DNA from: Trypanosoma brucei
Taxonomy: Eukaryota
Assembly (NCBI GenBank): GCA_000002445.1
Contig: CH464491.1
Location: 5,056,001-5,120,000, forward strand
Direction: 5' to 3'
DNA: 64,000 nt
Shown: positions 1 through 64,000 of the stretch, in pieces
Numbering within the stretch: position 1 is the first letter of the stretch
Layout of the letters: every line of letters starts with the position of its first letter
Translations under genes and position numbers: made by a program
Notes under the pieces: model-generated
Databases searched by the model: none
Told to the model about the DNA's origin: nothing
The model's input: the letters and a program-made list of their open reading frames with translations, nothing else

Positions 1-280
1 TCTTCGTGGTTTGTTTGCGCCTCTCCAAGTTGTCGGTTTGTGGGTCGCCTGCGAAGAGCTTTTGCCATTTGTCATCGGCTGCCGTCATGTTCATTGCTTT
101 GATGTTCGTGATCTCTGTATTGTTTAGATCAGGAATGTCGGGTATTTGTGGGTCGACGTCTTTCAGCCGGAATACGTCACAAAGTAGCTGTAGGTCTTCG
201 ATTTTTTCGCGAGTAAGAGCTGCATGTGCCCTGGTCACGGTGGCTACCAGCGTTTTTAGCAGTACTGCCTGCTGATTCAT
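1..280 (-). CDS. Partial ORF open to the window edge; possible VSG N-terminus
   Basis: ATG at 280 (minus); 93 codons to the window edge with no stop: MNQQAVLLKTLVATVTRAHAALTREKIEDLQLLCDVF... Hydrophobic signal-like start plus an early ..LC.. as in B-type VSG N-termini. Sits in the expected cassette position: flank motif at 953-1010, 70-bp repeat at 1365-1475. Confidence 0.3.
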   Translation of the reverse strand, partial: MNQQAVLLKTLVATVTRAHAALTREKIEDLQLLCDVFRLKDVDPQIPDIPDLNNTEITNIKAMNMTAADDKWQKLFAGDPQTDNLERRKQTTK

Positions 281-1364
281 TTCTTGTTTCAGTGCGTCCT
301 GTCCTAATCCCTTGTCGGTTGAAATCGGAGAAAGTTATGACGGTTTGGATTCTTTTTTTTCCAAGACGCTATCGCCTACCAGCTGTTTTGAAGGCTTGAC
401 ACATTTGCAGAGGTTGGTGTTATTTTTGTCGTTTTTGGTTTGTTTTCTTATTTTTATGAGTTTCCGTGGTTGTGATCGGTTTTTTCCACTTGTTTTTCTA
501 GGAAAACTGGTTGCTTGGAGTTTCAGCGGCTAGAGGCTTGCTAACGTGGAGCCGGAACATAGTTTCCTCGTCGCTTCTGTTTTTTATAATGGACTGTCAG
601 TTGTGCGTTGGCGGCCGCTTCTATTTAAATTACTCGTTTGTTAAAGAGCGTAAGTATTCCGTCGCTGCACCAATAAGGAATTGGAGTAGTGTCGCCATAG
701 ATTCTCTTCACTTCATAAATCCGCTCCAACAGTTAAAATATGTTCTGTTTTAAAGAGTTTCTACCTTTTTACTTTTCTTTTCCTCTCTACAGTAATCCGT
801 TTCTACTCAACGTTTTAAAAAACTCCTCCAGGTAACATTGAAGTGTTTCCTACATCTGTTTACCGTTATTAATATATATATATATATATCATTAACATAA
901 GACTTCGATATTGTTTCACACTTACACAACCCTACCCATTCTTGTGCTGTATTCTCTTCACAGCTAAATATTAGGATCAGTTATTAGCAAAAAAGTACAG
1001 TCGTCACCAAATCAGCTGCTTCACGTATCCACATTTGAAGAAAATACATACCAAAATTTCCTTCTGTATCATCTCCCTCTCTGCCATGCTGCGCAGCCAC
1101 GTATCCTTTCTTTTTTTCTTCTAGTCCTGTTTCTGCTTGCAAAGCAGTTACTCAAGATGTCCTGTAAACCGTACTCTGTAACCTAAAAATTGGCCACCAT
1201 CTTCCCCTTGTGTATCATGATGCTCCTCATCATGTTTATTATTTAAATGCGCATCTTCCACCTCCCTTTCCCTACATTCCTTACTGTCATACTTGCTCAG
1301 CTTCTCCTTTTGAACTATTGTCATTCTTTTAAATGCTTCTATTTTTCCCGCCGGTTTTATCTCA

Positions 1365-1475
1365 ATCACCACAATATTATAATATTTGTATATACTCACT
1401 CACAACACACTCCTATTATTGTCATTATTATTGCTACTATCATTATCCTTATAATTACAGCTACGACTCTAACTT
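1365..1475 (-). repeat. VSG 70-bp repeat (single unit)
   Basis: aatattataatatttgtatatactcactcacaacacactcctattattgtcattattattgctactatcattatcc: GT-rich core plus TTA/TCA triplet tract. Confidence 0.85.
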
Positions 1476-1744
1476 GATATCCATAAAAAATGGGAAATGA
1501 ACTAAATTAATATATTACTTATTTTAATATACAATTACCCTCCTACATTCCACAGACAGTCCTCTATAATACAAATGTTTTACAAGTTCTTATTTTTTAA
1601 AAATTTTAATGAATTACACGTTTTGCAAGTTAGAAGTTAAAAAGTGTTAATATATATAACAAATTTTATAAAACTTCAAAAAATTATCTCAGAACAAAAA
1701 AATCATAAATTTAATAAAATTGAGCAAATATCCTTCGAATGATC

Positions 1745-2060
1745 GAATGCTACCAAACTTACAAAAGCAACAGGCATCAGAGCTAATTTCTTATTGAAAA
1801 TAAAACTGGAATCCTTGCAGTCTTTTTCATACTATTAACAGTTGCTGCCCTTTTCACAAGCTTGTCGATTAGTGTCATGTCTGGAACACTTATCTTTCTT
1901 CTCATCTTCCCCTCCTTCTTTCGCTTCTTCTTTTTATACTTTTTTTATGCCATCCTCACTCAATGTGCACTTTTTATCGTCGTTTCCTTTGGGATTGAAA
2001 ATGCGCCCATGACAGTTGAGCGGCTTTAGACGTCTGCTGTCAGGGGCAGATCTGGAAGTC
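1745..2060 (-). pseudogene. Orphan VSG C-terminal domain fragment (GPI-signal region only)
   Basis: Minus-strand translation gives ...DCKDSSFIFNKKLALMPVAFVSLVAF. Upstream coding matches the C-domain of the 12433 VSG (CTLSEE...). No N-domain. A 16-mer-like 3'UTR lies at 1641-1660. Confidence 0.6.
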
Positions 2061-2249
2061 ATTCCTTAACTGCTGATCGTAATAATCTCCTAGTTCCGAA
2101 TATCTCTCTTTTTAGATTATTTTTCATTTAAAAGCTATTCGTTTCGCGCAGCTACACTGGCATGCGTCAGCGTAAAAAAAGCCGAATGCACCGCAAAGAA
2201 AAACCTGGCAAATTATAAAAAAGCCAAAAAAAGTAAATTAAAACCCGAA

Positions 2250-2284
2250 ACCTAACCCCCTAACCCTAACCCTAACCCCAACCC
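2250..2284 (-). repeat. Interstitial telomere repeat tract (CCCTAA on plus, i.e. TTAGGG on the VSG strand); fossil telomere
   Basis: cctaaccccctaaccctaaccctaaccccaaccc, about 250 bp 3' of the VSG 2571-4086 3'UTR. Confidence 0.85.
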
Positions 2285-2520
2285 TTTTTTTCTCTTTTGT
2301 CGGTCCTATTTCTGTTCGGGCAGATTGTTCAAAAACTTAATTAAATTCGTTACCTCGGCCCAAAACAAAAATTAATTAAAAATAAAAAACCTAACACTAA
2401 AACCTACAAAAATCAACAGGAAAAAGGAGAAAAAATTTAGCAATCATCAAAAAAATTTGGTAGGCTCAGGTAGCCAATATATATATATATGTATATAACG
2501 ATTTCTCGGAGATTTTAAAG

Positions 2521-2539
2521 GGGTTAAAATATATCAAAT
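2521..2539 (-). promoter_or_regulatory. VSG 3'UTR 16-mer-like element (reverse complement of TGATATATTTTAAC..)
   Basis: gggttaaaatatatcaaat, immediately 3' of VSG 2571-4086. Confidence 0.7.
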
Positions 2540-2570
2540 AGCAAAGTTCGTTTAAAAATAGGGGAATTTT

Positions 2571-4086
2571 TTAAAACAGCAAGGCCATAAAAGCAGAAAA
2601 CACGTGAGGAACAGAAACTCTCAAATTTCTAGAAAACGATTTTTCATCTTTCTTTTTGTTTTCAGCTTTTGGAAAGCATTTAGGGTCTTTTTTATCATCA
2701 AAATCACAGCCTTTTTTATCTTTGCAGGGTTTCACTTGTTTTATGCTTTTTGCATTCATCTGCTGATTTGGCTGGTTCTGTTAATTTGTCTGTGTTTGTG
2801 GGACATGAGGGACTTTCTTGTTTTTTCTTCTTGACTTCTTGTTCGTTAATGAAACGGCGAACAGTGTAACATGTTGCTGCATCTGCGAGTTCTTTGGGGT
2901 TGGTTATTGTTTTCAGTTGTCTGTCGCCATTGCCGCCTACGGCGGCTTTTGGTGGTGTCATGTCGTCAAGCGACTTTCCTACAGCGTTTTTAATTTCGTC
3001 TCCATTTTCACCGATGACTTCCTTTAGTAAGTTATCCACTTTGGTTTTCGTGGCATCGGCGTACTTGGCGCCTTCGCCGTCTATGGCTTTCGCTAATTGT
3101 TCTTTCAGCCTCGGCGCCATTATCAGTGCTTTTATATCCAATGTTGCCGACAGTGTGCCTATCGCTGCTGCAGCGTCTTCTAGCTTGGCTATAGCTGCTG
3201 CTGCTGCTGCAATAGTTTTTTTGTTGGGGATCGCGGTAGCTTCCGAGCTGTCGGAGTATTTGCTGTCGCTTGCGTCAGTTTTACGTGTAAGCGTTATTGT
3301 TGCTTTGTCAAAAATCTTGCCGCCCTTTAAGGCTAGCACTGTGCTTGCGCCGTTGCTGCAGCCGTTGTTGGCTCCGTATTTCTGCCCGTTCGTCCCTGCG
3401 GCTGCGCAAAGTGTGAGCTCTGCGTCTGCTGCTGGTGGCGGCATATCTCTCGCTTTCAGCCCAATCAACACCAACTTATTTGTGCCTTGTTCATTTTGTG
3501 CGTGGCTACCTGTATGGTCTTCGTTCGTCCCGTCGGCTTTTTTGCATGTGCCGTGTCGGTTTGGTGTCAGCTTGGGTTTTGCCTGAAGATTCGTGCCGTT
3601 CGCGTACGTGCTTACTGCTGTGACAAAGTTTGTGGATTCTATTTGCGTGTTGCTGAGCTCTGCAACCGCTAGCATTTGTCGTTCTAGTTGTGCTGCTGCT
3701 GTTGTTCCTGCGTTTATAACGGCTGCTTTTCTTTTTACTGAGTTTAATACTTCACCAGCTGATTTTAAAAGAGACACCGCTAACAGCTTGGCTGTCAGTG
3801 CCTTCGCCCCTGTCTCTGTGCTCGTTACGGCGGGCAATTTTGTTGCTTTTGCGGTTGCCTTTTCCGCGTTATCAATTGCTGTGCTGATCAAGGCTTGGGC
3901 ATTGGCTGCAATATCTCCCAAATAGTATGCTGCGTGGCACGAGGTTGTTACTGCTGGTCTTTTGCGGTGTAATGCGGTAGCTACAGGCATTGCTGTTAAA
4001 GCAAAGATTAGTATTAACGCTTGCGGGGTTCGTTCTATCTTTACTATGGTGTCGGCCTTGCCATATTGGACGTTACTGCTGGTCAT
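2571..4086 (-). pseudogene. VSG, N-domain ORF intact, frameshift in C-terminal domain
   Basis: 456-aa ORF 2716-4086 with a hydrophobic signal (ALILIFALTAMPVATA) and an Ala-rich N-domain ends ...ADECKKHKTSETLQR*. The tail (KGCDFDDKKDPKCFPK...SAFMALLF) continues in another frame (2571-2759). 3'UTR 16-mer at 2521-2539; 70-bp repeat at 5660-5790. Confidence 0.85.
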
Positions 4087-5659
4087 TGCTCTTTGCTATA
4101 CAAACTACAGAAAGTCAAAGTTGGCTTTTAAGAAGTATACAACAAGAGTACACCGCTGTTTTTAGCGTAGAATGCATAAGAAATTCGGATCATAATTAGA
4201 AGCTTAGCCTAGTGCTTGCTTTTATTAATTTCGGATACAACCTTGCTACGCAGTTGTTGCTGGATACACCATAGTTTCTGCGTCTGCTACAGTTTTACAC
4301 GACTTGTAAAACTGCTTTAATTGTCTATAAGAATGTTGTTACTGCACAATAATCAGGTTTTCTGTGAATAAAAAGGGTATCTATTGCCTGTTACCCTGCT
4401 TGTTTTGTTGATATACTAAGATCTGAATGCATGTGTTTATTTTTAACCTGCCTACTGTGAGTGAATCAACGGCCTGAAAGTATTATGTCTCTATTAATCA
4501 GCTCAGGTACTGTCTGTTCTATTCTTTGTTCCCCAGCTTTATTTAACATTTAGCGTATATGAATGCATCTGTATCACTGTTCGTCCCTTTTCAGCGAGCT
4601 CCGCCGCTGCCGCCAAAGTAGCCTCGAAAAACACTTCTTGTGTTATGGGGCGCCATCCTGTGTCTCCTTCTTCCGCTAGAGTTGATTTATGCGTAGTGGT
4701 CATAACTTTATTAGTACGAGTATGCCGCTGCAAGTTAATCCAGCTGCCTCTGTCAGTTACATTTTCCCTATTAATTTCTATTTTTAACGTTTCCGACACA
4801 GAAAGCCGTAAATAGAATTAAATGCTGATGGTAAATAGCACCACTTCACTTCTTTTTTTCCTCTACGGTGAATTGAATTTCACTCTTATATGTAAAATCA
4901 TTTATAATATCCAACGTATATCGATTAATTTTACTTTTCATACATTTAATGTGCTTGACTATAAAAAAACGAACAAGCTGCTTCTATCTGATAAATTTCC
5001 CATTCCTGTATGTTTAGGGGGAGTTGATGCTTACTGTTTCTACACTATCTTGTAATATAGTGACACTTTTACAGTTTTTTTCGTTTTATTTTTGAACGTG
5101 TTCTTTCTCTTTCTGCTCCTATCTAAATTTGGTGCTGCTTTTGGAACTTTTGCAAGTTTTTTTCGGTCATCAGCTGTCTGTTTTCTCAAAGCATTGCCAG
5201 TTGCACTAATTTTTGTACTAGACCTACTTTTAGACATATTAGCCACCCTTAACCGGCTATAATCACCGTATCACATTGCTCTTCATCTATCATGGTGGCT
5301 ATATGGAAATAATTCAATCTTCAAATGGTTTGTTGTAGCATACAGGTAATGGTAGGGTTAGGCACCTTCCAGTTGCATTGGTTCATTATGTTAGTTATAA
5401 CGACCCAATTTGGCTATGCGGTCTCCCTGTCACTATATGTTTATCTCACTACATAATCTCCTTGTAAATAATGGTATCCATCGTCATATTTGTGTTTAAA
5501 ACTGCACAAATTTCCTCTCTATATTCATCCTTTTATCTTTCTGCGTTTTATGTGCTAACATTTCTCCCGCTCTTCCTCTTACTTACTATCCAACTAACTC
5601 ACTTACCCCACGGTGACCTCGGCATTGGTTTGAATACTTTCATTTTTGACTTCCAGTCG

Positions 5660-5790
5660 ATTATTATTATTACTCCTCTTATTATAATATTTGTATATAC
5701 ACACTTACAAAAAACAATTTTAATTATCATTGTTTTTGTCAATAATGTTTACTCTTACTATTATAACCCCTTTGTATCCAACTGAAATCC
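5660..5790 (-). repeat. VSG 70-bp repeat
   Basis: attattattattactcctcttattataatatttgtatatacacacttacaaaaaacaa...; upstream of VSG 2571-4086. Confidence 0.8.
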
Positions 5791-6033
5791 ATGAAATAAA
5801 CAAATAAGCTAATTAGAATAGCATCTATTTTCCATACTCTATCACTATACTATTTGAAAACCATATGTCACTTTCATACATTCTTTAAATTTTTTATATT
5901 TTTTAATTTTTCTTAAATAATCATATTTACTTATCTTTTTTACAAACCTGTTAAAATATTCTTATAAAAGAGCGTCTTTTCATAGATTTTATAAAATTGA
6001 ACAAAAAACTCTTAACAATAATTCTTAAAAGTG

Positions 6034-7458
6034 TTATGCTAGAAGCAAAAATGCAAGCCAAAGAGGCGCCTTGTTAACGACAAAAGAATTGCTTCCGGTG
6101 GTGTTTGTGTTTGTCGTTTTCCCATCTTTCCCTTCTTGGCAATCGTTTTCTCGCTTAGATTTCACCTCCTTTTTCAACTCACACTTTTTGTCTTTTTCGT
6201 TAAAAGTGCAGTCTTTATCCTTTAAGCTTTCACAGGCTTTTTGATCACCCCCTGCTTCATTGCAAACTTTTTTTGCCGGCTCTTGTGTTGCTTTGTCTGC
6301 TTGTTGGCTTAGAGCTTTTGTGGGTTGTGGCGGTTGAGTAACTTCGACCGTCGCTTGCAAGTATGTTCTCAACGCTGCTGTTTTTAAGTTTGTGACCTCC
6401 GCTGCAATACGAGCATTTTTGAGTGAGTTTTTGTGTGCTGCTTCCAGTCTGCTTATTGCCGCTGTGAACTTGCTGAGCCACGGTATTTGCAGCTTGCCGG
6501 TTGCATCTAACGCCTTATACAGCACGCAGTCTCCGTTGGCGGCGCCGTTGCATTGTGTCTCGTCGCCTTTGCCTAGCATTATTTTGCCTGCTGTCGTGGC
6601 GCCCGCTTTGTGTTTTAGTGCCGCCGTGAAAGTCGCTGCTGCTGCCTTTATGTCTGCTGCCGTCGTTTTTGTGTGTGGTATTAATGGGCATTTTTTTGCT
6701 AAGGCCGCCGCCGCCGTTGCCGACGCACTGGCCGTGCTGTAGGTAATGCCGCTTAGTGCTGTCCCGGTGCATGCTGGTGATGACCCTCCGCTCGCGGAAC
6801 ACAGGCATAGGAAATCGCTCATGAACGACCTGCCCGCCTCGCTGTTGCTGGGATCGTTGCCGCCGCAAGCTGTCGCTGCCGTGCCGTACGTCTTGCTTCC
6901 GGCCTTATCCTCGCCGGCTTTATCGCCGAAAAGAATGTCGTTAAAGTCGGCTTGTGCCTCTGCCTGGGTGGTTGGTTCGACTAAACCTTTTTCAAGTGCC
7001 TTAGCTTTTTCTAGACTGCAATTGATTAGCTTGTTTGCTGTTGTCCGCATGGGGCTGTTTGGTAGTCGAAGTATTTTGATGCTGTCTATTTCCAAGTTGC
7101 CAGCAGAGATGAGGTGCTTGGCTTTCTGCCATTTAGGCCTGTTTTCTTTGTACTGCTGTGGTTTATCGCCGTCACTTGAATCATCTTCAAACTTTTGGTC
7201 GTACATGCTGTCTTCTGCTGTAGAAAGGTTAAGTTCGATCAGCTGTTGTATCGCGCGCGTCACCTCTTCCTTGTCTTTTTGCTCTGGAAGATCTGCTTCT
7301 GCAGTTAGGATCTGACGGATGCCGCACATCATATTGAACGCTTGTGCGTTATCGTTAGCTGCTCCTTTGCAGCTGCCGGCAAGGAGTGTTATTGCTACCG
7401 CAATCTTAACTTCGGCTACCGATAGCCTTGGTGAGCTTTGAAAATTTTGTTTCTTCAT
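6034..7458 (-). CDS. Variant surface glycoprotein, apparently intact (B-type N-domain, NTNTTGS...LWLAFLLLA C-terminus)
   Basis: 474-aa uninterrupted ORF. Signal peptide VKIAVAITLLAGSC. Motif CGGNDPSNSEAGRSFMSDFLCLCSASGG...IPWLSKF typical of B-type N-domains. Cys-rich C-domain and GPI signal SNSFVVNKAPLWLAFLLLA. Confidence 0.9.
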   Translation of the reverse strand: MKKQNFQSSPRLSVAEVKIAVAITLLAGSCKGAANDNAQAFNMMCGIRQILTAEADLPEQKDKEEVTRAIQQLIELNLSTAEDSMYDQKFEDDSSDGDKPQQYKENRPKWQKAKHLISAGNLEIDSIKILRLPNSPMRTTANKLINCSLEKAKALEKGLVEPTTQAEAQADFNDILFGDKAGEDKAGSKTYGTAATACGGNDPSNSEAGRSFMSDFLCLCSASGGSSPACTGTALSGITYSTASASATAAAALAKKCPLIPHTKTTAADIKAAAATFTAALKHKAGATTAGKIMLGKGDETQCNGAANGDCVLYKALDATGKLQIPWLSKFTAAISRLEAAHKNSLKNARIAAEVTNLKTAALRTYLQATVEVTQPPQPTKALSQQADKATQEPAKKVCNEAGGDQKACESLKDKDCTFNEKDKKCELKKEVKSKRENDCQEGKDGKTTNTNTTGSNSFVVNKAPLWLAFLLLA

Positions 7459-9004
7459 CGCTTTCTTTGTTGACTATCTAAGTTTTATTGCTCCTTAAAT
7501 ACAAATAATTTGTCAGTTTCTGCTTGGGCCGCTGTTTGAATGTGCCGTTCCGCAGTGGCGGTGAGGGAACTTTTCCTAGTAAATGGCGAAAGTCTTTTAC
7601 ACTGGCTGATTTTTGTATGGAAGGGTAAAGGCAGAAAGCTACTTTGTCATGTATGCGCTAGATGTTCTGTCCGACTGCATAAAATGCAGCTTGCACTTTA
7701 TTTTGGGGTCGTAAAGTTGTGGCATAACCTTCAACCGCTTCCTTACTATATCTAAATCTAAAATGGTTATTAGTTAGGTGTCAGTCCGGCTTCACTTTGC
7801 TCCAGTGGCGTGTGTTATTGGTGCCGTCTGTTTGTCTTTTTGCCTGTTCCTGCTTAGTGAAGGTTGTTTCAATCGCTTTAGCAGCAGGCCGGTATTTTTT
7901 TGTTGTATTTTCGTGTAATACAAGGTGATATATCAGAACTTTAGTTGCTCTGACCGATTTTGCTGTAAATGTGTCTGTTTTTTTGGTGGTGTATTATTGT
8001 CTTTTTTGTACTTGGTTTCGATGAACAGATCGGAATAATAGCTATTGCAATTGTCGATGTGTTGTTTAGCACTCATTGAACTTCTTTATAATTTGAGTAA
8101 AGCAATCGAAGCGCCAGCGCCTTTTTGCCACAAGTTGTCCGCACTTGACATCGCTTGACGATGCTTAATTCGTTGCAGATTGTAAAGTCGTTTATGACAC
8201 GTGACTTGTTTTTGTCTTGTCTTATTGGTAGAGCCCTCTGTATAGGAGTAATCTTGTGCATTCCGTTGTAACGGGAGCCGATTTTTGGTCATTGCATTGG
8301 TGCCGCCGCCTTATGTTTCTCAGCGCCCTTGAACATCCTATCTGGTGCTGACTGTCGCAAGCAATTAAAAAAAGTACAAGCAAAAAAAGCTCGTGGGCCG
8401 CTTACTGGCTACTTCCCTTTTAAAGGCCCCCAACAATATATAATTCATTCCGCAAGACGTTTTTGATTGAATTTCTGATTTAATATTCGGATAGTGTGCC
8501 ATAATAGAAACGGCAATCAACACGACTGCCGTGACTTCATCTATTTTTCAAGTGATACACAAAAATTTATTTACTTCTTTTCTATTTTCCTCTACATCGC
8601 GGTGTGTTATAACGTATTATGTTGTTTGATCATGTACTATTTATTATGCTTCACCCGTGCTGCTTATTTCATGACAAAAACGTACCGATTGTATTTTTCC
8701 TGTGAAATGGACTCTTTTTATTCCTCATTTCTGGTTGCAGCATGTCCTTTTGTATAACAATACAAACTATCTTATTTATGCATGAAACTTGCGCATATTT
8801 CATCAGTCATCCTTTTTCATGACTTTGTACCCTTCAAAAATATTCTCTATGCTCTCTTTCACTCACACTCACTCTCTTGAACACATCTCACTTACTTACT
8901 CTAATTTCACCGTTGACATTGTTGTATAGTTTCTATTTAGGCCTTGAATTTAGTCATCACAGCTCTTTTGTAAAATTTTTGCATACATAGTGCCGAGATA
9001 ATCC

Positions 9005-9056
<52 letters not shown>
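9005..9056 (-). repeat. (TTA)16 tract: partial 70-bp repeat lacking the GT-rich core
   Basis: Perfect tta x16 at the cassette position where a 70-bp repeat is expected (1.5 kb 5' of VSG 6034-7458). Confidence 0.6.
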
Positions 9057-9253
9057 TTGACCATACCTAATATTGGTTGAGAATAAAATACATGAAATTA
9101 TAATATTTCATGATTTCTCTCGCTTTTCTTACCATATCACTTTACTGATTTGTGACCATAGACTGCTATCATGTACATTTTACTAACATTTTCACATTTC
9201 TCTTATTTTTTAATTTTAATGAATTTTACTAATTATCACATTTTAATCAAAAA

Positions 9254-9274
9254 GCGTTAAAATACATAAAAATC
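9254..9274 (-). promoter_or_regulatory. VSG 3'UTR 16-mer-like element
   Basis: gcgttaaaatacataaaaatc, 3' of VSG 9323-10862. Confidence 0.6.
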
Positions 9275-9322
9275 TTTTCAAAGTATTAAAGTCTAATAAA
9301 TTTGAGAAAAAAGAGGGGATAA

Positions 9323-10862
9323 TTAAAACAGCAAGGCCACAAAAGCAGCAGTCATACTCAGAGTCAATTTGTTATTGAGGAGAAAACTTGAATCCTTGTA
9401 CTCGCCTTCAATCCAACTACAAACCGCTTTTTCACTTGGTTTTACGTCCTTGTTTTCCGGTTCAAATTCTTTTTTAGTGTGCTTGGTACACCTATTTGAA
9501 TCAGTTTTGCCATTTTCCCCTGCTTGGTTTTTTGCCCCTTTTTCTGCTTTTTGTTTGGATTCCTTATCCAATTTTCACTTCCTTTTTCCGCGTTCTTCAA
9601 CAATCAGTTTGCATGGCTTTTCGCACTTGTGTAACCCTTTTGCTTCACAAGTTGAGTCTGTTTCGTTTATTTTTGTGGTCTGTTGGTTTGATTTGTTTTC
9701 TAAATTTGTGGTCTGTAGTTTTAACTTTTGTATATTTCGGTTCTTGTAGTAAGCCAAGACTTTCTGCAATGTTTCTAGACTACTGATGCTACTTAGCGCT
9801 ATTTCCTTCCCTTCATCGGCGTCAGGGTCTTGGACTTGCTCTTTCGTTTTACTGCTGTCGTATTTTTCGGACATGACTGTGCTACCTCAAAGCATTGCTT
9901 CTATTTTTCGTTTAACAGCGGGTTCAGGAGTTCGCGAACCGTTCTTCTTCAAAACTATTGACCTGTAGAGAGATACGAAAGTTTGGTCGTCTTTCAGTTT
10001 AAGTCCGTCTTTGAACTCATACTTTTGGGGTTGCTTATTTGTGGCCAAGTATTCCTGACGAGCTGCATGAAGTAGAGGCTCTGCATCTGCTTTGGTCCTT
10101 ATTTTGGTTGTTCCCTTCATTTTCATGCCTGTGCCGTCAAGATAGAAAATAACCGCCGAAACCTTTGGTGTTACGCCAATAGTGTGTCCGGTGTTTGCAT
10201 TTAGCATATAGTTCGTGGCTTTCGCTTTTGTTAGAGCTCAGACGCTACTTCCACCGGTTGCCTCAACATCAGCATCGTCGCTTTTGATCGCGCCCTGATA
10301 GCCGGCTGCATCAAAGCCTGTAACTGTCGGTTCAGCTGCTGTTAGCCCGGTCGTTTCGAGCACACATCCAGGCGCGTCGGTTGAGAGGTCTGTATTGTGT
10401 CTTCTGAACACATTGGTCCCGGTTTGCCTCGAGGAGAGAGTGTGTAGTGTCGCTGGCGATCTGGCTCGTTTATGTCACGAATTATGCTATCGCCGCTTGC
10501 GCTCTCGCCGCATCCCGGATCGCTGTTAGCTGTATTGCCTTCGGCTGTCCCAGAGAGGTCCTCCAAGGCAGTTTCCCCCGCTGAGTGTAATACGCTAGGA
10601 GCGCCTTCTCCTCCGGGGTCTGTGAGCCGTCACCATTTTTTTCTATTATTATTTTTGCTTTGTATAACTGCTTTAGCTCATCGTGCGCAGTTGTCGCGTC
10701 ACCTTTTACAATTGCGGATGCTTTTTGTTGTATCTTGTCGAGTTCTGCCGCCAACTGGCATGCACCGGTCCATGCAGTATATTTGATGCCGCCGCCAGGT
10801 GTACAAGACATGCTTTTGGCCGCGAGTAGCGTAACAAATAACGGCAGTGGAGTGGTTTGCAT
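9323..10862 (-). pseudogene. VSG pseudogene (multiple frameshifts/stops)
   Basis: N-terminus with signal peptide (MQTTPLPLFVTLLAAKSMSC...) at 10482-10862. N-domain pieces at 9887-10207 and 9575-9874. C-terminus ...CSWIEGEYKDSSFLLNNKLTLSMTAAFVALLF at 9323-9571. 3'UTR element at 9254-9274. Confidence 0.85.
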
Positions 10863-12079
10863 GATGTAAATGCTTCGCTGTAGCTTGAAGCTTAGCTTTG
10901 TTTCTTGCTACTTTTTGTGTCTCCGGTGAGTGGTTGTGTCCGCAAAGTTTGATGTAAATTCTAAATTAAATATAAAATGTCCAGGTCGGGTAATATTCTT
11001 GTGAGTGTTTGCACAAAAACACCTAGTTCGCTTTATGAAATCATACTTATAAATCAAACCCATATTTTTCTTGTCAATTGTATCTACGGGAGTGTAATTC
11101 CAGTCCTGCGAATTCTCGAGATACCCAACAGATTTCTAAGCCTGACAATTAAAATCTTACGGTTGTTAATTGCTTTTATTTGATGGAAGCTTTGTATCGC
11201 ATGTCGGAGTGACAAACAGGAAGCCCTAGCGTTTCTCCAGGACACAAATGAGTTTTTTCTGCTTCTCCATCCCGTGTGACCGTATTTCATCGACGCTTAA
11301 GAATTAAAAAATTGGGTTCGGAAAGAGGTTTTTTTCTCTGCTTTTCTTTATTAATTCTTGCCGTTGGTTTTTACACAACGACAACTCTTAAGGTCTGATC
11401 ATTATGCCAATAAAAAATCGGTGGGCATCATTAAAAACTTTTGTCATCTCATATAAAGCTCTTCTAACGGAAAGTACGCGATTTACTTTAAGCAGTTTCC
11501 ACGTACTAATTTATATATATATATTTTTACGGTAATTCAATAGTAGTCTCAGTCTTCAAATCCTCATCCAAATAAAACGTCATATTGTCTTTCTAAAATG
11601 TTACTATTATTAATGTTCCTAATGAGAACAAGAATTTACTATTATTTCATACTCAATTTTTTAAATTCGCATCTCCTTTCTCTTCTTCACATATAAAAAA
11701 TGGAATATACAATCAAATTAATAAATATAGTTGCTGCCATCTCTGGTGTATTACCTATAACTTTTGATTTAATTCGTCAGAATCGTTTTGTGTATAGCTC
11801 TATGCCTTCTCGTATTCTGTAATTTTTTTGTTGGCACTTTTCTTTCATCTATTGCTTCTTCTGCATGATACGTGACGAATTCATTTGTTGTTTCCACTGG
11901 ACTGTACCACTCTCCAATTTTCCATGCAATCATCTCCATGAGTGTAATAATGACCATTGCCATATTTGTATTTGAAGATGCGCATTTTCATCTCCCTTCA
12001 TCACACTCCCACTTTACTCAAACAACTTCCATTGTCGTGAGTGCTTCTATTTTTCTTTTTCATTTGCCTATAACCAATG

Positions 12080-12165
12080 CTCTCATAATAATTTTGGTAT
12101 ATACACAGCCACAACATATCATTATCCTTACCGTTATTTTTTAACAATTATTATAGCCCTAACAT
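12080..12165 (-). repeat. VSG 70-bp repeat (degenerate)
   Basis: ataataattttggtatatacacagccacaacatatcattatccttaccgttatt. Confidence 0.7.
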
Positions 12166-12432
12166 GTATAAGTAGAATAACTAAAATAAATTAAATAAAT
12201 AAAATGAGAACTGTGCTCCTCCTTCAAACCATTTCACCACACTACTTTACACAATTTCCACTATCATACACACTTTACAAAAAGTTTTAAGATTTAAAAA
12301 CTTTTCATATTTTTATCAATTTTCGTAACCGTACATTTTCGTCAAAAAGTATAATAATACGTCACATTTTATCAAATTTTTATATTTTCATAAATTTCAT
12401 GAAATTGTGCAAAAATCCTCGAAATTCTAAAA

Positions 12433-14011
12433 TTATACCATACTCATAAAATTATCAGTCATCAGAGAAAATTTTTTATTGGCGAGAAAACTGGAATCAC
12501 GGCATTTATAAGTTCTTTTATCAGACCCATTACTATTTTCCCCCTTCCATCCACAGTGTTTTGTTACACCCTGATTTGCTCCCTCACAAGCCGTCTGGTT
12601 TAGAAGGGTGCTGCATCCAGGTTTGCCAGTATTATTCCCGTTTTTCTTTTTTCCTGTTAGTTCTGTTGCTTCTTTTGATGCTGCTTGTTTGCTTTCTTCA
12701 CTCAATGTGCACTTTTTTCCTTCTTTTGTTTTTTAATAATGGGAGCCTGGAGTTCCGCCACACTTTTCTTGTTATTCTATTGCGTTGCAAACTTCTTCCG
12801 GTTTATGGGTTGCGTTGTTGTCTTGACAGTGTTGCTATTGAATTGTTAGCTTTAGAGCTTCTTGCCTCTTTGCTTGAAGACACCTGCACGTCGCTTCGGT
12901 GAAGTTTTCATCGCTGTTAATCTCTTCTGCGATTTCGCTTTTTACCGTCGCTCCATCGCTGTATATTAGTTTCGTTTTTTGTAACTTAGCCCACAATTTT
13001 TGATGTGAATTGAGCTTGTTCGTTACCGAAAAGTTTATCGCGCGTTGTGGTTACGGCTTTGTCGGATTTTTCTTCTTTTGGTTTATTCGCTTGAGTTTCT
13101 AACGTTTTGGCTATCACCTCCAGCAGCAGATCTTCGGTCTTTCAGCTGTCATAATTGCTCTCTGTTGGTGTTTTCTGAGGCGTTGCCGCTGTGTGGAATT
13201 TGTCATAGGCTTTCCGTGCTGCCTGGTGGCTTTTAATGTTTTCTGCGGTTTGGTCGCATGCTGCTGCTGTTAGTGGCTAGACGTTTGGGGTTATCCCGTC
13301 TACTTTTAATGCTCCGCCGCCCCAATAAGCTTGATCAGGTCCGCCAGTTGTTGCCTCTTACCCTCCGCTGCTTGAGATTTTGGTGAGCTGGCAGGTGTTT
13401 CTAGTGCTTTCCGATGCTCCACTGCCTCCTGCTAGTGCCGTGTGTTTGCTGTAGTCTTATTTCGAGTGCGCAAAGCCTGGTACAGGATCTATCTGCATCG
13501 CTGCAACGCAGACTGCATCTTCGGTTGCTATCTTGTTGTTGCCGTTTCTTCCTGATCGCGCTTGGAGGAAATATTCGGTTCCTGGAATGCTTGACACCGC
13601 TTGGTTGAATACACTGGTGGTTTCGTCTAACCTACCGTCTGTGTAACCTAGAGCCGCAGCGGCTACGGATGCTTTTGGGGAAAGATTTTCCAGTGCCGCA
13701 AGGCTTTCCTTCATTTTTGTGTGCATGTAGCCGGCGAAGAGCGTTAGCGCCGGGGCATCGTCCTTTTTCGCTACATATGCTGCCTCCTCTGACTTTAAAC
13801 TTAGCGTTTTTAGATTGACAATTTCCGGTATTAAATGCTTTTGTCTCGCGGTCGTGCTTTCTGCTGCTTTTTTGTTGTGCTTTATGAGTGTGCACAGCTT
13901 TGTCGCTGCCGCGTGACCGACTGCGTTACTTTTTGCGGCGTCTGACCCCGTTGTGACCACGAAACTTAAAGCCGACATCACCTTTAATAAAGTAATCATT
14001 CTAATGTCCAT
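12433..14011 (-). pseudogene. VSG pseudogene
   Basis: N-domain with signal (MDIRMITLLKVMSALSFVVTTGSDAAKS...) at 13457-14011. Degenerate middle. C-domain ...CGWKGENS...CRDSSFLANKKFSLMTDNFMSMV at 12433-12705. Confidence 0.8.
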
Positions 14012-15694
14012 CTGCTTCGTTTTTGTTTAGGGTCTGCTTGCCTTTACTTTTTGACTCACCGCACGGAATGTACTAGATGTATCTGAGTCCTGAGAGTAAT
14101 GAATTACACCAGTTAAAACGTAAATTATTGACAAATTCAAATAATACTATATAGAAATTCTTCCTGCAGCTTTGCAACTCGTTCCGTGTGATTTACTCGG
14201 GATTTTATACAGCACACCTGAAATTTAAAGTGTTGTAGCTGACTTTGTCAGAGTTGATGACGGATACATAGTCTAGAGCCAACCGTCAACTCTTTCTCCC
14301 TCTGCCAAAAGGTTTCTACCTTCACCCACTCGTCTTGTATTTACTGCGGTTGAATTACATGCACATACACATGTATGTCTGTTTTCTTGTACCAACATTT
14401 GGGCCAAAATACTTCATTTTGATTTTCTACTCTTTTTTGCTTTCCTGACCCTTCTGGAAAGCAATTCAGCCCCATCACCTTCCATCGATGGAACAGAGCT
14501 TGCACAAATCGCGCTGTGCACTCAGACATAGGTATGTAAAGTTTCGTTGTTTTTCTGCCAGATGCGGTGCCAATCGTTAGGTTTGCAGCGCTCTTGAGCT
14601 ATTGCAGCCTACTGCTTCGCTGGTGAATCGGCCTCGAACATTAATGTTTGCTTGTCTGTTCGCTTGGCTATGTATGGCTCATTTAGTGAGCCTCGCCCGG
14701 ATTCAGCGCTTATAACTTCTCTTATAAGGCCGAGTGGTTTTACAATGCAATCCAAACGCTTCTGTCAGCTCCATTTTCTTCTTTCATTACTGTCTTTCAT
14801 TACAGTTGACTATACGGAAATTCGTGGAGGTGATTAAGTGTTGCAGGAAATGGATGATCGTTACAAGTTTCTGACTGCTAGGCTAGATTCGCTTTCATTA
14901 TTCTAAGTCACTTCAACTTTACTATACTATATCTGCTATTTAAGCACCATTTTCACGCCTTCACAAGTGTGATCCCATAAAACAGCGAAAACATTCGCTA
15001 TATCTAACAACATCGCCGATTCCTCTGCATGTAAGTGTCACTAAGGGTTAATGTTTATACACTCCTTTGTGATGCTACAACGAACCCTTTTTTGCTTTCT
15101 CATTTGCCATTTGGATACACTATTTCTTTGTTTAATGTTATCCTTCCTAACTTTGGTGCTAACCTTCGATGGCGTCGCATGTTTTGTTCCAATCATCAAG
15201 TGCTTATCTTTCCTTTTTTGGTGGAACCCTTTATTCACATAAAATGCGCAGTTTCAAATCAATTTTATCTCCTTTTGTAGCTTGGTTTTTCTTTTAAGAT
15301 TTACGTTTATTTATGATAGGACGCTGAAAAGAAATAATGCTTTTTTTGACGGTTCTTGATAACATATGGACAATGATGGCCTTGGGTGCCTTAGACTTAA
15401 ACTTTCTCTTTGTTTTAGTGTCAGTGTTAGCTACCTTATTTGCTTTGTGCACTTCTCACTTTCTCTACATTACTATCCCCTCTACAATCTCCTTTTGTAA
15501 AATGATGCCCATAGTCAATTTTATGATTTAAACTGCGCATATTACATCTTAGCACTCTTCTCCTTTCTTTCTTCCCTCCTTTTTACCTTCCCATTAGTAA
15601 TATTTCTCTTTTTCTCACACACTTTACTCACTTACTCACACTTCACCATTGTCATTGTTTTAAATGCTTCTATTTTTGTCATTCATTCAACCGC

Positions 15695-15770
15695 TACCAC
15701 CATTTTATCATGATGTTGGTATGCACTTACCGCGATCATTATTATTATTATCATCATAACCCTAAAATTA
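15695..15770 (-). repeat. VSG 70-bp repeat (degenerate)
   Basis: Preceded by the conserved ttttaaatgcttctattttt box; atcattattattattatcatcataaccc. Confidence 0.65.
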
Positions 15771-16029
15771 AAAATAGAAAAATAAAATGAGCTAAGTATA
15801 CAAAAAGTAGAAATTTAATACCTTAAAACCTTATTACTTTACAGTTATACACTGCATTCATGCCAAAGTTTATACTTTTTTATTTTCAAAATTTGTACAT
15901 TTCGAAAAGTTTTACAAAAGTGTTAATGTATCTCAAATTCTGGAAAACTCTTCCAAAACAGCAAAATCTCACAAATTTTATAAAATTTAATAAAAAGCTT
16001 CTACCAATAATTCTTAAAAGTGTTATGCT

Positions 16030-17491
16030 ATAAGCAAAAGAGGCTCCTTAATTACAAAAGAATTACTCGCTGTTGTAGACGAATTCTCTTTTGGAAAGCA
16101 TCTTTCTACCTCCGTTTTTTCTCATCAAAATCGCAACCTTTTTCATCTTTGCAGGGTTTCTCTGTACTATGCTTTTTTCATTCGTCTGCTGATTTGGGTG
16201 ACTATGGTGCCTTGTTTGTTTTGGAGGGACATGAGGAACTGGCTTGGTTTTTCTTTTTTTTTTTCCTCCTCCTCAATATACCTTCTTACTGTATAATATG
16301 CTTCTGCTGCTGCTAGGTCATCCACTGATGTTTATCTGTTGAAGCTGTGTGTCACCGCTAACTCCTGTAGCTGCTTTGGTTGGTTTGAATTCCCGCGTCG
16401 GCTTTGCCATTTTTGCCTCGACTTTTCTTGATATACTCCATACTCTTGTGTTGGTAGCTTGTATGCTTCTTCTTTGCCCTTGCCTGTGGTGTGCGTCGCT
16501 TTTTCTTCTCTTAAAGCCATTGTAATAGCTACCGTAGGCGACCCTGTTGTAAGTAGCTCTTTTAACTTCGGTCCTTGTCGTGTATAAGTTAGATCGCTCA
16601 TTGCTATTTCCATTGCCTTCACTTCCTTGTTTAGTTTTGTTAGTTTTATTTTCGTGGGAAGCTCGATGTGTCATATTCGCTGGTACTGCCTACATCTCTT
16701 TTCAATGTGCTGACTTTTCGCGTTAACAGCCCACCGCCTCTGAAGCTTATGCTTGTGCTGCCTTCTTCATTTCGGCAGCTTGCTGTCAGGAAGGCTGCTG
16801 CTCGGTCCGTCTCGCAGATCGTTAGATCGTCGGTTAGCTTGGTGCCTGCTGGTTTTACCTTTATAGTGTTGATCGGTAGTCGGCTTGGTTTGGCCGCTGC
16901 TGCACTTAATTCCTTCTGCGACTTTCTAGTGCCTTCTCCGGTTGGGCACTCGCCTTTTGTCGGTGCTGACAGTTCCACTGTGAGGTGCCTACTTGTTGAA
17001 CCGAGAAAAGTGTTCGCTATCGCACCGTCTTTGTTCGGCAGTTTTAGCTTTTAAAGTTCTGCCAATAGGCCGTGTGTTCCAGTTAGTTCTTCGACTTCGC
17101 TGATCCCTGTGACTATTGCATCGTAGTTTGCTTTAGCTTTATTGAGAGCTTCTGTTGCTGCTGCCGTCAGTTTGATCGCCAACAACGTTGCCCCTACCTG
17201 CGAGTTTGTTGCTTGTGCGGCTATTGCCACTCGCAGCCGAGCCGCTTCAAGCAAGTCTGCTTGGGCCTTGTCTATCTGGTTTTTAAGTTTTAGTTCAGCA
17301 TTTTTAGCTAGGGCATTAAGATAATCCGCTGCCGCGCAGGGATCCTCCTCCTTGTGCATGGCGTCTTGGATGGTCGACGTAGCTTGGGAAAAAACAGTTG
17401 CCGCTAGCGCAGCTGCGAAAATGGTCGCCTGCATCATTGTCTGTGTCTTTGGAAATTCTTTGGCCCTGTCTGAAGACTGACGTGTTGCCAC
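16030..17491 (-). pseudogene. VSG pseudogene (A-type N-domain, frameshifted; C-term of KGCDFDEKK class)
   Basis: N-domain ORF 17051-17491 (signal MMQATIFAAALAATVFSQA, ...DPCAAADYLNALAKN...) broken into 16646-16978 and 16318-16674. C-terminal DNA at 16030-16320 is near-identical to the 3' block of the 23190 VSG. 3'UTR at 15917-15938. Confidence 0.8.
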
Positions 17492-19137
17492 CGTATTCGG
17501 GTTTTCAAGGTTTTTGGTTGACTAGTGGAGTCCTTTGCAGTAAGTTTGAGGGCGTGTCTATGTGGCTTCGGTTTATACAGTGTGTCTTATCAAGAAAAAG
17601 GGATGGTTCTGTTGACTTTTACAGAGCTCCTGTGTATTAGTTCCGAAGTGGTTGCTATACAGCCAGAAATTCCCTCGAAGTTTACATTGTCTGCGCTTTA
17701 TGTCTGCTTCAAAAATACCGATCACTTGTAGATGATAGTATGATTTTCTTGTATTGTGGCCACTATTAGCTTCTCCGTGGCGTTGGTGAAAACGGTTGTG
17801 CGCCCCGTGCCCACTGCAACTACTTCTACTTCGTTCTTTGGAGAAACTTTCGTTTTTCTTTAAAAATAGTTTCAAATCTATTGCTGATACTGCATCTCCA
17901 TCCACTACTCCTATGCCATTAATCACTGTTTAAATCGGGCACGGCTCTGGTGTGATCGGTATAACCGAGAACTCCGTTATGCACTTGCCCGCGGCGGCAC
18001 TGACGCCGCAGTTGGCTATTATTGTCATGTGTTTGCCTAAACCTTCACATCGTTGATTTTTGCGGCTAGTAAAACTAAGAGGTGTCCTTTACTGGTTGCC
18101 ATAGGCGTTAATTCCGCCCCAGGGTTTGTGTGTTGCTGGTAAGATAAGATTAGAATTTATTCATGCGCTGGATTGCCACTGTTAGGAAAAGCTGATGTTA
18201 TCGGCGGTAGTTGCTCGCTTTGGCTTAGAATGCCGGTAGCTAATGATGACCCGCATCGACATAAAGGGTTCGCACAACCTTATGGACCTGGTACCTGTTG
18301 AGGTGTATTTTTTGAGTACTTTGTCAATTAATTTGGTTTTGTAGCATGTCTTGGTTATAGTTGACTTTTCAGTGCATTCCGTGCTTCTTTCAGCGACAGC
18401 TATTGTTAAGACGGATACTACTGTCGTTGCGCTTAGGTTTTCGAGAGTTTTGGAATCTGAAATAGTTTTACATATTGTGCGCGTCCTATGGCACTTGAAC
18501 AATTCTTTTTGGGTTGTAGGAGCTGTGCTTAGTTTTAATTCATCACGGTTTCCAAGCGGCGCCATAGAAGCTTAATTGTTTTTTATTGCTTCTGACGGCA
18601 CTCTCCATGTGCGATGAGTTTACTCCTTAGGCGATATCCACGGTAAAAGATTTAAAAGTTTTTGAGGCCATAGAGGCGGTCTTTGCCTGCTTTTTTATTG
18701 GGGGCCCATTGCTTCGGTTGTCTATTGGATAGCTTCTTACGGGCTTGATTCCTCTTCTTGATGTTCTATCGCTGCTGCTGTGAATTCGCTTATAGGTATT
18801 AAGTTTCGTCTGGCTAAACTCATATAGTTGGGACTTCTGCAGTTTAGTCATTGTTTTATTCTCGGCATTGGTTGTCACGGCCGAGTATTGTTTAGGGAGG
18901 GTTTTGGTACCGTACAATTGTTATTTTTTACTTTTTTCAGTGATATGTGGCGATTACGAAGTGAGAGTGCTGCAGAAACGCATCTGAATAATAGCTGTGA
19001 ACAAATACAGTCACTTAAGCCGTGGATATCAATTTCTTAATTACAAACCATGTTATACCATATTTATATCTAAAAAGTTAAACCTTATGTTCACTAATAC
19101 CTTCTAAAGTCATCTAATTTAGATGTTTTCGCTTTAT

Positions 19138-19205
19138 TCAAAATAACAAAGCAACATATGGCCTGTTCACGAGCACGACTTGGCTTTCACTTATGCTTGT
19201 GATCA
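19138..19205 (-). pseudogene. Degenerate GPI-signal relic (...VLVNRPYVALLF*) without the rest of a VSG
   Basis: Minus-strand GTG CTC GTG AAC AGG CCA TAT GTT GCT TTG TTA TTT TGA matches the VSG GPI-signal consensus end. No 16-mer downstream and no recognisable C-domain upstream. Confidence 0.35.
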
Positions 19206-20089
19206 CATTGGTTTTTTCTATGTTGAATTTAAGTTTTAGTAACTTGTGTATGTGAAGTTCCTTCTTCACTTTTTTTTCAAGTCGGTCCATTGGTTTCTCA
19301 TCAGCGACAACTTTTATGTGTATTTTTTCTATTGAAATTGTGTCAGCGGCTGTCTGTAACACTGACAGTGCAGTGTGAGGCCTTACTTATAAATTCTCTA
19401 TACTTTATAAAGATCATAATGAACTTTCTGCGTTCTTATTCTTTTTTTGTTGAACACAGAAATCTATCGATACTCCTCAGTAAAAAAGTTTCCTCCAATA
19501 ATATTATATTTTTTCTTACGAATGTTGTTTGTATTACTATGTCTGATAAAAAGAAACTATTGAGGCCCCCTTACTCTTACACAATTACTTATTTCTGGTC
19601 CTACTTCTTCACAGATGGACATTAGGATCCGCAATTAGATTAAAAACACAGTCTCCACTATCTCTGTAGTTCTATTTATTCATTTCCGAGCGAAATATGG
19701 TACACAATATTCTCATCACGAGGTATTATTTTCATCATATCTGTGCTTTTCTGTAGCTCAACCCGTTGTTTCAATCTGTTTTTTATTTCCCCCTATTTAT
19801 TCTTCGTTATCTATTTTTTGCGGATAATGTAGAGACAGTATTAAACGTAAAAACTAAATTACGTCACTTCTTCATATAACTCTCTATCATCTACTCATCT
19901 ATTATGCTTCCAATCCTCTTTTTTTTGCACCAGAAACTGAAAATATTCTATCTTCTCCATTTTTATCTGCGTTTCCCTTTAATAATATTTCTCAAGCTAC
20001 CTAACTCCATCACTTACTTCCATTTTATTCTTGTCATTTTGAAGTGCTTCTATTCTACCTAAAAATTTAGTCTTTGACACAACACCACT

Positions 20090-20180
20090 AACTATAGTAG
20101 TATATACACACATGCACAACACTATCCTACCGTTGTTGCCATGATTCGTTGCGATTATTAACATTATAACCCAACTAGTA
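20090..20180 (-). repeat. VSG 70-bp repeat (degenerate)
   Basis: agtagtatatacacacatgcacaacactatcc... after gaagtgcttctattc. Confidence 0.65.
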
Positions 20181-20310
20181 TCCAAAAAAAACAAATGAAC
20201 CAAATTAGAATAGCACTCATTTGCGATATCTTGTCACCCTATGACTTTACGAACATAGGCCACTTTAATATCAAATTATGCAGTCGTAAAAAGTTATCAA
20301 AAGTCGTACA

Positions 20311-20333
20311 AAAGTGTTATAATATATCAAAAT
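20311..20333 (-). promoter_or_regulatory. VSG 3'UTR 16-mer-like element
   Basis: aaagtgttataatatatcaaaat. Confidence 0.7.
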
Positions 20334-20457
20334 ATAGCAGTATTTAGAAAATTATCACAAAAAAGCACCATGAATTTCATAAAGTTGAGCAAGAATCCTT
20401 AAAAAATTACAATAAAAAAACGCTAAAATGCTAACAAACTCACAAATATAGCAGTAA

Positions 20458-21921
20458 TCAAAGCCAATTTCTTATTGACAAGAAAACTTGAATCTTTGCA
20501 CTTTTTTCCATCTCATTTGCAATCAGTAGCTTTCTCGCATTCTTTTTGTTCTTTGCCTGTACAAGTTGAGGTAGTTTTCTCATCTCTATCATCTTTTTTG
20601 TCTGTTTTTGTTTCAGGTTCTGGAAAGCGTTTTTCACAATCTGGTTTGTCTTTATCAAATTTACATCCCGCTTTTTTGCAGGGTCCTTTGTCTTTGTGTT
20701 CCTTGCATTGATCGTCACTTTTTGTTTCACTGTTGGAGTCAGCGCTTTTCGTTGAGTCTTTTTCTTGTTCTAACTTTTGGATAGTATTTTTGGCTGCTGC
20801 ATCGTAGATAGCTATCGTTTTTTGTAATTCTTCTGCGTTGTCTATGTCTCCAATTGTCGTATTTTTTCCGAGGGTCTGTTTGCTATCCACTACGGGTTCC
20901 TTCTTAATCTTTTCCTACAGGTTGTCTAAGTTTTTGTCTGATGCTTTTAAAGTAGTGCTAACTGTTTGCTCTGCTTTTTCCTCGTGGGCGCCTGGTTTGT
21001 TTTTCTTTTCTGTTGCTGCTAGGAGTTGTTTAATTGCCGTTTTAGCTTCGCCGCTGTTTACTGCTTGTTTGAGGATGCTTACCTCGTCCGCTTGGGCAGA
21101 TTGTTTATGGCCAGATTTCATTGCTTTGACGTCTAAGAACGCTGTTTTTGTTAGTGTGTCCGCTTGGCGGTTGTGCGAGGCTGTATCGATAGCTGTAAAG
21201 CCGTTTCTGTGTACCTCATCTGCTGTTGAAAAGTCGAAGATGCCGTCTAGTAGCTTTTTTCTGGATGTAGCGGCTGTCTATGCACTGTGATCGTTTCCGC
21301 TGTGTGTGAACACGCAAAGGTTTCCTGTTGATTCTACGCCGTTGTCGCCTACAATGTTTTTTAGCTTAGCGTAGCCTTTAGGGATAACTAGGCCGTCGCC
21401 TATCGCAGGTGCTGATGCGGTGATCTGTTGGGGTTTACCACTGCAACCGTGTGCTTGCGCTTGGCTCGCTGCGTCGCCATAGTCATTGCTGTTCCCCAAG
21501 CAATACTTGCTGTTTTTAGATGCTTTACCGAAGATTGTTATCGTTGCGTCGATTTGCCCAACAAGCTCTTGTGTTGACGTCAGAGCTTGAACTGCTGTCG
21601 TGTAGTAACCTTCGCGGTTGCTACGCGTGTTTGCTGCAATTTTAATATGGCAGCCGCTAGTTCTGACATTTTTAAACTATCTGCTGTACTGGCTGTCTTT
21701 TCGGCGTAAAGCATTGCTTTTAATCCAGTTGTTATCATCTTATCTTCCTCTTCCTGACTGCGTGTCAGAGCTGTTAGCGCCATGCTCGGCAGTTATCTCA
21801 GTTCTGCTTCTGTTTCACATACCGGTTTCCATGTTTCCTCCTTCATGGCATTATGTGTTGGTGTTGAACCCCTGCTTAGAAACAGTGTCGTTGCTGCTAG
21901 AATCGCAGCTAGAAGAAACAT
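20458..21921 (-). pseudogene. VSG pseudogene (frameshifts; TGA replaces the conserved Trp codon in CKWDGK)
   Basis: Signal-peptide start at about 21921 (MFLLAAILAATTLFL...). N-domain fragments at 21580-21783, 21278-21499 and 20915-21121. C-domain at 20513-20890 ends ...KECEKATDCK-TGA, then DGKKCKDSSFLVNKKLALI continues. 3'UTR at 20311-20333. Confidence 0.85.
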
Positions 21922-22879
21922 TTTAAGGTGCTAGTCTTGTTGGCTGTCCTCCTGGAGTGCAAAATAAGAGAAAAAACATCTTTCCGTATCGAGAGTTCAT
22001 TTGGTTGTCTATGGTTTGCTTCTGACGGTTCGCAGCCATTACCTGCGTTTGTGCACTGCCTACCCAAGTCATTTGGCATCTACCAAAATTGAAGTTGGAT
22101 TGCTTTGTTTTCTTTGGACTAAAGCAGTGGTTAGCTTGTGCTCTGTGCAGCAAATTAGATCTTAGGTGCCGGTTCCCGGAGAAGAAAGAAACTTTGATAC
22201 TTTACTTGATTATTACCGTTGTGGCCGGCGACCTTTGTTTGGATGGGCTGTGTTACGATTACAGCCATTTCTTCATACTGGTTTTCACCCACTGTTTAAG
22301 GAGCTTCACTGTGATCGTTACCACGGCCTCCGGTATTGTCCAAATTTCAAGACTTCTCCCCTGTAGCCACTGCTTCACAGATCATATAAGGGTTTAAAAA
22401 GCCTTTATTTGGCCTTACCAACAGCTTCAGCGTCTGTACTTTCTGCTGCACGCTAGGTTCCGCCATCAAATTAAATAAAAAGTGGTGCCTATCATTAAAA
22501 TACCATCTATCCAGTTTTTAGTGAAATGTAGAAAATCATTTGCACTTCTTGATACATTGCACCCCACCCTCCACACTGTGGTGTCTCTTATTCTTCCATT
22601 CTATTCTGCATTTTCTCCTCTCTTTTCCTCCTTTTCTTCTTCTATAGCTACTTATGCTGCAGTGGATAATGAAGAAAAATTATTTAGCTTGTAGTATAGA
22701 CTCTTTCTCTCCTTCACTGTTCCATCAAGCGTCTCTTTATGTATGATCATGTCCATAGCAATGCATGACTTTGAAACTGCGTATCTTCTGTGTCATTATT
22801 TCTTTGTTTCTCTTTGAGGTTTATAATTTGAAAATATTTCTTTTACACACATTTTCTCAATCACTATACCACTATTTTC

Positions 22880-22975
22880 GTCACTATTAAAAATATTATT
22901 ACTATTACTATCTTACTATTGATATTATCATCATTATCATTACTATCACTATTATAACCGTAACTAATATCCATA
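22880..22975 (-). repeat. VSG 70-bp repeat (TAT/TCA-rich, degenerate core)
   Basis: attattactattactatcttactattgatattatcatcattatcattactatcactattataacc. Confidence 0.6.
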
Positions 22976-23189
22976 AATAAACAAATAATGATAAATTAGA
23001 AAATTACCCATCTTTCATACCCTATTACCACAATACTTTATACAGAAATTTAATATTTTATGGGGGTTTAAAACTTGCAAAGGCTTTATTAAAAGAGTGA
23101 AAATTTATCTAATTTAAAAGTTCAGCTAATTCTGGCAAAAATGCAGATTTTTATATGTTTTATAACTTTGAGCAACAATCCTAAATTTT

Positions 23190-24644
23190 TTATGCTAGAA
23201 GCAAAACTGCAAGCAAAGGAAGAGCGTTGATTACAATAGATCTTCTCCCTGTTGAGGTTGTAGACACTTTTTTATTTGGAAAGCATTTCGGGTCTTTTTT
23301 CTCATCAAAATCGCAACCTTTTTCACCTTTGCAGGCTTGCTCCGTTGTATGCTTTTTGCATTCGTCTGCTGATTTTTTCGGTTCTTCTAGTTTGCCTGTT
23401 TTGGTTGGGCAAGAGGGGTTTTCTTGGTTTTTCTTTTTTTGCTCTTCCTCGTCGATAAAATTTTTGATAGTGTAATACGTCGCTGCTTTTGACAGCTCCT
23501 CAGGGGCGTTTATTGAATCAAGTTTTTTAGCGCCGTCTGAGCCTGCTGCTTTACTTGGCTGAAAGGTGTTCAGTAATTGGGTTATTTGTGTTTTGATTGA
23601 GTTTCTTTCTTTGCCGAAAAGTTCTTCGGTTGTGTGTTTAACTTTTTCCTTTAAATTTGGTTGCTCGGCTGTCGCTTCGTGGCCTCCCAAAGCTTTGGCT
23701 ATTGCGTGCCCTGCGGAAGCGGCATCAAAGGCGCTTTCAATGGTAGCAGGTGGTGTTATCGTGCCGAGTTGTGTTGCAGCGTGAACCATTTCAAGTACCA
23801 GCGCAAGTTCTGCTTTTATTGTCGCTTTATTGGGCGTCGTCGCATCGTCGCCGATTTCGTTGTAGGCAAGCGGGGCCGAGTCGCCTGTTGTGTGGGCAAC
23901 TGCTACCGTTGCCGTGAATACTTGCCCTCCTTTGAATCCTATGTTAGTTGCCTGGGTTGAAGTGCAGCTTGCCGTGTTTGGTGCGCCGCTGCTGACCGAG
24001 TTGCTGCCGCATATTGTTAGGTAGGTGCCGAGCGCGCTTCCTGGTGGTGTTGGTGTCACTGTCACTATCGTTATGGCGTTTTTGTGGTCTGCATTATGAT
24101 CGTCGGTGCTCGAGTCCTTTTCCCTGCTGTCGTCCTGTCCGACACAATGAGCTTTAAGAGCCGCGTCCAGCTTGGGCTTGAGTTGGCCTTTTGTCGCTGT
24201 CGCCGTGCTTGTCGTGGCTGTGGCCATATTTAGATCTTGTAGGTGCAGCTGTGAGAGTCTGCTGATTGCTTCCTGGCTCCCTGCGAGCCGGCTCAGCGCT
24301 TCGATGCCTTTTAATAACGCTGGGGTATTTGCGGCTAGCTTATCGTTTGCTTCTGCGGCTTTTTGAATATAAATTGAGCGCAGATAAGCTGCTGCCCAGC
24401 CCGCGTTTGTGTTAACACCGTTGGCGATGACGTCAGGCTTAGAAGCTGTAGTCAGCATCGTCTTGACAGCTTCTTGTGTGGATGTGATTTTGGTCCTTGC
24501 GGAGTCCGCCATCTGCCGCAGCTGCGTTGCTACGTCGCATGCGCTTTTAGCCTTTTTTGTTGGTGTTTTTACAGCTGAAGTTGTTACAACTGGTAGGCAA
24601 AGGGCTATGCTTACGAAAGTCAATGCCTTGAAGTTTGCCAACAT
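23190..24644 (-). CDS. Variant surface glycoprotein, apparently intact
   Basis: 484-aa ORF. Signal MLANFKALTFVSIALCLPVVTTSA. Ala/Thr-rich N-domain. C-domain ...ADECKKHTTEQACKGEKGCDFDEKKDPKCFP...IVINALPLLAVLLLA. Confidence 0.85.
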   Translation of the reverse strand: MLANFKALTFVSIALCLPVVTTSAVKTPTKKAKSACDVATQLRQMADSARTKITSTQEAVKTMLTTASKPDVIANGVNTNAGWAAAYLRSIYIQKAAEANDKLAANTPALLKGIEALSRLAGSQEAISRLSQLHLQDLNMATATTSTATATKGQLKPKLDAALKAHCVGQDDSREKDSSTDDHNADHKNAITIVTVTPTPPGSALGTYLTICGSNSVSSGAPNTASCTSTQATNIGFKGGQVFTATVAVAHTTGDSAPLAYNEIGDDATTPNKATIKAELALVLEMVHAATQLGTITPPATIESAFDAASAGHAIAKALGGHEATAEQPNLKEKVKHTTEELFGKERNSIKTQITQLLNTFQPSKAAGSDGAKKLDSINAPEELSKAATYYTIKNFIDEEEQKKKNQENPSCPTKTGKLEEPKKSADECKKHTTEQACKGEKGCDFDEKKDPKCFPNKKVSTTSTGRRSIVINALPLLAVLLLA

Positions 24645-26021
24645 CTTGTCGTCTTGTAGAAGCTTGTGGATTAGAAGTTGGTCAAATGTAAACTTGGGAG
24701 CTTACAGCTTTTGTTTAAAAGAAAGTAGTGACTTTCACACATAATATCCTTCAACAAGTTTTTGTTATATATTGTTAAATTATAAAAAAGCTCGATTTCA
24801 CCATAAAACTCCATAGTAATTATGACAAAAGTTCACCTGCTTTTACGAATAGATTGCATTTTTTAATTATAATTTATGTTGTTTTATAACTATAGCTACA
24901 GCATATATTCTTTATTTGTGAAATTGGTACATAGTGTCCTGAAAATAGGAAACCTATTTATCTCCATGAGGACTCAAAGACAATGTTTTTCTATTTATTT
25001 TATCTAGCGCTATTTTTTTTATATGCCGACGTAATAACATGGCAAGGCCGTCTCTTGTCACGAACGCGAATATTATTTTTGTTTAGGGTTAGCTTTTGTT
25101 TTCCTTAATGTCTTCTTCTCTGAAGACTTGGTAATTTCGACCGCTGAGGGCGGATTTTTTCGCAGTATTTAATTTTTAATTGGCGCCGTTAGATGTGTAT
25201 AAGTGACTTATTTTACATGGATTAGTCGCCCCATCAAGAATATTAACGTCTGCACATTATACCATAATGCAATTTAAGGAGTACTATTGTTTATTCTCTC
25301 AGCTTCATAAAAATCCTCCAGTGGCTCATATACGCACTTTTTAAAGACGTTTTCGCGTCTAATTCTTCATATTTTGTCACTTTAATCAATTAGTAGTCCT
25401 ATTTTTAAAAATATTCTCCCAATAATATTATATTAGTGGGCATATATATGAATTAACGCCTATTAATGTATCTAATAAAAGGGAAACTTTGGCAGTACAT
25501 TACACTTACTCATTCCTTCCGTCCTCTTTATTCTTCACATCTAATATTAAGATCCTCTATCATATAACAAAAAACAGTCATCAATTTCTCTTCAATAACA
25601 TCTATACATTTTTGAGTATTATACGGAGAACAGACTTCTACATTATAATTTCATTCTGTGCTTCTCTGTACCGTGCGTCTATTTGCTTCACTCTATATTT
25701 ACTTTTCTTCTTCTCCGACAGCTGCTTCAATCCATACGGATTACATACCGACTCCCTTGCGCATGTGTACTTTACTTCGGATCACCCCTACTGTTCCTTC
25801 ATCACATTCTAGTTTACAAAGATTACCAGCTTTATATCAGTGGACAAAACTATGCACATTTTATCACCACCCAATTATTTCTCTTTTGGAGTTGTCCTTT
25901 AATAATATTACTCGAGCTCTCGCCCTCCAACTTCTTTACTCACTTAATACAACTGCACACACTTCAATATCTTACGTGCTACTATTTTTCGTTGCCTATC
26001 TTGGCTTCAGAAGAACTCTTA

Positions 26022-26100
26022 ACATAATATTTGTATATACACACTCTCACAAAACTCTTCTATTATTATTACTATTATCATCTTTAATATGTATTACAGC
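26022..26100 (-). repeat. VSG 70-bp repeat
   Basis: aacataatatttgtatatacacactctcacaaaactcttctattattattactattatc. Confidence 0.8.
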
Positions 26101-26399
26101 AAAAAATGAATTAAAAGAGTAAATAAGTGTAACCCTAATTTTTTATACACTATGATAATAGTATCGTGAAGGTGTTGGACACAGTAAAACACTTTCATAC
26201 ATTACATATTTTTTAAAAATTTCATTCTTTCAATATTTAAGAAATTTTGCAAAGTTTCATCAAAAACGTGTTGCAATATATCCAATGTTAGCAAATTTAG
26301 TAAATTCTCAAAAAATGTCCAAGTTTCATAAGGTTTATTCGTTTTATAAAATAAAACAAATATCCTTATAATAATAAAATGCTATAAAATGTACAAAAG

Positions 26400-26800
26400 C
26401 AGCAGCCATACTTAGAGCCGATTTCTTATTGACGAGAAACTGGAAGAGTGGAATTTGAAACTTTTATCACCTCAACTTGCATCATCTCCTTTCCAGCCAC
26501 AAAATTTGTTTTTTCCTACTGGTTTGGGACTGTATGCCGCCTCACATTCCGTATGTGCATTAGGATCAGCACATGTCTTTCCATTCTTATTTTTCCCATC
26601 ATTCCCTCCTTCTTAGTTTGCTTCTTTTTCTACTTTCTTCTTGATTTCCTCACTCAACGTGCACTTTTTGCAGTCGTCGATTTTCGGTTTGAAAACGGAC
26701 CTCTAGCAGTTGAGCGGCTTCAGCTGTTGGGTTCCAGCGACAGATTGTGTAGCCGCTCTTTGATTTCTAATTTTGATAATTGGCCATCCCCCAAATGTTA
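26400..26800 (-). pseudogene. Orphan VSG C-terminal fragment (paralog of fragment 1745-2060)
   Basis: DNA is homologous to 1790-2060 (cctcactcaaYgtgcacttttt...gcagttgagcggctt). 16-mer-like element at 26263-26287. No N-domain. Confidence 0.6.
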
Positions 26801-27002
26801 GTATTTTTTCCTTATTTCCCCTTTAAAAACAAATCGTTTCGCGCGGCGAAACTGCCACCCGCCAGCGTATACCGAAAGATTTAGGCCGCTCGCAGCCCAA
26901 AACTCAGAATTTAAATTCATAAAAGCTCAAAAAGTTAAATCGAAACAAGCTGCTAGTGATGTAGATTCGGCTAATTTAAACAAGGATGTTTGCTGCGTGA
27001 AT

Positions 27003-27017
27003 AAGGGTTAGGGTTGT
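27003..27017 (+). repeat. (TTAGGG)2 in opposite orientation to the adjacent CCCTAA tract
   Basis: taagggttagggttg on the plus strand, 100 bp from the CCCTAA-type tract at 27117-27180 (head-to-head arrangement). Confidence 0.7.
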
Positions 27018-27116
27018 CATAAAAAAAAAGATCCGCTTCATCATTAAAATTTAAAAAAACTAAAGTCACAACGCTTCACTGCTAGTAAAAAAACTTACTA
27101 GTAAGAGGAGAAATAA

Positions 27117-27180
27117 CTCTAACCCTAACCTTCCTAACCTCCCTAACCCTCCATACCTCTCCCTACCTACCGCCTACCCT
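27117..27180 (-). repeat. Degenerate interstitial telomere repeat tract (CCCTAA-like)
   Basis: ctctaaccctaaccttcctaacctccctaaccctccatacctctccctacctaccgcctaccctc, about 110 bp 3' of the VSG 27350-28860 3'UTR. Equivalent position to 2250-2284 within the duplicated module. Confidence 0.8.
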
Positions 27181-27283
27181 CTTTTTTGGTTTGTTAGACA
27201 AAAAACAACAAGAAAATAAAAGAAATTTTTTAACTATCAAAAACAAAATTTTACACGCACAGACGGCCAAAAAAAAATATTCC

Positions 27284-27306
27284 CGGGAAAATTACGTGTT
27301 AAAATA
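27284..27306 (-). promoter_or_regulatory. VSG 3'UTR 16-mer element
   Basis: acgtgttaaaatatataaaaatc. Confidence 0.7.
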
Positions 27307-27349
27307 TATAAAAATCTCAGAAAGAAAAAAAGAGGGGGAAAAATTTGTT

Positions 27350-28860
27350 TTAAAAAAGCAAGGCCACATATGCGGCAGAAACCATCATGGCGAATTGTTT
27401 GTTTCCTAGAATAGAGGAATCTTTGCATTTATCCTCAATCCATCCACAATAAGCTTTTTCACCAGGTTTTTTGTCCCTCATTCTCCTTTTCACAGTTTGC
27501 TTTATCTTTATGTTTTGTACACCTCTCTGAAGCAGTATTTGTTTCTTTTTTTGAGCTTGTGCTACAGGAACGCCGGTTGCTGTCGCTTTTTTTGGCATCA
27601 AATTTACATTTTTTGGTTTGTTCGGTTTCTGTTGTATTATAACTGCATATAGGATTTGCGTTACATGCAGCAACTTCTGTTAGTTTGCTTCAAGTTTCTT
27701 CTGCTTTTTTACGCCTAAGAACCCTCTGAAAGTTCCTTGTGGTAATCTGGAGCTTTTTTGTTTGCTTTTTTGTTTAAAATTTGTAGTTTCTTTTCTTCCT
27801 TGCGAGCTAGTTGCTGATAGTCTAGCTGCATGGTTAGCTGTAGGTCTATTTGGCCACGTGTCGGAGCTAGTGCTTTGTCCCCTTTAAGAGCTTTTACGAA
27901 GCCACTGTCGCTGCCGTTGGCTGGTATTTTGAAAAGCTCGGTTGCTATTTTCTTTATGTCGTTTTCTTCTTTGGCGGGCTTGTATTGGTAGAAAGAGTTT
28001 ATTGTGTCTTTGAGCTTTCTACCTACTGCGTCCGGTTTCAATAGCTTCTCTAGTCCGTCGGCGTCGAGCGTTTGCGCTGTATCGGTCGCAGACAAGTAAT
28101 TATGTGTTGCTGTGTAAGACGATGCTATCGGCTTGAGTATATCCGTCTCCGTTGCTGCTTTTTCGATGTTGTTTGTTGCAAAGCCCCCGGTGTTTGCTAT
28201 TTCTATTAAACCTTCCAGCAGCAGCATGTTGCCGGTATCCTTTTTGTAAGCCGTTAGGACAGCTGCGGTTAAAGCACAGCTGTTTGCTGTTGCTCCCGTC
28301 AGGGCGGTCGAAGCTGAGAACACTTGAATTGCCGCCTCTTGTAAGTTTGTGGCGTCGGGGATTTCGGCTGTTAAGTCAGTGGCTTTGCAGCCATTGCTAG
28401 CCGCTTCGTTTGACTCCGTATTTGGCTGTGTGCGTGCTGAAATACAGAAGCCGTTAGATGGGTTTGTGCGCTGCGCATTCTTGAACAAGAGCATTAGTTC
28501 GTCTATTCTGCCACTTGCGTAAGAGACTTGGCCTGCAGCCTTTACGGCTGCTGTCATTTTTGAAGTGGGTTCAGTTAGGTGTCGGTCGCCTTCGCCTTGC
28601 AGGTAGGCTGCCAGTATCAGAGGTTGCGTTGCCCATCCCGGTGATTTCACTGCACATGCAGTTAGCCTTGCTGTAGCAGCGTTGATTACTTTCAGATAGC
28701 TAGCTGTGTTTGACAGCTTTAGCCGCGTTCCGAGCTGCGGCTTTTTTTGCTTTAGCAGAGAAATCGCAAGTTTTCTGTGCAGCGGCACTGCTTAGTGCAT
28801 CACCTGCACTGGCTGAGCCCTCGTGTGCGTTAATGTACACTAGTCAAAATAGTGTAAGGC
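27350..28860 (-). pseudogene. VSG pseudogene (signal peptide stopped; C-domain in a different frame)
   Basis: MIRTGLTLF* then LVYINAHEGSASAG... at about 28790-28860. 357-aa N-domain ORF 27715-28788. C-terminus ...CGWIEDKCKDSSILGNKQFAMMVSAAYVALLF in ORF 27350-27673. 3'UTR 16-mer at 27284-27306. Confidence 0.85.
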
Positions 28861-30159
28861 CTGTTCTAATCATGTTACTCCCTTTGGAGGTAGTGATTCA
28901 AATTAGATTTAAAGTCTGGGTTGAATATCGTTGGGTTTAGCTGGCCATATTCGTTTCACAGAAGTTACACTACTTTTCCCTTTCTCTTAATGTATGGTAC
29001 ACTTAAATGCTGTTATTTCCGGTTTTTTAAGACCTAGTTTTGAATGGAAGGCTTATACATAGGCCTTGCTGGCCTTCTTCTATTTATACAGAGCCACGAG
29101 CTATTGCAACATCTATTTCAGTAGCCTTCCAATATTACCTCTAAAGCCGAAATCCTCAACAGAAAATTGTGATCACCTCTTTTTGTGCTTTATCTCTTAA
29201 ATTGTGCTTTGAAAATTTTAAACTAAGCCTTTCTGTTAATTGTCTCAACGACAGCTTTGTTCGATTGGAAAGGTTTGTACGCAGCCGCAAGCCAGTCGGC
29301 CGCCTTCAGGTGGCCTTTCACCTACACGCAGCTTAGTAAAAGAATATGTACTTTTAATACTAATTCCATTATATTTCTATATCTATTGCGTATATTCTGC
29401 CAACGGCAAGTCCAAACGTTTTGTCCAAGTACGAAAACCTCACACATCACTATGGCTCAAAATCCAAATATTATGTTATGTTATGGCGTTTATTTTATGT
29501 CAGTCCTGCTTTGCACACCTGTTAAATTACCAGCTAACGATGCTTTTTTTTTCCGCATTCAATTGTTCTTCTGCCTCTTCTTTTATTCATTTTCCGTCTA
29601 ATAGGTGACATTGAGTCTAAAATACGGAACTTGTTTCCAAAAAGTTACGCTTTCATTTCTTCTCTTTTTTAAATATGATACATTGCTTTCGCATCAGCGA
29701 CACCTCTTGTGTCAATTATTCACACCTTAAAACTCTTGGTATCTTTTTAGTATACCCATACAGAAAAAGAGAGATATTTACATTCATTTTTTCCACTACA
29801 AAACTCCTTCCATTTGTTCATATAGGTGTTTCCATTTCTATCTGCGGTTCGCCTTACTGGAGTATTGACTAGAACCGCCCTTTTTACTAATTCGCCGTGT
29901 ATTGTTGTCTTTACGTCTGCTGCAGCCGGGAAAACAAGTCTTGGCATTGTGGCTGCCTATATTTTTTGTTCGATAGTTTCTTCTTTGTCTTTCTCTTTGA
30001 CGTCACGCATAATCTTTTACTCTAAATTTTCTTTTATAATAATATTTCTCATTATTCGTGTTCCTTCCTTTTCATTCATTTTAACACTCTCTATTTTTAA
30101 TTTAAACCTACCAATTGTGTTAAATTCCTTAATTGAGGACTTTAAGTTGTCCTTTATAA

Positions 30160-30240
30160 CCACCATTATTATTATATTCGTATATACACACACTCAAAAT
30201 ACTCTCCTCTCATTATTACTATTTCTATTACAATTTTAAT
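30160..30240 (-). repeat. VSG 70-bp repeat
   Basis: attattattatattcgtatatacacacactcaaaatactctcctctcattattactatttc. Confidence 0.8.
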
Positions 30241-30377
30241 TTCAACTAATAACTATACAGTAAACAAAATTAACAAATCTACAATAGAACTTTTTATACC
30301 ATATCACCCTTCTGCTTTACACCCATAGGACACTTTCATACACACTCTTTCAAATTTTATATTTAAACATTTTCGTT

Positions 30378-30402
30378 AAAAAGTGTTAAAATATATCAAA
30401 TT
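30378..30402 (-). promoter_or_regulatory. VSG 3'UTR 16-mer element (exact)
   Basis: aaaagtgttaaaatatatcaaat contains gtgttaaaatatatca, the exact reverse complement of TGATATATTTTAACAC. Confidence 0.85.
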
Positions 30403-30592
30403 TTAGCAATTTTAGGAAAATCTCTCACAAAGAAAATATTAATTATTTTTATAAGTTTCATAAAATCAAGCAAAAATTCTTAGAATGCTTAAAATACTAT
30501 CAAGCCCATAAATACAGCGGCCATACTCAGAGCCAATTTCTTATTTACAAGAAAAGTGAAATTCTTGCAAGTTTCATCTTTCCATTAACAGC

Positions 30593-32003
30593 TTATGTCA
30601 GCATCGCATTTAGTTTTATCATTTCTAAGTTTTTCCCATTCAGTTTTAGTTTCTGCTTCATTTTCTGCTGTTTTCTTTGTTTTGGTTTCTTTTTCTGTTT
30701 TAATTTTCTATATTTAACCTCTTCTGCGCTTGCATTATAGTCGCAGTTAGCCTTCGTGCATTTGTCTTTGCTGGCGTGGTGAGCTTCGCATGTTTTGCTG
30801 TATCGTTCCGGTCCTATTGCTGAGTCGGCCGCTTGCCGACTATCTTTTACTTTCCTTCTGTGCATGATGCTGTTTACAGACGCTCTGATTGCTGACAGCT
30901 CGGTTTCTAGCTGGGCTTTTATTATCTTGGCCTGTCGCGTCGCTTCTTCGCTTTGCCTTATAGTTTTAATCGCATTATTTACCTTCTTTACCCATGGTAG
31001 AGTGTCGAACACCGTCGTGCTCTTCGCGCTGTCACCAGTGAACTTTACACATTGTCCGTTGGCTTGGCCCCCGTCGCATCTGTTTTGACAACATGCCCCT
31101 AGGTACGTCGCACCGGGTTCGCTTTTGACTGTTGCGTGGATCCGAGCCATTGCCGCTGCTAGCACACCAGCCGGAATTGGCTGTGGCAGCTTTGTGCGTG
31201 CAGTGCCTTTTCAGAAGTTTCCACTGAGTATCTGCAACGGCCTTGCCGCTGGTTCAGTCTGTTAGTGCGGTCTGCGGGTTTACGCAGGCCCTAGTTAGGC
31301 TGGCGGAACCGCTGCATACGCATATTGCGGTTGCAACTACGGTGTTGGTTTGTAGCGCTTCTGGGGTGTTTGTGGACGCTGTCTCCGGGTCCCCTGCCGC
31401 TGCAACTAAGAATGCTTTGTCGGCTTCTATGGTTCCCCCGCATGCGACTGCAGTACCGAAAGCTGCCGTTCGTATGTTAGTGGTTAGTGCTTTTGTGTTG
31501 GCACTCTGCTCCTTGTCATACAGCGCAGTTAGTTCTTTTTGTAGTACCACCGCCCTTGTTGCTCCGCCCTGAATCGTGTGCCACAGTTCTTCCTTCTGCT
31601 CTTCTGTTAATGTGTCAGCGGCAGCTTCTTTCATTGTTAACAGCGTAGTTTTCTCAACCTCCGTGTCTTTCGCTGCCTTCAGCCAAAGTGGCCACCTTTC
31701 CGCCCATCCGGATATTTTGTTTAGGTCAGCCGGTATTGTTTCTTCCCATGAATCCGGTGGCGTCTTTTTTTTGAATATTCCCCGCCATTCTGCGTCATAT
31801 AGTGTCATGTTTATCTGCTGTACTTTTTTGGTTACTGGGTTCTCTTTTGTTGCTTCTGATCCTAGCTTTATCGCTGAATCCGCCACGCTTACTATTGTGC
31901 ATAGGTCGTTGAACAGGGCTGCATTCTCTCCCGCTGCAACGTTTGCTTCGTTTCTAGGTAAGGCTAGCAGTAACGTTATCACCAGTAGTGCTATGATATG
32001 CAT
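30593..32003 (-). pseudogene. VSG pseudogene, B-type N-domain, degenerate C-terminus
   Basis: Signal MHIIALLVITLLLALP from 32003. N-domain in 31254-32144 and 30593-31165 (GACCQNRCDGGQANGQCV...LPWVKKV). Frame break about 31165-31254. No GPI signal. 3'UTR at 30378-30402. Confidence 0.8.
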
Positions 32004-32879
32004 CTTCCAAAAATGTTGATATAATCTTGTTGGGTTTTTGTGCTTTTCCTTGATGGTTTTGGTGGTAAGAGGAGTTACGTTGTTTAGTGGTTTGTTTTTG
32101 ATTTTATTGTCTTCTGGTTTGCAGTGGCACCTGCCTGTCATCATGGCCAGCCATATTCTCGACCTGGCTCCGATGAGGTGGTAAATTTTTGATCACTTGT
32201 GCTTGTTTCGGGAATATCAAAACCGCGCTCATGATTTGGTCCTTAAGGTCCCAGTTAGGTTTGTGAAGTGGCGGTTGTTACCACGCTTTTCGCCGTTTCT
32301 TACCTTTGGATTTAAAATTAGAGTTCATACCCTTTTACAGTACTCTATCCCACCTTCATTCCCTCAATTACAAAATAACCCAACTTCTCCCGACTATTTA
32401 TCCGCCAAAGTTAAAAAACATACTCTCTGTGAATCAACATGTCCGTAAGAACATAACTTTTAACATTAGGACATACCACCAAATTTTAAAACAGCAGCCA
32501 ATACCATCATCACAGCTTTTGCATCTACCCATATCTGTGTGAAATGCGCGTCACAGAAAACTCCTTGTAATCCTTGGGCACTATTTTAATTTGAAAGCTG
32601 TGTTGTCGCAGTCTGTCACTTTATTTCGCTTGTTTGTCCCATCATTTATCTTTCCTATCGCTGGTCTCTTTGTATTAGGAGCGACTCGATTTGACTCTTA
32701 CATTGAACACTGTCTTTTCCTTTTCGTCTCCTCCATCATTTTTTTGTGTATGAAGACCATCGTCATATTGTCGTTTGAATCTGAGCATATTTCGTCTTCC
32801 TTAATTTCTCCGTCATTGTCTCGAACAGTTAATTATTCCAATTGATCACTTTCCATTATTTTAACTGCCTCTATTTTTA

Positions 32880-32940
32880 TGATTATTTCGACCCACAGCA
32901 ATTTCTTATCATTATTATCATGATCATAACTAACATCCAT
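32880..32940 (-). repeat. VSG 70-bp repeat (degenerate)
   Basis: ttaactgcctctatttttatgattatttcgacccacagcaatttcttatcattattatcatgatcat. Confidence 0.55.
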
Positions 32941-33189
32941 TAAATAAAAAAAATTGAGATTCACTCATTTGTAACACTCTTTAACCACACAATTTTACAT
33001 CCATAGACCACTTTCACATCAATTTTTTAATTATTAAATTTCTTCAAATTTATACTAATTGGAAAAAGTTTGACAGAAGGCGTTAAAATATATCAAATGG
33101 TATAAAAATTAGTAACTTATCTCAAAATTGAGGAAAACCCTTTTAAATCCTTAAAGTTTTATACTAGAAGCAAAAATGCAAGCAAAAGA

Positions 33190-34510
33190 GGTGCCTTAAT
33201 GACAGCATAATTGTTTCCTGTTGTATTTCTAGCTTTCCCATCTTTCCCTGCAGATTCTTTTCTTTCTTTTTCATCTCCTTTTTCGCCGTCTTCACTCAAT
33301 ACGCATTTTGGTCCCTATTTTATGTTTTCATTATATTTTCAGTTTTTGTCTGCATTGCACGTTTTGGGGTCTACTTTTTCGTTGCCAATTTGTTCTGAGA
33401 TTTTGTTTTCTTTTTTTTCGCTGCCTCTTTCTGCGCCAGTGTTTTTCTCAGTTTGACGATCGTGTCGGAAAGATGCATTTCGTAATAGCTGAGAATGGTG
33501 ATTTGACAGGTTTTCATCTGCAATTTGGGACAGCTTCTACTTCTTCGGGTTACCGCTGATGCCTTCCGGGATCGTTTCTTCGTCGACTAGTTTAAGGGTA
33601 TCGGTAATCTTGTTCTCTTCGTCGCCTCCAAGTAATTGCACCAGCTCCGCTTTACCGTTTTTGGTTTTTTGCTCCTCTTTAGTCAGAAGAACGCTCTTGG
33701 CTGCTTGCAGTATATCCGCTCTTTATGTTGGTTTGCCAGTTGTGTTTTTAAAGTTTTCGGACTGTTTGGTTTCTATTCCTTTCCTTGCATTGAACAAATT
33801 GACGAATGCTGCCAGCTTGCCGACGCCACCGTTGCTGAGTTTTGTTAGGTCTTCCAGAGTTGCTGTTGTGTCTGACGTGGCTACCGTAACGTAACCTGCT
33901 GTGATCTTGAGGGTGTTATCTAGTACCGCCGTTCCATACTTGTTGGCGCCGCCAGCTAGAATGTTACATGCGGCTGTGTTGGCGGCTTGTTGTCGGCGTC
34001 TTCCGTCCTCGAAAGAAGGTTGTCAAAACCTTGGTCTCTTAGCACCGAGGTTGTCAGGTACGTTGCGCTAGCCTCGGAGATCTTGCGATTACACAGCGTA
34101 CCACTAATGTCAGATGCTATTTCTGTTGCTATTGTTGTTGTTGTTGTTTCAAAAAAACCTGTTGTTGTATTACATTTGGCGGAAGTCATCACGTTAAGGA
34201 ACTCGTTAAGGTTGCCTTTCAGATACACTGCATGCGCAACGGCTTTTATGGCCTGTGGAATCGCCGTTTGTCTCAGGTGACTGATTGCTTTGTTTTTTTG
34301 ACTTATATAGGCTTTCAGGAAACTGACTTTTCTGACTGTTTCGGTGCCGCTGTTTTGGGCTAGGTAAATTGCCGTTCGCAGCTCTGCTGATTTACTGTTT
34401 TTTGTTGCTTTCAACTGGTCGGTGCTGCTTTTCATTGCTGCGCCTGCATATGTGTTTAGTTCTTCGCTGAGTTCGCGGACGGGCTGCCAAACCACTTTTA
34501 ATAGCCCCAT
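33190..34510 (-). pseudogene. VSG pseudogene lacking signal peptide, degenerate C-terminus
   Basis: N-domain ORF 33956-34510 (MGLLKVVWQPVRELSEELNTYAGAA...). Upstream signal region is stopped (MLPLQLEWGY*). C-terminal DNA at 33190-33560 is degenerate. 3'UTR at 33079-33100. Confidence 0.75.
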
Positions 34511-36267
34511 TCCAGCTGTAGCGGCAGCATAGCGACAAATTAAGCAAGTTTAAACCAGTGAAAATAACAATGTTCGCAAGTAAAGACCGTAACGGTTTTT
34601 CATTGGTCTTTTAGCCAAAATATTTCTAACTTTTTTTCGGTAGTTCCTATGGGTTAAAAAAATAAAAATAAAAAGTTTTCTTGGGCCTGTAAAACCGCCT
34701 TTGGGTGTGAGTCATTAAATGGTAGGAAAAAACCACAGATTGTTAGCTACCTGATACTGCAACCTTCCAACCGCACCGCTATCTAATACCCAAGTAAAAA
34801 ATGAAAGAAATTAAATTGGATAAATATGTAACAAATACAAAACTACAGTTTTCTATTTTTAAAATTCCATTAAAGAATTAAAAACATTTTCATTTAAAAA
34901 ATTTTAAGTCAAATCAATGATGTCATGTCATTTCCAAAAATGAAAAAGACAAAAACAGCACGTATTTCTTCCACAAAAAATTATAAACATTCGAAAAATT
35001 TATAATAATGACGAAAAGTAGCGCACTAAGAAAATAGGCAAATTATCACTCTAAATTGCTGTGTTTTTCATATGTTCAACTTGTTCAAAGTTCAGCTTCA
35101 CCACATAAACCAATGGAAAGTATTTAAAAAGTTAACCTCAGTTGTAGTAGTATGACACGTTTACAGTTTCAGTTAGAAGCAGGGTCTTTCTATATATATC
35201 TGTTTATGAAACACTGAAAATTGATGATTTTCAGTGGCTTATATCATCTGCTAGTTCACATGCTTCACTTTGTGTCGGAATAAATGGTCTGTTTTTTATT
35301 CTGTCGGACATAATTGACATTTTGTTTGTACTTGTGCGTGTCTGAATTCACTTTGGGCTGATGCCGTTTATACCTTGATTATTTGGGACCGAAAATTGCC
35401 TTCCTTTACGTTTTTCGTTTGTTACCATACGACGGTAAATCTCTATCGGAGTCAGCTTTGATGTGAATCAGTTACTCGCTTCTTGACAGAAGTAAATTTC
35501 TCATCTGGATTCAAAAGAAGGATTGGAGAAGTGTCGCCACTGATTCTCTCTCGTCATAAACATCGTCTACTGTTTTATAAATTCGCTATTTTAAGTGTTT
35601 TTCTCATTTTTTCTTTTTTCAACGTTCACGTCAATTCATTTGAAGTTATAGTTGTAATATTCTAATCACGATAGTACTATATTGGTTTCCACAAATGTTG
35701 CGGTTTATTACGATATCTAATGGGAATATGACTTCAAAATTATTACACACATAACCAATCTGTTTTACTTTATTCGGTTCGTCCTCTTCACAGCTGGATA
35801 TTATTATTTGCCATCAGAATAAAAAACACAGTTTTTACAGTCATCTCTGCAAAAAATATATTAATTTTTTAATGAAATATGCATCGTCATCTGTTCTTCA
35901 CCATCTACCATTTCTTCTGTGGTATACTCTTGCAGTTTCACCTTTTTGAAGTCTGAAATATCTTTCTTCTATCCTTTTTTCTATCTTCGCTTTTGTAGAT
36001 AACGTAGCAATCCACTCTCTCTGCACTTCCTTCTGTTTCTGCCTTATTGTTATTTCCATCACATTCTGTAAATAATTATTCACATATTAATATTTGTTTT
36101 TGAAGAAATACGTATAGAAACTTTTTTAAATATTTATTCGTCTCTATTTCCTTAAATAATGTTAATTGTTCTTTCTCCAATTCACCGTTACTTTAATAGT
36201 CCTCTATTACCCTCGCTATTTTTTAATGTTTTTATTTTGACTCACTATTTAGTCATCACCACTACTT

Positions 36268-36360
36268 TTATTATAATATTCGTATATTCACACACTCACT
36301 GCTCTCTCCTATCATTATCATTATTATTATATTACCATTATGATCCTGATTAATACCAAT
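36268..36360 (-). repeat. VSG 70-bp repeat
   Basis: ttattataatattcgtatattcacacactcactgctctctcctatcattatcattattattat. Confidence 0.85.
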
Positions 36361-36520
36361 AAAATAAACAAAGAAAGCAAATACAAAATTAGAATAGCAC
36401 TCATTTTCAATACCATTTCACACTATTAAATTGGACCCATAGGTCACGTACATGACGGAATTTCAGATTTTCAATTCTTCAAATTACCAAAAAATTTCCA
36501 AAAAATTACCAAAATTAACA

Positions 36521-36542
36521 AAAGTGTTAAAATATATCAAAT
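36521..36542 (-). promoter_or_regulatory. VSG 3'UTR 16-mer element (exact)
   Basis: aaagtgttaaaatatatcaaat. Confidence 0.85.
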
Positions 36543-36543
36543 A

Positions 36544-38034
36544 TTAACAAATTTTCTCAAAAATAGCAAATTTCATAAGTTTTAGAAAATTTAGCAAAAC
36601 TGCAAGCAAAAGAGGGGCCTTTATTACAGCAGAAATAACAGCTGCTCTCTCCTTAACTTTGCACTCATTCTTCTCCTTATTCCAATCACACTTAGTTTTG
36701 TCGCAATCTTTTCCTTCAGTGGCTTTGCAAACCTCGGCTTTTTTATCCCCGTCTTTCTTTTCTCCTGTTTTTTCTGCTGATGCATCTACTTTGTTACCAT
36801 TTTCCTCCTCTTTAGTGTTGGTCTTGCTTGAGGGTTTGCCAGTTTTTGATTTTGTTAGCTGAATAATGGAATAAGCCACGGCTGCTTGTAGCTGTGCCAG
36901 GTTGTCTGTGGACCCTACCTTTTGTTCGTCTGTTGCCAGCAATGCGGCCTTTGGGATCCCTAGTGTAGCTAAGGTGCCCCACACTTTGTTGTCGAATGTG
37001 CCTTGTTCGTTGCCATAATGTTTTTCGACCAGTTGTGTTAAGTCCTGGTCTTTGCCTTGAAGCTCGCTTGGGCTGACATCGGGTAACTAAATCGCTGCTG
37101 CTATTTTCTTGAAGGTTGGTTCCTTCGTCATCCCAATTGATGTTAACGTCGCCGCTTTGAAGTTTAGTGTCTCCAGTGTTGCTGTGATTTTGGAAAGGCC
37201 TGCAAGTTTTTGTTGTACATATTTTGTGGGTGGAATGACGGTTTTATCCTGTCCCCCCGCTATTGCAAAGTCTGGCTTGTTGACGTTTTCCGATTCGTAA
37301 GTTATCTTCTTCTCCGTTAGCAGTTTGCCGCCGTTGATCCTCAGTGTTGTCTGACTTGAGCTGTCATGGCTTTCACAGGCCGTGCCCGGGTCTGAGTTGC
37401 CGCTGCATAGCCTCGGACCGATGGCCGCTGTTGTCGACTTTGCTATTGTCGTCAGTTGGAACACGTCAATGGTTGTTTTTGTTGTGTGTTGTCTTGCGTC
37501 CGTGGCTGCTGTCCTTGGCGTTGCTGTCAGTTTTTCGTGGCACTTGGGTTTGTCTTTGCTTAGCGCTTCAGCTATTAGATGGACGCCGTTGGCAGTTAGG
37601 AAGTTCTGTGCTGTGTTTTGTGTGTGTGCGTCGAGCTCCAGGTCAGTTAGTTCTTAGACAGTCTCTTCTGCCCCTTTGAGTTCGGCTAAGTTTTTTACCA
37701 GAGCGGAGATGGTTGATTTTGCGCCCCTGAGTGCTGCTTTTGCTGTTTCAATTTTTTCGGCTATTGCCGGCAGTAGTGGTGCCCACAGGGTTGATCCCGC
37801 CTGTGCTGTTAGCTGTGCAGCTGCTGTTGCCTTTGCCAGAGTTTTTTCGCCCTCTTCAATCTGCTTGTCTTGCTGATTTACTATGCCATCAATGTGCGAT
37901 ATCATCCACTGTATGTGGTCCGCTGAGTCGCAACCGTCCGCTATAGTTTTGGTTAACTCTTGTAATTGGGCGTCGCACGTTAATGCTGCGGTGCCAACTG
38001 CTACCAGCGCTACAGCGCAGATTCGACGGTGCAT
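36544..38034 (-). pseudogene. VSG pseudogene (frameshifted N-domain; stop-loss extension at C-terminus)
   Basis: N-terminus with signal MHRRICAVALVAVGTAALTC at 37654-38034. Fragment at 37087-37464. C-domain 36544-36984 ...KTKCDWNKEKNECKVKERAAVISAVIKAPLLLAVLL then NFLKLMKFAIFEKIC*. A 5-bp insertion relative to the 40117 paralog (gctAAATTttctaaa) removes the normal stop. 3'UTR at 36521-36542. Confidence 0.85.
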
Positions 38035-39809
38035 CGTTGCTGTGTGAGTTCGTCCTTGCTTTGCCGTTTGTGCCCGCTGAACTTTCTGACTAGCGTTGCT
38101 GCACTTCAGTTGTCTTTTTAATACAGACCTTCTTTGTGCAGCTCTGTCTTACTGGTTGCCACGGCGGTGGCGACAGCGAAGCCTTTATTCGGTTGGTACG
38201 AAGTTTTGCTTGACACGTTGTTCCCTGCCTGCGCCTGTTGATTTCTACTTCTTTCTTTTTTCAGATGTCGTTATTGCTGCCTCTTTGTGCACTCTTTTGT
38301 TTCATATAACCAATTTAGATAATGAAGATAAGACAAAACGGCGTTTTGTTTCTGAAGGATACTTGTTTATAGGTTGAACTTTGTGTCGAAGCCTGGTCTT
38401 CTTTAGAAAACGCTCACTGCTCCAGTGGCTATACCTTGGTCTTGCGTGCGAAACACATTTGGGCTTGACTTACTCCTTTCAATTTCCTTTTCTCTCTGAC
38501 TTTTATGCTGAGTTATATGTTAAGTAGTTAAACATGTCGACCTTACCATTTACAACCCCCTATTTTTATGGTTTGATCCTTTCTCCTTGGTGAAATTACT
38601 TATTTTAAATACATGTTGGATGTCAAAACGCTGCTGTCTCGTGTTTTCTTTAACTCCTCAAGACGTGTCTTTGTAGAAAGTTCCGTTACTAAAGAAGTGT
38701 TTTCCCGAGCAAAAGCCTCGTAAAAAAATTTGCGGTTGTTTGCAGCACTGTTCGTCAGTGTTGCCTCGTGCCGAGGTTCTTTCCTGCTGCCGCCACTATT
38801 GCCACTCCCACAGCGGCGTCTAACATTAGCTTTTTCCTCTCTAATCTTTTCTGTTGATGATACAGTGCATTTCTTTTTTTAATACACCGGTCTGCCTTCA
38901 AATGAACCTAATCTTTTTTAGGTCCATTACTATTCATGTTTTTTTGCTTTTTTATACACATAAATACAGAAAGCATTTATGAAAACAAGTGTAAATTCGA
39001 AATGGGTGCTCTTTAATGGTTTTTTACTATTAGATCTTATTCGCCTGCATTATTCTAAGTTAAACCGTTTCTAATCTCCTAAATCTTCCATGTAAACTCG
39101 TTTGTCAAACCTCTACCTGTCATTATTCTAGAACAAAAAATGCTTTTTTTCTCTAATAACTTCACAAGCTCGTCTAAGTGTATGTTTCACTATGTTTAAC
39201 TATTTTAACACTATGTGTTGATGGATAGAATCTTAATTGGTGATTGTTTATCGATTATTTAATGCATATTTCCACATGTGGAAGATCTGTATAAGTTTAG
39301 TGCTGGATCTATTTTTGCTTTATGAAATATTGGGGACATTCATCAGCTTATTAGGGTGTGTCGCTCCGGCACTCTTGGGAGTTATGAAGCGAAAAAACTT
39401 TTCAACGATTTTTGCGTCATTTTCAGCTGAATCCTCCCTGCCAAATTGGTCCTTGTCTGCGCTAGTTTTGTTAGCACAAATAATGCATTCTTCACATACG
39501 TCTTTAGTGAATTTTGACTCGGTGATTTCAGAGCTCTAATACTTGAATTGCTTCTTCTTTTTACTTGCAGAGGCTCCATGTGTCCCGTACACTGGAACCC
39601 ACCTATACTTGATATGCCTGTATCATCTCCTTGTATATGATGACGATGATGCCGATTTTCATGTTTGTGTATGAAACTGGGCATAGTCCACATTTCTTTG
39701 CCTTACTCTTAGGCGCTGCACCACTTACTGACCACATGGCACCCTTGTCATCGCTTTAAGCACTTTTATTTCACCTTTCAATTCTGTTTTCAATATCATT
39801 GCCTTCACC

Positions 39810-39890
39810 ACAATATTCGTATATACACACACTTACAACAGTCTCCTATTATTATTATTATTATCATTATCATTATTATTATTAAAACTC
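39810..39890 (-). repeat. VSG 70-bp repeat
   Basis: caatattcgtatatacacacacttacaacagtctcctattattattattattatcattatcattattattatt. Confidence 0.85.
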
Positions 39891-40058
39891 TACAAATCTA
39901 AACAAAATAAAACAAGTTTGTAAAAAATTTATAATAGTATTCATTTTTCATATCCTATCACTCTGATACTTTATACCTATATGCTAGTGTTGCGCACTAT
40001 GTCGAAGTTTCATATTTTTAAATTCTCATAATTTTGAAAAATTTCACATTTTTACTAG

Positions 40059-40078
40059 AAAGTGTTAAAATATATTAG
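40059..40078 (-). promoter_or_regulatory. VSG 3'UTR 16-mer element
   Basis: aaagtgttaaaatatattag, 40 nt 3' of the stop of the intact VSG 40117-41595. Confidence 0.8.
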
Positions 40079-40116
40079 AAAATTTCAGCGTGGAAAAAAT
40101 GAGGAGGAAATTTCCT

Positions 40117-41595
40117 TTAGAAAAGCAAAAATGCAGGCAAAAGAGGTGCTTTTATTACAGCTGAAATAACAGCCGCGCCCTTTTTAACTTTACATTCATT
40201 CTCTTCCTTGTTCCAAGTGCATTTTGTCGTGTCACAATTAGTCTCCAATTTACCTTTGCACTCCTCGTCTTTTTTATCCCCGTCTTTTTTATCTCCTGCG
40301 TCTTTACCTAATTCTTTTTGGCTTGTCGTGTTAACACTCTTGTCCGATGCTTGTGCTGATGCGGCCCGAATTGTTCGAAGTCTGGATAATGCATCGTGCT
40401 CTTCGGTGTCGTCGATGATAGTGTCGATTGTAACGGGCTGTACCTTGCCGCCCCTGTAGACTAGCATTTTTGTATCCGCGAGTAGTTTTTTGAACTTTGC
40501 TTCAAATTTGGTTGTGGAATCAGTATAAGCGTCTTTCAGGAATGTTGTCATGTTCTCCTCATCTGCTGGCTTCATTTCCGTTTTGTCTTTGTATTGCCGG
40601 AGGCACCCTTTTGCCACTTGTTTGACTATGGGAATTTCTGATAGAGCCGCCCCTGTGAGGTCTAGAGGTGTTGGAATTTTTATTTGGGTTGTTAGTGCTG
40701 TGCAAATTTTGTAAAGGCTCGTTTTCTGGTCATCATCTTTGCCGCCGTTTGTGGCCAGCGGCTCGCACCCTTGCTCAGGTTTGTTATCTTTGTATATCTT
40801 GATTTTTTTAGGCGTGCCCGCCGTTGCGTCGGGTGCTTCTGCCGGCTTGGCCGTTGGGCCGTTGGCGACATTGGTTATATCGTCGATCGCGCAGCTGGTC
40901 TTTGCGCCGGTCCAGCTCGTCCAGCTGGTGCTGCCGGTACACCCGCTATTGTATGTGACTGTTATGATTGATGGGTTTATATTGTCCAGTAGTTTGGTTG
41001 TGTCGACCGTGATAAATTTCTCTACAAGCTTCGGCTTGATTTCTTTGCTTTCTGTTTGCCACTTGTTTTGGGTCTTTTTGACTTCGCATAGATTTGTCGA
41101 TTTTATCTTAGGTGTTAACTTGTGTTCCGTTGTCGTGCCACTCGCTTTTTTGTGGGCGCTGTTGCCGATTTCGAATTCTGTGTTTGCAAGTTTCACGGCC
41201 GCTTCCGCTGTTTTGGTGAATTGAGCTAGGTGTCTTAGTCCCTCCGCTTTGTTTTTTATTGCAGTATTTATCGTTTCGGCTGCTGCTTTGGTGTGTTGTG
41301 CCGCCGCCGCCGCTGCGGCCGCTAACAAACAGCCGTCATCGGTACCGGCGCCTATAGCTGCCGCCAAAGTTAGTCGGCGCCGTTGCTTATCCAGGTCAAT
41401 TACATCTGTTTTCGCGGCCTCTACTTCTGTCGCCAGCTGTTCTTCTAGTGCTGCTAAGTAAAGGGCTGCATGGCAGACTGTGGTCAGATCCGCTTCCTTC
41501 GCGTCGTCTGCGCCAACAAAGACTGCTTTTATTACTAAAATAGCTGTTATAGACAGTCGGTTCATTCTCCTGGTTAAACTTTTTTTCTGCAGCAA
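40117..41595 (-). CDS. Variant surface glycoprotein, apparently intact
   Basis: 492-aa ORF. Signal MNRLSITAILVIKAVFVGA. Ala-rich N-domain. C-domain ...CKGKLETNCDTTKCTWNKEENECKVKKGAAVISAVIKAPLLPAFLLF*. 3'UTR at 40059-40078; 70-bp repeat at 43235-43310. Confidence 0.9.
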   Translation of the reverse strand: MLQKKSLTRRMNRLSITAILVIKAVFVGADDAKEADLTTVCHAALYLAALEEQLATEVEAAKTDVIDLDKQRRRLTLAAAIGAGTDDGCLLAAAAAAAAQHTKAAAETINTAIKNKAEGLRHLAQFTKTAEAAVKLANTEFEIGNSAHKKASGTTTEHKLTPKIKSTNLCEVKKTQNKWQTESKEIKPKLVEKFITVDTTKLLDNINPSIITVTYNSGCTGSTSWTSWTGAKTSCAIDDITNVANGPTAKPAEAPDATAGTPKKIKIYKDNKPEQGCEPLATNGGKDDDQKTSLYKICTALTTQIKIPTPLDLTGAALSEIPIVKQVAKGCLRQYKDKTEMKPADEENMTTFLKDAYTDSTTKFEAKFKKLLADTKMLVYRGGKVQPVTIDTIIDDTEEHDALSRLRTIRAASAQASDKSVNTTSQKELGKDAGDKKDGDKKDEECKGKLETNCDTTKCTWNKEENECKVKKGAAVISAVIKAPLLPAFLLF

Positions 41596-43234
41596 ATCTG
41601 GCGGAGGGGTAGAAGTGGTGCTTTCTGCCGCTACAGTAGAACACTTTGTCAGCCACTCGCGTTTTTGTTCTGTTTTCTGTTTTGTATGCGGCTCGTTTTA
41701 TTTACAATGTAAGTTTCTTTTCCCCTAAACCGATTCGGCACTGTCGATGCCAATTTTCGATCGAAAAACAATCACCTTATTGTTGAATATAAAATTATTT
41801 TAGTATTTAGCAGAGACGTTGTTAATTTACATTCCTGGCTTTTCGTTGTGACCTTTGTGTTTTTGCTTTGTTTTCTTGTTACCCTCTTTACTCTGTGGAC
41901 TGGTTTCCTTGTCCTTGACACGTTTCCATCGTTTCTCTTCTTTAAAATTATAGTCGATTTCTACAGCTTCTTTTTCATTTCTGAATTAATACAAGTTTCT
42001 TTTCAATTTGTTCAGCTACTTTTAACAATTTTGTTGTAAATACGTAGCATTTGCTTTCTGTGTCGTATCGGAATGTTCATTATTTAGCCAAATATCTTTT
42101 TATAGCTGCAGTTAGTCACATTGTTTCAGTTGTTTTGTTTTTGAGTTTTCTGTTTTGCCATCATTTTTGTTTGACTGATTCGTCCCTTTTGACTCTACTT
42201 TGACTAGTTTCGGTGGTAGATTCTGCTTAGACTTCGTACACTCAACAATAACTACCTTAAACAAGTCAATCCATGCCCCCTGCCAATCTATAAAATACCT
42301 ATCTTTTTTTCAGCAATTCCCACCTCCATTTACACAAACAATTATAAAAAAATTTTACATACAAAGCATCTAGCATCTAAGTGTTGCAAGTTAGTTCATC
42401 CTATCATGATTCGTATATTCCACTTTTACTAGAAATAACCGTGTAACATTGCTGTTTCTCCTAGATGCAATTGATCTTAAGTTTCTTTTTGTGATCATAT
42501 GTTGTGATTTGTTTAACAGCTGGATAAGAATCTATAATTTAAAAACATTTAAAGTGCTTTTTGTCGCTTTTCTTTTGTTATTACGTACTGTTAGTTATGG
42601 GTCTGCAACACATCCTTCAAAGCTCTTAGTGTCTGTCCAGTATACTAATACTGAATTGGTTGTGTATTTTCTTTAATTCCCTCCACTTCAGAAAGTTCCT
42701 TGTAACTTGATGCATGGACTATTTGGAGCGGCATCATGTACTAAATCTTCTTTTCTGTCCACGGTAATCCACTAACAGTTCAAGTTTCAAAGTTCTCCTA
42801 TCGATAATATTGTATTAATTTACACACATTTTAGTGCATATTACAACATATGATAAGAATTATCCTGCGTTACATCACACGTATCCAGTTTTTTCTTTCT
42901 GCTACGTCCTTTTTCTTTTCATTCTTCACAAATGGAAATTAGGAGGTACCATCAGATCGAAACCGAGCTCGACCATTTCAGCGCTATAATACCTATCCAT
43001 TTCAAGTAAATACAGGGCATGATTTCCTCTTGCACGATGATATGTATCATTACATTTTGTTTCAAACTGCAAAAATCCCATCTCCATCACATACACTCTT
43101 TATATTTTTGTGCTTTCTTTAATAATATTCCTCGTACCTTCTCTCCTCCAGTCACTTGCTCACTCCTATTTCACCATTTCCATAGTTTTAACTGCTTCTG
43201 TTTTAGTTTTTTGTTTAGCATTCACAACTCTTTT

Positions 43235-43310
43235 TACAATAATATTATTATTTATATACTCACAACACTCACCTATCATTATTATGACAGTCATTATCAT
43301 TGCTATAAGT
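43235..43310 (-). repeat. VSG 70-bp repeat (degenerate)
   Basis: aataatattattatttatatactcacaacactcacctatcattattatgacagtcattatcattgc. Confidence 0.7.
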
Positions 43311-43612
43311 ATATTTTCAATATCCATAAGGTAATTAAATAAAAAATTTTATAACAGCAGTTGCTTTTCATATTCTAAACCCTGATACTACACCCATAGG
43401 CTACTTTAATACATATTTTTTTAAAAATGTATTTTTTAAGTGTTTACTAACTTGCACATTTTCATTAAAAAATATCAAAAAATATCAAATTATGGCAATT
43501 TTATAAAGTTCAGAAAATTCTCTCAAATTCATAAATACCACAATTTGAGCAAGAATTCTTTTAAAATGCCACAAATAAAGCAGAAAATACATGACTGATA
43601 GAATTATAAAAT

Positions 43613-45005
43613 TTATGAAAAACGATTTTTAATCTGTCTTATCTGTTTCAGTTTTTGGATAGCATTTCGGATCTTTTTTATCATCAAATTCACGACCAAT
43701 TTCCTTTTTACAATCTTTTCTTGTTTTGTGCTTTTTGCATTCGTCTGCTGTTTTTTTCGGTTCTTCTGCTTTTTCAGTTTTGATGGGACATGAGGTTTTT
43801 CCTTGGCTGTTCTTCTGTCCATCCTGGTAAGCGACGATGTTTTTGATAGTGTAATAGATTTGTGCATCCGCGAGTGCTTTCGGGTCCTTTATTTCTGCAA
43901 GTTTCTTTTCCCCATTTCCACCTACCGCATCCTTTGGGGGTTTTAGGTCCTTGAGGTCTTTTTCTATTGTCGATTTCACATTTTCTGCCTTGTCGCCAAA
44001 TATTGCCTTAATTAAGGCGTCAACTTTGGGTTTTGTAGGTGGGTTGGCATATGTCGCCGAGTCTCCGTCAACGGCTCTAGCGATCGCTTCTTACATGTCG
44101 CTGCTCTTTGTTATGGTTGCTGCGTCTGTTTCGACGCTAATCGCGCTTATGGCTGCGACTGCTTTCTCCAGTTCTAGTAGGTGCTTCAGTTCTGCTGGTA
44201 TCGTGGGGCCGTTAGGGACTGTGTTCGTTGTTGTGTCCGCGTTGTATTCACTGTCTAGTTTGGGTTCTTTTTTTGTTGATTTTTTGATCGATGTTGCGAA
44301 CACCATGCCGCCTTTGATTCCAAATGATGCCTGGCTCCCGGCGCAGGAAATACCGCTTATCTGCGTGTTTGGTGTTCCGTGGCTTCATACTGTGAGGGCT
44401 CCGCCGTAGCCCCCGGGTTCTGCCGCTGTTAATACTGCAAGAGAAATTGCGTCCGGGGCGTTCATATCCGCGTCGTCTTTTTCTTTGTCTTTTTTCCTGC
44501 TGTTGTCGTCGGCTATGCATGCTGGTTTGGTCGCTATTGTTAGCTTGGGTGTTATCTTCAGGTGTGTTCCTTCGGCGGTTACCGAAGCCGCTGCTACTGT
44601 CGGTACATCGGCGATCTTTAGTGAATGCAGCTCTGCAATTACTTCTTGATCACCTGCTAGGCGGCCAATTGCGGAAACGCCTGCGTTTATCGCCTCGTTT
44701 TCGGCTAAAATTGTGGCCATGGCGCGAATGGCTCCCTCGTCGATTCGTGCCACTATTATACGGCCTGCAGCTTGATTTTCGGGGCTAGTGCTGGCGACCG
44801 CAACCTTTATCTTCGTGGCTGTTGTTGCTGCTTGAATTGCTTTGTTTAGCGCGCTACGCACTGCGTTACCTGCTTTGATTTCAAGGCCACGAAGGTAGTC
44901 GCTGGCGCCGCATGCTGTAGTGATTTGGGCTTTCTTGTTGTGGATCGTGCCTGCGGCGCCCAGCTGCAAAGTTAGTGTTGTCAGCACCAGTGCGAGTTTG
45001 GACAT
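43613..45005 (-). pseudogene. VSG pseudogene
   Basis: N-domain 44385-45077 with signal MSKLALVLTTLTLQLGAAGT from about 45005. C-domain fragments at 43629-43979 (...ADECKKHKTRKDCKKEIGREFDDKKDPKCYPK). Frameshifts; no in-frame GPI signal. Confidence 0.8.
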
Positions 45006-46844
45006 TTTTTTCTTGTGTGGTCTTTCTTGTAAGGGGGTAACTCTATGCGGTAGGTTTGGCTTCACAATTGTTGACATTTTTATGTGATGTTAGACATTCG
45101 TCTCAATTCCGGTTTTTGCTATGTTTTCACTGCTGGTGGTCCGACAGATTCACCTTTTTTTATTTGAAAAGGAAGTTTATGACACGCGCCTCTAGTGGTT
45201 ATCCTAACGTTTGTCTCGTTTTTCAGTCGTCGGCGTTGGCTACTGTGCAGTCTGGTCCAATGTTTTTTTGCCGCTTGCGAGTGAGATTTTAAATTGCAGT
45301 CGAAACATCTTTTTCCTGTATTTCCCTCTCTCTCTATCTCTCCTATCTCCATATATTTTCCCTATGGTAAACACTCTCAATTCCGCATGTGGATTTGCTT
45401 CACTGAACTGCTGTAATATTTTCCCAAGTCACCATGACTCTCAGTACAAGTTTAGCAACTAGTTTGTCTGTTTTTGTGACCACGTCCTGACTAAAGTGAA
45501 GCTATTTTCTAGTTAGCTCCGTCGTTAGCCTCGTGTTTGCATTCAGATCATACGCTATTGCCGCTTCTAATATCGTAGTTAATCATGCTTCATAAATAGT
45601 TTCGGTTTTTGGATTCGCTTTGAGTGTATATAGTCTTGTTGTTGTGGGTGTGAATGCTTCTGGAATCCCTTTCGATACGTTTCTTTTAGCGGAGAAGAAA
45701 TTATTGCCTGGTGACAGTTACTTTGTAATCCAAAACTATAAGTTGCCTCCACTTAAAAAATTTCAAACCGTCTTTTTTTATCCATCAAATTTTGATTCAT
45801 TTTACCGCATCCCAGTTCCTGTATTTAAAAATCACTGAAAATTTTCTATTTCTAAATTTAAACATTTATAGCAGCTAGTGAATTATATATATATTTCAGT
45901 TTTATTTGTTTTTTTCGCGCCCATAATAGCAAATTAACGGTGGCTTTTTCACGAATCCGGTTGCTTTTCCGCTTTGGCTTCGTGTCGCGCTGTTCTGGTG
46001 TTTGCCGGGTTCTATTCTTAATACAGGGCACTTTTTCGCCAGAAAGTGTCGTCCCTTGTGCTTTTTCTTTGCTAACACGTGTGGGCTGCTACTGGTATGC
46101 TACCACATTTATATGGTCTACGTATTTCTCGAGTTATTCGGTGTGGCGCCTTTATAGCAATCCGGACACGCCGGTAGTTACCATTGATTCTCTCCAGTTA
46201 ATAAAGCTCTGCCAACAGTTTGTAAATTCATTATTTAAAGCAGTCTACAAATTTATTTTTTATTTTGCTTTATACTGTTCAAAACGTTGCCATAGCTTTA
46301 TAATTCTCCCCCATATAACATAAATTTTTCGGAAACAAATGTTGGCAACTTTTAATATAATAAATGAGAAAAAGACTGTGATATTGCCCCACAGTTACCC
46401 AATTTCTTATTCACAATTCTTATGATTTTGTTTCTTCTTCACAACTGGATATTAGGACCAGCTAGCAGACTAAAAGTCACAATCGATATCATTTACGACT
46501 GTTAATTTGTCTATTTGTGAGTTAAATCCATGGTATCATCAACAACTCGTCTTTATTGTTGTATATTATCTTTTTTCATCTTCGTTTGCTGCTGGTGCGA
46601 ATGACGTAGTGACTGTATTAAGCTGGTGTACTGGAATCCGTCGTTCCCTCACTGTCTCTTCCATCATCTCGATGTGTATGATAATGTCCATTGACATGTT
46701 TGTTGTTTTAAACATCGCATATTCCACATATTTTCCCCCTCTCATACTCCTCTTCACCCTTCAATTTTTTTATATACTCCTTGAACAATTTGTTTTGTTT
46801 AATGTTCTTCTATTTTTGTTGTCTATCTAATCTTAACTACCACT

Positions 46845-47075
46845 CTTATTATAATTTTCGTATACACACACTTACTACACTCTCCTATTATAATTATAAT
46901 TATCATCATTATCATCATTATCATCATTATCATCATTATCATTATTATCATCATTATCATCATTATCATTATTATCATTATTATTATTATTATTACTTCT
47001 CTTATTATAATATTTGTATATGCACACTCTCACAACACTCTCCTATCATTATCATTATTACTACTACTACAAAAC
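46845..47075 (-). repeat. Two tandem 70-bp repeat units with an expanded (TCATTA/TCATCA)n tract
   Basis: Core 1 ataattttcgtatacacacacttactacactctcc, then about 110 nt of tcattatcatcattatc..., then core 2 ataatatttgtatatgcacactctcacaacactctcctatcattatcattattactactac. Confidence 0.85.
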
Positions 47076-47289
47076 TAACTAATATCCCATACCCTTTCAC
47101 TCTGCTACTTTAAAACCAGAGCCTACTTTCATTAATATTTCAAGTTTTTAGAAGTTTCTGTATTTGTACATTTTTATCAAATAATATTAGTGTATCTTTT
47201 TTTTTTTACAATTATATAAAAATTCAAATTTTCATATAATTGAGTAAAAATCCTTAAAATTATATCGAACTCAAAAAAGCAAAAGCCAT

Positions 47290-48780
47290 TAGCTTCTATT
47301 TATTATGAAGGAGAAAACTGCCGTTTCGGCATTTAACCTTTTGCTTTTTTATCCTCGCCTTCTTTCCCACTTATCCATCCACAGGTAGGTGGTTTGCCTG
47401 CTGTGCTCACTGCCTCGAAAGATTTCTGATCCTGGTGACTAGAGCAGTCAGTTTTCCCATCATTTCTTTCTGTTTGTTGTTTTGATTTTTCTGCCTCTTT
47501 TTTTGCTTTCTCTGTGAGTTTGCACTTTTTTCTGTCTTATTCCATTCGCAACCCTCTTTGGTGTCGCATTCACCTTGATCCTTTCCTTCACATTTTTGTG
47601 GGTCTGTTTTAGTTACTTCACAATCTTGTTTTGCGCTTAACTTTTCCCCGAGATCACAAGCCGTTTTGTTCACTTCCATGTCGTTTCGGAAGAAGATGTC
47701 TCTTGCTTTTCTTAGCTGCTCTGTGTCCTTGTCTGCCCGGTGTTTTTTAATCATTTTGTGAATGGCTTTGGTTTCTTCTTTCGTTATTGTGATGACATTT
47801 GCTGGGTAATTATCGCCTAGGCTGCCCTGTGCGATATCGATGGTTAGGTCCGCCGGTTCGGCGGTGGCTACTAGCTGGAGAAGCTTAGCTGCTGCGGGCG
47901 TCGCTGTTCCGATGGTGCTTGACAGTGAAGCTGCTGCTGTGTGTACTTTGCCGATCCTGGAGGTTGATAGTAACTGCGCCGTTCTGCCCGCCGTGAAAGT
48001 TGGTGCATTTGCCGCGTTTGCCCCTAGAGTTATTAGACCGGCCATCATGGTCGTGCCTACAGATCCGGTTGTGGACCGCCCCCCGGTGTAGTGCATAAGT
48101 TTGCATGTGCTGCCGCTGCCTGTTATGCCGGTGTCGCCGCTCGGTAGCGCGTTCACAGCTGCGTGTATGTCGGCGGCCTGCAAATTTGGTCGCCATTCGC
48201 CGTCGTCGAAGTCGCCGCCTGCCTTGAGACACCCTGGTATGGCTGTGGACGAGACTGTGACTCCTGCGAACTCCGCTGCGTCGCTGACGCACTCCGATGT
48301 GCCTGCGTTTTTGCTGTTGAGTAAAAGGTGGGCGCTTTCCTGTATGTTTCCTGCGATGTTCGCAGCCGTTGCCGTTAGATCGAATATTTTGTTGAGATTG
48401 CTGCTCACTATATTTAGCGCTTGTTTTGCGCTGTGCCGTGCCAATTCGGCCACAAGCTTGGCTTTACTGTTTGCCGCCAAGGGCGAGCTCCTAACAATCG
48501 CTGCTAGGTCTTCGGCCAGGTCGCTTAATGTTTCCACGTCGGTAAGTCTGGCGGCTGTGTCATGGTTAGCTTTTTGCCCAGCTTCCCGTAGGCTCTGCGC
48601 TAGCGAACATGCCTTCTTCAAGTTGTCTGTTAGTATACCGACCGACGTCGATTCTACTGCTTGCAGGCATACACACGCGTCAGAATTATTAACGTCTTAT
48701 GATTTGTCATTCGTTTTGTTTAACAGCACTTCTCTTAAGCTGCTTCCTGTAGTTGGGTCAATTACGGCGTGAAGTTTTAT
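47290..48780 (-). pseudogene. VSG pseudogene (no signal peptide at ORF start; C-terminal frameshift)
   Basis: 404-aa ORF 47407-48621 starts MKKACSLAQSLREAGQ... without a hydrophobic signal and ends ...CEGKDQGECDTKEGCEWNKTEKSANSQRKQKK... without a GPI signal. GPI-like DNA continues to about 47290 in another frame. Confidence 0.7.
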
Positions 48781-49639
48781 ACCTTGTTTAAGGTTGACAA
48801 GGTGGTTGTGCGAATGAAGGCGTTTGTGTAGTTAAATAACATCGCATAAGTTTTATAAAATTTTGTTTTCACCGTTTAATTGTTTTTTTGCTTCCTTTAT
48901 TTTCGATTTGTGCTGGCGCACGGCGGATGGTGCTGTCTTGATGCCTGCTAACCTCAGCCATGTGGATCCAGATAAACGAATTCTGTGGTCTACTGAGTAT
49001 CGCAGCGGTATCCGCTGCCGCTGGCTTCGGTGACATTTTTGTTAAGGACCGCAGTTATAGTCGTCTATTTTCCAAATTACTTGGTAACCCCTAGAAAGAT
49101 AAGCCAATCCATCTTTATAGCGCATTTATAAATCGGTTCCTGTTGGCTTTCTGTCCTTATATTAACAGAAAATCTGCAGTTACACTATGAACGGTTACTT
49201 TCTTGCTTAAGTGCTTGAAATCAGTATTCATGAGCAGAATAAAAACCACAGTTGCTACAATCTCTCTAGTTACAAAACTTTATTTTTGAGTAAAATGTGG
49301 AGAATCTGTGGTTCCTCCTTCGCCTTTCTGTGGAGCCGTGAATACAGTTGATTCGTTTTTTTCCTGTGTAGAGCACTATCATAGCACACAACGTAAAACG
49401 TTTGTTAGCCATGTACATATCACTAAATCCCTCCATCTCTGTCCACTCCATCATCTCCTGTGCATTTTCAATTCATTTCTTTTTTAATTAAAACTAACCA
49501 TGTTTTATTTACATTTCTCTCTCTTTCCTTTAATAATATTCTTCGTTCTCTCTATCACACGCATCTTATTGCTATTGCACATAAATATAGCTTTAAGTGC
49601 TTCTATTGTTATTATAGTACATTTATTCTTCAACACTAC

Positions 49640-49735
49640 CCTTATTATAATATAGTATGTACACTCTCACAACACTCTCCTATTATTATTATTATTATTA
49701 TTATTATTATCATTATTATTATTATTATTAACATA
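49640..49735 (-). repeat. VSG 70-bp repeat
   Basis: tattataatatagtatgtacactctcacaacactctcctattattattattattattattattattatcattattattattattatta. Confidence 0.85.
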
Positions 49736-49984
49736 ACTAATATTTATAAAATAAGCAAATCAAAATAGCACCCGCTTTTTATGCCCTATTATCCTATTAA
49801 TTTAATTACAGGTGCCTCTATCGTACAAAGATTTCATATTGTTGAGTTTCAAAATTTAATATTCTGAACAATTTCCACATTTTTATTTAATAGTGTTAAA
49901 ATGCAGCAAATTTTAGAACGTTTCATAAATTTATAAAATTCAGTATAAATCCATATAATATTAAAATACTTCAATCATTGTAAA

Positions 49985-51522
49985 TTCAGAAACCATCAGG
50001 GCGAATTTTTGTTTACTAGAATAGAGGAATCCTTGCATTCTTTTCCATCCTATTTGCAATCAGTAGCCTTGGTGCATTCTTTTTGCTCTTTCCCTTTACA
50101 TTTCTCCTCTTTCTTTTCTTCCGCCTTCACTCCCTCTTTGAGGTTGCATTTTCCTTCTTTGTGTTCGCAATCTTTTTCCTCTTTGCATTTAGTTGCTTCA
50201 GTGTCTGGCTTGCATTTTTCTGTAGTTTTTGATTCTGCAGTGGTCTTAGGTTTAGCTTGTTGTTGTCTGCTGTTTTCTTTCCAGAAAACAACTGCTATTG
50301 CTTCCCCAAAATTTGCAGTGTTAGAGACCCCTACTATGTCTGGGTCGGCGTTTGTGGAGCCCACATTGTACGTTATTTTGTCATCTTTTAAGGGTTCAAT
50401 GAACTCCTTGTTGATATCGGTTGTATTTGGTCCGTATACTGCCGTTATTGCGGCTGTCCAGTCCGCGTCCGCTGCCGTTTCAGGTACCGATCCTTTCGTG
50501 AGCAGGAAAGCTATCTTCGCTGCCGGTGCCCCTTTGGCTATTTGTTTGCGCGTCAGACTTGTTGCTTTCGCCTCTTGTTTTATTAGGACTTTTTTGGCTT
50601 TACAGACCTTGTTTAACAGCGTTTTGTCTGTAATTACTAGTTTAAGCGGCTGTTTGTCGACGAAGCAGGCCGGGTCGTCCGGCCCTGTCTTTCCTAGCGC
50701 CTGTTTGGCTGGCACCTTTATTGCCGCCGGGGCTGCACTTGGTTTTGCGCCTACGCCGTTTACCACTGACGCTGGCGTTGTTGAGCTGGCTCCACAGTAT
50801 CCGGCTCCCTTAGGGCCGTTTGTACTGACGCTGCCGGCGGTTCCTTGCATGTGGATGTCAAAAGAAAGCTGCATGGGTTGGGGTTCAGTGTTTGGCGTTA
50901 GTGCTAGGTGTTTTAGTTCCCCTAACTCGGCGCTGAGCTTGTCTATGGCATCCTTGTAAGCTGCCATATTGTCGCATACGTCGTCTGTTTCCCCCGTTGT
51001 TGCATAGGTGGCGACACATTTTCCTTCCGCTGCTCCGTCGGCGCTTAGCCATTGTGCGCCCGTGCCTGTCCATTGGGCCTTGGCGGTTGCTTGGATCGCT
51101 TTCGTGGGACCAGTGAGCAGCTGCCCTAATACGCCGTTCCGTTTCTGCAGCGCTTCAATTGCCTCCTGTAGCGTCCGTGCTTTTCCTTTCAATGCAGCTT
51201 GTTGCCTGATCGCCGCGTCTGCTGCTATTGAGCTGAGGGCTGTGTACAGCATCTTCGCCTGCTTGTCGGTTGCTGCTGTCGCCGCGAGAAAAAACATGCG
51301 CGTCTCAGTGTTGAGGTCCGAAAGACGCTGCCGCGATTCTTGGATATTGGTACTGAAGTGTTCTGCCAGTTTCTTGTTAAAATAGATTTCGGCGCATGTG
51401 CTGGTGACCGCCGCTAAGCTTCCGTGGTCCGTTGATTGCGCAGTGGCGAGTGTACCCAGAAACACCACCAGTATGGCAGCGATTCTTCTTGCTAGTTCGT
51501 GCATCTGCATTCGCCTCCTCAT
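49985..51522 (-). pseudogene. VSG with intact N-domain ORF but TAG at the conserved Trp codon and a downstream frameshift
   Basis: 490-aa ORF 50050-51522 (signal ARRIAAILVVFLGTLATAQS). Ends ...KECTKATDCK-TAG-DGKECKDSSILVNK, followed by a 1-nt loss before the ...FALMVS tail. 3'UTR at 49891-49911. Confidence 0.85.
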
Positions 51523-53254
51523 TTTGTGTTTAACTTGAGTTAGGATGGATCAAATGGGACATTCAAGTTGTGTCCGTATTGTTCCGGACACATGGGAACG
51601 TTGGTCTAATCAATGTGATTTGCGTGGCGCATAGTTACACAATCCAAACACAAAACAATATCTTCCCATTTCTACCTGCCCGTTCTATACCCTTTATCAT
51701 AAACTATTCTCTCTTTATCAAATACTCTCGATTGCCCATACAGCTTCGTTTACTTCACCATAGAAATATCTTTCCCAGTGGTCTTCGATTTAAGCACTAG
51801 TTTCTCAGTGTGTAAAGCTGTTTTTGTCATCTACAACTGATTAAAGTGCAGCTTCCTTTCAGTTAACTTATATGCTGTTCCCCTTTCCACTTGCAGTTCA
51901 TGCGCTATTCCTGAAGCTACTCTTGCAGTTAGTTACGCTCTGTAGATTATTTTTTTTTTGAATTCACTGTGTGTGCATATAGTAGTTTTGTTGTGTTTTT
52001 TGAATGCTATTGGACGCATTTTTGTATGACTTTTTTCTTCAATGTGCATATTAATGGGCGAAAATTTTACAATACACTAGCTAAGAGGAGGAAATGCGTA
52101 TATGCACACCATATCACATGGAATGATAGTCCGGAACTCAGCCCTGGAGAACGAGGCACTAACCACTAAAACCCTCTTAGGTGGAGGTTATTGCCTACCC
52201 ACATCGACAGTGGCTTGTGACAAAGAGTCGCACGGTGGTCTAAAAAGACGGCCTCCTTTTCGGCCTGCTACTCCGCCTATAGCTTCTGTGGCATCTAACC
52301 CTGCGAAGTCAGCCGCTAGCTGTAAAGCTAGTGGCGCGTATGCGACTTTGATTGACTCCCTTTGAACAGGGTCCTTAACTGCGAAACATGAAGTAGCCAC
52401 TTTTTCTCGGAATGATTTGCGCTACACATACATAAATATCTTCAACGTCCAAAAGTACACTTGCCCTGGCGCCACAGACATCACTCACTGTAACTGATAT
52501 GCCAGTGTTCGTGTGGTAACAGTTAGTTTCCCCTGAAAATTTTAATTCTTCCTGGGTGCTAGACCCTGACACCACGATGAGGCTGCTAACACTAACATCA
52601 CATAATATGCTTTACTTTGAGTAGCTTCAGTGTTTTCATTCTTCTTTTTCTATACACGGTAATTCATTTGTAGTCTCATGTTTAAAATAATACTCATAGT
52701 ATTATTTTGTTTGGCGAAAATATTGGTATTTATTATTATATCTGATGAGTAAAAGAATTTTATATTACTTACTACACTTACGTAATTCCTTCTTTCTGCT
52801 CCTGCATCTACTACTTCTTCACGGCTAGGTATTAGGTTCCACCATCTCATTAAAAACATATTTATCAACATTTATAAAATAGAATCTATCACTTTGTGAG
52901 TAAAATGTGAAGTACATTATCTTTATGTATTATTTTCTTCTTTTGTGTGCTGTTTTTTATTCTGCCATTTCACCATGTTTTTCCCCTAATTTTTTGCGTA
53001 GCTTTGCTTCTTTTGTAGGTAGCTTACTGACTTTATTTGGCTTGCAAACTGGACTCCGCCTTTCCTTCATTTACATATCCATCATCTCCTTGTGTAAAAT
53101 AATGAGTTGTAATCACATTTGTGTTAAAAAAACGCATATTCTATTTCCCTTTCTTCCTCTCTTTCACTTACTCTCTTACTCGAGTTACACAGTTATGTCC
53201 TTTATATCTTTTAATGCTTTTATTTTCAGTCTACAGTCGTTCTCCACCATCATC

Positions 53255-53440
53255 CTCATAATAATATTCGTATACACACACTCACAACACACTCCTATTA
53301 TTATTAATATTATTATCATTATTATTATTACTGCTGTTATTATAATATTCGTATACACACACTCACAACACTTTCCTATTATTATTAATATTATTATCAT
53401 TATTATTATTACTGCTGTTATTATAACTATAAATGATGTC
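53255..53440 (-). repeat. Two near-identical tandem 70-bp repeat units (about 86 bp each)
   Basis: ataatattcgtatacacacactcacaacac(a/t)(c/t)tcctattattattaatattattatcattattattattactgctgttattataa occurs twice head-to-tail. Confidence 0.9.
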
Positions 53441-53630
53441 CATAAAATAAGTAAATAAATATAGTTAGAATATCACTCATTTTTCTCACCATGTCACCCT
53501 CTACTCTACACTTAGAGGCTATAATCATGTATATTTTATTGAAATGTCACCAAAGGGTGTTAATACCAAATTTTTGAAAATTTAGAAAATTATCATAATT
53601 TAATAGAGTTGAGAAAATGTCCTTAAAATT

Positions 53631-55481
53631 CTAAATTACTACTAAACTCACAAAATCAGCATCTATAAGAGCCAATTTCTTATTTAAATTAAAGCTACTA
53701 TTACGGTTCTTTTCTGTTTCCTTTTCATCTTCACCCTCTTTTCCCTTCCTCCATGCACAATTTTGTTTATCGCCTGTTTTGTCATTTTCACAAACTGCCT
53801 TATCAGTTCCGTGTTTTGCACATCTAGCTGAAGCTCCATCTCCTGTTGTTGTTCCTGCGGCTGTTCCTACTGTCCCTCTTTTAGGTTTACATTCCATTTT
53901 TTATCATATTCGCATCCGTTGTTTGTGCAATTCGTTTCATTGTTGTTGAATATAGCGCATTTATTATGTTCCTCTACTATGGGTTCTGTGACTCCCCCTG
54001 CTGGTGTGTTGGCACTTTCCGGTGACGTACATGTCAGCCGTACGCAAAAAAGCTTCCATTTGCGTAGCAATTGTCTCTGATTCTTTTACCTAGGCTGCGG
54101 CTGCCCGTGCTTCGTTACTGATTTGTGCTAACTTTTGTTGAGCATCCTGGAGCGCTTTGATCCATGCTATATTTTTTTCATGTTTCAGTAATTTAACGTA
54201 GTCTATGAAATTCCCTTTGTTTGCGGTTGCTAAGTCGGAGCCGCCGGTGTGGTCGCATGTGGTTTGCGACGTGGATGCCACATTGTACGCGCCGAATAAA
54301 GCCCTGTGTTTGCCGGCGTGCGTTGCCGCATTTCCCAGGCTTGCCTGCGCGATCCAGTTAGTCCCCAGGTCAGCGTGAAAATTTTCACTTGCCGCAACTA
54401 TGTTTGTGCCTGTGACCTCCGTTTCTGCCGTTCTTGCGGCTGCTTCGCACGCGCCCGCCAGCATCTTAAATGCCGCTTCTGCTTTCGGCTGATTCCCCGA
54501 ACCCGCGTTAAAGTCTCCCGCCACTGCAGGTGCCGTGCCGCACGGGTTTTCTTGTGTCGAGTGGGCGGTAACACACAGACAGAGCAGATCTGTTGCTAGT
54601 GCCTGTTCGACTTGGTCCGCTGTCTATGTTGCTTTTTTGCATGTGGTTACTCGGGTCGATGAGTCCTCCCAAGGGAATTTCTTGTTTGTTGGTTGTGCAA
54701 ACGCTGCATCTGGTTCAGTGAGCGAGTTTATTGTTGTTGCTGCTCCGCTGCCGTAGGGCACGGTAAGTAGCGCTTTTCGTGTTTGAAGCCTTGTTGTTGT
54801 TATTGTGGCGTCTAATTTGTTTACTTCTGTATTAATCTTTTCTGTGTCGGCTGCCAGTCTCGCAAGTTTTGGTTTGAACATTCTTCTTTTGCTTTCACTG
54901 AGTGGGAGGCCATACTCCGCGTTGAATGCCTTCAGTTACTCATTGTTCTCTTGCATGTCGTTGTAATCTTTGATCATGGCGTCAAGTAAGTTGCTGTCTA
55001 TTCCGGCAAAAAGATTTTTGACTGGACTGCTCTCTTCCTGCAACTTGGCTGCTGTGCCGTACTTTTCCTTTGCTTTTAGAGCCTCAGTCATTTGAGGCTC
55101 TGCCGCCGTTAAATTTAGGTTGATTATTTTTGCTGGGATAGGTTTCATTCTGCTCTTGGAAGTTTCTGCTTGGTTAGCTAGACCGATTACCGCCATTTTT
55201 GGCTCAGGTGGCACCGCCGTTAAAAGTTTGTAAATTACACAGAGATCCATGAACTCTTTCGCTTTCTCACTGGTGCTGTTCGCATATCCCAATGTGAGAG
55301 TTGTGATGAGAACCAGCTTCGTAAACAGCTTCGCGAGTATTTGTGTTTTTATTTCGCTATTCGGAAAAGTAAATTGTGGGAAGTTAAAAGTATAAAAATT
55401 CTGCGTAACATATGAGGAAAAATGAATTGTTTTTGGCTTCAGTTTCTGTGATATTGAAGAGGTCTTAAAAACAGCACTCAT
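53631..55481 (-). pseudogene. VSG pseudogene (A-type N-domain; multiple frame breaks)
   Basis: Signal-like KLVLITTLTLGYANS in 54936-55481. N-domain 54090-54524 (...CDHTGGSDLATANKGNFIDYVKLL...). C-domain pieces at 53867-54070 and 53631-53897 (...SSFNLNKKLALIDADFVSLVVI). 3'UTR at 53562-53581. Confidence 0.8.
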
Positions 55482-56425
55482 TTAAGCAAAATAATCTTCT
55501 AATTTTGAATCTAACCTATAGCATTCTATATCTATATCTGAAAACACTTAATATTTATGGTTCTCAATCGTTTATATCATATGCCAATTTTTCACCTTGT
55601 TCTCACTTTAAATAACCGAGTAATTCTGCATCTACAGGACGCAATTGATCTTGCATTTTGTTTGGAATCATATGGTAATAATTTTAGTCAAAGGCGTTTG
55701 GAAATGGGTAATTTTTGGCCAGAAAGAGCCATTTTTTCAGTTTTTACTTAAGGCAAGGTGCATATTGTGGCTTAAAAACATATTTTCATGAATTATTCGC
55801 TTTTTTAAAGGTCTAAATGCCTTTCGAAAATACTAATACGGAATTAGAAGAGTATCAGCATAAACTTTTTAATACTCATATAAAGCTGCTCCATTGGTTT
55901 ATATACGCGCTGTATTCAGTAATATCTAAGTTATTACTCTTTTACTGTCCAGGATAATCTATTAGTAGTTATTGTTTTAATATTGCCCTCCCAGTAATAT
56001 TATATTGTTTCTCACAAATGTTAGTCATTACTATAATTAATGAGAAAAAGACATTGATGATACCTCACTTTTACGCAATACCTCCTCTCTGTTCCAGCTC
56101 TTTCCTCTTCACAACTTGGAATTAGAATCCGTAATCAGCATAAAAATTAGAGTTCGCACCATCACAGCCGTTAAAAATATTCCCTTCTTTGCCAAATACA
56201 CAACATCAATGTCTCATATGCCCCACCTGATGTATTATTTTCTTCTACTTTGTGCTGTACTGTCATTTCACCCAGTGATGTATCTCCTCCTTTTTATTTT
56301 ATACTTCTCTTTTTTTTACTGCGAGAAACATAGAAATGAAACTTCCCACTTACACTGTTTTTTCACTTACTCAACACCTTGTCTATAATGATTTGAATAC
56401 TCGTTTTTGTGTTTCAAACAGTACA

Positions 56426-59400
56426 TATTCCGGGTGACGCCGGCCACTCCATCGTGGTTCCAGGGTCTAGTACTCCGTCCAGGAGGGAGCCAAGTGGCCG
56501 CATTAAACAAGGTCCGACAGGATTGGGGCGTGCAATAGGTTTTCGGCGACCAGGGAAGGAGCAAGCAGAAGCATCGGCACTCTGAGGTGAAGAAATATAT
56601 TATACTTCCCTCTGCATGTGCGAGCGTGCATCCATTGGGACACATAGGCTTTTACTCTTCTTAGCAGAGATGTGAAACAGAGTGCCGGTCCCGTCACTTG
56701 TAGAGCCCAGTAGAACTCTGGGGGTATCTCACATGCGAAGCGGATAGCTTTAGAGAAGAAGCTCCATGAGGACATGGTTTTATTTTCTTGCAGGAGGGAC
56801 ACTTGGCCTCGGTGGCGCGTGCCGCATTAAAAATAGGTGGATACCAATACATGGGGATAGCACGTTTTATACATGGTTTTGGGGTTTTAAATCTAGTGAG
56901 AGATGGCGTGGGATTCATCCAACGTCCGAAGGAGGAGGGTCTGCCGAAAAGAGCCTTGGCAACACTGATGTTTTAATCTGATCTTATGTTAACTATAAAA
57001 ACAGCTTACGTCCCACAGAAGAACAATAGTACTATCTCCACGCTTGAGAACCTTGAGAGCTCACCTGGATCACTAATAATAAGATCAGATACAAACGCAC
57101 ATCACGAGTTATGAGACCAGCTTCGCACAAATGATATTGCAGAAAAAAGTGCTGTAGACTGGTGTTTACAAAATGATATCAAAATTGTAAATGATGGCAC
57201 ACCAACGAGAAGAATGGCTCACATGGCAACAATGCCGTCTCCCGACGTCACGATGTACAGAGACTGTGAAGTCACAAGATTGGATAGAAGGCTCAGTCCA
57301 GATAGTGACCATTACTGGATAACGTTTGAGGTGTGTGTTGGCATTGGTGTATAAATGATCACCATCACCAAGCCGTGAGGGGAGTTGTATACTTAGAGCA
57401 AAGAAAATTGGCGGTAGTTTAGAAAAGTGTGTGATGTAACTATGTTGAAAAAATTAAGGAAATCGAGAAAGTGCGTGGATGCCATCAATGAAGAAGTGAC
57501 TAAAAGCATTCGAACAGCAGCAAAGAAAATCATACCGAATAGTTAAGGAAGTATCGTCACAGTTCTAGACACGATAACTGACAGAAGTTGACACAAAAAT
57601 AAGGGAATCTACAAATGAGAAGCAAAGAGAGATGCGCTTATATACAAGAGAAGGAAGGTCCTCGCCGACGCATCCTTAAAATGGTGGAAGGAAAATATGT
57701 TTAAGATGTTAGTGACCGATACAAAATGTTGGAATTTAGTTAACTCCATGTATGCACCGAGATCACTGACATCTCCTGTTCTGGTAGTGAATGACCACCA
57801 TCTAACACGCAGAAAGTAAGCTAATAAGCTGGAAAATGTATAGAGAGAGATCTGTTGACAAAAGCACCAGATGATCCTCCTATGAGTATAGCATATTGAG
57901 TAAGCGGAGAAATCGCACAAATAACGATGACAAAACTTGAGACAGAACTGAACGAACTCTTTTCAAGCACTGCCCCCTGTAAGGGAAATATACATTGTGA
58001 ACAGTTGAAGCAATTATGCCACTGTAGCAAGAAATGCGTCACAAGCTTTTAAACTGTAGCCTACAGAAACACCGAGTGCAGGAAAAATTAAAGCAGGGTG
58101 TTTTTATCTCACTACTCGAACCCAACAAACTCGCCAAGTGTGTGCTGTCGTTCCGGACCATCACGCTCACTAGCACACTCTGTAAACTCAAGGAAAGGAT
58201 TATATTGAGATTAATATGACACACAGTAGAACGTAGGCTACAACCACAGCAAGTTGGCCTTTTTCCAGGGAGGTCTACGTTAGACGCTGTAATGACACTC
58301 ACAGACTTAGTGAAACATAGAGTAGCAGGAGAGACAACTGCCGCTGTATTCATGGGTTATGCGAGAGCATTTGACTCTGTGGATCACAGGCGCGTATTAA
58401 ATGCATTAAAAAGATACGAGGTAGACATGCACCTCATTGCATTGGTTGCAAACTTTCTGGAGGGATGGACTGCAGTAGTACGAATAAGCAACACCTTCTC
58501 AAAGAAAAAAAATACAGCTCACATGTGGTATTTCACAAGGGTCCGTGTTGGGGTCGTTGCTATTCATTATCGCAATGGCCTCCCTCATAGCGAGATTAAA
58601 TGTCATACCAGCCCTTAAATACTGATTTCTTGACAGATGAAATCACGATAGTATGCTCTAACAGCGACAGAGAAGCTATTCAGCAGAAGGTACAACCAGG
58701 ATTAAGTTGTATAGCGAACTGGTCAGCGAAGCACTATGTGGAGGTGTATGCAGAAAGATGGTGGTATACGTTCTTTGTGGTGAGAGAAAGAGACTCATTA
58801 AACCTAAAGCTGGGACAGTACAGGTTAAATTAGACGAGAAATCCCAGACCCCTTTAAATGATAATGCAGCCACACAAAAATGTAATCAAACATACTCACA
58901 CCCTACAAACAAAAGCAAATATGAGATTAATGAAACTAAGTGTTGTTGTATCACATGAATGGGGGCGAGTAAAAACGGCGTCTGAGCATCTTAATTAGCC
59001 TTATTCCAGGCGATGTTATGCTATGGTATCGCAGTATGATGATTCAATGCTTCTCCTTCAGAAAAGGAGAACCTTGAACAAGTACAAGCGCAGGCGTCAC
59101 ATGTCATCGCGGGGATTCCAAAGTATGTGAATCGGGAAGATATTGTGAATGAGGCCCGTTTTCACACGATAGATAATATTGCTCACAGACAAGCAATAGA
59201 ATACCATTTAACAAGGAAGGCAAACGGTAAGGGATTAGCCAATACAGTGGAAAAAATGTTCCCACCCGGTCATCCTATACACGCAACTGCATAGTGTGTC
59301 GCACCTGTATGTGGAAGTAGACAGACCTGAGAAACCACACACGGCAAGCGTATTGTAACTAGTGAGGAGACCTTACGTCAACACCATAACATCAGGTGGT

Positions 59401-60030
59401 CTTCATTCTGACGCTTCTGGCAGAAAGAAAAATTAACACACATTGCAAAGAGTAGATAGATTCAGACTACGATCATCAAGTGTGGACGGGTCAGTTGGTG
59501 ATACTGAACGAATCATCTGGTGCCGGTGCGAAAATATACTCTAGACAAGGTAAAGCGGAAAAAGTGAAGAAAGGGGCAGGAAGGTTAGCGTGCAGCTACA
59601 GAGCATAGTGTGTAGCCATGGAGGCAAGACTTATGAAGCTTAAGTCAGTAACAAAGATCAACGAGAGTAAAAACCGAAAGTGGCAATATTTACAGACTTG
59701 TTATGTTTATTAATGGCACTAAAAAAAGGTTCTGAGGTAGTGACGGATTCCATATTCTGGCGCATATAGAATCTGATCATACACTTCATGAAACTTCGAG
59801 TAGACATGTCGTTTCAGTTTGTATTTTCATATTGCGGTATCCCGAGAAATGTTAAATTGGACGAGCTCGCAAACAAAGGAAACCACATGCCGTCAATTTG
59901 TAGTTCACAGATCACCAACATTGTCACAGGTATAACGCGCCAGTTATGTAATTAAGCACAATGTGACTTTGCGGAAGGCTGAGACCTAAGCACACACCGC
60001 AGCGTTTTACTAAACCATATACAACAAAAA
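56426..60030 (+). mobile_element. Degenerate ingi/DIRE-like non-LTR (LINE) retrotransposon; 3' boundary uncertain (+/-150 bp)
   Basis: GC-rich 5' block (ccggccactccatcgtggttccagggtctagtactccgtccaggagggagccaagtggccgc) resembling the RIME/ingi 5' end. Endonuclease-like segment at about 57000-57350. RT motifs in broken frames: ...ITLTSTLCKLKERII (58034-58219) and FMGYARAFDSVDHRRVLNALKRY (58292-58618). A-rich tract about 60020-60040. Cassette flank sequence resumes at about 60040-60170. Confidence 0.75.
58034..58958 (+). pseudogene. Reverse-transcriptase domain of the ingi/DIRE element, frameshifted
   Basis: Three overlapping ORFs (58034-58219, 58292-58618, 58600-58958) carry non-LTR RT motifs: RPISL-like ITLTSTLCKLKERII and a xxDxxKAFDxVxH-like FMGYARAFDSVDH with the first Asp replaced by Gly. 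Confidence 0.7.
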
Positions 60031-60300
60031 CAAAAAAATAAGGAGCTAGATTGTGAAGTTGAGTCAATGTTAGCTCAATTTAGAACAGGGACTCCAAAAC
60101 ATTTTGGATGGTTACATAGGGTGATCATAAGAACAGTTAACAAACTGGAGTGTAGATGGTGTGCAAAACACACGGAGAGCATTCTCAATACTCCCTAACC
60201 ATATTACATTACAACAACAGGTCACTATCATATACATCTACTATTTTTTCACTTTTTTCATTTTTTTCATTATTTTCAAATAATCGAAAAGGTTTTACAA

Positions 60301-60322
60301 ACGTGTTAAAATACATCAAATT
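60301..60322 (-). promoter_or_regulatory. VSG 3'UTR 16-mer-like element
   Basis: acgtgttaaaatacatcaaatt, 70 nt 3' of VSG 60392-61744. Confidence 0.7.
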
Positions 60323-60391
60323 TTACCAAATTTAATAAATTTACAAAATTGAGAAAAAATATTCAAAATACATTAATCCTTATAATGCTAC

Positions 60392-61744
60392 CTAACTCAC
60401 AAAAGGAATAGCAAAAATAAAAAATTTCTTATTTGGAGCAAAACTGGACTCTTTGCATTCTTTTCCTTCCCATTGGCAACCATTTTCTTCACAGTCCTTC
60501 TTTTTTTTGAGCTTGTCGCATTTTTCCGTTTCTGAACCTGACGGTTTTGCTGTTTGGGCGCTGTCCACCGGCAACGGTGCATCTCCTGAAATTGCCCGCA
60601 GATACGCTGACAGTGCTGTTTGTTTGAGGTTTACAACTGCCCTATAAATTTCTCCATTAGCAAGAGCGTTTGTTTTGGCTTCTTCCACCTTCTGTTCTGC
60701 TGTTTCGAGCGCTTCGAGCCACGGTATAGGTGTGTGCCCGTCCGCTGGTGTGGGTTTGTAATAGACGCAGAGACCTTGGGCGCCGCCGTTGCATTGTTTG
60801 CTGTCCTCTGCACCTAGTATGTTACCTTCGGCTTGTGTGTTTTTGCCATTCTTCTTCAGGGCTGCTAGAAATGTTGCCCTGGCCGCTGCAGCCGCTGCTG
60901 CGTTGAATTTTACTCCTTTTGCCTTTGGGCACTTTTCTAGCAGCTTGCCGTACGCTGTCGCCGCGGCGTTTGGGTTTGTGTACTGAACGCTCGCCCCCAC
61001 GTTTGCCCCCGTGCACTCTTCCCCATTGCCGCCGTTTGCTGCACAGAGACAGACGAAGTCGGCTGCGAGGCTGGCGCCTGAGTTTTGGCTAGTCGGGTTG
61101 CTGCCCCCGCATGCTGAATCTCCAGTTGATGGGAATGGCTTGTCAGCGTCACTTGTTAGTGCTCCGCTCTCGCCAAACAGCACTTTGTTTTGGAGATCTT
61201 TTATTGCTGTGGCCGTTATTTTAGGTTTGAGTTCTTTCTGCTTTTCAAGTGCCAGCTCTAGTGTCCGGTTTATAATCGTCGCTGCGACGTTCCTTTCATG
61301 GCTTGGCCCGGGGTGCATTAGCTTTACTTCGTCGATCACCGTGTCGCCCTTGTCGATTAATTTTTTATTTTTTTCCCACGTGTCTCTGTTGCCCTTCCAG
61401 TGTTTTGATTCCTGAGCTTCGTCTGGTTTTTGCTCGAAAGAAAGTTTGTAGAAGCTTTCTGGCGCCACCGAAAGATTGAGCTGTTTTATAATTTCTAGGA
61501 TCGCTGGGACGCTTTCACCTTTTTCCTCCGTGTCGACGTCAGGCGGAGAAGACGCTATACTAATTACTGCTGAAAGAGCATCGAAAACTATGGCATTGTC
61601 ATTGGCCGCTGCCGCTGATTTGTCCGCTGTGGGGGCTAAAATTTCGATTATTGTGGCTACTTTCCTGAGCATGTCTTTGGTTAATTGTTGTCGATGAGAG
61701 AAGACTATGGCGAGGGCTAGAGTTTCTCGGTCTTGGTATTTCAA
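60392..61744 (-). CDS. VSG (B-type, paralog of the 6034 VSG); ORF intact but atypical N- and C-termini, possibly nonfunctional
   Basis: 450-aa ORF. ...AAANDNAIVFDALSAVISI... aligns with AANDNAQAFNMMCGIRQIL of the 6034 VSG, but the conserved Cys is absent. Shared CGGSNPTSQNSGASLAADFVCLCAANGG...IPWLEAL. Ends ...CQWEGKECKESSFAPNKKFFIFAIPFVS rather than ...FVALLF. 3'UTR at 60301-60322. Confidence 0.75.
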   Translation of the reverse strand: MKYQDRETLALAIVFSHRQQLTKDMLRKVATIIEILAPTADKSAAAANDNAIVFDALSAVISIASSPPDVDTEEKGESVPAILEIIKQLNLSVAPESFYKLSFEQKPDEAQESKHWKGNRDTWEKNKKLIDKGDTVIDEVKLMHPGPSHERNVAATIINRTLELALEKQKELKPKITATAIKDLQNKVLFGESGALTSDADKPFPSTGDSACGGSNPTSQNSGASLAADFVCLCAANGGNGEECTGANVGASVQYTNPNAAATAYGKLLEKCPKAKGVKFNAAAAAAARATFLAALKKNGKNTQAEGNILGAEDSKQCNGGAQGLCVYYKPTPADGHTPIPWLEALETAEQKVEEAKTNALANGEIYRAVVNLKQTALSAYLRAISGDAPLPVDSAQTAKPSGSETEKCDKLKKKKDCEENGCQWEGKECKESSFAPNKKFFIFAIPFVS

Positions 61745-63284
61745 ACAGATTTCAGTTGTCGTCCCTACTTTAAATACTGATACCGCTGCCTCTGCCGCGT
61801 CTCCAGGTTTCCTTTGGGAAAAAGTGTTTGCTTATAGCTAGCCGAAATGCTCCACTACATTGAACACGTTGGATGCAAGTTGGGGCCAGCGGTTGTGGTG
61901 AACCCATCAGCTCGCGGTTGCACATACGCGGCCTCTGTGGCCCCTGTATCCAGTGTACACGTCTCCGTTTCTGTGTACTGTAGCTTTGTGAGACGTGCTT
62001 GCTGCCTTGACTGCTTAAAGCGTGTTCTTTCCATTTGTATTAACGACGCCGCACAGACACCGCTTGTCATCCATTTTTTTGCATATGCCCAAATCGCCTC
62101 CGTTTCTTTTCCCTCCTCCATCGGCTCTAAAAGACGTATATGAACCTTGGAAACCTTTGTTATGATGCTTTGTGACGAACACTAGGACCTGCCAGTAGAT
62201 TTAAAGCCACGGTCTTGGTTTTCACTGCAGTTGCATACTTTTCTGGGTGAACTAAAACTGTCTTTGGAGTTTGTCATGAGGGCCCCACACAGGAACCCTA
62301 AGTTATTTTTCAATCTTAGTTCCTTGGCGCGCAGCGAGCTTAGCCCCGTATTCTATGTATTTTATTCTTCTGTTTGTTTGCGTACATTTTGAGCATTGAG
62401 AAGGACTAAGTTCCACTTTTTTCCTATGGACTAATTGCAATTGAAAAATGCAGACTTTTACTTCTTCAATTTTTACAATGCATTTCTACGTTTGTCTAGT
62501 ACATATTGCTTTCTTTTTAGTTTAAAGGTATCGAAATCTGTTAGTAATGTGAAATAATTATATGAACTAATATTTTTAATACTTTGTATTTGTTAAAATG
62601 AACTTAATTGCACTCTTTTAAACACCTCATTGTCAATACACTAAATTTTCCATTTAAGGTGCGGTTTTAAAAAGCAAGTGGTTAACTTAGTTCTAAAAAA
62701 AACGAAAAGCTTTCTTCTTCGTAATAACTTTACTAATTTGGCTGCTTGTTTTTTCACCAACACTAAGTGTCTCTAAACTATCTGATGATGAAACGCTTTT
62801 ATTTCTACTTTTATGTTGCAGGTTTGATGCATTATTTTTCTTTCTCCTAACACTTCTAAATTTGGTTCTTTTTTTGTTTCTTCTTCAGAGCGATAAACTC
62901 TGATAAGTGTTGTACTTGTGAACAAAATGTAAGTCTTTTACAGATGAAGTATCTGTAATAGATTGCTCTATATCAGTTATTAAGAACAAAAGTGAAATAA
63001 TGCGTCCTTCCAGGATTTCTTGGAAGCGGACTCGAAGTGAAACTCTTAAGTGTCTTACACTTATACTGCTTTTTTGTATTAAGTATTGAGGCTTCATTTT
63101 CCCGTGCATTTGTTTGGCCCTCTTCATCACCCTCTTCTCTATCTTCTTGCCCGTGAGGCAGCGCGTCGTTATGTTTCTTTTTGAAAGTGCACATACTCCA
63201 TCTCCCTCTCTTTTTCGCTTACTTACTCCCATTGTATCCTTGCCACTACTTCGAGTGCTTTATTTTTATATGTTAATTTAGTCT

Positions 63285-63370
63285 CTATTATTACTCTTAT
63301 TATGGTATCAGTATATATACACTCACAACATACTCCTATTATTATCATTATCATTATTATCATTATTACA
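63285..63370 (-). repeat. VSG 70-bp repeat
   Basis: tattatggtatcagtatatatacactcacaacatactcctattattatcattatcattattatcattatta. Confidence 0.8.
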
Positions 63371-63659
63371 AGCCTAACTAATATAAAAAAATAAGAAAAA
63401 TAAACATAATAAACAAAATTGGATAGCACAATATTTCATGCTCTATCACCATACTACTTTAAAGTAGTATGCCACTGTCGTATCACAATTTCATATTTTG
63501 GAGCTTTTAAAAATTCGCACATTTAGCGAAGGGTTAACAAACGTTTTAAAAATATGTCCAACTTTAAAAAATTAAAAAAATATCTGGTAACAAAAAATAT
63601 CATACATTTTATAATATTTCATAAAATTGAGCAAAACCATTTTACCAATATTTCTAAAA

Positions 63660-64000
63660 TTGTTGTGCTAGAAGCAAAAATGCAAGAAAGAGAGAAGCCT
63701 TAACTGGAAAAGAATTTCTTCCTGTGGTGTTTGTAGATTTTTCTTCATTCTCCACTTTCACACCCCCTTCCGTATCTTTAGCCTCGCACTTTCCTTTTTT
63801 TCTGTGCCTTTCCATTCACATTTATCGTCTTTGCTGCAGTCAGCTAGATTGCTTTTGCTGCTGCAGACAGATGACAAGGTTTTCTGGCCGGCATTTATTT
63901 CCGGTTTGCTCTTGCTGATTAGGGTTTTCTGATGCTGCAAATAAGTCAATGTCGCTACGGCGTCGCCGCCAGTTGCAAGATCTTTAAGGTTTCCCTCCAC
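63660..64000 (-). CDS. VSG C-terminal portion, partial at the window edge
   Basis: ORF 63758-64000: ...DCSKDDKCEWKGTEKKE... GPI-signal-like DNA continues to about 63660. 3'UTR-like element at 63538-63563. Confidence 0.6.

What the first reader, a model, noticed from the sequence alone, without database searches (positions are those of the whole stretch)
1..64000. Whole window is a unidirectional trypanosome VSG array, not a prokaryotic region
About 19 VSG genes or fragments lie on the minus strand with a period of roughly 3.0-3.6 kb. Each has the 70-bp repeat / conserved flank / VSG / 16-mer 3'UTR order. Protein hallmarks are seen directly: signal peptides, Cys-rich C-domains with CxW...KDSSFL.NKKF, and GPI tails ending ALLF, FLLF or LLLA. 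Plus-strand frames are only antisense low-complexity ORFs. Only 3 of 19 appear intact, consistent with the pseudogene-rich silent archive described for T. brucei subtelomeres. Any search for bacterial defence or mobile systems here is a category error.
Basis: partly seen in the sequence, partly recalled or inferred. Interest (0 to 1): 0.5.

Follow-up and report, generated by a model that had tools for sequence, protein, structure and literature searches.

The report
Silent trypanosome VSG gene array
This window is a stretch of the already sequenced and annotated Trypanosoma brucei TREU927 genome, a head-to-tail archive of mostly broken surface-coat (VSG) genes used for antigenic variation, so it is correct but ordinary.

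Summary
The window is a eukaryotic, one-directional array of silent VSG cassettes.

- **Source.** Three minus-strand ORFs (6034-7458, 23190-24644, 40117-41565) are 100% identical over their full length to consecutive NCBI proteins XP_829784/5/6. These belong to T. brucei brucei TREU927 and lie on a 5.26-Mb contig.
- **Content.** I map 17 full-length VSG cassettes, 2 VSGs cut by the window ends and 2 orphan 3' fragments. All are on the minus strand.
- **Spacing.** Cassettes are 2.7-4.3 kb apart, with a median of about 3.4 kb.
- **Flanking elements.** Most cassettes have a 70-bp repeat 1.0-2.6 kb upstream. Downstream they have a 16-mer 3'UTR element and a conserved block of about 85 bp.
- **Integrity.** Only three genes are uninterrupted, and one of those is annotated "atypical". 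The rest carry frameshifts or in-frame stops.

- The window is not purely VSG. Positions 56430-60200 on the plus strand hold a degenerate ingi/L1Tc-clade retroelement with reverse-transcriptase and endonuclease domains, so "plus strand is only antisense ORFs" is wrong.
- The 1-1.8 kb flank between the 70-bp repeat and the VSG is not conserved.
- Two cassettes lack a detectable 70-bp repeat.

The novelty class is "already known" and the interest is low.

The parts
1..280 (-). VSG 'a': N-terminal part of a B-type VSG. The gene runs off the left end of the window.
   Evidence: Pfam VSG_B 3e-10, profile positions 7-83. Local B-type HMM 1.6e-5.
1380..1554 (-). 70-bp repeat (1380-1446) plus conserved pre-70 block (1487-1554), upstream of VSG a.
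   Evidence: nhmmer 5.9e-7 and pre-70 HMM.
1644..2026 (-). Orphan VSG 3' fragment 'b' with its own 16-mer-like element (1644-1659). It is paralogous to 26268-26720.
   Evidence: 16-mer with 2 mismatches. 76-77% identity to 26342-26720.
2244..2286 (-). Degenerate telomere-like (TTAGGG)n tract about 240 bp downstream of the 16-mer of VSG c.
   Evidence: TRF, exact CCCTAACCCTAA matches.
2521..4086 (-). VSG 'c': A-type pseudogene. A 456-aa ORF is followed by a frameshift before the C-terminal tail ...SAFMALLF. The 16-mer is at 2521-2536.
   Evidence: Pfam Trypan_glycop, frame change 1 to 2, not in the protein collection.
6034..7458 (-). VSG 'd': intact B-type VSG, 474 aa, identical to XP_829784.1 / Q380V9.
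   Evidence: Pfam VSG_B 8e-71. 100% identity and coverage.
9326..10907 (-). VSG 'e': A-type pseudogene with several frameshifts. The C-terminal domain ends KDSSFLLNNKLTLSMTAAFVALLF.
   Evidence: Pfam Trypan_glycop 1.7e-14 and Trypan_glycop_C 3e-15, frames.
12436..14026 (-). VSG 'f': A-type pseudogene.
   Evidence: Pfam Trypan_glycop 7.7e-8 and Trypan_glycop_C 3.2e-14.
16066..17521 (-). VSG 'g': A-type pseudogene. Its upstream flank is unusually long (2.6 kb).
   Evidence: Local A-type HMM 1.6e-10. C-terminal tblastn 2e-11. Flank length.
20314..21930 (-). VSG 'h': A-type pseudogene. The 16-mer is at 20314-20329.
   Evidence: Pfam Trypan_glycop 2.3e-18. In-frame stop in the C-terminal domain.
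23190..24644 (-). VSG 'i': uninterrupted A-type VSG, 484 aa, identical to XP_829785.1 / Q380V8. It is annotated 'VSG, atypical'.
   Evidence: Exact match. Pfam. Listed as structural class A1c in PMC10501684.
26268..26720 (-). Second orphan VSG 3' fragment, paralogous to 1644-2026.
   Evidence: Degenerate 16-mer at 26268.
27117..27165 (-). Degenerate telomere-like tract about 130 bp downstream of the 16-mer of VSG j.
27296..28791 (-). VSG 'j': A-type pseudogene with no ATG or signal peptide and a frameshift before the C-terminal domain. The 16-mer is at 27296-27311.
   Evidence: Pfam Trypan_glycop 2.3e-16. Frames and tail ...AAYVALLF.
30383..32192 (-). VSG 'k': B-type pseudogene. An exact 16-mer is at 30383-30398. 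No 70-bp repeat was detected upstream.
   Evidence: Pfam VSG_B 9e-29. Local B-type HMM on both halves..
33080..34549 (-). VSG 'l': A-type pseudogene. The 16-mer is at 33080-33095.
   Evidence: Pfam Trypan_glycop 1.8e-33.
36524..38148 (-). VSG 'm': A-type pseudogene with two in-frame stops and a lost natural stop. An exact 16-mer is at 36524-36539.
   Evidence: tblastn 3e-25. Three contiguous same-frame segments.
40062..41565 (-). VSG 'n': intact VSG, 482 aa, identical to XP_829786.1 / Q380V7. The 16-mer is at 40062-40077. Its 90% cluster holds further T. brucei VSG records with no strain given (AGQ... and APD... accessions).
   Evidence: Exact match. Local A-type HMM 1.3e-97.
43581..45077 (-). 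VSG 'o': A-type pseudogene, related to c and i.
   Evidence: tblastn 2.8e-62 against VSG i, frames.
47336..48696 (-). VSG 'p': A-type pseudogene with no ATG or signal peptide and a C-terminal frameshift.
   Evidence: tblastn 3.4e-48 against P0026. Local A-type HMM 5e-83.
49900..51522 (-). VSG 'q': A-type pseudogene. A 490-aa ORF ends at an in-frame stop before ...DGKECKDSSILVNK.
   Evidence: Not in the protein collection.
53261..53426 (-). Best-preserved 70-bp repeats: two tandem 81-bp units upstream of VSG q.
   Evidence: TRF period 81, 97% matches. Core motif exact.
53634..55481 (-). VSG 'r': B-type pseudogene with in-frame stops and a frameshift. No upstream 70-bp repeat was detected.
   Evidence: Pfam Trypan_glycop_C 4e-15. 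Local B-type HMM 5.6e-11. Frames.
56430..60200 (+). Degenerate ingi/L1Tc-clade non-LTR retroelement (DIRE-like) on the opposite strand. It lies tail-to-tail with VSG t and occupies the place where r's 70-bp repeat would be.
   Evidence: Pfam RVT_1 2.6e-15 and Exo_endo_phos_2. Best relatives are T. congolense and T. vivax reverse transcriptases at 37-45% identity. The ORF is split over three frames. AT skew is reversed.
60303..61744 (-). VSG 't': B-type gene with a long ORF (first ATG at 61669). It has a weak signal peptide and a shortened GPI tail ...KKFFIFAIPFVS, so it is probably a pseudogene. The 16-mer is at 60303-60318.
   Evidence: Pfam VSG_B 7.6e-70 and Trypan_glycop_C 5e-11. Not in the protein collection.
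63657..64000 (-). VSG 'u': C-terminal domain and GPI tail (...SLFLAFLLLA). The gene starts beyond the right end of the window.
   Evidence: Local HMMs 9e-13 and 3e-14. tblastn 1.8e-36.

Best explanation
The window is part of a silent, non-transcribed VSG array on a megabase chromosome of Trypanosoma brucei brucei TREU927.

**Cassette layout (shown).** Read along the minus strand, each cassette has this order:
- a conserved block of about 85 bp;
- one or two 70-bp repeats;
- 1.0-2.6 kb of unique flank;
- a VSG coding region of about 1.4-1.6 kb (N-terminal domain of type A or B, Cys-rich C-terminal domain, GPI signal);
- a short AT-rich 3'UTR carrying the 16-mer.

**How it works (inferred from established knowledge, not tested here).** The cassettes are donors for antigenic variation.
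- A break near the 70-bp repeats of the single active telomeric expression site is repaired by gene conversion. The upstream 70-bp repeat and the C-terminal/3'UTR region provide the homology, so a silent VSG is copied into the expression site.
- The roughly 14 full-length pseudogenes cannot be used whole. They contribute segments to mosaic VSGs by segmental gene conversion.
- The 16-mer acts after activation, as an mRNA-stability element.

**Later additions to the array.** A degenerate retroelement, a second small retroposon-like remnant, and two telomere-repeat relics with orphan VSG 3' ends are debris from subtelomeric recombination and transposition.
For: - **Identity.** There are exact 474-, 484- and 482-aa matches to consecutive TREU927 proteins on one 5,261,801-bp contig.
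- **Family.** Pfam VSG_B, Trypan_glycop and Trypan_glycop_C hit 13 cassettes. The remaining cassettes are covered by local HMMs or tblastn.
- **Strand.** All VSG hits, all 16-mers, all 70-bp repeats and all 15 pre-70 blocks are on the minus strand. All 258 self-repeat pairs are direct.
- **Pseudogene status.** Frame maps show frameshifts and in-frame stops in 14 cassettes.
- **Nothing else present.** No ESAG or other protein family is present.
- **Literature.** VSG arrays lie on the arms of the megabase chromosomes, with short tracts of 70-bp repeats near the VSG genes; the ~1.5 kb upstream distance was reported for minichromosomal VSGs (PMC4858185). Two-thirds of array VSGs are pseudogenes that are used for mosaics (PMC3467770; PMC12137147). 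All TREU927 VSGs are annotated in VSGdb, with 4.5% intact (PMC1868767).
Against: - No DNA-level comparison with the TREU927 assembly was possible, because no trypanosome DNA collection is among the tools. Exact-protein contig look-ups returned nothing. The chromosome assignment therefore rests on contig length, and coordinates are unknown.
- The donor function of these particular cassettes is inferred from the literature and was not tested here.
- About 6% of the window (56430-60200) is not VSG.
Confidence: 0.97

Rival explanations
1. The window is a bloodstream or metacyclic VSG expression site: a telomeric, transcribed locus.
For: VSGs, 70-bp repeats and two short TTAGGG-like tracts are present.
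Against: - There are about 19 tandem VSGs rather than one terminal VSG.
- Each gene has only 1-2 70-bp units rather than a tract of many kb.
- No ESAG domain is found in any ORF.
- The telomere-like tracts are only 40-50 bp, degenerate and internal.
- Most of the genes are pseudogenes.
Confidence: 0.01
2. The window comes from another Trypanozoon genome (T. b. gambiense, T. evansi, T. equiperdum or another T. b. brucei strain) or from a mini- or intermediate chromosome, not from a TREU927 megabase chromosome.
For: Related VSGs exist in T. equiperdum, T. evansi and other T. brucei isolates. No DNA-level match could be run.
Against: - Three separate VSGs are 100% identical over their full length to TREU927 records with consecutive accession numbers on one 5.26-Mb contig.
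- Other members of the same 90% clusters are distinct sequence records, and one (P0029) is shorter at 440 aa.
- VSG repertoires diverge quickly between strains (PMC3467770).
Confidence: 0.02
3. The window is a prokaryotic or phage region whose ORFs only resemble VSGs by composition.
For: None beyond the design of the scan.
Against: Pfam E-values reach 1e-71 for trypanosome-specific domains, and there are exact matches to T. brucei proteins. There are no tRNA or Rfam hits.
Confidence: 0

Closest known systems
Subtelomeric silent VSG arrays of T. brucei TREU927 (Berriman et al. 2005 genome; VSGdb, PMC1868767; archive reviewed in PMC3467770)
   Same: It shares the head-to-tail tandem cassettes, 1-2 upstream 70-bp repeats, the 16-mer 3'UTR element, a mix of A-type and B-type N-terminal domains (13 A, 5 B) and a small minority of intact genes. 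Three proteins are identical to the TREU927 records.
   Different: Nothing substantive. This appears to be the annotated reference sequence itself.
Bloodstream expression sites (BES; PMC2567434)
   Same: Both have a VSG preceded by 70-bp repeats and followed by the 16-mer 3'UTR. TTAGGG-like repeats lie 3' of two of the VSGs here.
   Different: This window has no ESAGs, no promoter, no 70-bp tract of several kb and no terminal telomere. It also has many VSGs in series, most of them defective.
DIRE: degenerate ingi/L1Tc-related elements (PMC4035085, PMC8190864)
   Same: The plus-strand relic at 56430-60200 has an APE-type endonuclease and a reverse-transcriptase domain. Its ORF is broken over three frames. 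Its 5' end resembles the Pr77 hallmark as I recall it from memory.
   Different: It is only about 3.8 kb long, against about 5 kb for full elements. It is 37-45% identical to the T. congolense and T. vivax elements. It could not be aligned to a Tbingi or DIRE consensus here. No poly(A) tail or target-site duplication was identified.

Membership tests
Variant surface glycoprotein (VSG) gene family | N-terminal domain of type A (PF00913) or type B (PF13206) | tested here: met
   Pfam hits cover a, c, d, e, f, h, i, j, k, l and t. Local A-type and B-type HMMs or tblastn cover g, m, n, o, p, q and r.
Variant surface glycoprotein (VSG) gene family | Cys-rich C-terminal domain (PF10659) followed by a hydrophobic GPI-anchor signal | tested here: met
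   Trypan_glycop_C is found in e, f, r and t. The tails ...FVALLF...AFLLF...AFLLLA and ...AVLLLA were read directly in the translations. No GPI predictor was run.
Variant surface glycoprotein (VSG) gene family | N-terminal signal peptide | tested here: inconclusive
   Hydrophobic N-terminal stretches are visible in d, i, n, q, e and f. No signal-peptide predictor was available.
Silent subtelomeric VSG array (T. brucei megabase chromosome) | Tandem, same-strand VSG cassettes | tested here: met
   All VSG hits are on the minus strand and all repeat pairs are direct. Spacing is 2.7-4.3 kb.
Silent subtelomeric VSG array (T. brucei megabase chromosome) | One or a few 70-bp repeats upstream of each VSG | tested here: met
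   16 of 18 cassettes have a 70-bp-like site 1.0-2.6 kb upstream, 13 of them at E<1; the sites for c, f and h score E=1.3-4.1. None was detected for k and r.
Silent subtelomeric VSG array (T. brucei megabase chromosome) | Conserved 16-mer TGATATATTTTAACAC in the 3'UTR | tested here: met
   There are 9 matches at up to 2 mismatches against 0.15 expected, all on the minus strand. Copies in several pseudogenes are degenerate or absent.
Silent subtelomeric VSG array (T. brucei megabase chromosome) | Majority of genes are pseudogenes or fragments | tested here: met
   There are 3 uninterrupted genes, about 14 full-length pseudogenes and 2 orphan fragments.
Silent subtelomeric VSG array (T. brucei megabase chromosome) | Location on a megabase chromosome | tested here: met
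   The three exact-match proteins sit on a 5,261,801-bp contig. The chromosome number (11) and the coordinates are inferred and were not read from a record.
Bloodstream expression site | ESAGs, a long 70-bp repeat tract, and a single telomere-adjacent VSG | tested here: not met
   No non-VSG Pfam family was found apart from the retroelement. There are 1-2 repeat units per site. The telomere-like tracts are 40-50 bp long and internal.
DIRE / ingi-L1Tc clade retroposon | Reverse-transcriptase and APE-type endonuclease domains in a degenerate ORF | tested here: met
   RVT_1 2.6e-15 passes the Pfam cut-off. Exo_endo_phos_2 scores 24.4 bits, just under its 27.4 cut-off. Trypanosome reverse-transcriptase homologs reach E=8e-116. 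The frames are broken.
DIRE / ingi-L1Tc clade retroposon | Pr77 hallmark (77-79 nt) at the 5' end | tested here: inconclusive
   56433-56510 resembles the L1Tc Pr77 sequence as I recall it, but no reference sequence was available. Rfam has no match. The predicted fold is not unusual, with z = -1.07.

The most novel reading that the evidence does not exclude
The two paralogous modules record the capture of once telomere-proximal VSGs into an internal array. Each module reads: VSG, 3'UTR, short TTAGGG-like tract, about 250 bp of spacer, then an orphan VSG 3' end with its own 16-mer and 70-bp repeat. They lie at 1370-2580 and 26015-27360. On this reading the junction module was later duplicated while the VSG upstream of it was exchanged. 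This would be sequence evidence for gene flow from telomeres into arrays, and for a reusable recombination junction. It may already be described in the archive literature, which I could not read in full.
Probability: 0.3. Interest if true: 0.25.

Novelty: already known. Interest (0 to 1): 0.07.

Why it matters
For the scan, this result flags the window as eukaryotic parasite sequence. Tools for finding prokaryotic genes, defence systems or mobile elements should not be applied to it, and ORF lists made with bacterial start codons are misleading here. Biologically it is a textbook example of the T. brucei antigenic-variation archive and adds nothing new. The reference annotation (GeneDB/TriTrypDB, VSGdb) already covers these genes.

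Tried and rejected
- **Exact-protein contig look-ups.** Look-ups for VSG d and VSG n found nothing on record. Coordinates and gene IDs could therefore not be retrieved.
- **Pfam alone.** Pfam missed several A-type VSGs (n, p, q, m, g). These were recovered with tblastn against database VSGs and with local HMMs.
- **Conserved upstream flank.** A search across the 1.0-2.6 kb upstream flanks found only five matches of 30-50 bp (blastn, word size 7). The idea of a long conserved flank was dropped. The conserved element is instead the pre-70 block.
- **RNA genes.** Rfam at gathering thresholds over the whole window found nothing. A lenient Rfam search over the retroelement's 5' end found nothing. 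ARAGORN found no tRNA genes.
- **Retroelement 5' end fold.** The predicted RNA fold of that end is not exceptional.
- **Other ORFs.** Pfam on the ten longest plus-strand ORFs and on ten inter-VSG ORFs gave no family above its cut-off.
- **Unused searches.** The third homology search, structure prediction and the representative-library search were not used, because the identification was already exact.


Full report
**Observation**

The window is AT-rich (GC 33-47%) with a strong negative AT skew everywhere except 56-60 kb.

Long ORFs lie almost only on the minus strand. Pfam assigns them to the trypanosome-specific families VSG_B (E down to 8e-71), Trypan_glycop (A-type) and Trypan_glycop_C.

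I joined the minus-strand stop-free segments of the remaining cassettes and scanned them. This added VSG domains for cassettes a, e, f, h, l and r.

Three further lines show that the array runs in one direction:
- tblastn with 42 database VSGs gave 94 HSPs, all on the minus strand.
- Local A-type and B-type HMMs gave 28 hits on minus-strand segments and none on plus-strand segments.
- Self-BLAST found 258 repeat pairs, all direct and none inverted.

**Source**

The 474-aa ORF at 6034-7458 is 100% identical over its full length to XP_829784.1 / EAN80672.1, 'variant surface glycoprotein (VSG), putative [Trypanosoma brucei brucei TREU927]'.

Exact look-up also places two other ORFs in that genome:
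- 23190-24644 is XP_829785.1, annotated 'VSG, atypical'.
- 40117-41565 is XP_829786.1.

All three are on a contig of 5,261,801 bp. The accession numbers are consecutive although the genes are 17 kb apart. This implies that nothing between them has a protein record, which fits pseudogene annotation.

From my own knowledge of T. brucei chromosome sizes, a 5.26-Mb contig fits only chromosome 11. I could not read the record itself, because the contig look-ups failed.

The next-best homologs are VSGs of T. brucei, T. equiperdum and T. evansi.

**Anatomy**

I map 17 full-length cassettes, labelled c-r and t. Two further VSGs are cut by the window ends:
- a, at 1-~280, is an N-terminus.
- u, at 63657-64000, is a C-terminus.

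There are also two orphan 3' fragments, at 1644-2026 and 26268-26720.

N-terminal types are B for a, d, k, r and t, and A for the other thirteen.

The flanking elements are as follows.
- **16-mer.** TGATATATTTTAACAC has 9 matches at up to 2 mismatches against 0.15 expected, all on the minus strand. Eight lie 8-200 bp downstream of a full-length VSG reading frame and one (1644-1659) belongs to orphan fragment b. It is degenerate or unrecognisable in ten cassettes, including the uninterrupted genes d and i.
- **70-bp repeats.** Sequences like the 70-bp repeat occur at 18 sites, all in minus orientation, though three of them (5686, 15714, 22914) score only E=1.3-4.1. The best is a tandem pair at 53261-53426. 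They lie 1.0-1.8 kb upstream of the start codon (2.6 kb for g) in 16 of 18 cassettes. None was found for k or r.
- **Pre-70 block.** A conserved block of about 85 bp sits between each 3'UTR and the next 70-bp repeat. It was found 15 times, always on the minus strand. Distances between successive blocks give a cassette length of 2.7-4.3 kb, with a median near 3.4 kb.
- **Upstream flank.** The long flank between the 70-bp repeat and the VSG shares only a few 30-50 bp patches between cassettes.

**Integrity**

Only d, i and n are uninterrupted from an ATG with a signal-like N-terminus to a GPI tail. The others have defects:
- c has a frameshift before its C-terminal tail.
- m has two in-frame stops and a lost natural stop.
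- q and h share an in-frame stop in the motif ...KATDCK*DGK....
- r has in-frame stops plus a frameshift.
- j and p lack an ATG and a signal peptide.
- e, f, g, l, o and k are split over two or three frames.
- t has a long ORF but a weak signal peptide and a shortened GPI tail, and it has no protein record.

This gives 2 'putative' plus 1 'atypical' gene out of about 19. That agrees with published figures: 4.5% of archive genes are annotated intact (PMC1868767), and about two-thirds of array VSGs are pseudogenes (PMC3467770).

**What is not VSG**

Between VSG r and VSG t, at 56430-60200, the AT skew turns positive. The plus strand there encodes a broken reverse transcriptase containing the motif ...YARAFDSVDH....
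- Pfam gives RVT_1 at 2.6e-15 and Exo_endo_phos_2 at 2.7e-5.
- The closest proteins are T. congolense and T. vivax retrotransposon reverse transcriptases, at only 37-45% identity (E = 8e-116).
- The reading frame changes repeatedly.

This fits a DIRE, a degenerate ingi/L1Tc-related element (concept from PMC4035085 and PMC8190864).

Its first ~80 nt (56433-56510) resemble the Pr77 hallmark as I remember it. I could not test this: Rfam has no match and the predicted fold is unremarkable.

The element's 3' end cuts into the pre-70 block downstream of t (read). It occupies the position where r's 70-bp repeat would be.

The other long plus-strand ORFs do have no Pfam family.

There are no tRNA genes or Rfam families in the window.

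**Mechanism**

The following is inferred from established knowledge. The cassettes are silent donors.
- Gene conversion into the active telomeric expression site uses the 70-bp repeats upstream and the C-terminal/3'UTR region downstream as homology (PMC4858185, PMC3467770).
- Pseudogenes contribute segments to mosaic VSGs (PMC3708902, PMC12137147).

What is shown here is only the anatomy that this model requires. No activity of these particular copies was tested. VSG n shares its 90% cluster with further T. brucei VSG records (AGQ... and APD... accessions) whose strain and source the look-up does not state.

**Comparison and verdict**

Every defining feature of a T. brucei megabase-chromosome VSG array that I could test is met. 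The defining features of an expression site (ESAGs, a long 70-bp tract, a terminal telomere) are not met.

The sequence appears to be the reference genome itself. It has been annotated since 2005 and curated in VSGdb, and one of its proteins (Q380V8) is listed in a 2023 structural classification (PMC10501684). The finding is correct, already known and of low interest.

The only mildly interesting detail is a pair of paralogous junction modules, each with a TTAGGG-like tract and an orphan VSG 3' end. 'TTAGGG-like' repeats are reported 3' of telomere-proximal VSGs (PMC3708902). These modules may therefore mark VSGs that moved from a telomere into the array.

Noticed in passing
window 56430-60200 (+): A degenerate ingi/L1Tc-clade non-LTR retroelement (reverse transcriptase plus endonuclease, many frameshifts) lies on the opposite strand between two VSGs. 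It is only 37-45% identical to T. congolense and T. vivax elements, so it is DIRE-like rather than a recent ingi copy. It replaces the expected 70-bp repeat of VSG r and truncates the pre-70 block downstream of VSG t.
   Followed up: partly
window 2244-2286 and 27117-27165 (minus-strand sense TTAGGG): Short degenerate telomere-repeat tracts lie 130-250 bp downstream of the 16-mers of VSG c and VSG j. Each is followed by an orphan VSG 3' fragment (1644-2026; 26268-26720). The two fragments are 76-77% identical to each other, although the VSGs upstream of them are unrelated. A short inverted TTAGGG piece also lies at 27002-27013. These are possibly footprints of telomere-proximal VSGs captured into the array.
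   Followed up: partly
window 52545-52590 (-): A second Pr77-like core (CATCGTGGTGTCAGGGTCTAGCACCCAGGAAGAA) lies in the flank upstream of VSG q, followed by a GC-richer stretch of about 400 bp. It may be a short degenerate retroposon (SIDER/TSIDER-like) remnant.
   Followed up: no
window, 15 sites (for example 5785-5870, 20177-20262, 36364-36446, 53436-53519), all (-): A conserved block of about 85 bp (...GTGACCTATGG...GAAAATGAGTGCTATTCTAATTT...TTTATGGAT...) sits between each VSG 3'UTR and the next 70-bp repeat. It is better conserved than the 1-1.8 kb flank upstream of the VSGs. I did not check whether it is a named element.
   Followed up: partly
window 20461-20560 and 49900-50060 (-): VSG h and VSG q share the same in-frame stop within a near-identical C-terminal motif (...CEKATDCK*DGK(K/E)CKDSS...). 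This suggests the C-terminal region was copied between cassettes after it had already become defective.
   Followed up: no
window 17522-20102 (-): The flank between VSG g and its upstream 70-bp repeat is 2.6 kb, against 1.0-1.8 kb elsewhere. It contains a 127-aa ATG ORF (18185-18565) with no Pfam match. What the extra DNA is was not determined.
   Followed up: no

What the first reader, a model, noticed from the sequence alone, without database searches (positions are those of the whole stretch)
1480..2560. Duplicated ~1.1 kb 'fossil telomere' module downstream of two different VSGs (copy 1)
Copy 1 (1480-2560) and copy 2 (26100-27340) share the same ordered content, read on the VSG strand: a VSG 3'UTR of the same subtype (aacagcaaggccaYaWaWgc); a TTAGGG-type tract (2250-2284 / 27117-27180); a conserved block with TTCGTTTCGCGC(A/G)GC (2146-2160 / 26836-26850); and an orphan VSG C-terminal fragment with its own 16-mer (1745-2060 / 26400-26800). 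The two modules align in DNA (cctcactcaaYgtgcacttttt...gcagttgagcggcttYag). The VSGs immediately 5' are unrelated (KGCDFDDKK-type vs CGWIEDKCKDSSIL-type C-termini). G-strand repeats 3' of a VSG on its coding strand is exactly the geometry of a telomeric VSG, as at expression sites and minichromosomes. This suggests a former chromosome end internalised and later duplicated, with different VSGs gene-converted in upstream of it.
Basis: partly seen in the sequence, partly recalled or inferred. Interest (0 to 1): 0.7.

Follow-up and report, generated by a model that had tools for sequence, protein, structure and literature searches.

The report
Relic telomere junctions inside a VSG array
Two silent trypanosome surface-antigen genes in this array are each followed by a short stretch of telomere repeats and the stump of another antigen gene, which looks like an old, duplicated scar of a chromosome end now buried inside the chromosome.

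Summary
The window is a Trypanosoma brucei-group VSG array with all genes on the minus strand.

**Telomere tracts.** The window has only two telomere-type tracts, at 2242-2285 and 27107-27180. Both have the G-strand on the VSG sense strand. Each begins about 170-280 nt after the stop codon of an A-type VSG pseudogene.

**Shared architecture.** Each tract sits in a spacer of about 1.1-1.25 kb between the VSG and the next 70-bp repeat. Six ordinary cassettes have about 190-250 nt there. On the VSG sense strand both spacers read:
- 3'UTR with the 16-mer
- a shared flank (67% identity)
- the telomere-type tract
- a shared non-VSG block (62% identity)
- a VSG C-terminal-domain pseudogene cut at the same codon position
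- an ordinary array-type flank and the 70-bp repeat

**Specificity.** The flank and block occur nowhere else in the window or in about 70 kb of T. equiperdum VSG loci. The two upstream VSGs are unrelated.

**Reading.** This is most likely one old junction between a telomeric VSG 3' end and a truncated array VSG. It was later duplicated, and the neighbouring sequence was exchanged by gene conversion.

**Limit.** I could not compare it with real T. brucei chromosome ends, so telomeric origin rests on geometry, not homology. Interest is moderate: a local instance of interstitial telomeric sequence.

The parts
2716..4086 (-). Copy 1 upstream VSG, A-type N-terminal domain ORF. It is a pseudogene: the C-terminal domain continues in another frame.
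   Evidence: ORF list; PF00913 E=7e-6; frame shift between 2716 and 2720 seen in the translations.
2571..2720 (-). Copy 1 upstream VSG C-terminal domain and GPI signal (KGCDFDDKKDPKC...SAFMALLF*), with the stop codon at 2571-2573.
   Evidence: Translation. The same C-terminal-domain type is found in other VSGs.
2521..2570 (-). Copy 1 3'UTR, with the conserved VSG 16-mer at 2521-2536.
   Evidence: 16-mer scan; sequence.
2405..2505 (-). Copy 1 shared flank on the VSG side of the tract. It is not the array-type flank.
   Evidence: 66.7% identity to 27195-27290, local-alignment z=6.9. The nhmmer profile hits only these two sites.
2390..2407 (-). Copy 1 degenerate telomere-like stretch (GTAGGTTTTAGTGTTAGG), at the position where copy 2 has its tract.
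   Evidence: Alignment. The direct repeat 2228-2265 / 2367-2404 suggests a local duplication of the tract boundary.
2293..2389 (-). Copy 1 unique segment between the two telomere-like stretches.
   Evidence: No significant similarity to the copy 2 insert in either orientation.
2242..2285 (-). Copy 1 telomere-type tract. The sense strand reads GGGTTGGGGTTAGGGTTAGGGTTAGGGGGTTAGGTTTCGGGTT.
2036..2241 (-). Copy 1 non-VSG conserved block, containing TCGTTTCGCGCAGC at 2147-2160.
   Evidence: 61.7% identity to 26731-26965. The nhmmer profile hits only the two copies. No VSG or other protein, Pfam or Rfam match.
1745..2035 (-). Copy 1 orphan VSG C-terminal-domain pseudogene with in-frame stops, lacking the first two cysteines of subdomain 1.
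   Evidence: PF10659 positions 16-104, E=4e-16. Aligns to the intact L002 VSG sequence LETQGCVFNKDGKDGEKCTLNEE.
1461..1744 (-). Copy 1 orphan 3'UTR (16-mer-like at 1644-1659) and array-type flank.
   Evidence: The distance from the 16-mer to the 70-bp core is 249 nt, as in ordinary cassettes.
1375..1460 (-). 70-bp repeat of the next cassette. This is the distal boundary of copy 1.
27715..28788 (-). Copy 2 upstream VSG, A-type N-terminal domain ORF (pseudogene), unrelated to the copy 1 VSG.
   Evidence: PF00913 E=2e-16; BLASTP against the copy 1 VSG E=1.7.
27350..27478 (-). Copy 2 upstream VSG C-terminal-domain end and GPI signal (CGWIEDKCKDSSILGNKQFAMMVSAAYVALLF*).
   Evidence: Translation; PF10659 E=6e-12.
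27296..27349 (-). Copy 2 3'UTR, with the 16-mer at 27296-27311.
27195..27290 (-). Copy 2 shared flank on the VSG side of the tract.
27107..27180 (-). Copy 2 telomere-type tract. It is degenerate next to the VSG and canonical at the far end (…GGTTAGGGAGGTTAGGAAGGTTAGGGTTAGAG), with 9-bp periodicity.
26966..27116 (-). Copy 2 unique insert. It contains an inverted telomere dimer (AGGGTTAGGGTT on + at 27004-27015).
26731..26965 (-). Copy 2 non-VSG conserved block.
26350..26730 (-). Copy 2 orphan VSG C-terminal-domain pseudogene, truncated at the same position as copy 1. Its second half is a different C-terminal-domain variant.
   Evidence: PF10659 positions 16-103, E=9e-14; alignment.
26101..26349 (-). 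Copy 2 orphan 3'UTR and array-type flank.
26016..26100 (-). 70-bp repeat of the next cassette. This is the distal boundary of copy 2.

Best explanation
Each module is a scar of a former chromosome end. It consists of the 3' end of a telomeric VSG (3'UTR, a short telomere-proximal flank and the first, partly degenerate TTAGGG repeats) joined to an array VSG that lost everything upstream of its C-terminal domain.

The join most likely arose when a chromosome end with a very short telomere was repaired on an array. The repair would have been by microhomology-primed, break-induced copying or by end joining. The terminal VSG thereby became internal and the array continued beyond it.

That single junction was later copied to a second place in the array. 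Since then the two copies have diverged to about 62-68% identity. Gene conversion, bounded by the conserved VSG 3' end and by the 70-bp repeat, has replaced the upstream VSG and the distal half of the orphan C-terminal domain, leaving a conserved core of about 0.6 kb.

Shown: the anatomy, the specific homology on both sides of the tract, the shared truncation point, and the rarity of the elements. Inferred: telomeric origin, the repair route and the order of events. The module need not have a present function.
For: - The only two telomere-type tracts in 64 kb are here, both with the G-strand on the VSG sense strand.
- The tracts begin 170-280 nt after the VSG stop. Real expression sites have 200-1590 nt between VSG and telomere repeats (PMC2567434).
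- The copy 2 tract runs from degenerate to canonical moving away from the VSG, as expected at a subtelomere-telomere junction.
- After the 16-mer the two upstream VSGs lack the array-type flank element (GAAAGTG.CCTATGG...) that six other cassettes and both orphans have.
- The distance from the 16-mer to the 70-bp repeat is 1126 and 1244 nt here, against 187-249 nt elsewhere.
- Both orphan C-terminal domains start at the same profile position, inside subdomain 1.
- The flank and block are homologous between the copies (z=6.9; E=2e-24) and are absent from the rest of the window and from six T. equiperdum loci.
- The upstream VSGs are unrelated.
- T. brucei subtelomeres are fragile near the telomere repeats, and breaks there are repaired by loss or replacement of the expression site or by microhomology-mediated joining (PMC3610638).
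Against: - No true T. brucei telomeric VSG flank could be fetched, so homology of the flank to real chromosome ends is untested.
- The one possibly telomeric comparator, the T. equiperdum contig L004, runs from a 70-bp repeat through a VSG and ends 105 nt past the 16-mer. It is not significantly similar to the flank (z=0.2-2.0).
- The 200-nt block between the tract and the C-terminal domain has no identified source, which the simple model does not explain.
- The centre of the module differs between the copies, so the tract itself may have been remodelled or acquired separately.
- The tracts are short (44 and 74 nt).
Confidence: 0.55

Rival explanations
1. The module is a relic of telomere-adjacent DNA but not of the telomere itself. 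On this reading the flank, the TTAGGG-like islands and the block are all part of the normal spacer that lies between a telomeric VSG and its true telomere repeats. The join to array DNA is then at the block/C-terminal-domain boundary (about 2035 / 26730), and the real telomere tract was lost completely.
For: - In the active expression site, GGGTTA-like sequences lie about 300 bp downstream of VSG2, ahead of the true repeats. Telomere-like sequences are also scattered in the genome (PMC11229358).
- Copy 1 has two separate telomere-like stretches.
- The block is non-VSG and unexplained otherwise.
- VSG-to-telomere spacers reach 1590 nt.
Against: - Primer sequences from the telomere-proximal ends of two expression sites (PMC11229358 supplement) have no convincing match in the block.
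- The copy 2 tract becomes canonical at its distal end, as a real telomere start would.
Confidence: 0.2
2. The repeats are not of telomeric origin. This is a rare long variant of the inter-VSG spacer, in which short TTAGGG-like repeats arose by chance and replication slippage in AT-rich non-coding DNA.
For: - The tracts are short and degenerate, and copy 2 is built on a 9-bp unit.
- Other isolated 9-12-nt telomere-like words occur in the window.
- No homology to a real telomere flank was shown.
Against: - 31 positions match at 17/24 or better, against about 1 in shuffles.
- Both tracts have the same strand orientation and sit at the same place after a shared flank.
- Copy 1 has 21 consecutive canonical bases.
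- The tracts co-occur with a truncated VSG, which indicates a rearrangement junction.
Confidence: 0.1
3. Two independent captures of telomeric VSG ends occurred at paralogous array sites, rather than one event followed by duplication.
For: The centre of the module (tract and neighbouring unique DNA) is not alignable between the copies. The upstream VSGs are unrelated.
Against: - The truncation point of the orphan C-terminal domain is the same in both copies, and both have a homologous non-VSG block upstream of it.
- The flank on the VSG side of the tract is also homologous.
- Two independent events would not be expected to reproduce both.
Confidence: 0.07
4. The module is a head-to-head telomere-telomere fusion. 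On this reading the block is the inverted, decayed 3' end of a second VSG facing the first across the repeats.
For: - In copy 2 an inverted dimer (AGGGTTAGGGTT on +) lies about 100 nt from the main tract.
- There are weak + strand similarities of 26733-26837 to the CDFD..KKDPKC C-terminal-domain motif and of 26877-27014 to VSG N-terminal regions.
Against: - These similarities are at noise level after composition correction (E=0.008-0.5 per query across 114 queries).
- There is no Pfam hit.
- There is no DNA similarity to VSG 3' ends in inverted orientation (z no higher than 2.3).
- Copy 1 has no inverted repeat.
- The orphan C-terminal domain is in the same orientation as the upstream VSG.
Confidence: 0.03
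5. The structure is an assembly artefact that falsely joins a telomere-bearing read to array sequence.
For: Internal telomere repeats in trypanosomatid contigs have been attributed to possible misassembly (T. cruzi, PMC3418195).
Against: Two copies with the same architecture but only 62-68% identity, 25 kb apart in one contig, cannot both be false joins.
Confidence: 0.02

Closest known systems
Interstitial telomeric sequences of the subtelomeric class (short, degenerate telomere repeats left inside chromosomes by end repair or subtelomere exchange). The short TG1-3 tracts between X and Y' elements in budding yeast are a close analogue (from general knowledge, not tested here).
   Same: A short, partly degenerate tract in a single orientation, lying at a boundary between two blocks of subtelomeric repeat-family DNA and duplicated together with its flanks.
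   Different: Here the tract sits between an antigen gene's 3' end and the stump of another antigen gene. I found no description of this in T. brucei VSG arrays in nine of the ten allowed full-text searches. Older subscription papers were not searchable.
The 3' region of telomeric VSGs in bloodstream expression sites, metacyclic sites and minichromosomes
   Same: The order VSG, 3'UTR with 16-mer, a spacer of a few hundred nt, then G-strand repeats on the coding strand. The distance is at the low end of the reported 200-1590 nt, and GGGTTA-like islands occur before the true repeats.
   Different: The tract is only 44-74 nt and is followed by more array DNA rather than kilobases of TTAGGG. Sequence homology to real telomeric flanks is untested.
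C-terminal VSG fragments in the silent archive (a class I recall from the T. brucei genome and archive analyses; those papers were not readable here)
   Same: An orphan C-terminal-domain pseudogene with its own 3'UTR elements and a normal array-type flank up to the next 70-bp repeat.
   Different: These two fragments share a precise truncation point and are preceded by a specific non-VSG block and a telomere-type tract.
Internal telomere repeats in Trypanosoma cruzi subtelomeric contigs (PMC3418195)
   Same: Telomere hexamers found inside contigs rich in surface-antigen genes. The authors discuss either a merger of chromosome ends or misassembly.
   Different: Different species and gene families. 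Here duplication with divergence argues against misassembly.
Head-to-head telomere fusion scars such as human 2q13
   Same: A fossil telomere inside a chromosome.
   Different: There is no convincing inverted array here. The main tracts are in one orientation and the flanking genes point the same way.

Membership tests
Interstitial telomeric sequence | Tandem copies of the species' telomere repeat (TTAGGG), beyond chance | tested here: met
   2258-2285 is CCCTAA x4.7 at 90% matches. 27113-27168 is a degenerate array. 31 positions match at 17/24 or better, against about 1 in shuffles.
Interstitial telomeric sequence | Non-terminal position, with unique DNA on both sides | tested here: met
   Both tracts are followed by a block, a C-terminal-domain fragment, a 70-bp repeat and a further VSG cassette. 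Whether the assembly is correct cannot be checked without reads.
Fossil chromosome end (former telomeric VSG) | G-strand repeats 3' of the gene on its coding strand, at a distance seen at real ends | tested here: met
   The orientation is the same in both copies. The tracts lie 170-280 nt from the stop, against a reported 200-1590 nt.
Fossil chromosome end (former telomeric VSG) | The sequence between gene and tract is homologous to the sequence at real telomeric VSGs | not testable with these tools
   No T. brucei expression-site or minichromosome DNA was reachable. Look-ups of window VSGs and of Lister 427 VSGs returned nothing. The only candidate, L004, is not significantly similar.
Fossil chromosome end (former telomeric VSG) | The tract is degenerate next to the gene and canonical further out | tested here: inconclusive
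   This is clear in copy 2. Copy 1 has a degenerate stretch, 97 nt of unique DNA and then a near-canonical stretch.
Fossil chromosome end (former telomeric VSG) | The sequence beyond the tract is unrelated to the normal neighbour and shows a rearrangement junction | tested here: met
   There is a 5'-truncated C-terminal domain at the same codon position in both copies, followed by a normal array-type flank.
Segmental duplicate (the two modules descend from one) | Specific homology on both sides of the tract that other cassettes do not share | tested here: met
   The flank gives z=6.9 and the block E=2e-24. The nhmmer profiles hit only the two copies in about 134 kb.
Head-to-head telomere fusion | Inverted arrays of repeats with inverted subtelomeric DNA on the far side | tested here: not met
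   There is only a 12-nt inverted dimer, in copy 2. There is no significant inverted VSG 3' end.
Retroposed VSG cDNA or mobile element | A poly(A) tail at the mRNA end, target-site duplications, or element-encoded sequences | tested here: not met
   There is no A-run after the 16-mer, no flanking direct repeats, and no Rfam or Pfam matches.

The most novel reading that the evidence does not exclude
The modules may record a route by which telomeric VSGs, including ones assembled in an expression site, are moved back into the silent array. That would make the archive partly written from the telomere. The retained telomere-type flank and repeats might also still act as downstream homology, or as a binding site for telomere proteins, and so change how readily the adjacent VSG is copied or silenced.
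Probability: 0.12. Interest if true: 0.7.

Novelty: new member of a known kind. Interest (0 to 1): 0.4.

Why it matters
How VSG arrays grow, and whether sequence ever flows from telomeres back into the silent archive, is poorly documented. Most work follows the opposite direction, from array to expression site. A dated, duplicated junction between a telomeric-type VSG 3' end and a truncated array VSG gives a sequence signature to look for: the flank, the tract, the block, and a C-terminal domain cut in subdomain 1. That signature can be counted across complete T. brucei assemblies to test how often chromosome ends have been internalised. On its own it is a structural relic next to two pseudogenes, and interstitial telomere repeats are common in eukaryotic subtelomeres, so a specialist would find it informative rather than surprising.

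Tried and rejected
**Fetching the source genome or Lister 427 loci.** Exact-protein look-ups returned nothing for three window VSG ORFs, for a Lister 427 expression-site VSG and for VSG-597. Only T. equiperdum and T. b. equiperdum contigs were reachable.

**Protein search with the translated block and C-terminal-domain fragment.** No hits.

**Synteny.** The T. equiperdum contig L001 matches window 20751-26056 at 89-91% identity. The match stops at the 70-bp repeat, which is an N gap in L001. Upstream of the gap L001 carries a different, complete VSG, so it says nothing about the age of copy 2.

**L004 as a telomeric comparator.** Its post-16-mer flank looks collinear by eye, but the similarity is not significant (z=0.2 and 2.0), and the nhmmer flank profile does not hit it.

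**Primers from the telomere-proximal ends of two expression sites** (PMC11229358 supplement). Only noise-level matches were found.

**The block as VSG coding sequence.** In the sense orientation, VSG similarity begins only at about 2035. In the antisense orientation, weak hits disappear into noise after composition correction, and Pfam finds nothing.

**The block as an inverted VSG 3' end (head-to-head fusion).** No DNA similarity.

**Homology between the two unique centre segments.** None in either orientation.

**Non-coding RNA.** No Rfam match at gathering threshold over the window, or at E no higher than 1 over the modules.

**Literature.** Nine of the ten allowed full-text searches found no description of telomere repeats inside T. 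brucei VSG arrays. The archive analysis by Marcello and Barry could not be opened.

Full report
**What the window is.** GC content is 40%, and every long VSG-like ORF lies on the minus strand. One ORF (23190-24644) is 95% identical to T. brucei Lister 427 VSG-597. All other hits are T. brucei, T. equiperdum or T. b. equiperdum VSGs. Pfam finds A-type and B-type VSG N-terminal domains and VSG C-terminal domains. Single or short 70-bp repeats mark the cassette boundaries. The window is therefore a silent subtelomeric VSG array. 'Downstream of a VSG' means towards lower coordinates.

**Checking the observation.** A scan for windows matching at least 17 of 24 bases to the telomere repeat in any phase finds only two places, 2235-2292 and 27107-27137. 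Both have the C-strand on +, so the G-strand is on the VSG sense strand. That is 31 positions, against about one in shuffled sequence. Tandem Repeats Finder gives the same two arrays and no others: CCCTAA x4.7 at 2258-2285, and a 9-bp variant at 27124-27152.

BLASTN aligns 1896-2174 with 26590-26869 (68.6% identity over 280 nt, E=2e-24) and 1710-1811 with 26342-26445 (76%). The translated orphan fragments match the VSG C-terminal-domain family over profile positions 16-104 (E=4e-16 and 9e-14). The two upstream VSGs are both A-type but have no detectable similarity to each other. The description holds.

One label is wrong. This is common to most VSGs and carries no information about subtype.

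**Anatomy.** Both modules have the same order on the sense strand:
- stop codon
- a short 3'UTR with the 16-mer
- a flank of about 100 nt
- a telomere-type tract
- a non-VSG block of about 210-235 nt
- a VSG C-terminal-domain pseudogene
- its own 3'UTR with a 16-mer-like element
- an ordinary flank
- the 70-bp repeat of the next cassette

Six other cassettes in the window, and both orphans, share a recognisable array-type element after the 16-mer (GAAAGTG.CCTATGGGTGTAAAG and variants). In the cassettes where both landmarks were located, the 70-bp repeat follows the 16-mer after 187-249 nt. The two upstream VSGs lack this element, and their distances to the 70-bp repeat are 1126 and 1244 nt. 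So the orphans carry the normal 3' end of a resident array VSG, and the VSGs in front of them carry a different kind of 3' flank.

**How far the two modules are specifically related.**
- The flank on the VSG side of the tract is 66.7% identical between the copies. Its local-alignment score is 6.9 standard deviations above shuffles.
- The non-VSG block is 61.7% identical.
- Profiles built from the flank and from the block hit only these two places in the window plus six T. equiperdum / T. b. equiperdum loci, about 134 kb of VSG-array DNA in total.
- Comparison with an intact VSG in L002 (…CEKLETQGCVFNKDGKDGEKCTLNEE…) shows that VSG-derived sequence begins at the same point in both copies. That point is inside the first cysteine subdomain of the C-terminal domain, at about 2035 and 26730.
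- Beyond roughly 45 codons the two C-terminal domains become different variants. The tail and 3'UTR are generic and match many cassettes about equally well.
- The centre of the module is not conserved. Copy 1 has a degenerate telomere-like stretch, 97 unique nt and then the good tract. Copy 2 has its tract and then 151 unique nt that include a 12-nt inverted telomere dimer. The unique segments do not align in either orientation.

A shared truncation point plus specific homology on both sides of the tract is hard to obtain twice independently. I conclude that one ancestral structure was duplicated. The level of divergence, roughly 0.5 substitutions per site by my Jukes-Cantor estimate from 62% identity, suggests the duplication is old.

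**Is it telomeric in origin?** The geometry fits.
- The G-strand lies 3' of a VSG on its coding strand, beginning 170-280 nt after the stop. In 17 cloned expression sites the VSG-to-telomere distance is 200-1590 nt (PMC2567434).
- The copy 2 tract is degenerate next to the VSG and canonical at its far end.
- T. brucei subtelomeres are reported to be fragile near the telomere repeats, and breaks there are resolved by loss or replacement of the site or by microhomology-mediated joining (PMC3610638). This makes repair of a short chromosome end on an array a plausible route.

The decisive test is homology of the flank to real telomeric VSG flanks, and it could not be run. No T. brucei expression-site or minichromosome sequence was reachable. 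The single candidate was a 3.4-kb T. equiperdum contig that runs from a 70-bp repeat through a VSG and stops 105 nt after the 16-mer. It is not significantly similar to the flank.

Real expression sites also have GGGTTA-like islands a few hundred bp before the true repeats (PMC11229358). It therefore remains open whether the tracts are the start of the old telomere or part of telomere-adjacent DNA. In the second case the unexplained block would belong to that spacer too, and the junction would lie at the C-terminal-domain truncation point.

**Alternatives examined.**
- Chance or slippage origin is unlikely, given the statistics, the shared position and orientation, and the association with a truncated gene.
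- A head-to-head fusion was suggested by the inverted dimer in copy 2 and by weak antisense similarities to VSG motifs. It fails on composition-corrected statistics, on Pfam and on DNA comparison with VSG 3' ends.
- There is no sign of a retroposed cDNA, a mobile element or a structured RNA.
- Misassembly cannot explain two diverged copies of one architecture.

**Comparison with what is known.** The modules meet the definition of interstitial telomeric sequences of the subtelomeric kind. They resemble the short telomere tracts between yeast subtelomeric elements (general knowledge) and the internal telomere repeats noted in T. cruzi contigs (PMC3418195). Orphan C-terminal VSG fragments are, to my recollection, a recognised class in the T. 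brucei archive. Nine of the ten allowed full-text searches found no paper describing telomere repeats downstream of array VSGs. Older subscription papers, including the archive analysis, could not be read, so prior description cannot be excluded.

**Verdict.** The 'duplicated fossil chromosome end' reading is the best available but only partly supported, because telomeric origin rests on geometry. I rate it a new member of a known kind, of moderate interest. Its value lies in giving a searchable signature for internalised chromosome ends in VSG arrays.

Noticed in passing
window 26130-26138, 25083-25092, 5353-5362, 15757-15765: Isolated exact 9-10-nt telomere-repeat words occur outside the tracts. 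The window has 8 such words of 9 nt or more, against about 1.9 in shuffles. Two of the extra ones lie within 1.1 kb downstream of copy 2. The one at 26130 sits in the orphan's array-type flank, in a stretch that resembles the distal edge of the copy 2 tract (26112-26138 vs 27102-27128, 78% identity).
   Followed up: partly
L001:1-1300 vs window 26056-27400: A T. equiperdum OVI contig matches window 20751-26056 at only 89-91% identity, so it may be a paralogue. Collinearity ends at the 70-bp repeat, which is an N gap in the contig. Upstream of the gap the contig has a different, complete VSG with an ordinary 3' end instead of module copy 2.
   Followed up: partly
window 2716-2720: The copy 1 upstream VSG changes reading frame between its N-terminal domain ORF and its C-terminal domain, so it is a pseudogene. 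The copy 2 upstream VSG also has only a 357-aa ORF.
   Followed up: no
window 53261-53426 and 46846-47069: These are the only places in the window with more than one 70-bp repeat unit: two 81-nt units at 97% identity at the first, and an (ATTATCATC)n run flanked by two cores at the second. Other cassettes have a single unit.
   Followed up: no
window 60190-60303: The VSG ending at about 60392 has a 16-mer and an array-type element but no 70-bp repeat within 330 nt downstream. Non-repeat sequence follows instead.
   Followed up: no
window 26733-26837 (+ strand): On the strand opposite to the module, a stretch translates to C..S..NFD..PSPKC. It weakly resembles the CDFD..KKDPKC motif of one VSG C-terminal-domain type (E about 0.1-0.5 per query, and the queries are not independent). 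It is probably noise, but it lies next to the C-terminal-domain truncation point.
   Followed up: yes
window 40117-41595 and 50050-51522: Two long minus-strand ORFs in VSG cassette positions get no significant VSG Pfam match, although their C-terminal ends align with VSG 3' ends elsewhere in the window.
   Followed up: no
L004:3180-3367: A T. equiperdum contig begins in a 70-bp repeat and ends 105 nt after the VSG 16-mer, without the array-type flank element. This would be expected if the assembly stopped at telomere repeats. Its C-terminal domain is of the same type as that of the copy 1 upstream VSG.
   Followed up: partly

What the first reader, a model, noticed from the sequence alone, without database searches (positions are those of the whole stretch)
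56090..60322. ingi/DIRE-like retroelement sits exactly where a cassette's 70-bp repeat should be
The 5' flank of VSG 53631-55481 follows the usual module: CTTCACAACTTGGAATTAGAATC box at 56104-56160, then sequence homologous to 52880-53250 up to about 56425. At the point where other cassettes enter the 70-bp repeat core, the GC-rich RIME-like 5' end of a non-LTR element begins. On the far side (about 60040-60300) the usual post-repeat spacer (aaataaacaaa...attagaatagcactc-like, ...aggtcactatcatatacatc) resumes and leads into the next VSG's 16-mer. This cassette is the only one in the window without any 70-bp repeat. The element's RT has lost the first catalytic Asp (FMGYARAFDSVDH) and is frameshifted, so it is an old insertion. 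Either ingi targets or replaces 70-bp repeats, or the fragile repeat was deleted on insertion.
Basis: partly seen in the sequence, partly recalled or inferred. Interest (0 to 1): 0.55.

Follow-up and report, generated by a model that had tools for sequence, protein, structure and literature searches.

The report
Truncated DIRE retroposon replacing a 70-bp repeat
A dead, tail-less copy of a known trypanosome retroposon (a TbDIRE) lies between two silent VSG pseudogenes where about 2 kb, including that cassette's 70-bp repeat, is missing; this is an ordinary fossil of insertion plus deletion and gives no sign that retroposons target the repeat.

Summary
The window is a Trypanosoma brucei brucei TREU927 VSG array on a 5.26-Mb contig, probably chromosome 11. 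All VSGs lie on the - strand.

At 56430-~60186 (+ strand, antisense to the VSGs) lies a degenerate ingi-clade retroposon. It is colinear, to within 9 nt, with nt 1-3741 of a 5423-bp T. vivax Tvingi. Its 5' end is complete and in exact register. The last ~1.67 kb, the poly(A) tail and any target-site duplication are absent.

This is the only one of 18 inter-VSG intervals with no trace of a 70-bp repeat. The RT is dead (motif A D->G, frameshifts).

"Exactly where the repeat should be" is not correct.
- The element starts at the end of a conserved flank block. In the 17 other cassettes that block lies 94-183 bp before the repeat.
- The post-repeat spacer resumes at ~60180, not 60040, and has lost its first ~50 bp.
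- 60040-60165 is element coding sequence.

Most likely history: a normal retroposition about 140 bp from the repeat, then a ~2-kb deletion that removed the element's tail, the repeat and adjacent flank. That joint may carry a 7-11 bp microhomology. Capture of the element at a break in the repeat is a weaker rival.

TbDIREs are a known kind of element. Interest is low.

The parts
53631..55481 (-). VSG pseudogene whose upstream 70-bp repeat is missing
   Evidence: Broken into ORFs of 181, 85, 144 and 88 aa on the - strand. GC-rich VSG-type composition.
56061..56429 (+). Conserved pre-repeat flank of the cassette. It includes the CTTCACAACTTGGAATTAGAATC box (56106-56129) and ends in the block ...TTTTTGTGTTTCAAACAGTACATATT (56377-56429).
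   Evidence: nhmmer with the 17-cassette flank profile, nodes 2-342 of 506, E=2.2e-29. Pairwise 72% identity to 52770-53141. The block sub-profile scores 23-24 bits, while the repeat-proximal part of the flank scores -2.7 bits.
56418..56429 (+). The 12 nt that would be the 5' copy of a 12-bp target-site duplication (ACAGTACATATT), preceded by A at -13
   Evidence: Inferred from the 12-bp TSD rule of the ingi clade (PMC3820030). No second copy lies near the 3' end. The ingi6 upstream signature is matched at 4 of 6 positions; background P(>=4)=0.083.
56430..60186 (+). 3'-truncated degenerate ingi-clade retroposon (a TbDIRE of the Tvingi/Tcoingi type), corresponding to nt 1 to ~3741-3760 of a ~5.42-kb element
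   Evidence: tblastx and blastn show colinearity with Tvingi L001:4971-10393, nt 1-3741 to 56430-60165, with offsets of at most 9 nt. The T. brucei paralog P0057 aligns to 60186. Best protein hits are T. vivax and T. congolense ingi-type RT and RNase H at 46-53% identity.
56430..56508 (+). 5' hallmark (Pr77 / 79-bp signature), complete from nt 1
   Evidence: Unique match of the hallmark core at 56439-56467, 0 expected. 74% identity to Tvingi nt 1-434 starting at nt 1.
56995..57321 (+). C-terminal half of the APE-type endonuclease domain (degenerate)
   Evidence: Pfam Exo_endo_phos_2, E=8.5e-6, 26.1 bits, just under the 27.4-bit cut-off. Colinear tblastx HSPs.
58043..58965 (+). Reverse transcriptase domain, frameshifted twice. 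Motif A has D->G (FMGYARAFDSVDH) and motif C reads LTDE.
   Evidence: Pfam RVT_1, 38 bits. tblastn frames 2/3/1 and motif alignment with ten homologs.
59465..60165 (+). RNase H domain and the conserved ...FRTGT.KHFGWLHRV...LECRWC motif. This is the last part of the ORF that is present.
   Evidence: 52% identity to T. congolense P0056 (Pfam RNase_H). Homologs continue for up to 190-241 aa beyond CRWC, with C2H2 zinc fingers. In Tvingi, 1665 nt follow CRWC before the poly(A) tail.
60176..60190 (.). Deletion or truncation joint. The bases CATTCTC(AATA) can be read as either element or spacer, so they are a possible 7-11 bp microhomology.
   Evidence: Element protein homology to the T. brucei paralog reaches 60186. 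The spacer profile begins at 60180/60181. The length of the overlap is inferred, because no DNA of a T. brucei reference copy was available.
60180..60464 (+). Post-repeat spacer lacking its first ~50 bp, running into the 3' end of the next VSG. The 16-mer is at 60303-60318.
   Evidence: nhmmer with the 17-cassette spacer profile, nodes 75-389 of 391, E=2.4e-29. In the other cassettes the block starts 9-76 bp (median 54) after the repeat. 16-mer with 1 mismatch.
60392..62300 (-). Next VSG (pseudo)gene in the array. The upper coordinate is approximate.
   Evidence: 450-aa VSG-like ORF at 60392-61744 lacking its N-terminus.

Best explanation
An ingi-clade retroposon of the Tvingi/Tcoingi type (now a TbDIRE) retroposed full-length into one cassette of a silent VSG array, antisense to the VSGs. 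It landed in a conserved flank block about 140 bp on the VSG-proximal side of the cassette's 70-bp repeat.

A later deletion of roughly 2 kb then removed:
- the element's last ~1.67 kb (the zinc-finger part of the ORF, the 3' UTR and the poly(A) tail);
- the 3' target-site duplication;
- the remaining ~140 bp of flank;
- the 70-bp repeat(s);
- the first ~50 bp of the post-repeat spacer.

The two ends were joined at 60176-60190, possibly through a short microhomology. The element has since decayed and has no function.

The practical consequence is that VSG pseudogene 53631-55481 has lost its own upstream recombination handle. The nearest upstream repeat is now at 63296.

Shown: the element's identity, its boundaries, its colinearity with Tvingi, which cassette parts are missing, and the absence of TSD and poly(A). 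Inferred: the order of events (two steps) and the joining mechanism.
For: - 5' end: it is complete and in exact register with nt 1 of a TSD-flanked, poly(A)-tailed Tvingi. This is what a genuine retroposition junction should look like.
- Insertion site: A is present at -13 and -12, and 4 of 6 positions of the ingi6 upstream signature match (signature from PMC3820030).
- Colinearity: Tvingi nt 1-3741 map to 56430-60165 with at most 9 nt of drift. No homology to Tvingi nt 3742-5423 is found up to 60500.
- Missing tail: homologous proteins continue 190-241 aa beyond CRWC.
- Cassette structure: both conserved blocks that flank the repeat occur in all 17 other cassettes, at 94-183 bp and 9-76 bp from the repeat. 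In this cassette they abut the element directly. The ancestral cassette therefore almost certainly had a repeat between them.
- No 70-bp repeat signal, no TSD and no poly(A).
- Joining mechanism: microhomology-mediated joining is the predominant end-joining route in T. brucei (PMC2377438).
Against: - This model needs two events where a one-step model needs one.
- The ingi6 signature match is weak: P(>=4 of 6) is 0.083 at random positions.
- The microhomology rests on a 4-of-6-residue protein match to one T. brucei paralog (HTESIL against HTGNIL), not on DNA.
- No empty-site or untruncated allele could be examined.
Confidence: 0.6

Rival explanations
1. One-step capture at a break. A double-strand break in or near the fragile 70-bp repeat was resected by ~140 bp on one side and ~50 bp on the other. 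It was then patched by endonuclease-independent retroposition. The right-hand DNA end primed reverse transcription internally on the element RNA at nt ~3750 through a short microhomology, and the full-length cDNA end was ligated to the left-hand end. The repeat was therefore lost at insertion.
For: - Absence of a TSD, 3' truncation without poly(A) and loss of target DNA are the classic features of endonuclease-independent LINE-1 insertions (own knowledge: Morrish et al. 2002; not checked here). All three are observed.
- A possible microhomology lies at the 3' joint.
- 70-bp repeats contain unstable (TAA)n tracts thought to be break-prone (PMC3467770).
- Only one event is needed.
Against: - Such events are rare compared with ordinary target-primed insertion.
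- The 5' junction has the A/A of the ingi6 nick-site signature and a T-rich stretch upstream. Under this model that is coincidence (P~0.08).
- Break-proneness of 70-bp repeats is documented for the active expression site, not for silent arrays.
Confidence: 0.15
2. Ectopic recombination. The right-hand joint arose by unequal exchange, gene conversion or segmental duplication between this array and another locus. The exchange placed the next cassette (spacer plus VSG 60392-62300) directly against an internal point of the element. It was not a simple local deletion.
For: - VSG arrays evolve by frequent recombination.
- The net structure (element truncated, spacer entered mid-way) is equally produced by such an exchange.
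Against: - There is no extended homology between the element interior and the spacer that could drive homologous exchange; only <=11 bp is shared.
- The array's periodicity and strand are undisturbed on both sides.
Confidence: 0.15
3. The retroposon family specifically targets 70-bp repeats or their immediate surroundings, so the co-location is systematic.
For: - The conserved pre-repeat block carries an ingi6-like signature (A/A plus >=2 T) in 9 of 17 other cassettes.
- An ingi immediately 3' of the 70-bp repeats is recorded in Lister 427 expression site BES2 (PMC2567434).
Against: - There is only one element in 18 cassettes of this window.
- Its 5' end is ~140 bp from where the repeat would begin, not in it.
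- The repeat-side junction is a truncation, not an insertion junction.
- The signature is short and common in AT-rich DNA.
Confidence: 0.05

Closest known systems
TbDIRE (degenerate ingi/L1Tc-related element) of T. brucei, ingi6-related group (Bringaud et al. 2006, 2009, 2011; PMC3820030)
   Same: - 5' hallmark present.
- Order of APE, RT and RNase H domains is the same.
- Heavy degeneration.
- Closest relatives are Tvingi and Tcoingi.
- Found in the very genome (TREU927) in which 73 TbDIREs were catalogued.
   Different: - 3.75 kb instead of ~5 kb, because the 3' ~1.67 kb, poly(A) and TSD are missing.
- Assignment to the ingi6 group rests on best hits and a weak signature match, not on a phylogeny.
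Tvingi of T. vivax (5419 bp, 1752-aa ORF). The reference copy used here is L001:4971-10393.
   Same: Colinear from nt 1 to nt 3741 with at most 9 nt of drift. About 50% amino-acid identity, and 74% nucleotide identity over the first 434 nt.
   Different: Tvingi copies are potentially active, with poly(A) and a 12-bp TSD. The window copy is dead and lacks its tail.
Tbingi/RIME (ingi4 subclade), the active T. brucei retroposon pair
   Same: Same clade, and the same kind of 5' hallmark.
   Different: - No Tbingi protein appeared among the 106 hits of the two protein searches. These searches depend on shared 5-residue words, so this is weak evidence.
- The ingi4 upstream signature is matched at only 4 of 10 positions, P=0.28.
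ingi element 3' of the 70-bp repeats in Lister 427 expression site BES2 (Hertz-Fowler et al. 2008, PMC2567434)
   Same: A retroposon lies between a 70-bp repeat region and a VSG.
   Different: That element sits beside an intact repeat array in a telomeric expression site. Here the repeat is gone and the locus is a silent internal array.
Microhomology-mediated joining deletions in T. brucei (Glover et al. 2008, PMC2377438)
   Same: A deletion joint with a possible short shared sequence, in an organism where end joining is predominantly microhomology-mediated.
   Different: Those junctions were produced experimentally at I-SceI breaks. Here the microhomology is inferred from protein-level evidence only.

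Membership tests
ingi-clade non-LTR retroposon | Conserved 76-79-nt 5' hallmark (Pr77) at the extreme 5' end | tested here: met
   The hallmark core is unique in the window, with 0 expected. nt 1-434 of Tvingi align to 56430-56856 at 74% identity, in register from nt 1.
ingi-clade non-LTR retroposon | One long ORF with APE endonuclease, reverse transcriptase and RNase H, in that order | tested here: met
   Pfam Exo_endo_phos_2 (E=8.5e-6, just below the cut-off) and RVT_1 (38 bits). RNase H region 52% identical to P0056 (PF00075). The order is colinear with Tvingi. The ORF is broken by many stops and frameshifts.
ingi-clade non-LTR retroposon | C-terminal C2H2 zinc-finger region, 3' UTR and poly(A) tail | tested here: not met
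   Homology stops just after CRWC, at Tvingi nt 3741. Nothing matches Tvingi nt 3742-5423. There is no A run at the 3' end. The sequence from 60180 onward is VSG spacer. This is explained as truncation of a member of the family, not as evidence against membership.
ingi-clade non-LTR retroposon | 12-bp target-site duplication | tested here: not met
   ACAGTACATATT has no copy with <=2 mismatches near the 3' end. No flanking direct repeat was found.
[quoted passage not shown] | Long ingi-related element with an ORF too degenerate to encode a protein | tested here: met
   49-83 stops per frame and a longest open stretch of 132 codons. RT motif A D->G and motif C ADD->TDE, with multiple frame changes. 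Length is 3.75 kb against ~5 kb because of the 3' truncation.
ingi6 subclade (Tvingi/Tcoingi/TbDIRE2 group) | Phylogenetic position with Tvingi/Tcoingi | tested here: inconclusive
   Best hits are T. vivax and T. congolense ingi-type proteins at 46-53% identity, plus a protein named Tcoingi. No tree including Tbingi and L1Tc was built.
ingi6 subclade (Tvingi/Tcoingi/TbDIRE2 group) | Upstream signature TTTTxxxxxA^Axxxxxxxxxxx | tested here: inconclusive
   TGTG TTTCA A^A for an element start at 56430, which is 4 of 6 positions. Background P(>=4)=0.083.
Tbingi/RIME (ingi4 subclade) | Upstream signature AxxxxxxxTxxxGTxGGxTxxx^xTxTxxTxxxxx | tested here: not met
   4 of 10 positions, none of them in the TSD part. 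Background P(>=4)=0.28.
VSG cassette 70-bp repeat | GT-rich core (TATACACACACTCACAACAC on this strand) followed by a TAT/TCA triplet run, located between the conserved pre-repeat and post-repeat blocks | tested here: not met
   The nhmmer repeat profile (E<=10, filters off) gives no hit between 53430 and 63296. TRF gives none. The repeat-proximal ~140 bp of flank and ~50 bp of spacer are absent too.

The most novel reading that the evidence does not exclude
The conserved block ~140 bp from the 70-bp repeat, present in every cassette, is a preferred nick site for ingi6-type endonucleases. If so, retroposons landed next to 70-bp repeats recurrently, and the repair or deletion events they provoked are a systematic route by which archive VSGs lose their repeats. 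Alternatively, this joint is a fossil of a break in a silent-array 70-bp repeat that was patched by retroposon cDNA.
Probability: 0.1. Interest if true: 0.45.

Novelty: already known. Interest (0 to 1): 0.15.

Why it matters
It matters little beyond annotation. It gives exact boundaries for one of the ~73 catalogued TbDIREs of TREU927. It explains why one VSG pseudogene cassette lacks its 70-bp repeat, so that VSG can only be reached by segmental conversion or by conversion starting at the next repeat, ~7.8 kb upstream. It also removes the suggestion that retroposons home to 70-bp repeats. If the break-repair reading were true, this would be a rare natural record of repeat fragility in a silent array.

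Tried and rejected
1. I rejected this alignment. Separate sub-profiles give 23.2 bits for the mid block against -2.7 bits for the repeat-proximal part. nhmmer and the pairwise alignment agree with the sub-profiles.
2. Reading 60040-60180 as spacer. The best spacer-start match there is CAATTTAGAACAG at 60076-60088, at -3.7 bits. It lies inside the conserved FRTG codons. A pairwise alignment that extended to 60153 runs through the cross-species conserved CRWC codons, so I judged it a chance match.
3. A weak resemblance between P0057 ...NYTATTQNN and the window's PYYITTTGH downstream of the joint. I judged it chance (an ACA-rich stretch), because the spacer profile fits that stretch strongly.
4. 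Fetching other T. brucei copies or alleles. Exact look-ups of P0057, two VSG ORFs and a DIRE ORF found nothing.
5. Rfam on 56300-56800 gave no relevant family.
6. Checking the ingi6 signature on more T. vivax copies. Two further loci (L002, L004) hold copies without the first ~60 nt of the hallmark; in the third (L003) only a reverse-strand match to the element's 3' end was found, and no 5' end.
7. Bringaud et al. 2009 (PMC2756862) is not held in the library.
8. The third protein-database search, structure prediction and the collection scans were not used. None of them could reach T. brucei DNA.


Full report
**Setting.** The window is a silent VSG array. All VSG (pseudo)genes lie on the - strand. 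The reverse complement of the 16-mer and the cores of the 70-bp repeat recur on the + strand about every 3-4 kb. Two intact VSG ORFs (6034-7458 and 23190-24644) are identical to XP_829784 and XP_829785 of Trypanosoma brucei brucei TREU927, on a 5.26-Mb contig. The window is therefore TREU927, presumably chromosome 11.

**Cassette map.** I built a profile from 15 in-window 70-bp repeats and ran it with all filters off. It hits 17 inter-VSG intervals. Thirteen hits are strong (E<1e-9). Four are partial remnants, at 8983, 15705, 22925 (E=0.15) and 32891. Nothing is found between 53430 and 63296, and TRF finds no triplet run or repeat there either.

I then aligned the 450 bp before each repeat and the 330 bp after it for the 17 cassettes. 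Both flanks are conserved. A block ...CATATTTGTGTTTGAAACTGCGCATATT ends 94-183 bp (median ~137) before the repeat in all 17 cassettes. A block CACTCATTTTTCATACCCTATCACC... begins 9-76 bp (median 54) after the repeat in all 17. That makes 18 cassette boundaries in the window.

**The element.**
- Between 56430 and ~60186 the base composition switches: AT skew is positive there and negative in most of the rest of the window.
- Three-frame translation on the + strand gives Pfam RVT_1 (38 bits) and Exo_endo_phos_2 (E=8.5e-6).
- A stitched RT query finds T. vivax and T. congolense ingi-type reverse transcriptases at 46-53% identity, and one unnamed sequence at 63%.
- A stitched RNase H / C-terminal query finds the same organisms, plus two TREU927 ORF fragments at 66-68% identity (P0057, P0103).
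- No Tbingi protein appeared in either search.
- RT motif A reads FMGYARAFDSVDH where the homologs have F(I/M)D. Motif C reads LTDE instead of FADD. The RT and RNase H regions each run through several reading frames.
- Each + strand frame holds 49-83 stop codons.

It is one element in a genome for which 73 TbDIREs of ~5 kb were catalogued (PMC3820030 Table S1).

**Boundaries.** I fetched a full-length T. vivax Tvingi as a ruler: L001:4971-10393. It is 5423 bp, has a poly(A) tail, and is flanked by the 12-bp duplication CAAGGAAATAT(C/T).
- Tvingi nt 1 corresponds exactly to window 56430 (CCTGGTGACGCC against CCGGGTGACGCC).
- The first 434 nt are 74% identical.
- tblastx HSPs run colinearly to Tvingi nt 3741 = window 60165, with a cumulative offset that never exceeds 9 nt.
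- Nothing in the window up to 60500 matches Tvingi nt 3742-5423.
- In Tvingi, 1665 nt lie between the CRWC codons and the poly(A) tail.
- Homologous proteins carry up to 190-241 further residues, with C2H2 zinc fingers.

The window copy is thus the first ~69% of an ingi6-type element. Its 5' end is complete and its 3' end is truncated. The stretch 60040-60165 encodes ...LAQFRTGTPKHFGWLHRVIIRTVNKLECRWC, which is conserved in T. vivax, T. congolense and T. brucei copies.

**Left junction.** The 17-cassette flank profile matches 56106-56431 at nodes 2-342 of 506 (E=2e-29). The pairwise alignment with the neighbouring cassette runs 56061-56430 against 52770-53141 at 72% identity. That alignment ends 114 bp before the neighbour's repeat at 53256.

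A MAFFT --add alignment suggested instead that the flank ends 7 bp from the repeat. I tested this with separate sub-profiles. The mid block scores 23.2 bits on 56377-56429, while the repeat-proximal 130 bp scores -2.7 bits. The element therefore begins right after the conserved block. About 140 bp of flank that normally separates the block from the repeat is missing.

The 12 nt before the element (ACAGTACATATT) would be the 5' copy of a target-site duplication. They have no second copy near the 3' end. The published ingi6 upstream signature TTTTxxxxxA^A(x11) (PMC3820030) is matched at 4 of 6 positions, including both A's. This happens at 8% of random positions, so it is only weak support.

**Right junction.** The spacer profile matches 60180-60464 at nodes 75-389 of 391 (E=2e-29). 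The first ~50 bp of the spacer gives no signal anywhere in 59950-60260. Protein homology to the T. brucei paralog P0057 runs to 60186 (CRWCAKHTESIL against CRWCTNHTGNIL). The bases CATTCTC(AATA) at 60180-60190 can therefore be read as element or as spacer. That makes them a possible microhomology of 7-11 bp. The evidence is protein-level and thin.

**Interpretation.** Relative to a standard cassette, the following are absent:
- ~140 bp of flank;
- the repeat(s);
- ~50 bp of spacer.

Relative to a standard element, the following are absent:
- ~1.67 kb of 3' sequence;
- the poly(A) tail;
- the 3' duplication.

The simplest history that uses only common processes is this. An ordinary target-primed, full-length insertion occurred at 56429/56430, antisense to the VSGs. 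A ~2-kb deletion then ran from inside the element across the repeat into the spacer. The ends may have been joined by the microhomology-mediated route that dominates end joining in T. brucei (PMC2377438). I give this about 0.6.

A one-step alternative is capture of retroposon cDNA at a resected break in the fragile repeat. It fits the absence of a TSD, the 3' truncation and the target loss equally well. However, such events are rare, and it makes the nick-site-like 5' flank a coincidence (about 0.15). Ectopic exchange with another locus could give the same structure (about 0.15). Systematic targeting of 70-bp repeats is not supported (about 0.05):
- there is one element in 18 cassettes;
- the insertion junction is ~140 bp away from where the repeat would start;
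- the repeat-side junction is a truncation, not an insertion junction.

**Consequences and comparison.** The element is a decayed fossil, and I propose no function for it. VSG pseudogene 53631-55481 (broken into four ORFs) has lost its own 70-bp repeat. The next repeat upstream in VSG sense is at 63296. A retroposon next to 70-bp repeats has a precedent: the ingi 3' of the repeats in Lister 427 BES2 (PMC2567434).

Membership of the ingi clade and of the DIRE class is supported by the hallmark, the domain order and the degeneration. The missing poly(A), TSD and zinc-finger region are explained by truncation. Assignment to the ingi6 group rests on best hits and remains formally inconclusive. The ingi4 (Tbingi/RIME) upstream signature is not met.

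**Verdict.** The feature is a known kind of element with an ordinary, though neatly reconstructable, history. Interest is low.

Noticed in passing
window 1-64000: Two intact VSG ORFs (6034-7458 and 23190-24644, - strand) are identical to XP_829784 and XP_829785 of T. b. brucei TREU927 on a 5.26-Mb contig. The second has >90%-identical relatives named VSG 597 (Lister 427) and VSG 1125.4869 (EATRO1125).
   Followed up: partly
window, 18 sites, e.g. 53041-53141, 46624-46724, 56377-56430: Every cassette carries a conserved block ...CATATTTGTGTTTGAAACTGCGCATATT ending 94-183 bp before its 70-bp repeat. Every cassette also carries a second conserved block, CACTCATTTTTCATACCCTATCACC..., 9-76 bp after the repeat. 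What these blocks do is not known to me.
   Followed up: partly
window 8983-9055, 15705-15761, 22925-22947, 32891-32936: Four cassettes keep only partial or degenerate 70-bp repeats. At 22925 only a triplet run is left (E=0.15). Repeat erosion is therefore not unique to the DIRE cassette.
   Followed up: partly
window 46846-47069 and 53261-53426: Two cassettes have two repeat units. At 46846-47069 the two cores are separated by a 111-nt (TCA/TTA)n tract (46885-46995). At 53261-53426 two 81-bp units are 97% identical.
   Followed up: no
window 60244-60278 and 60317-60350: Short 9-bp tandem arrays (TTTTTTCAT x3.9 and CAAATTTAC x3.7) lie in the spacer just right of the element. The second overlaps the end of the 16-mer.
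   Followed up: no
window 56361-56372: A TCACTTACTC motif lies before the conserved block in the DIRE cassette, whereas in other cassettes it lies between the block and the repeat. This motif is what misled the MAFFT --add alignment. It is probably chance.
   Followed up: partly
L001 1-13206 (T. vivax SOPI01000420.1): Two Tvingi elements lie in tandem and share one 12-bp target-site duplication, CAAGGAAATAT(C/T). They sit directly upstream of HSP90 gene fragments.
   Followed up: partly
window 56430-60186: The element's hallmark, which is an internal promoter in L1Tc according to the literature, points antisense into the next VSG pseudogene (60392-62300). Whether it drives antisense transcripts was not examined.
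   Followed up: no
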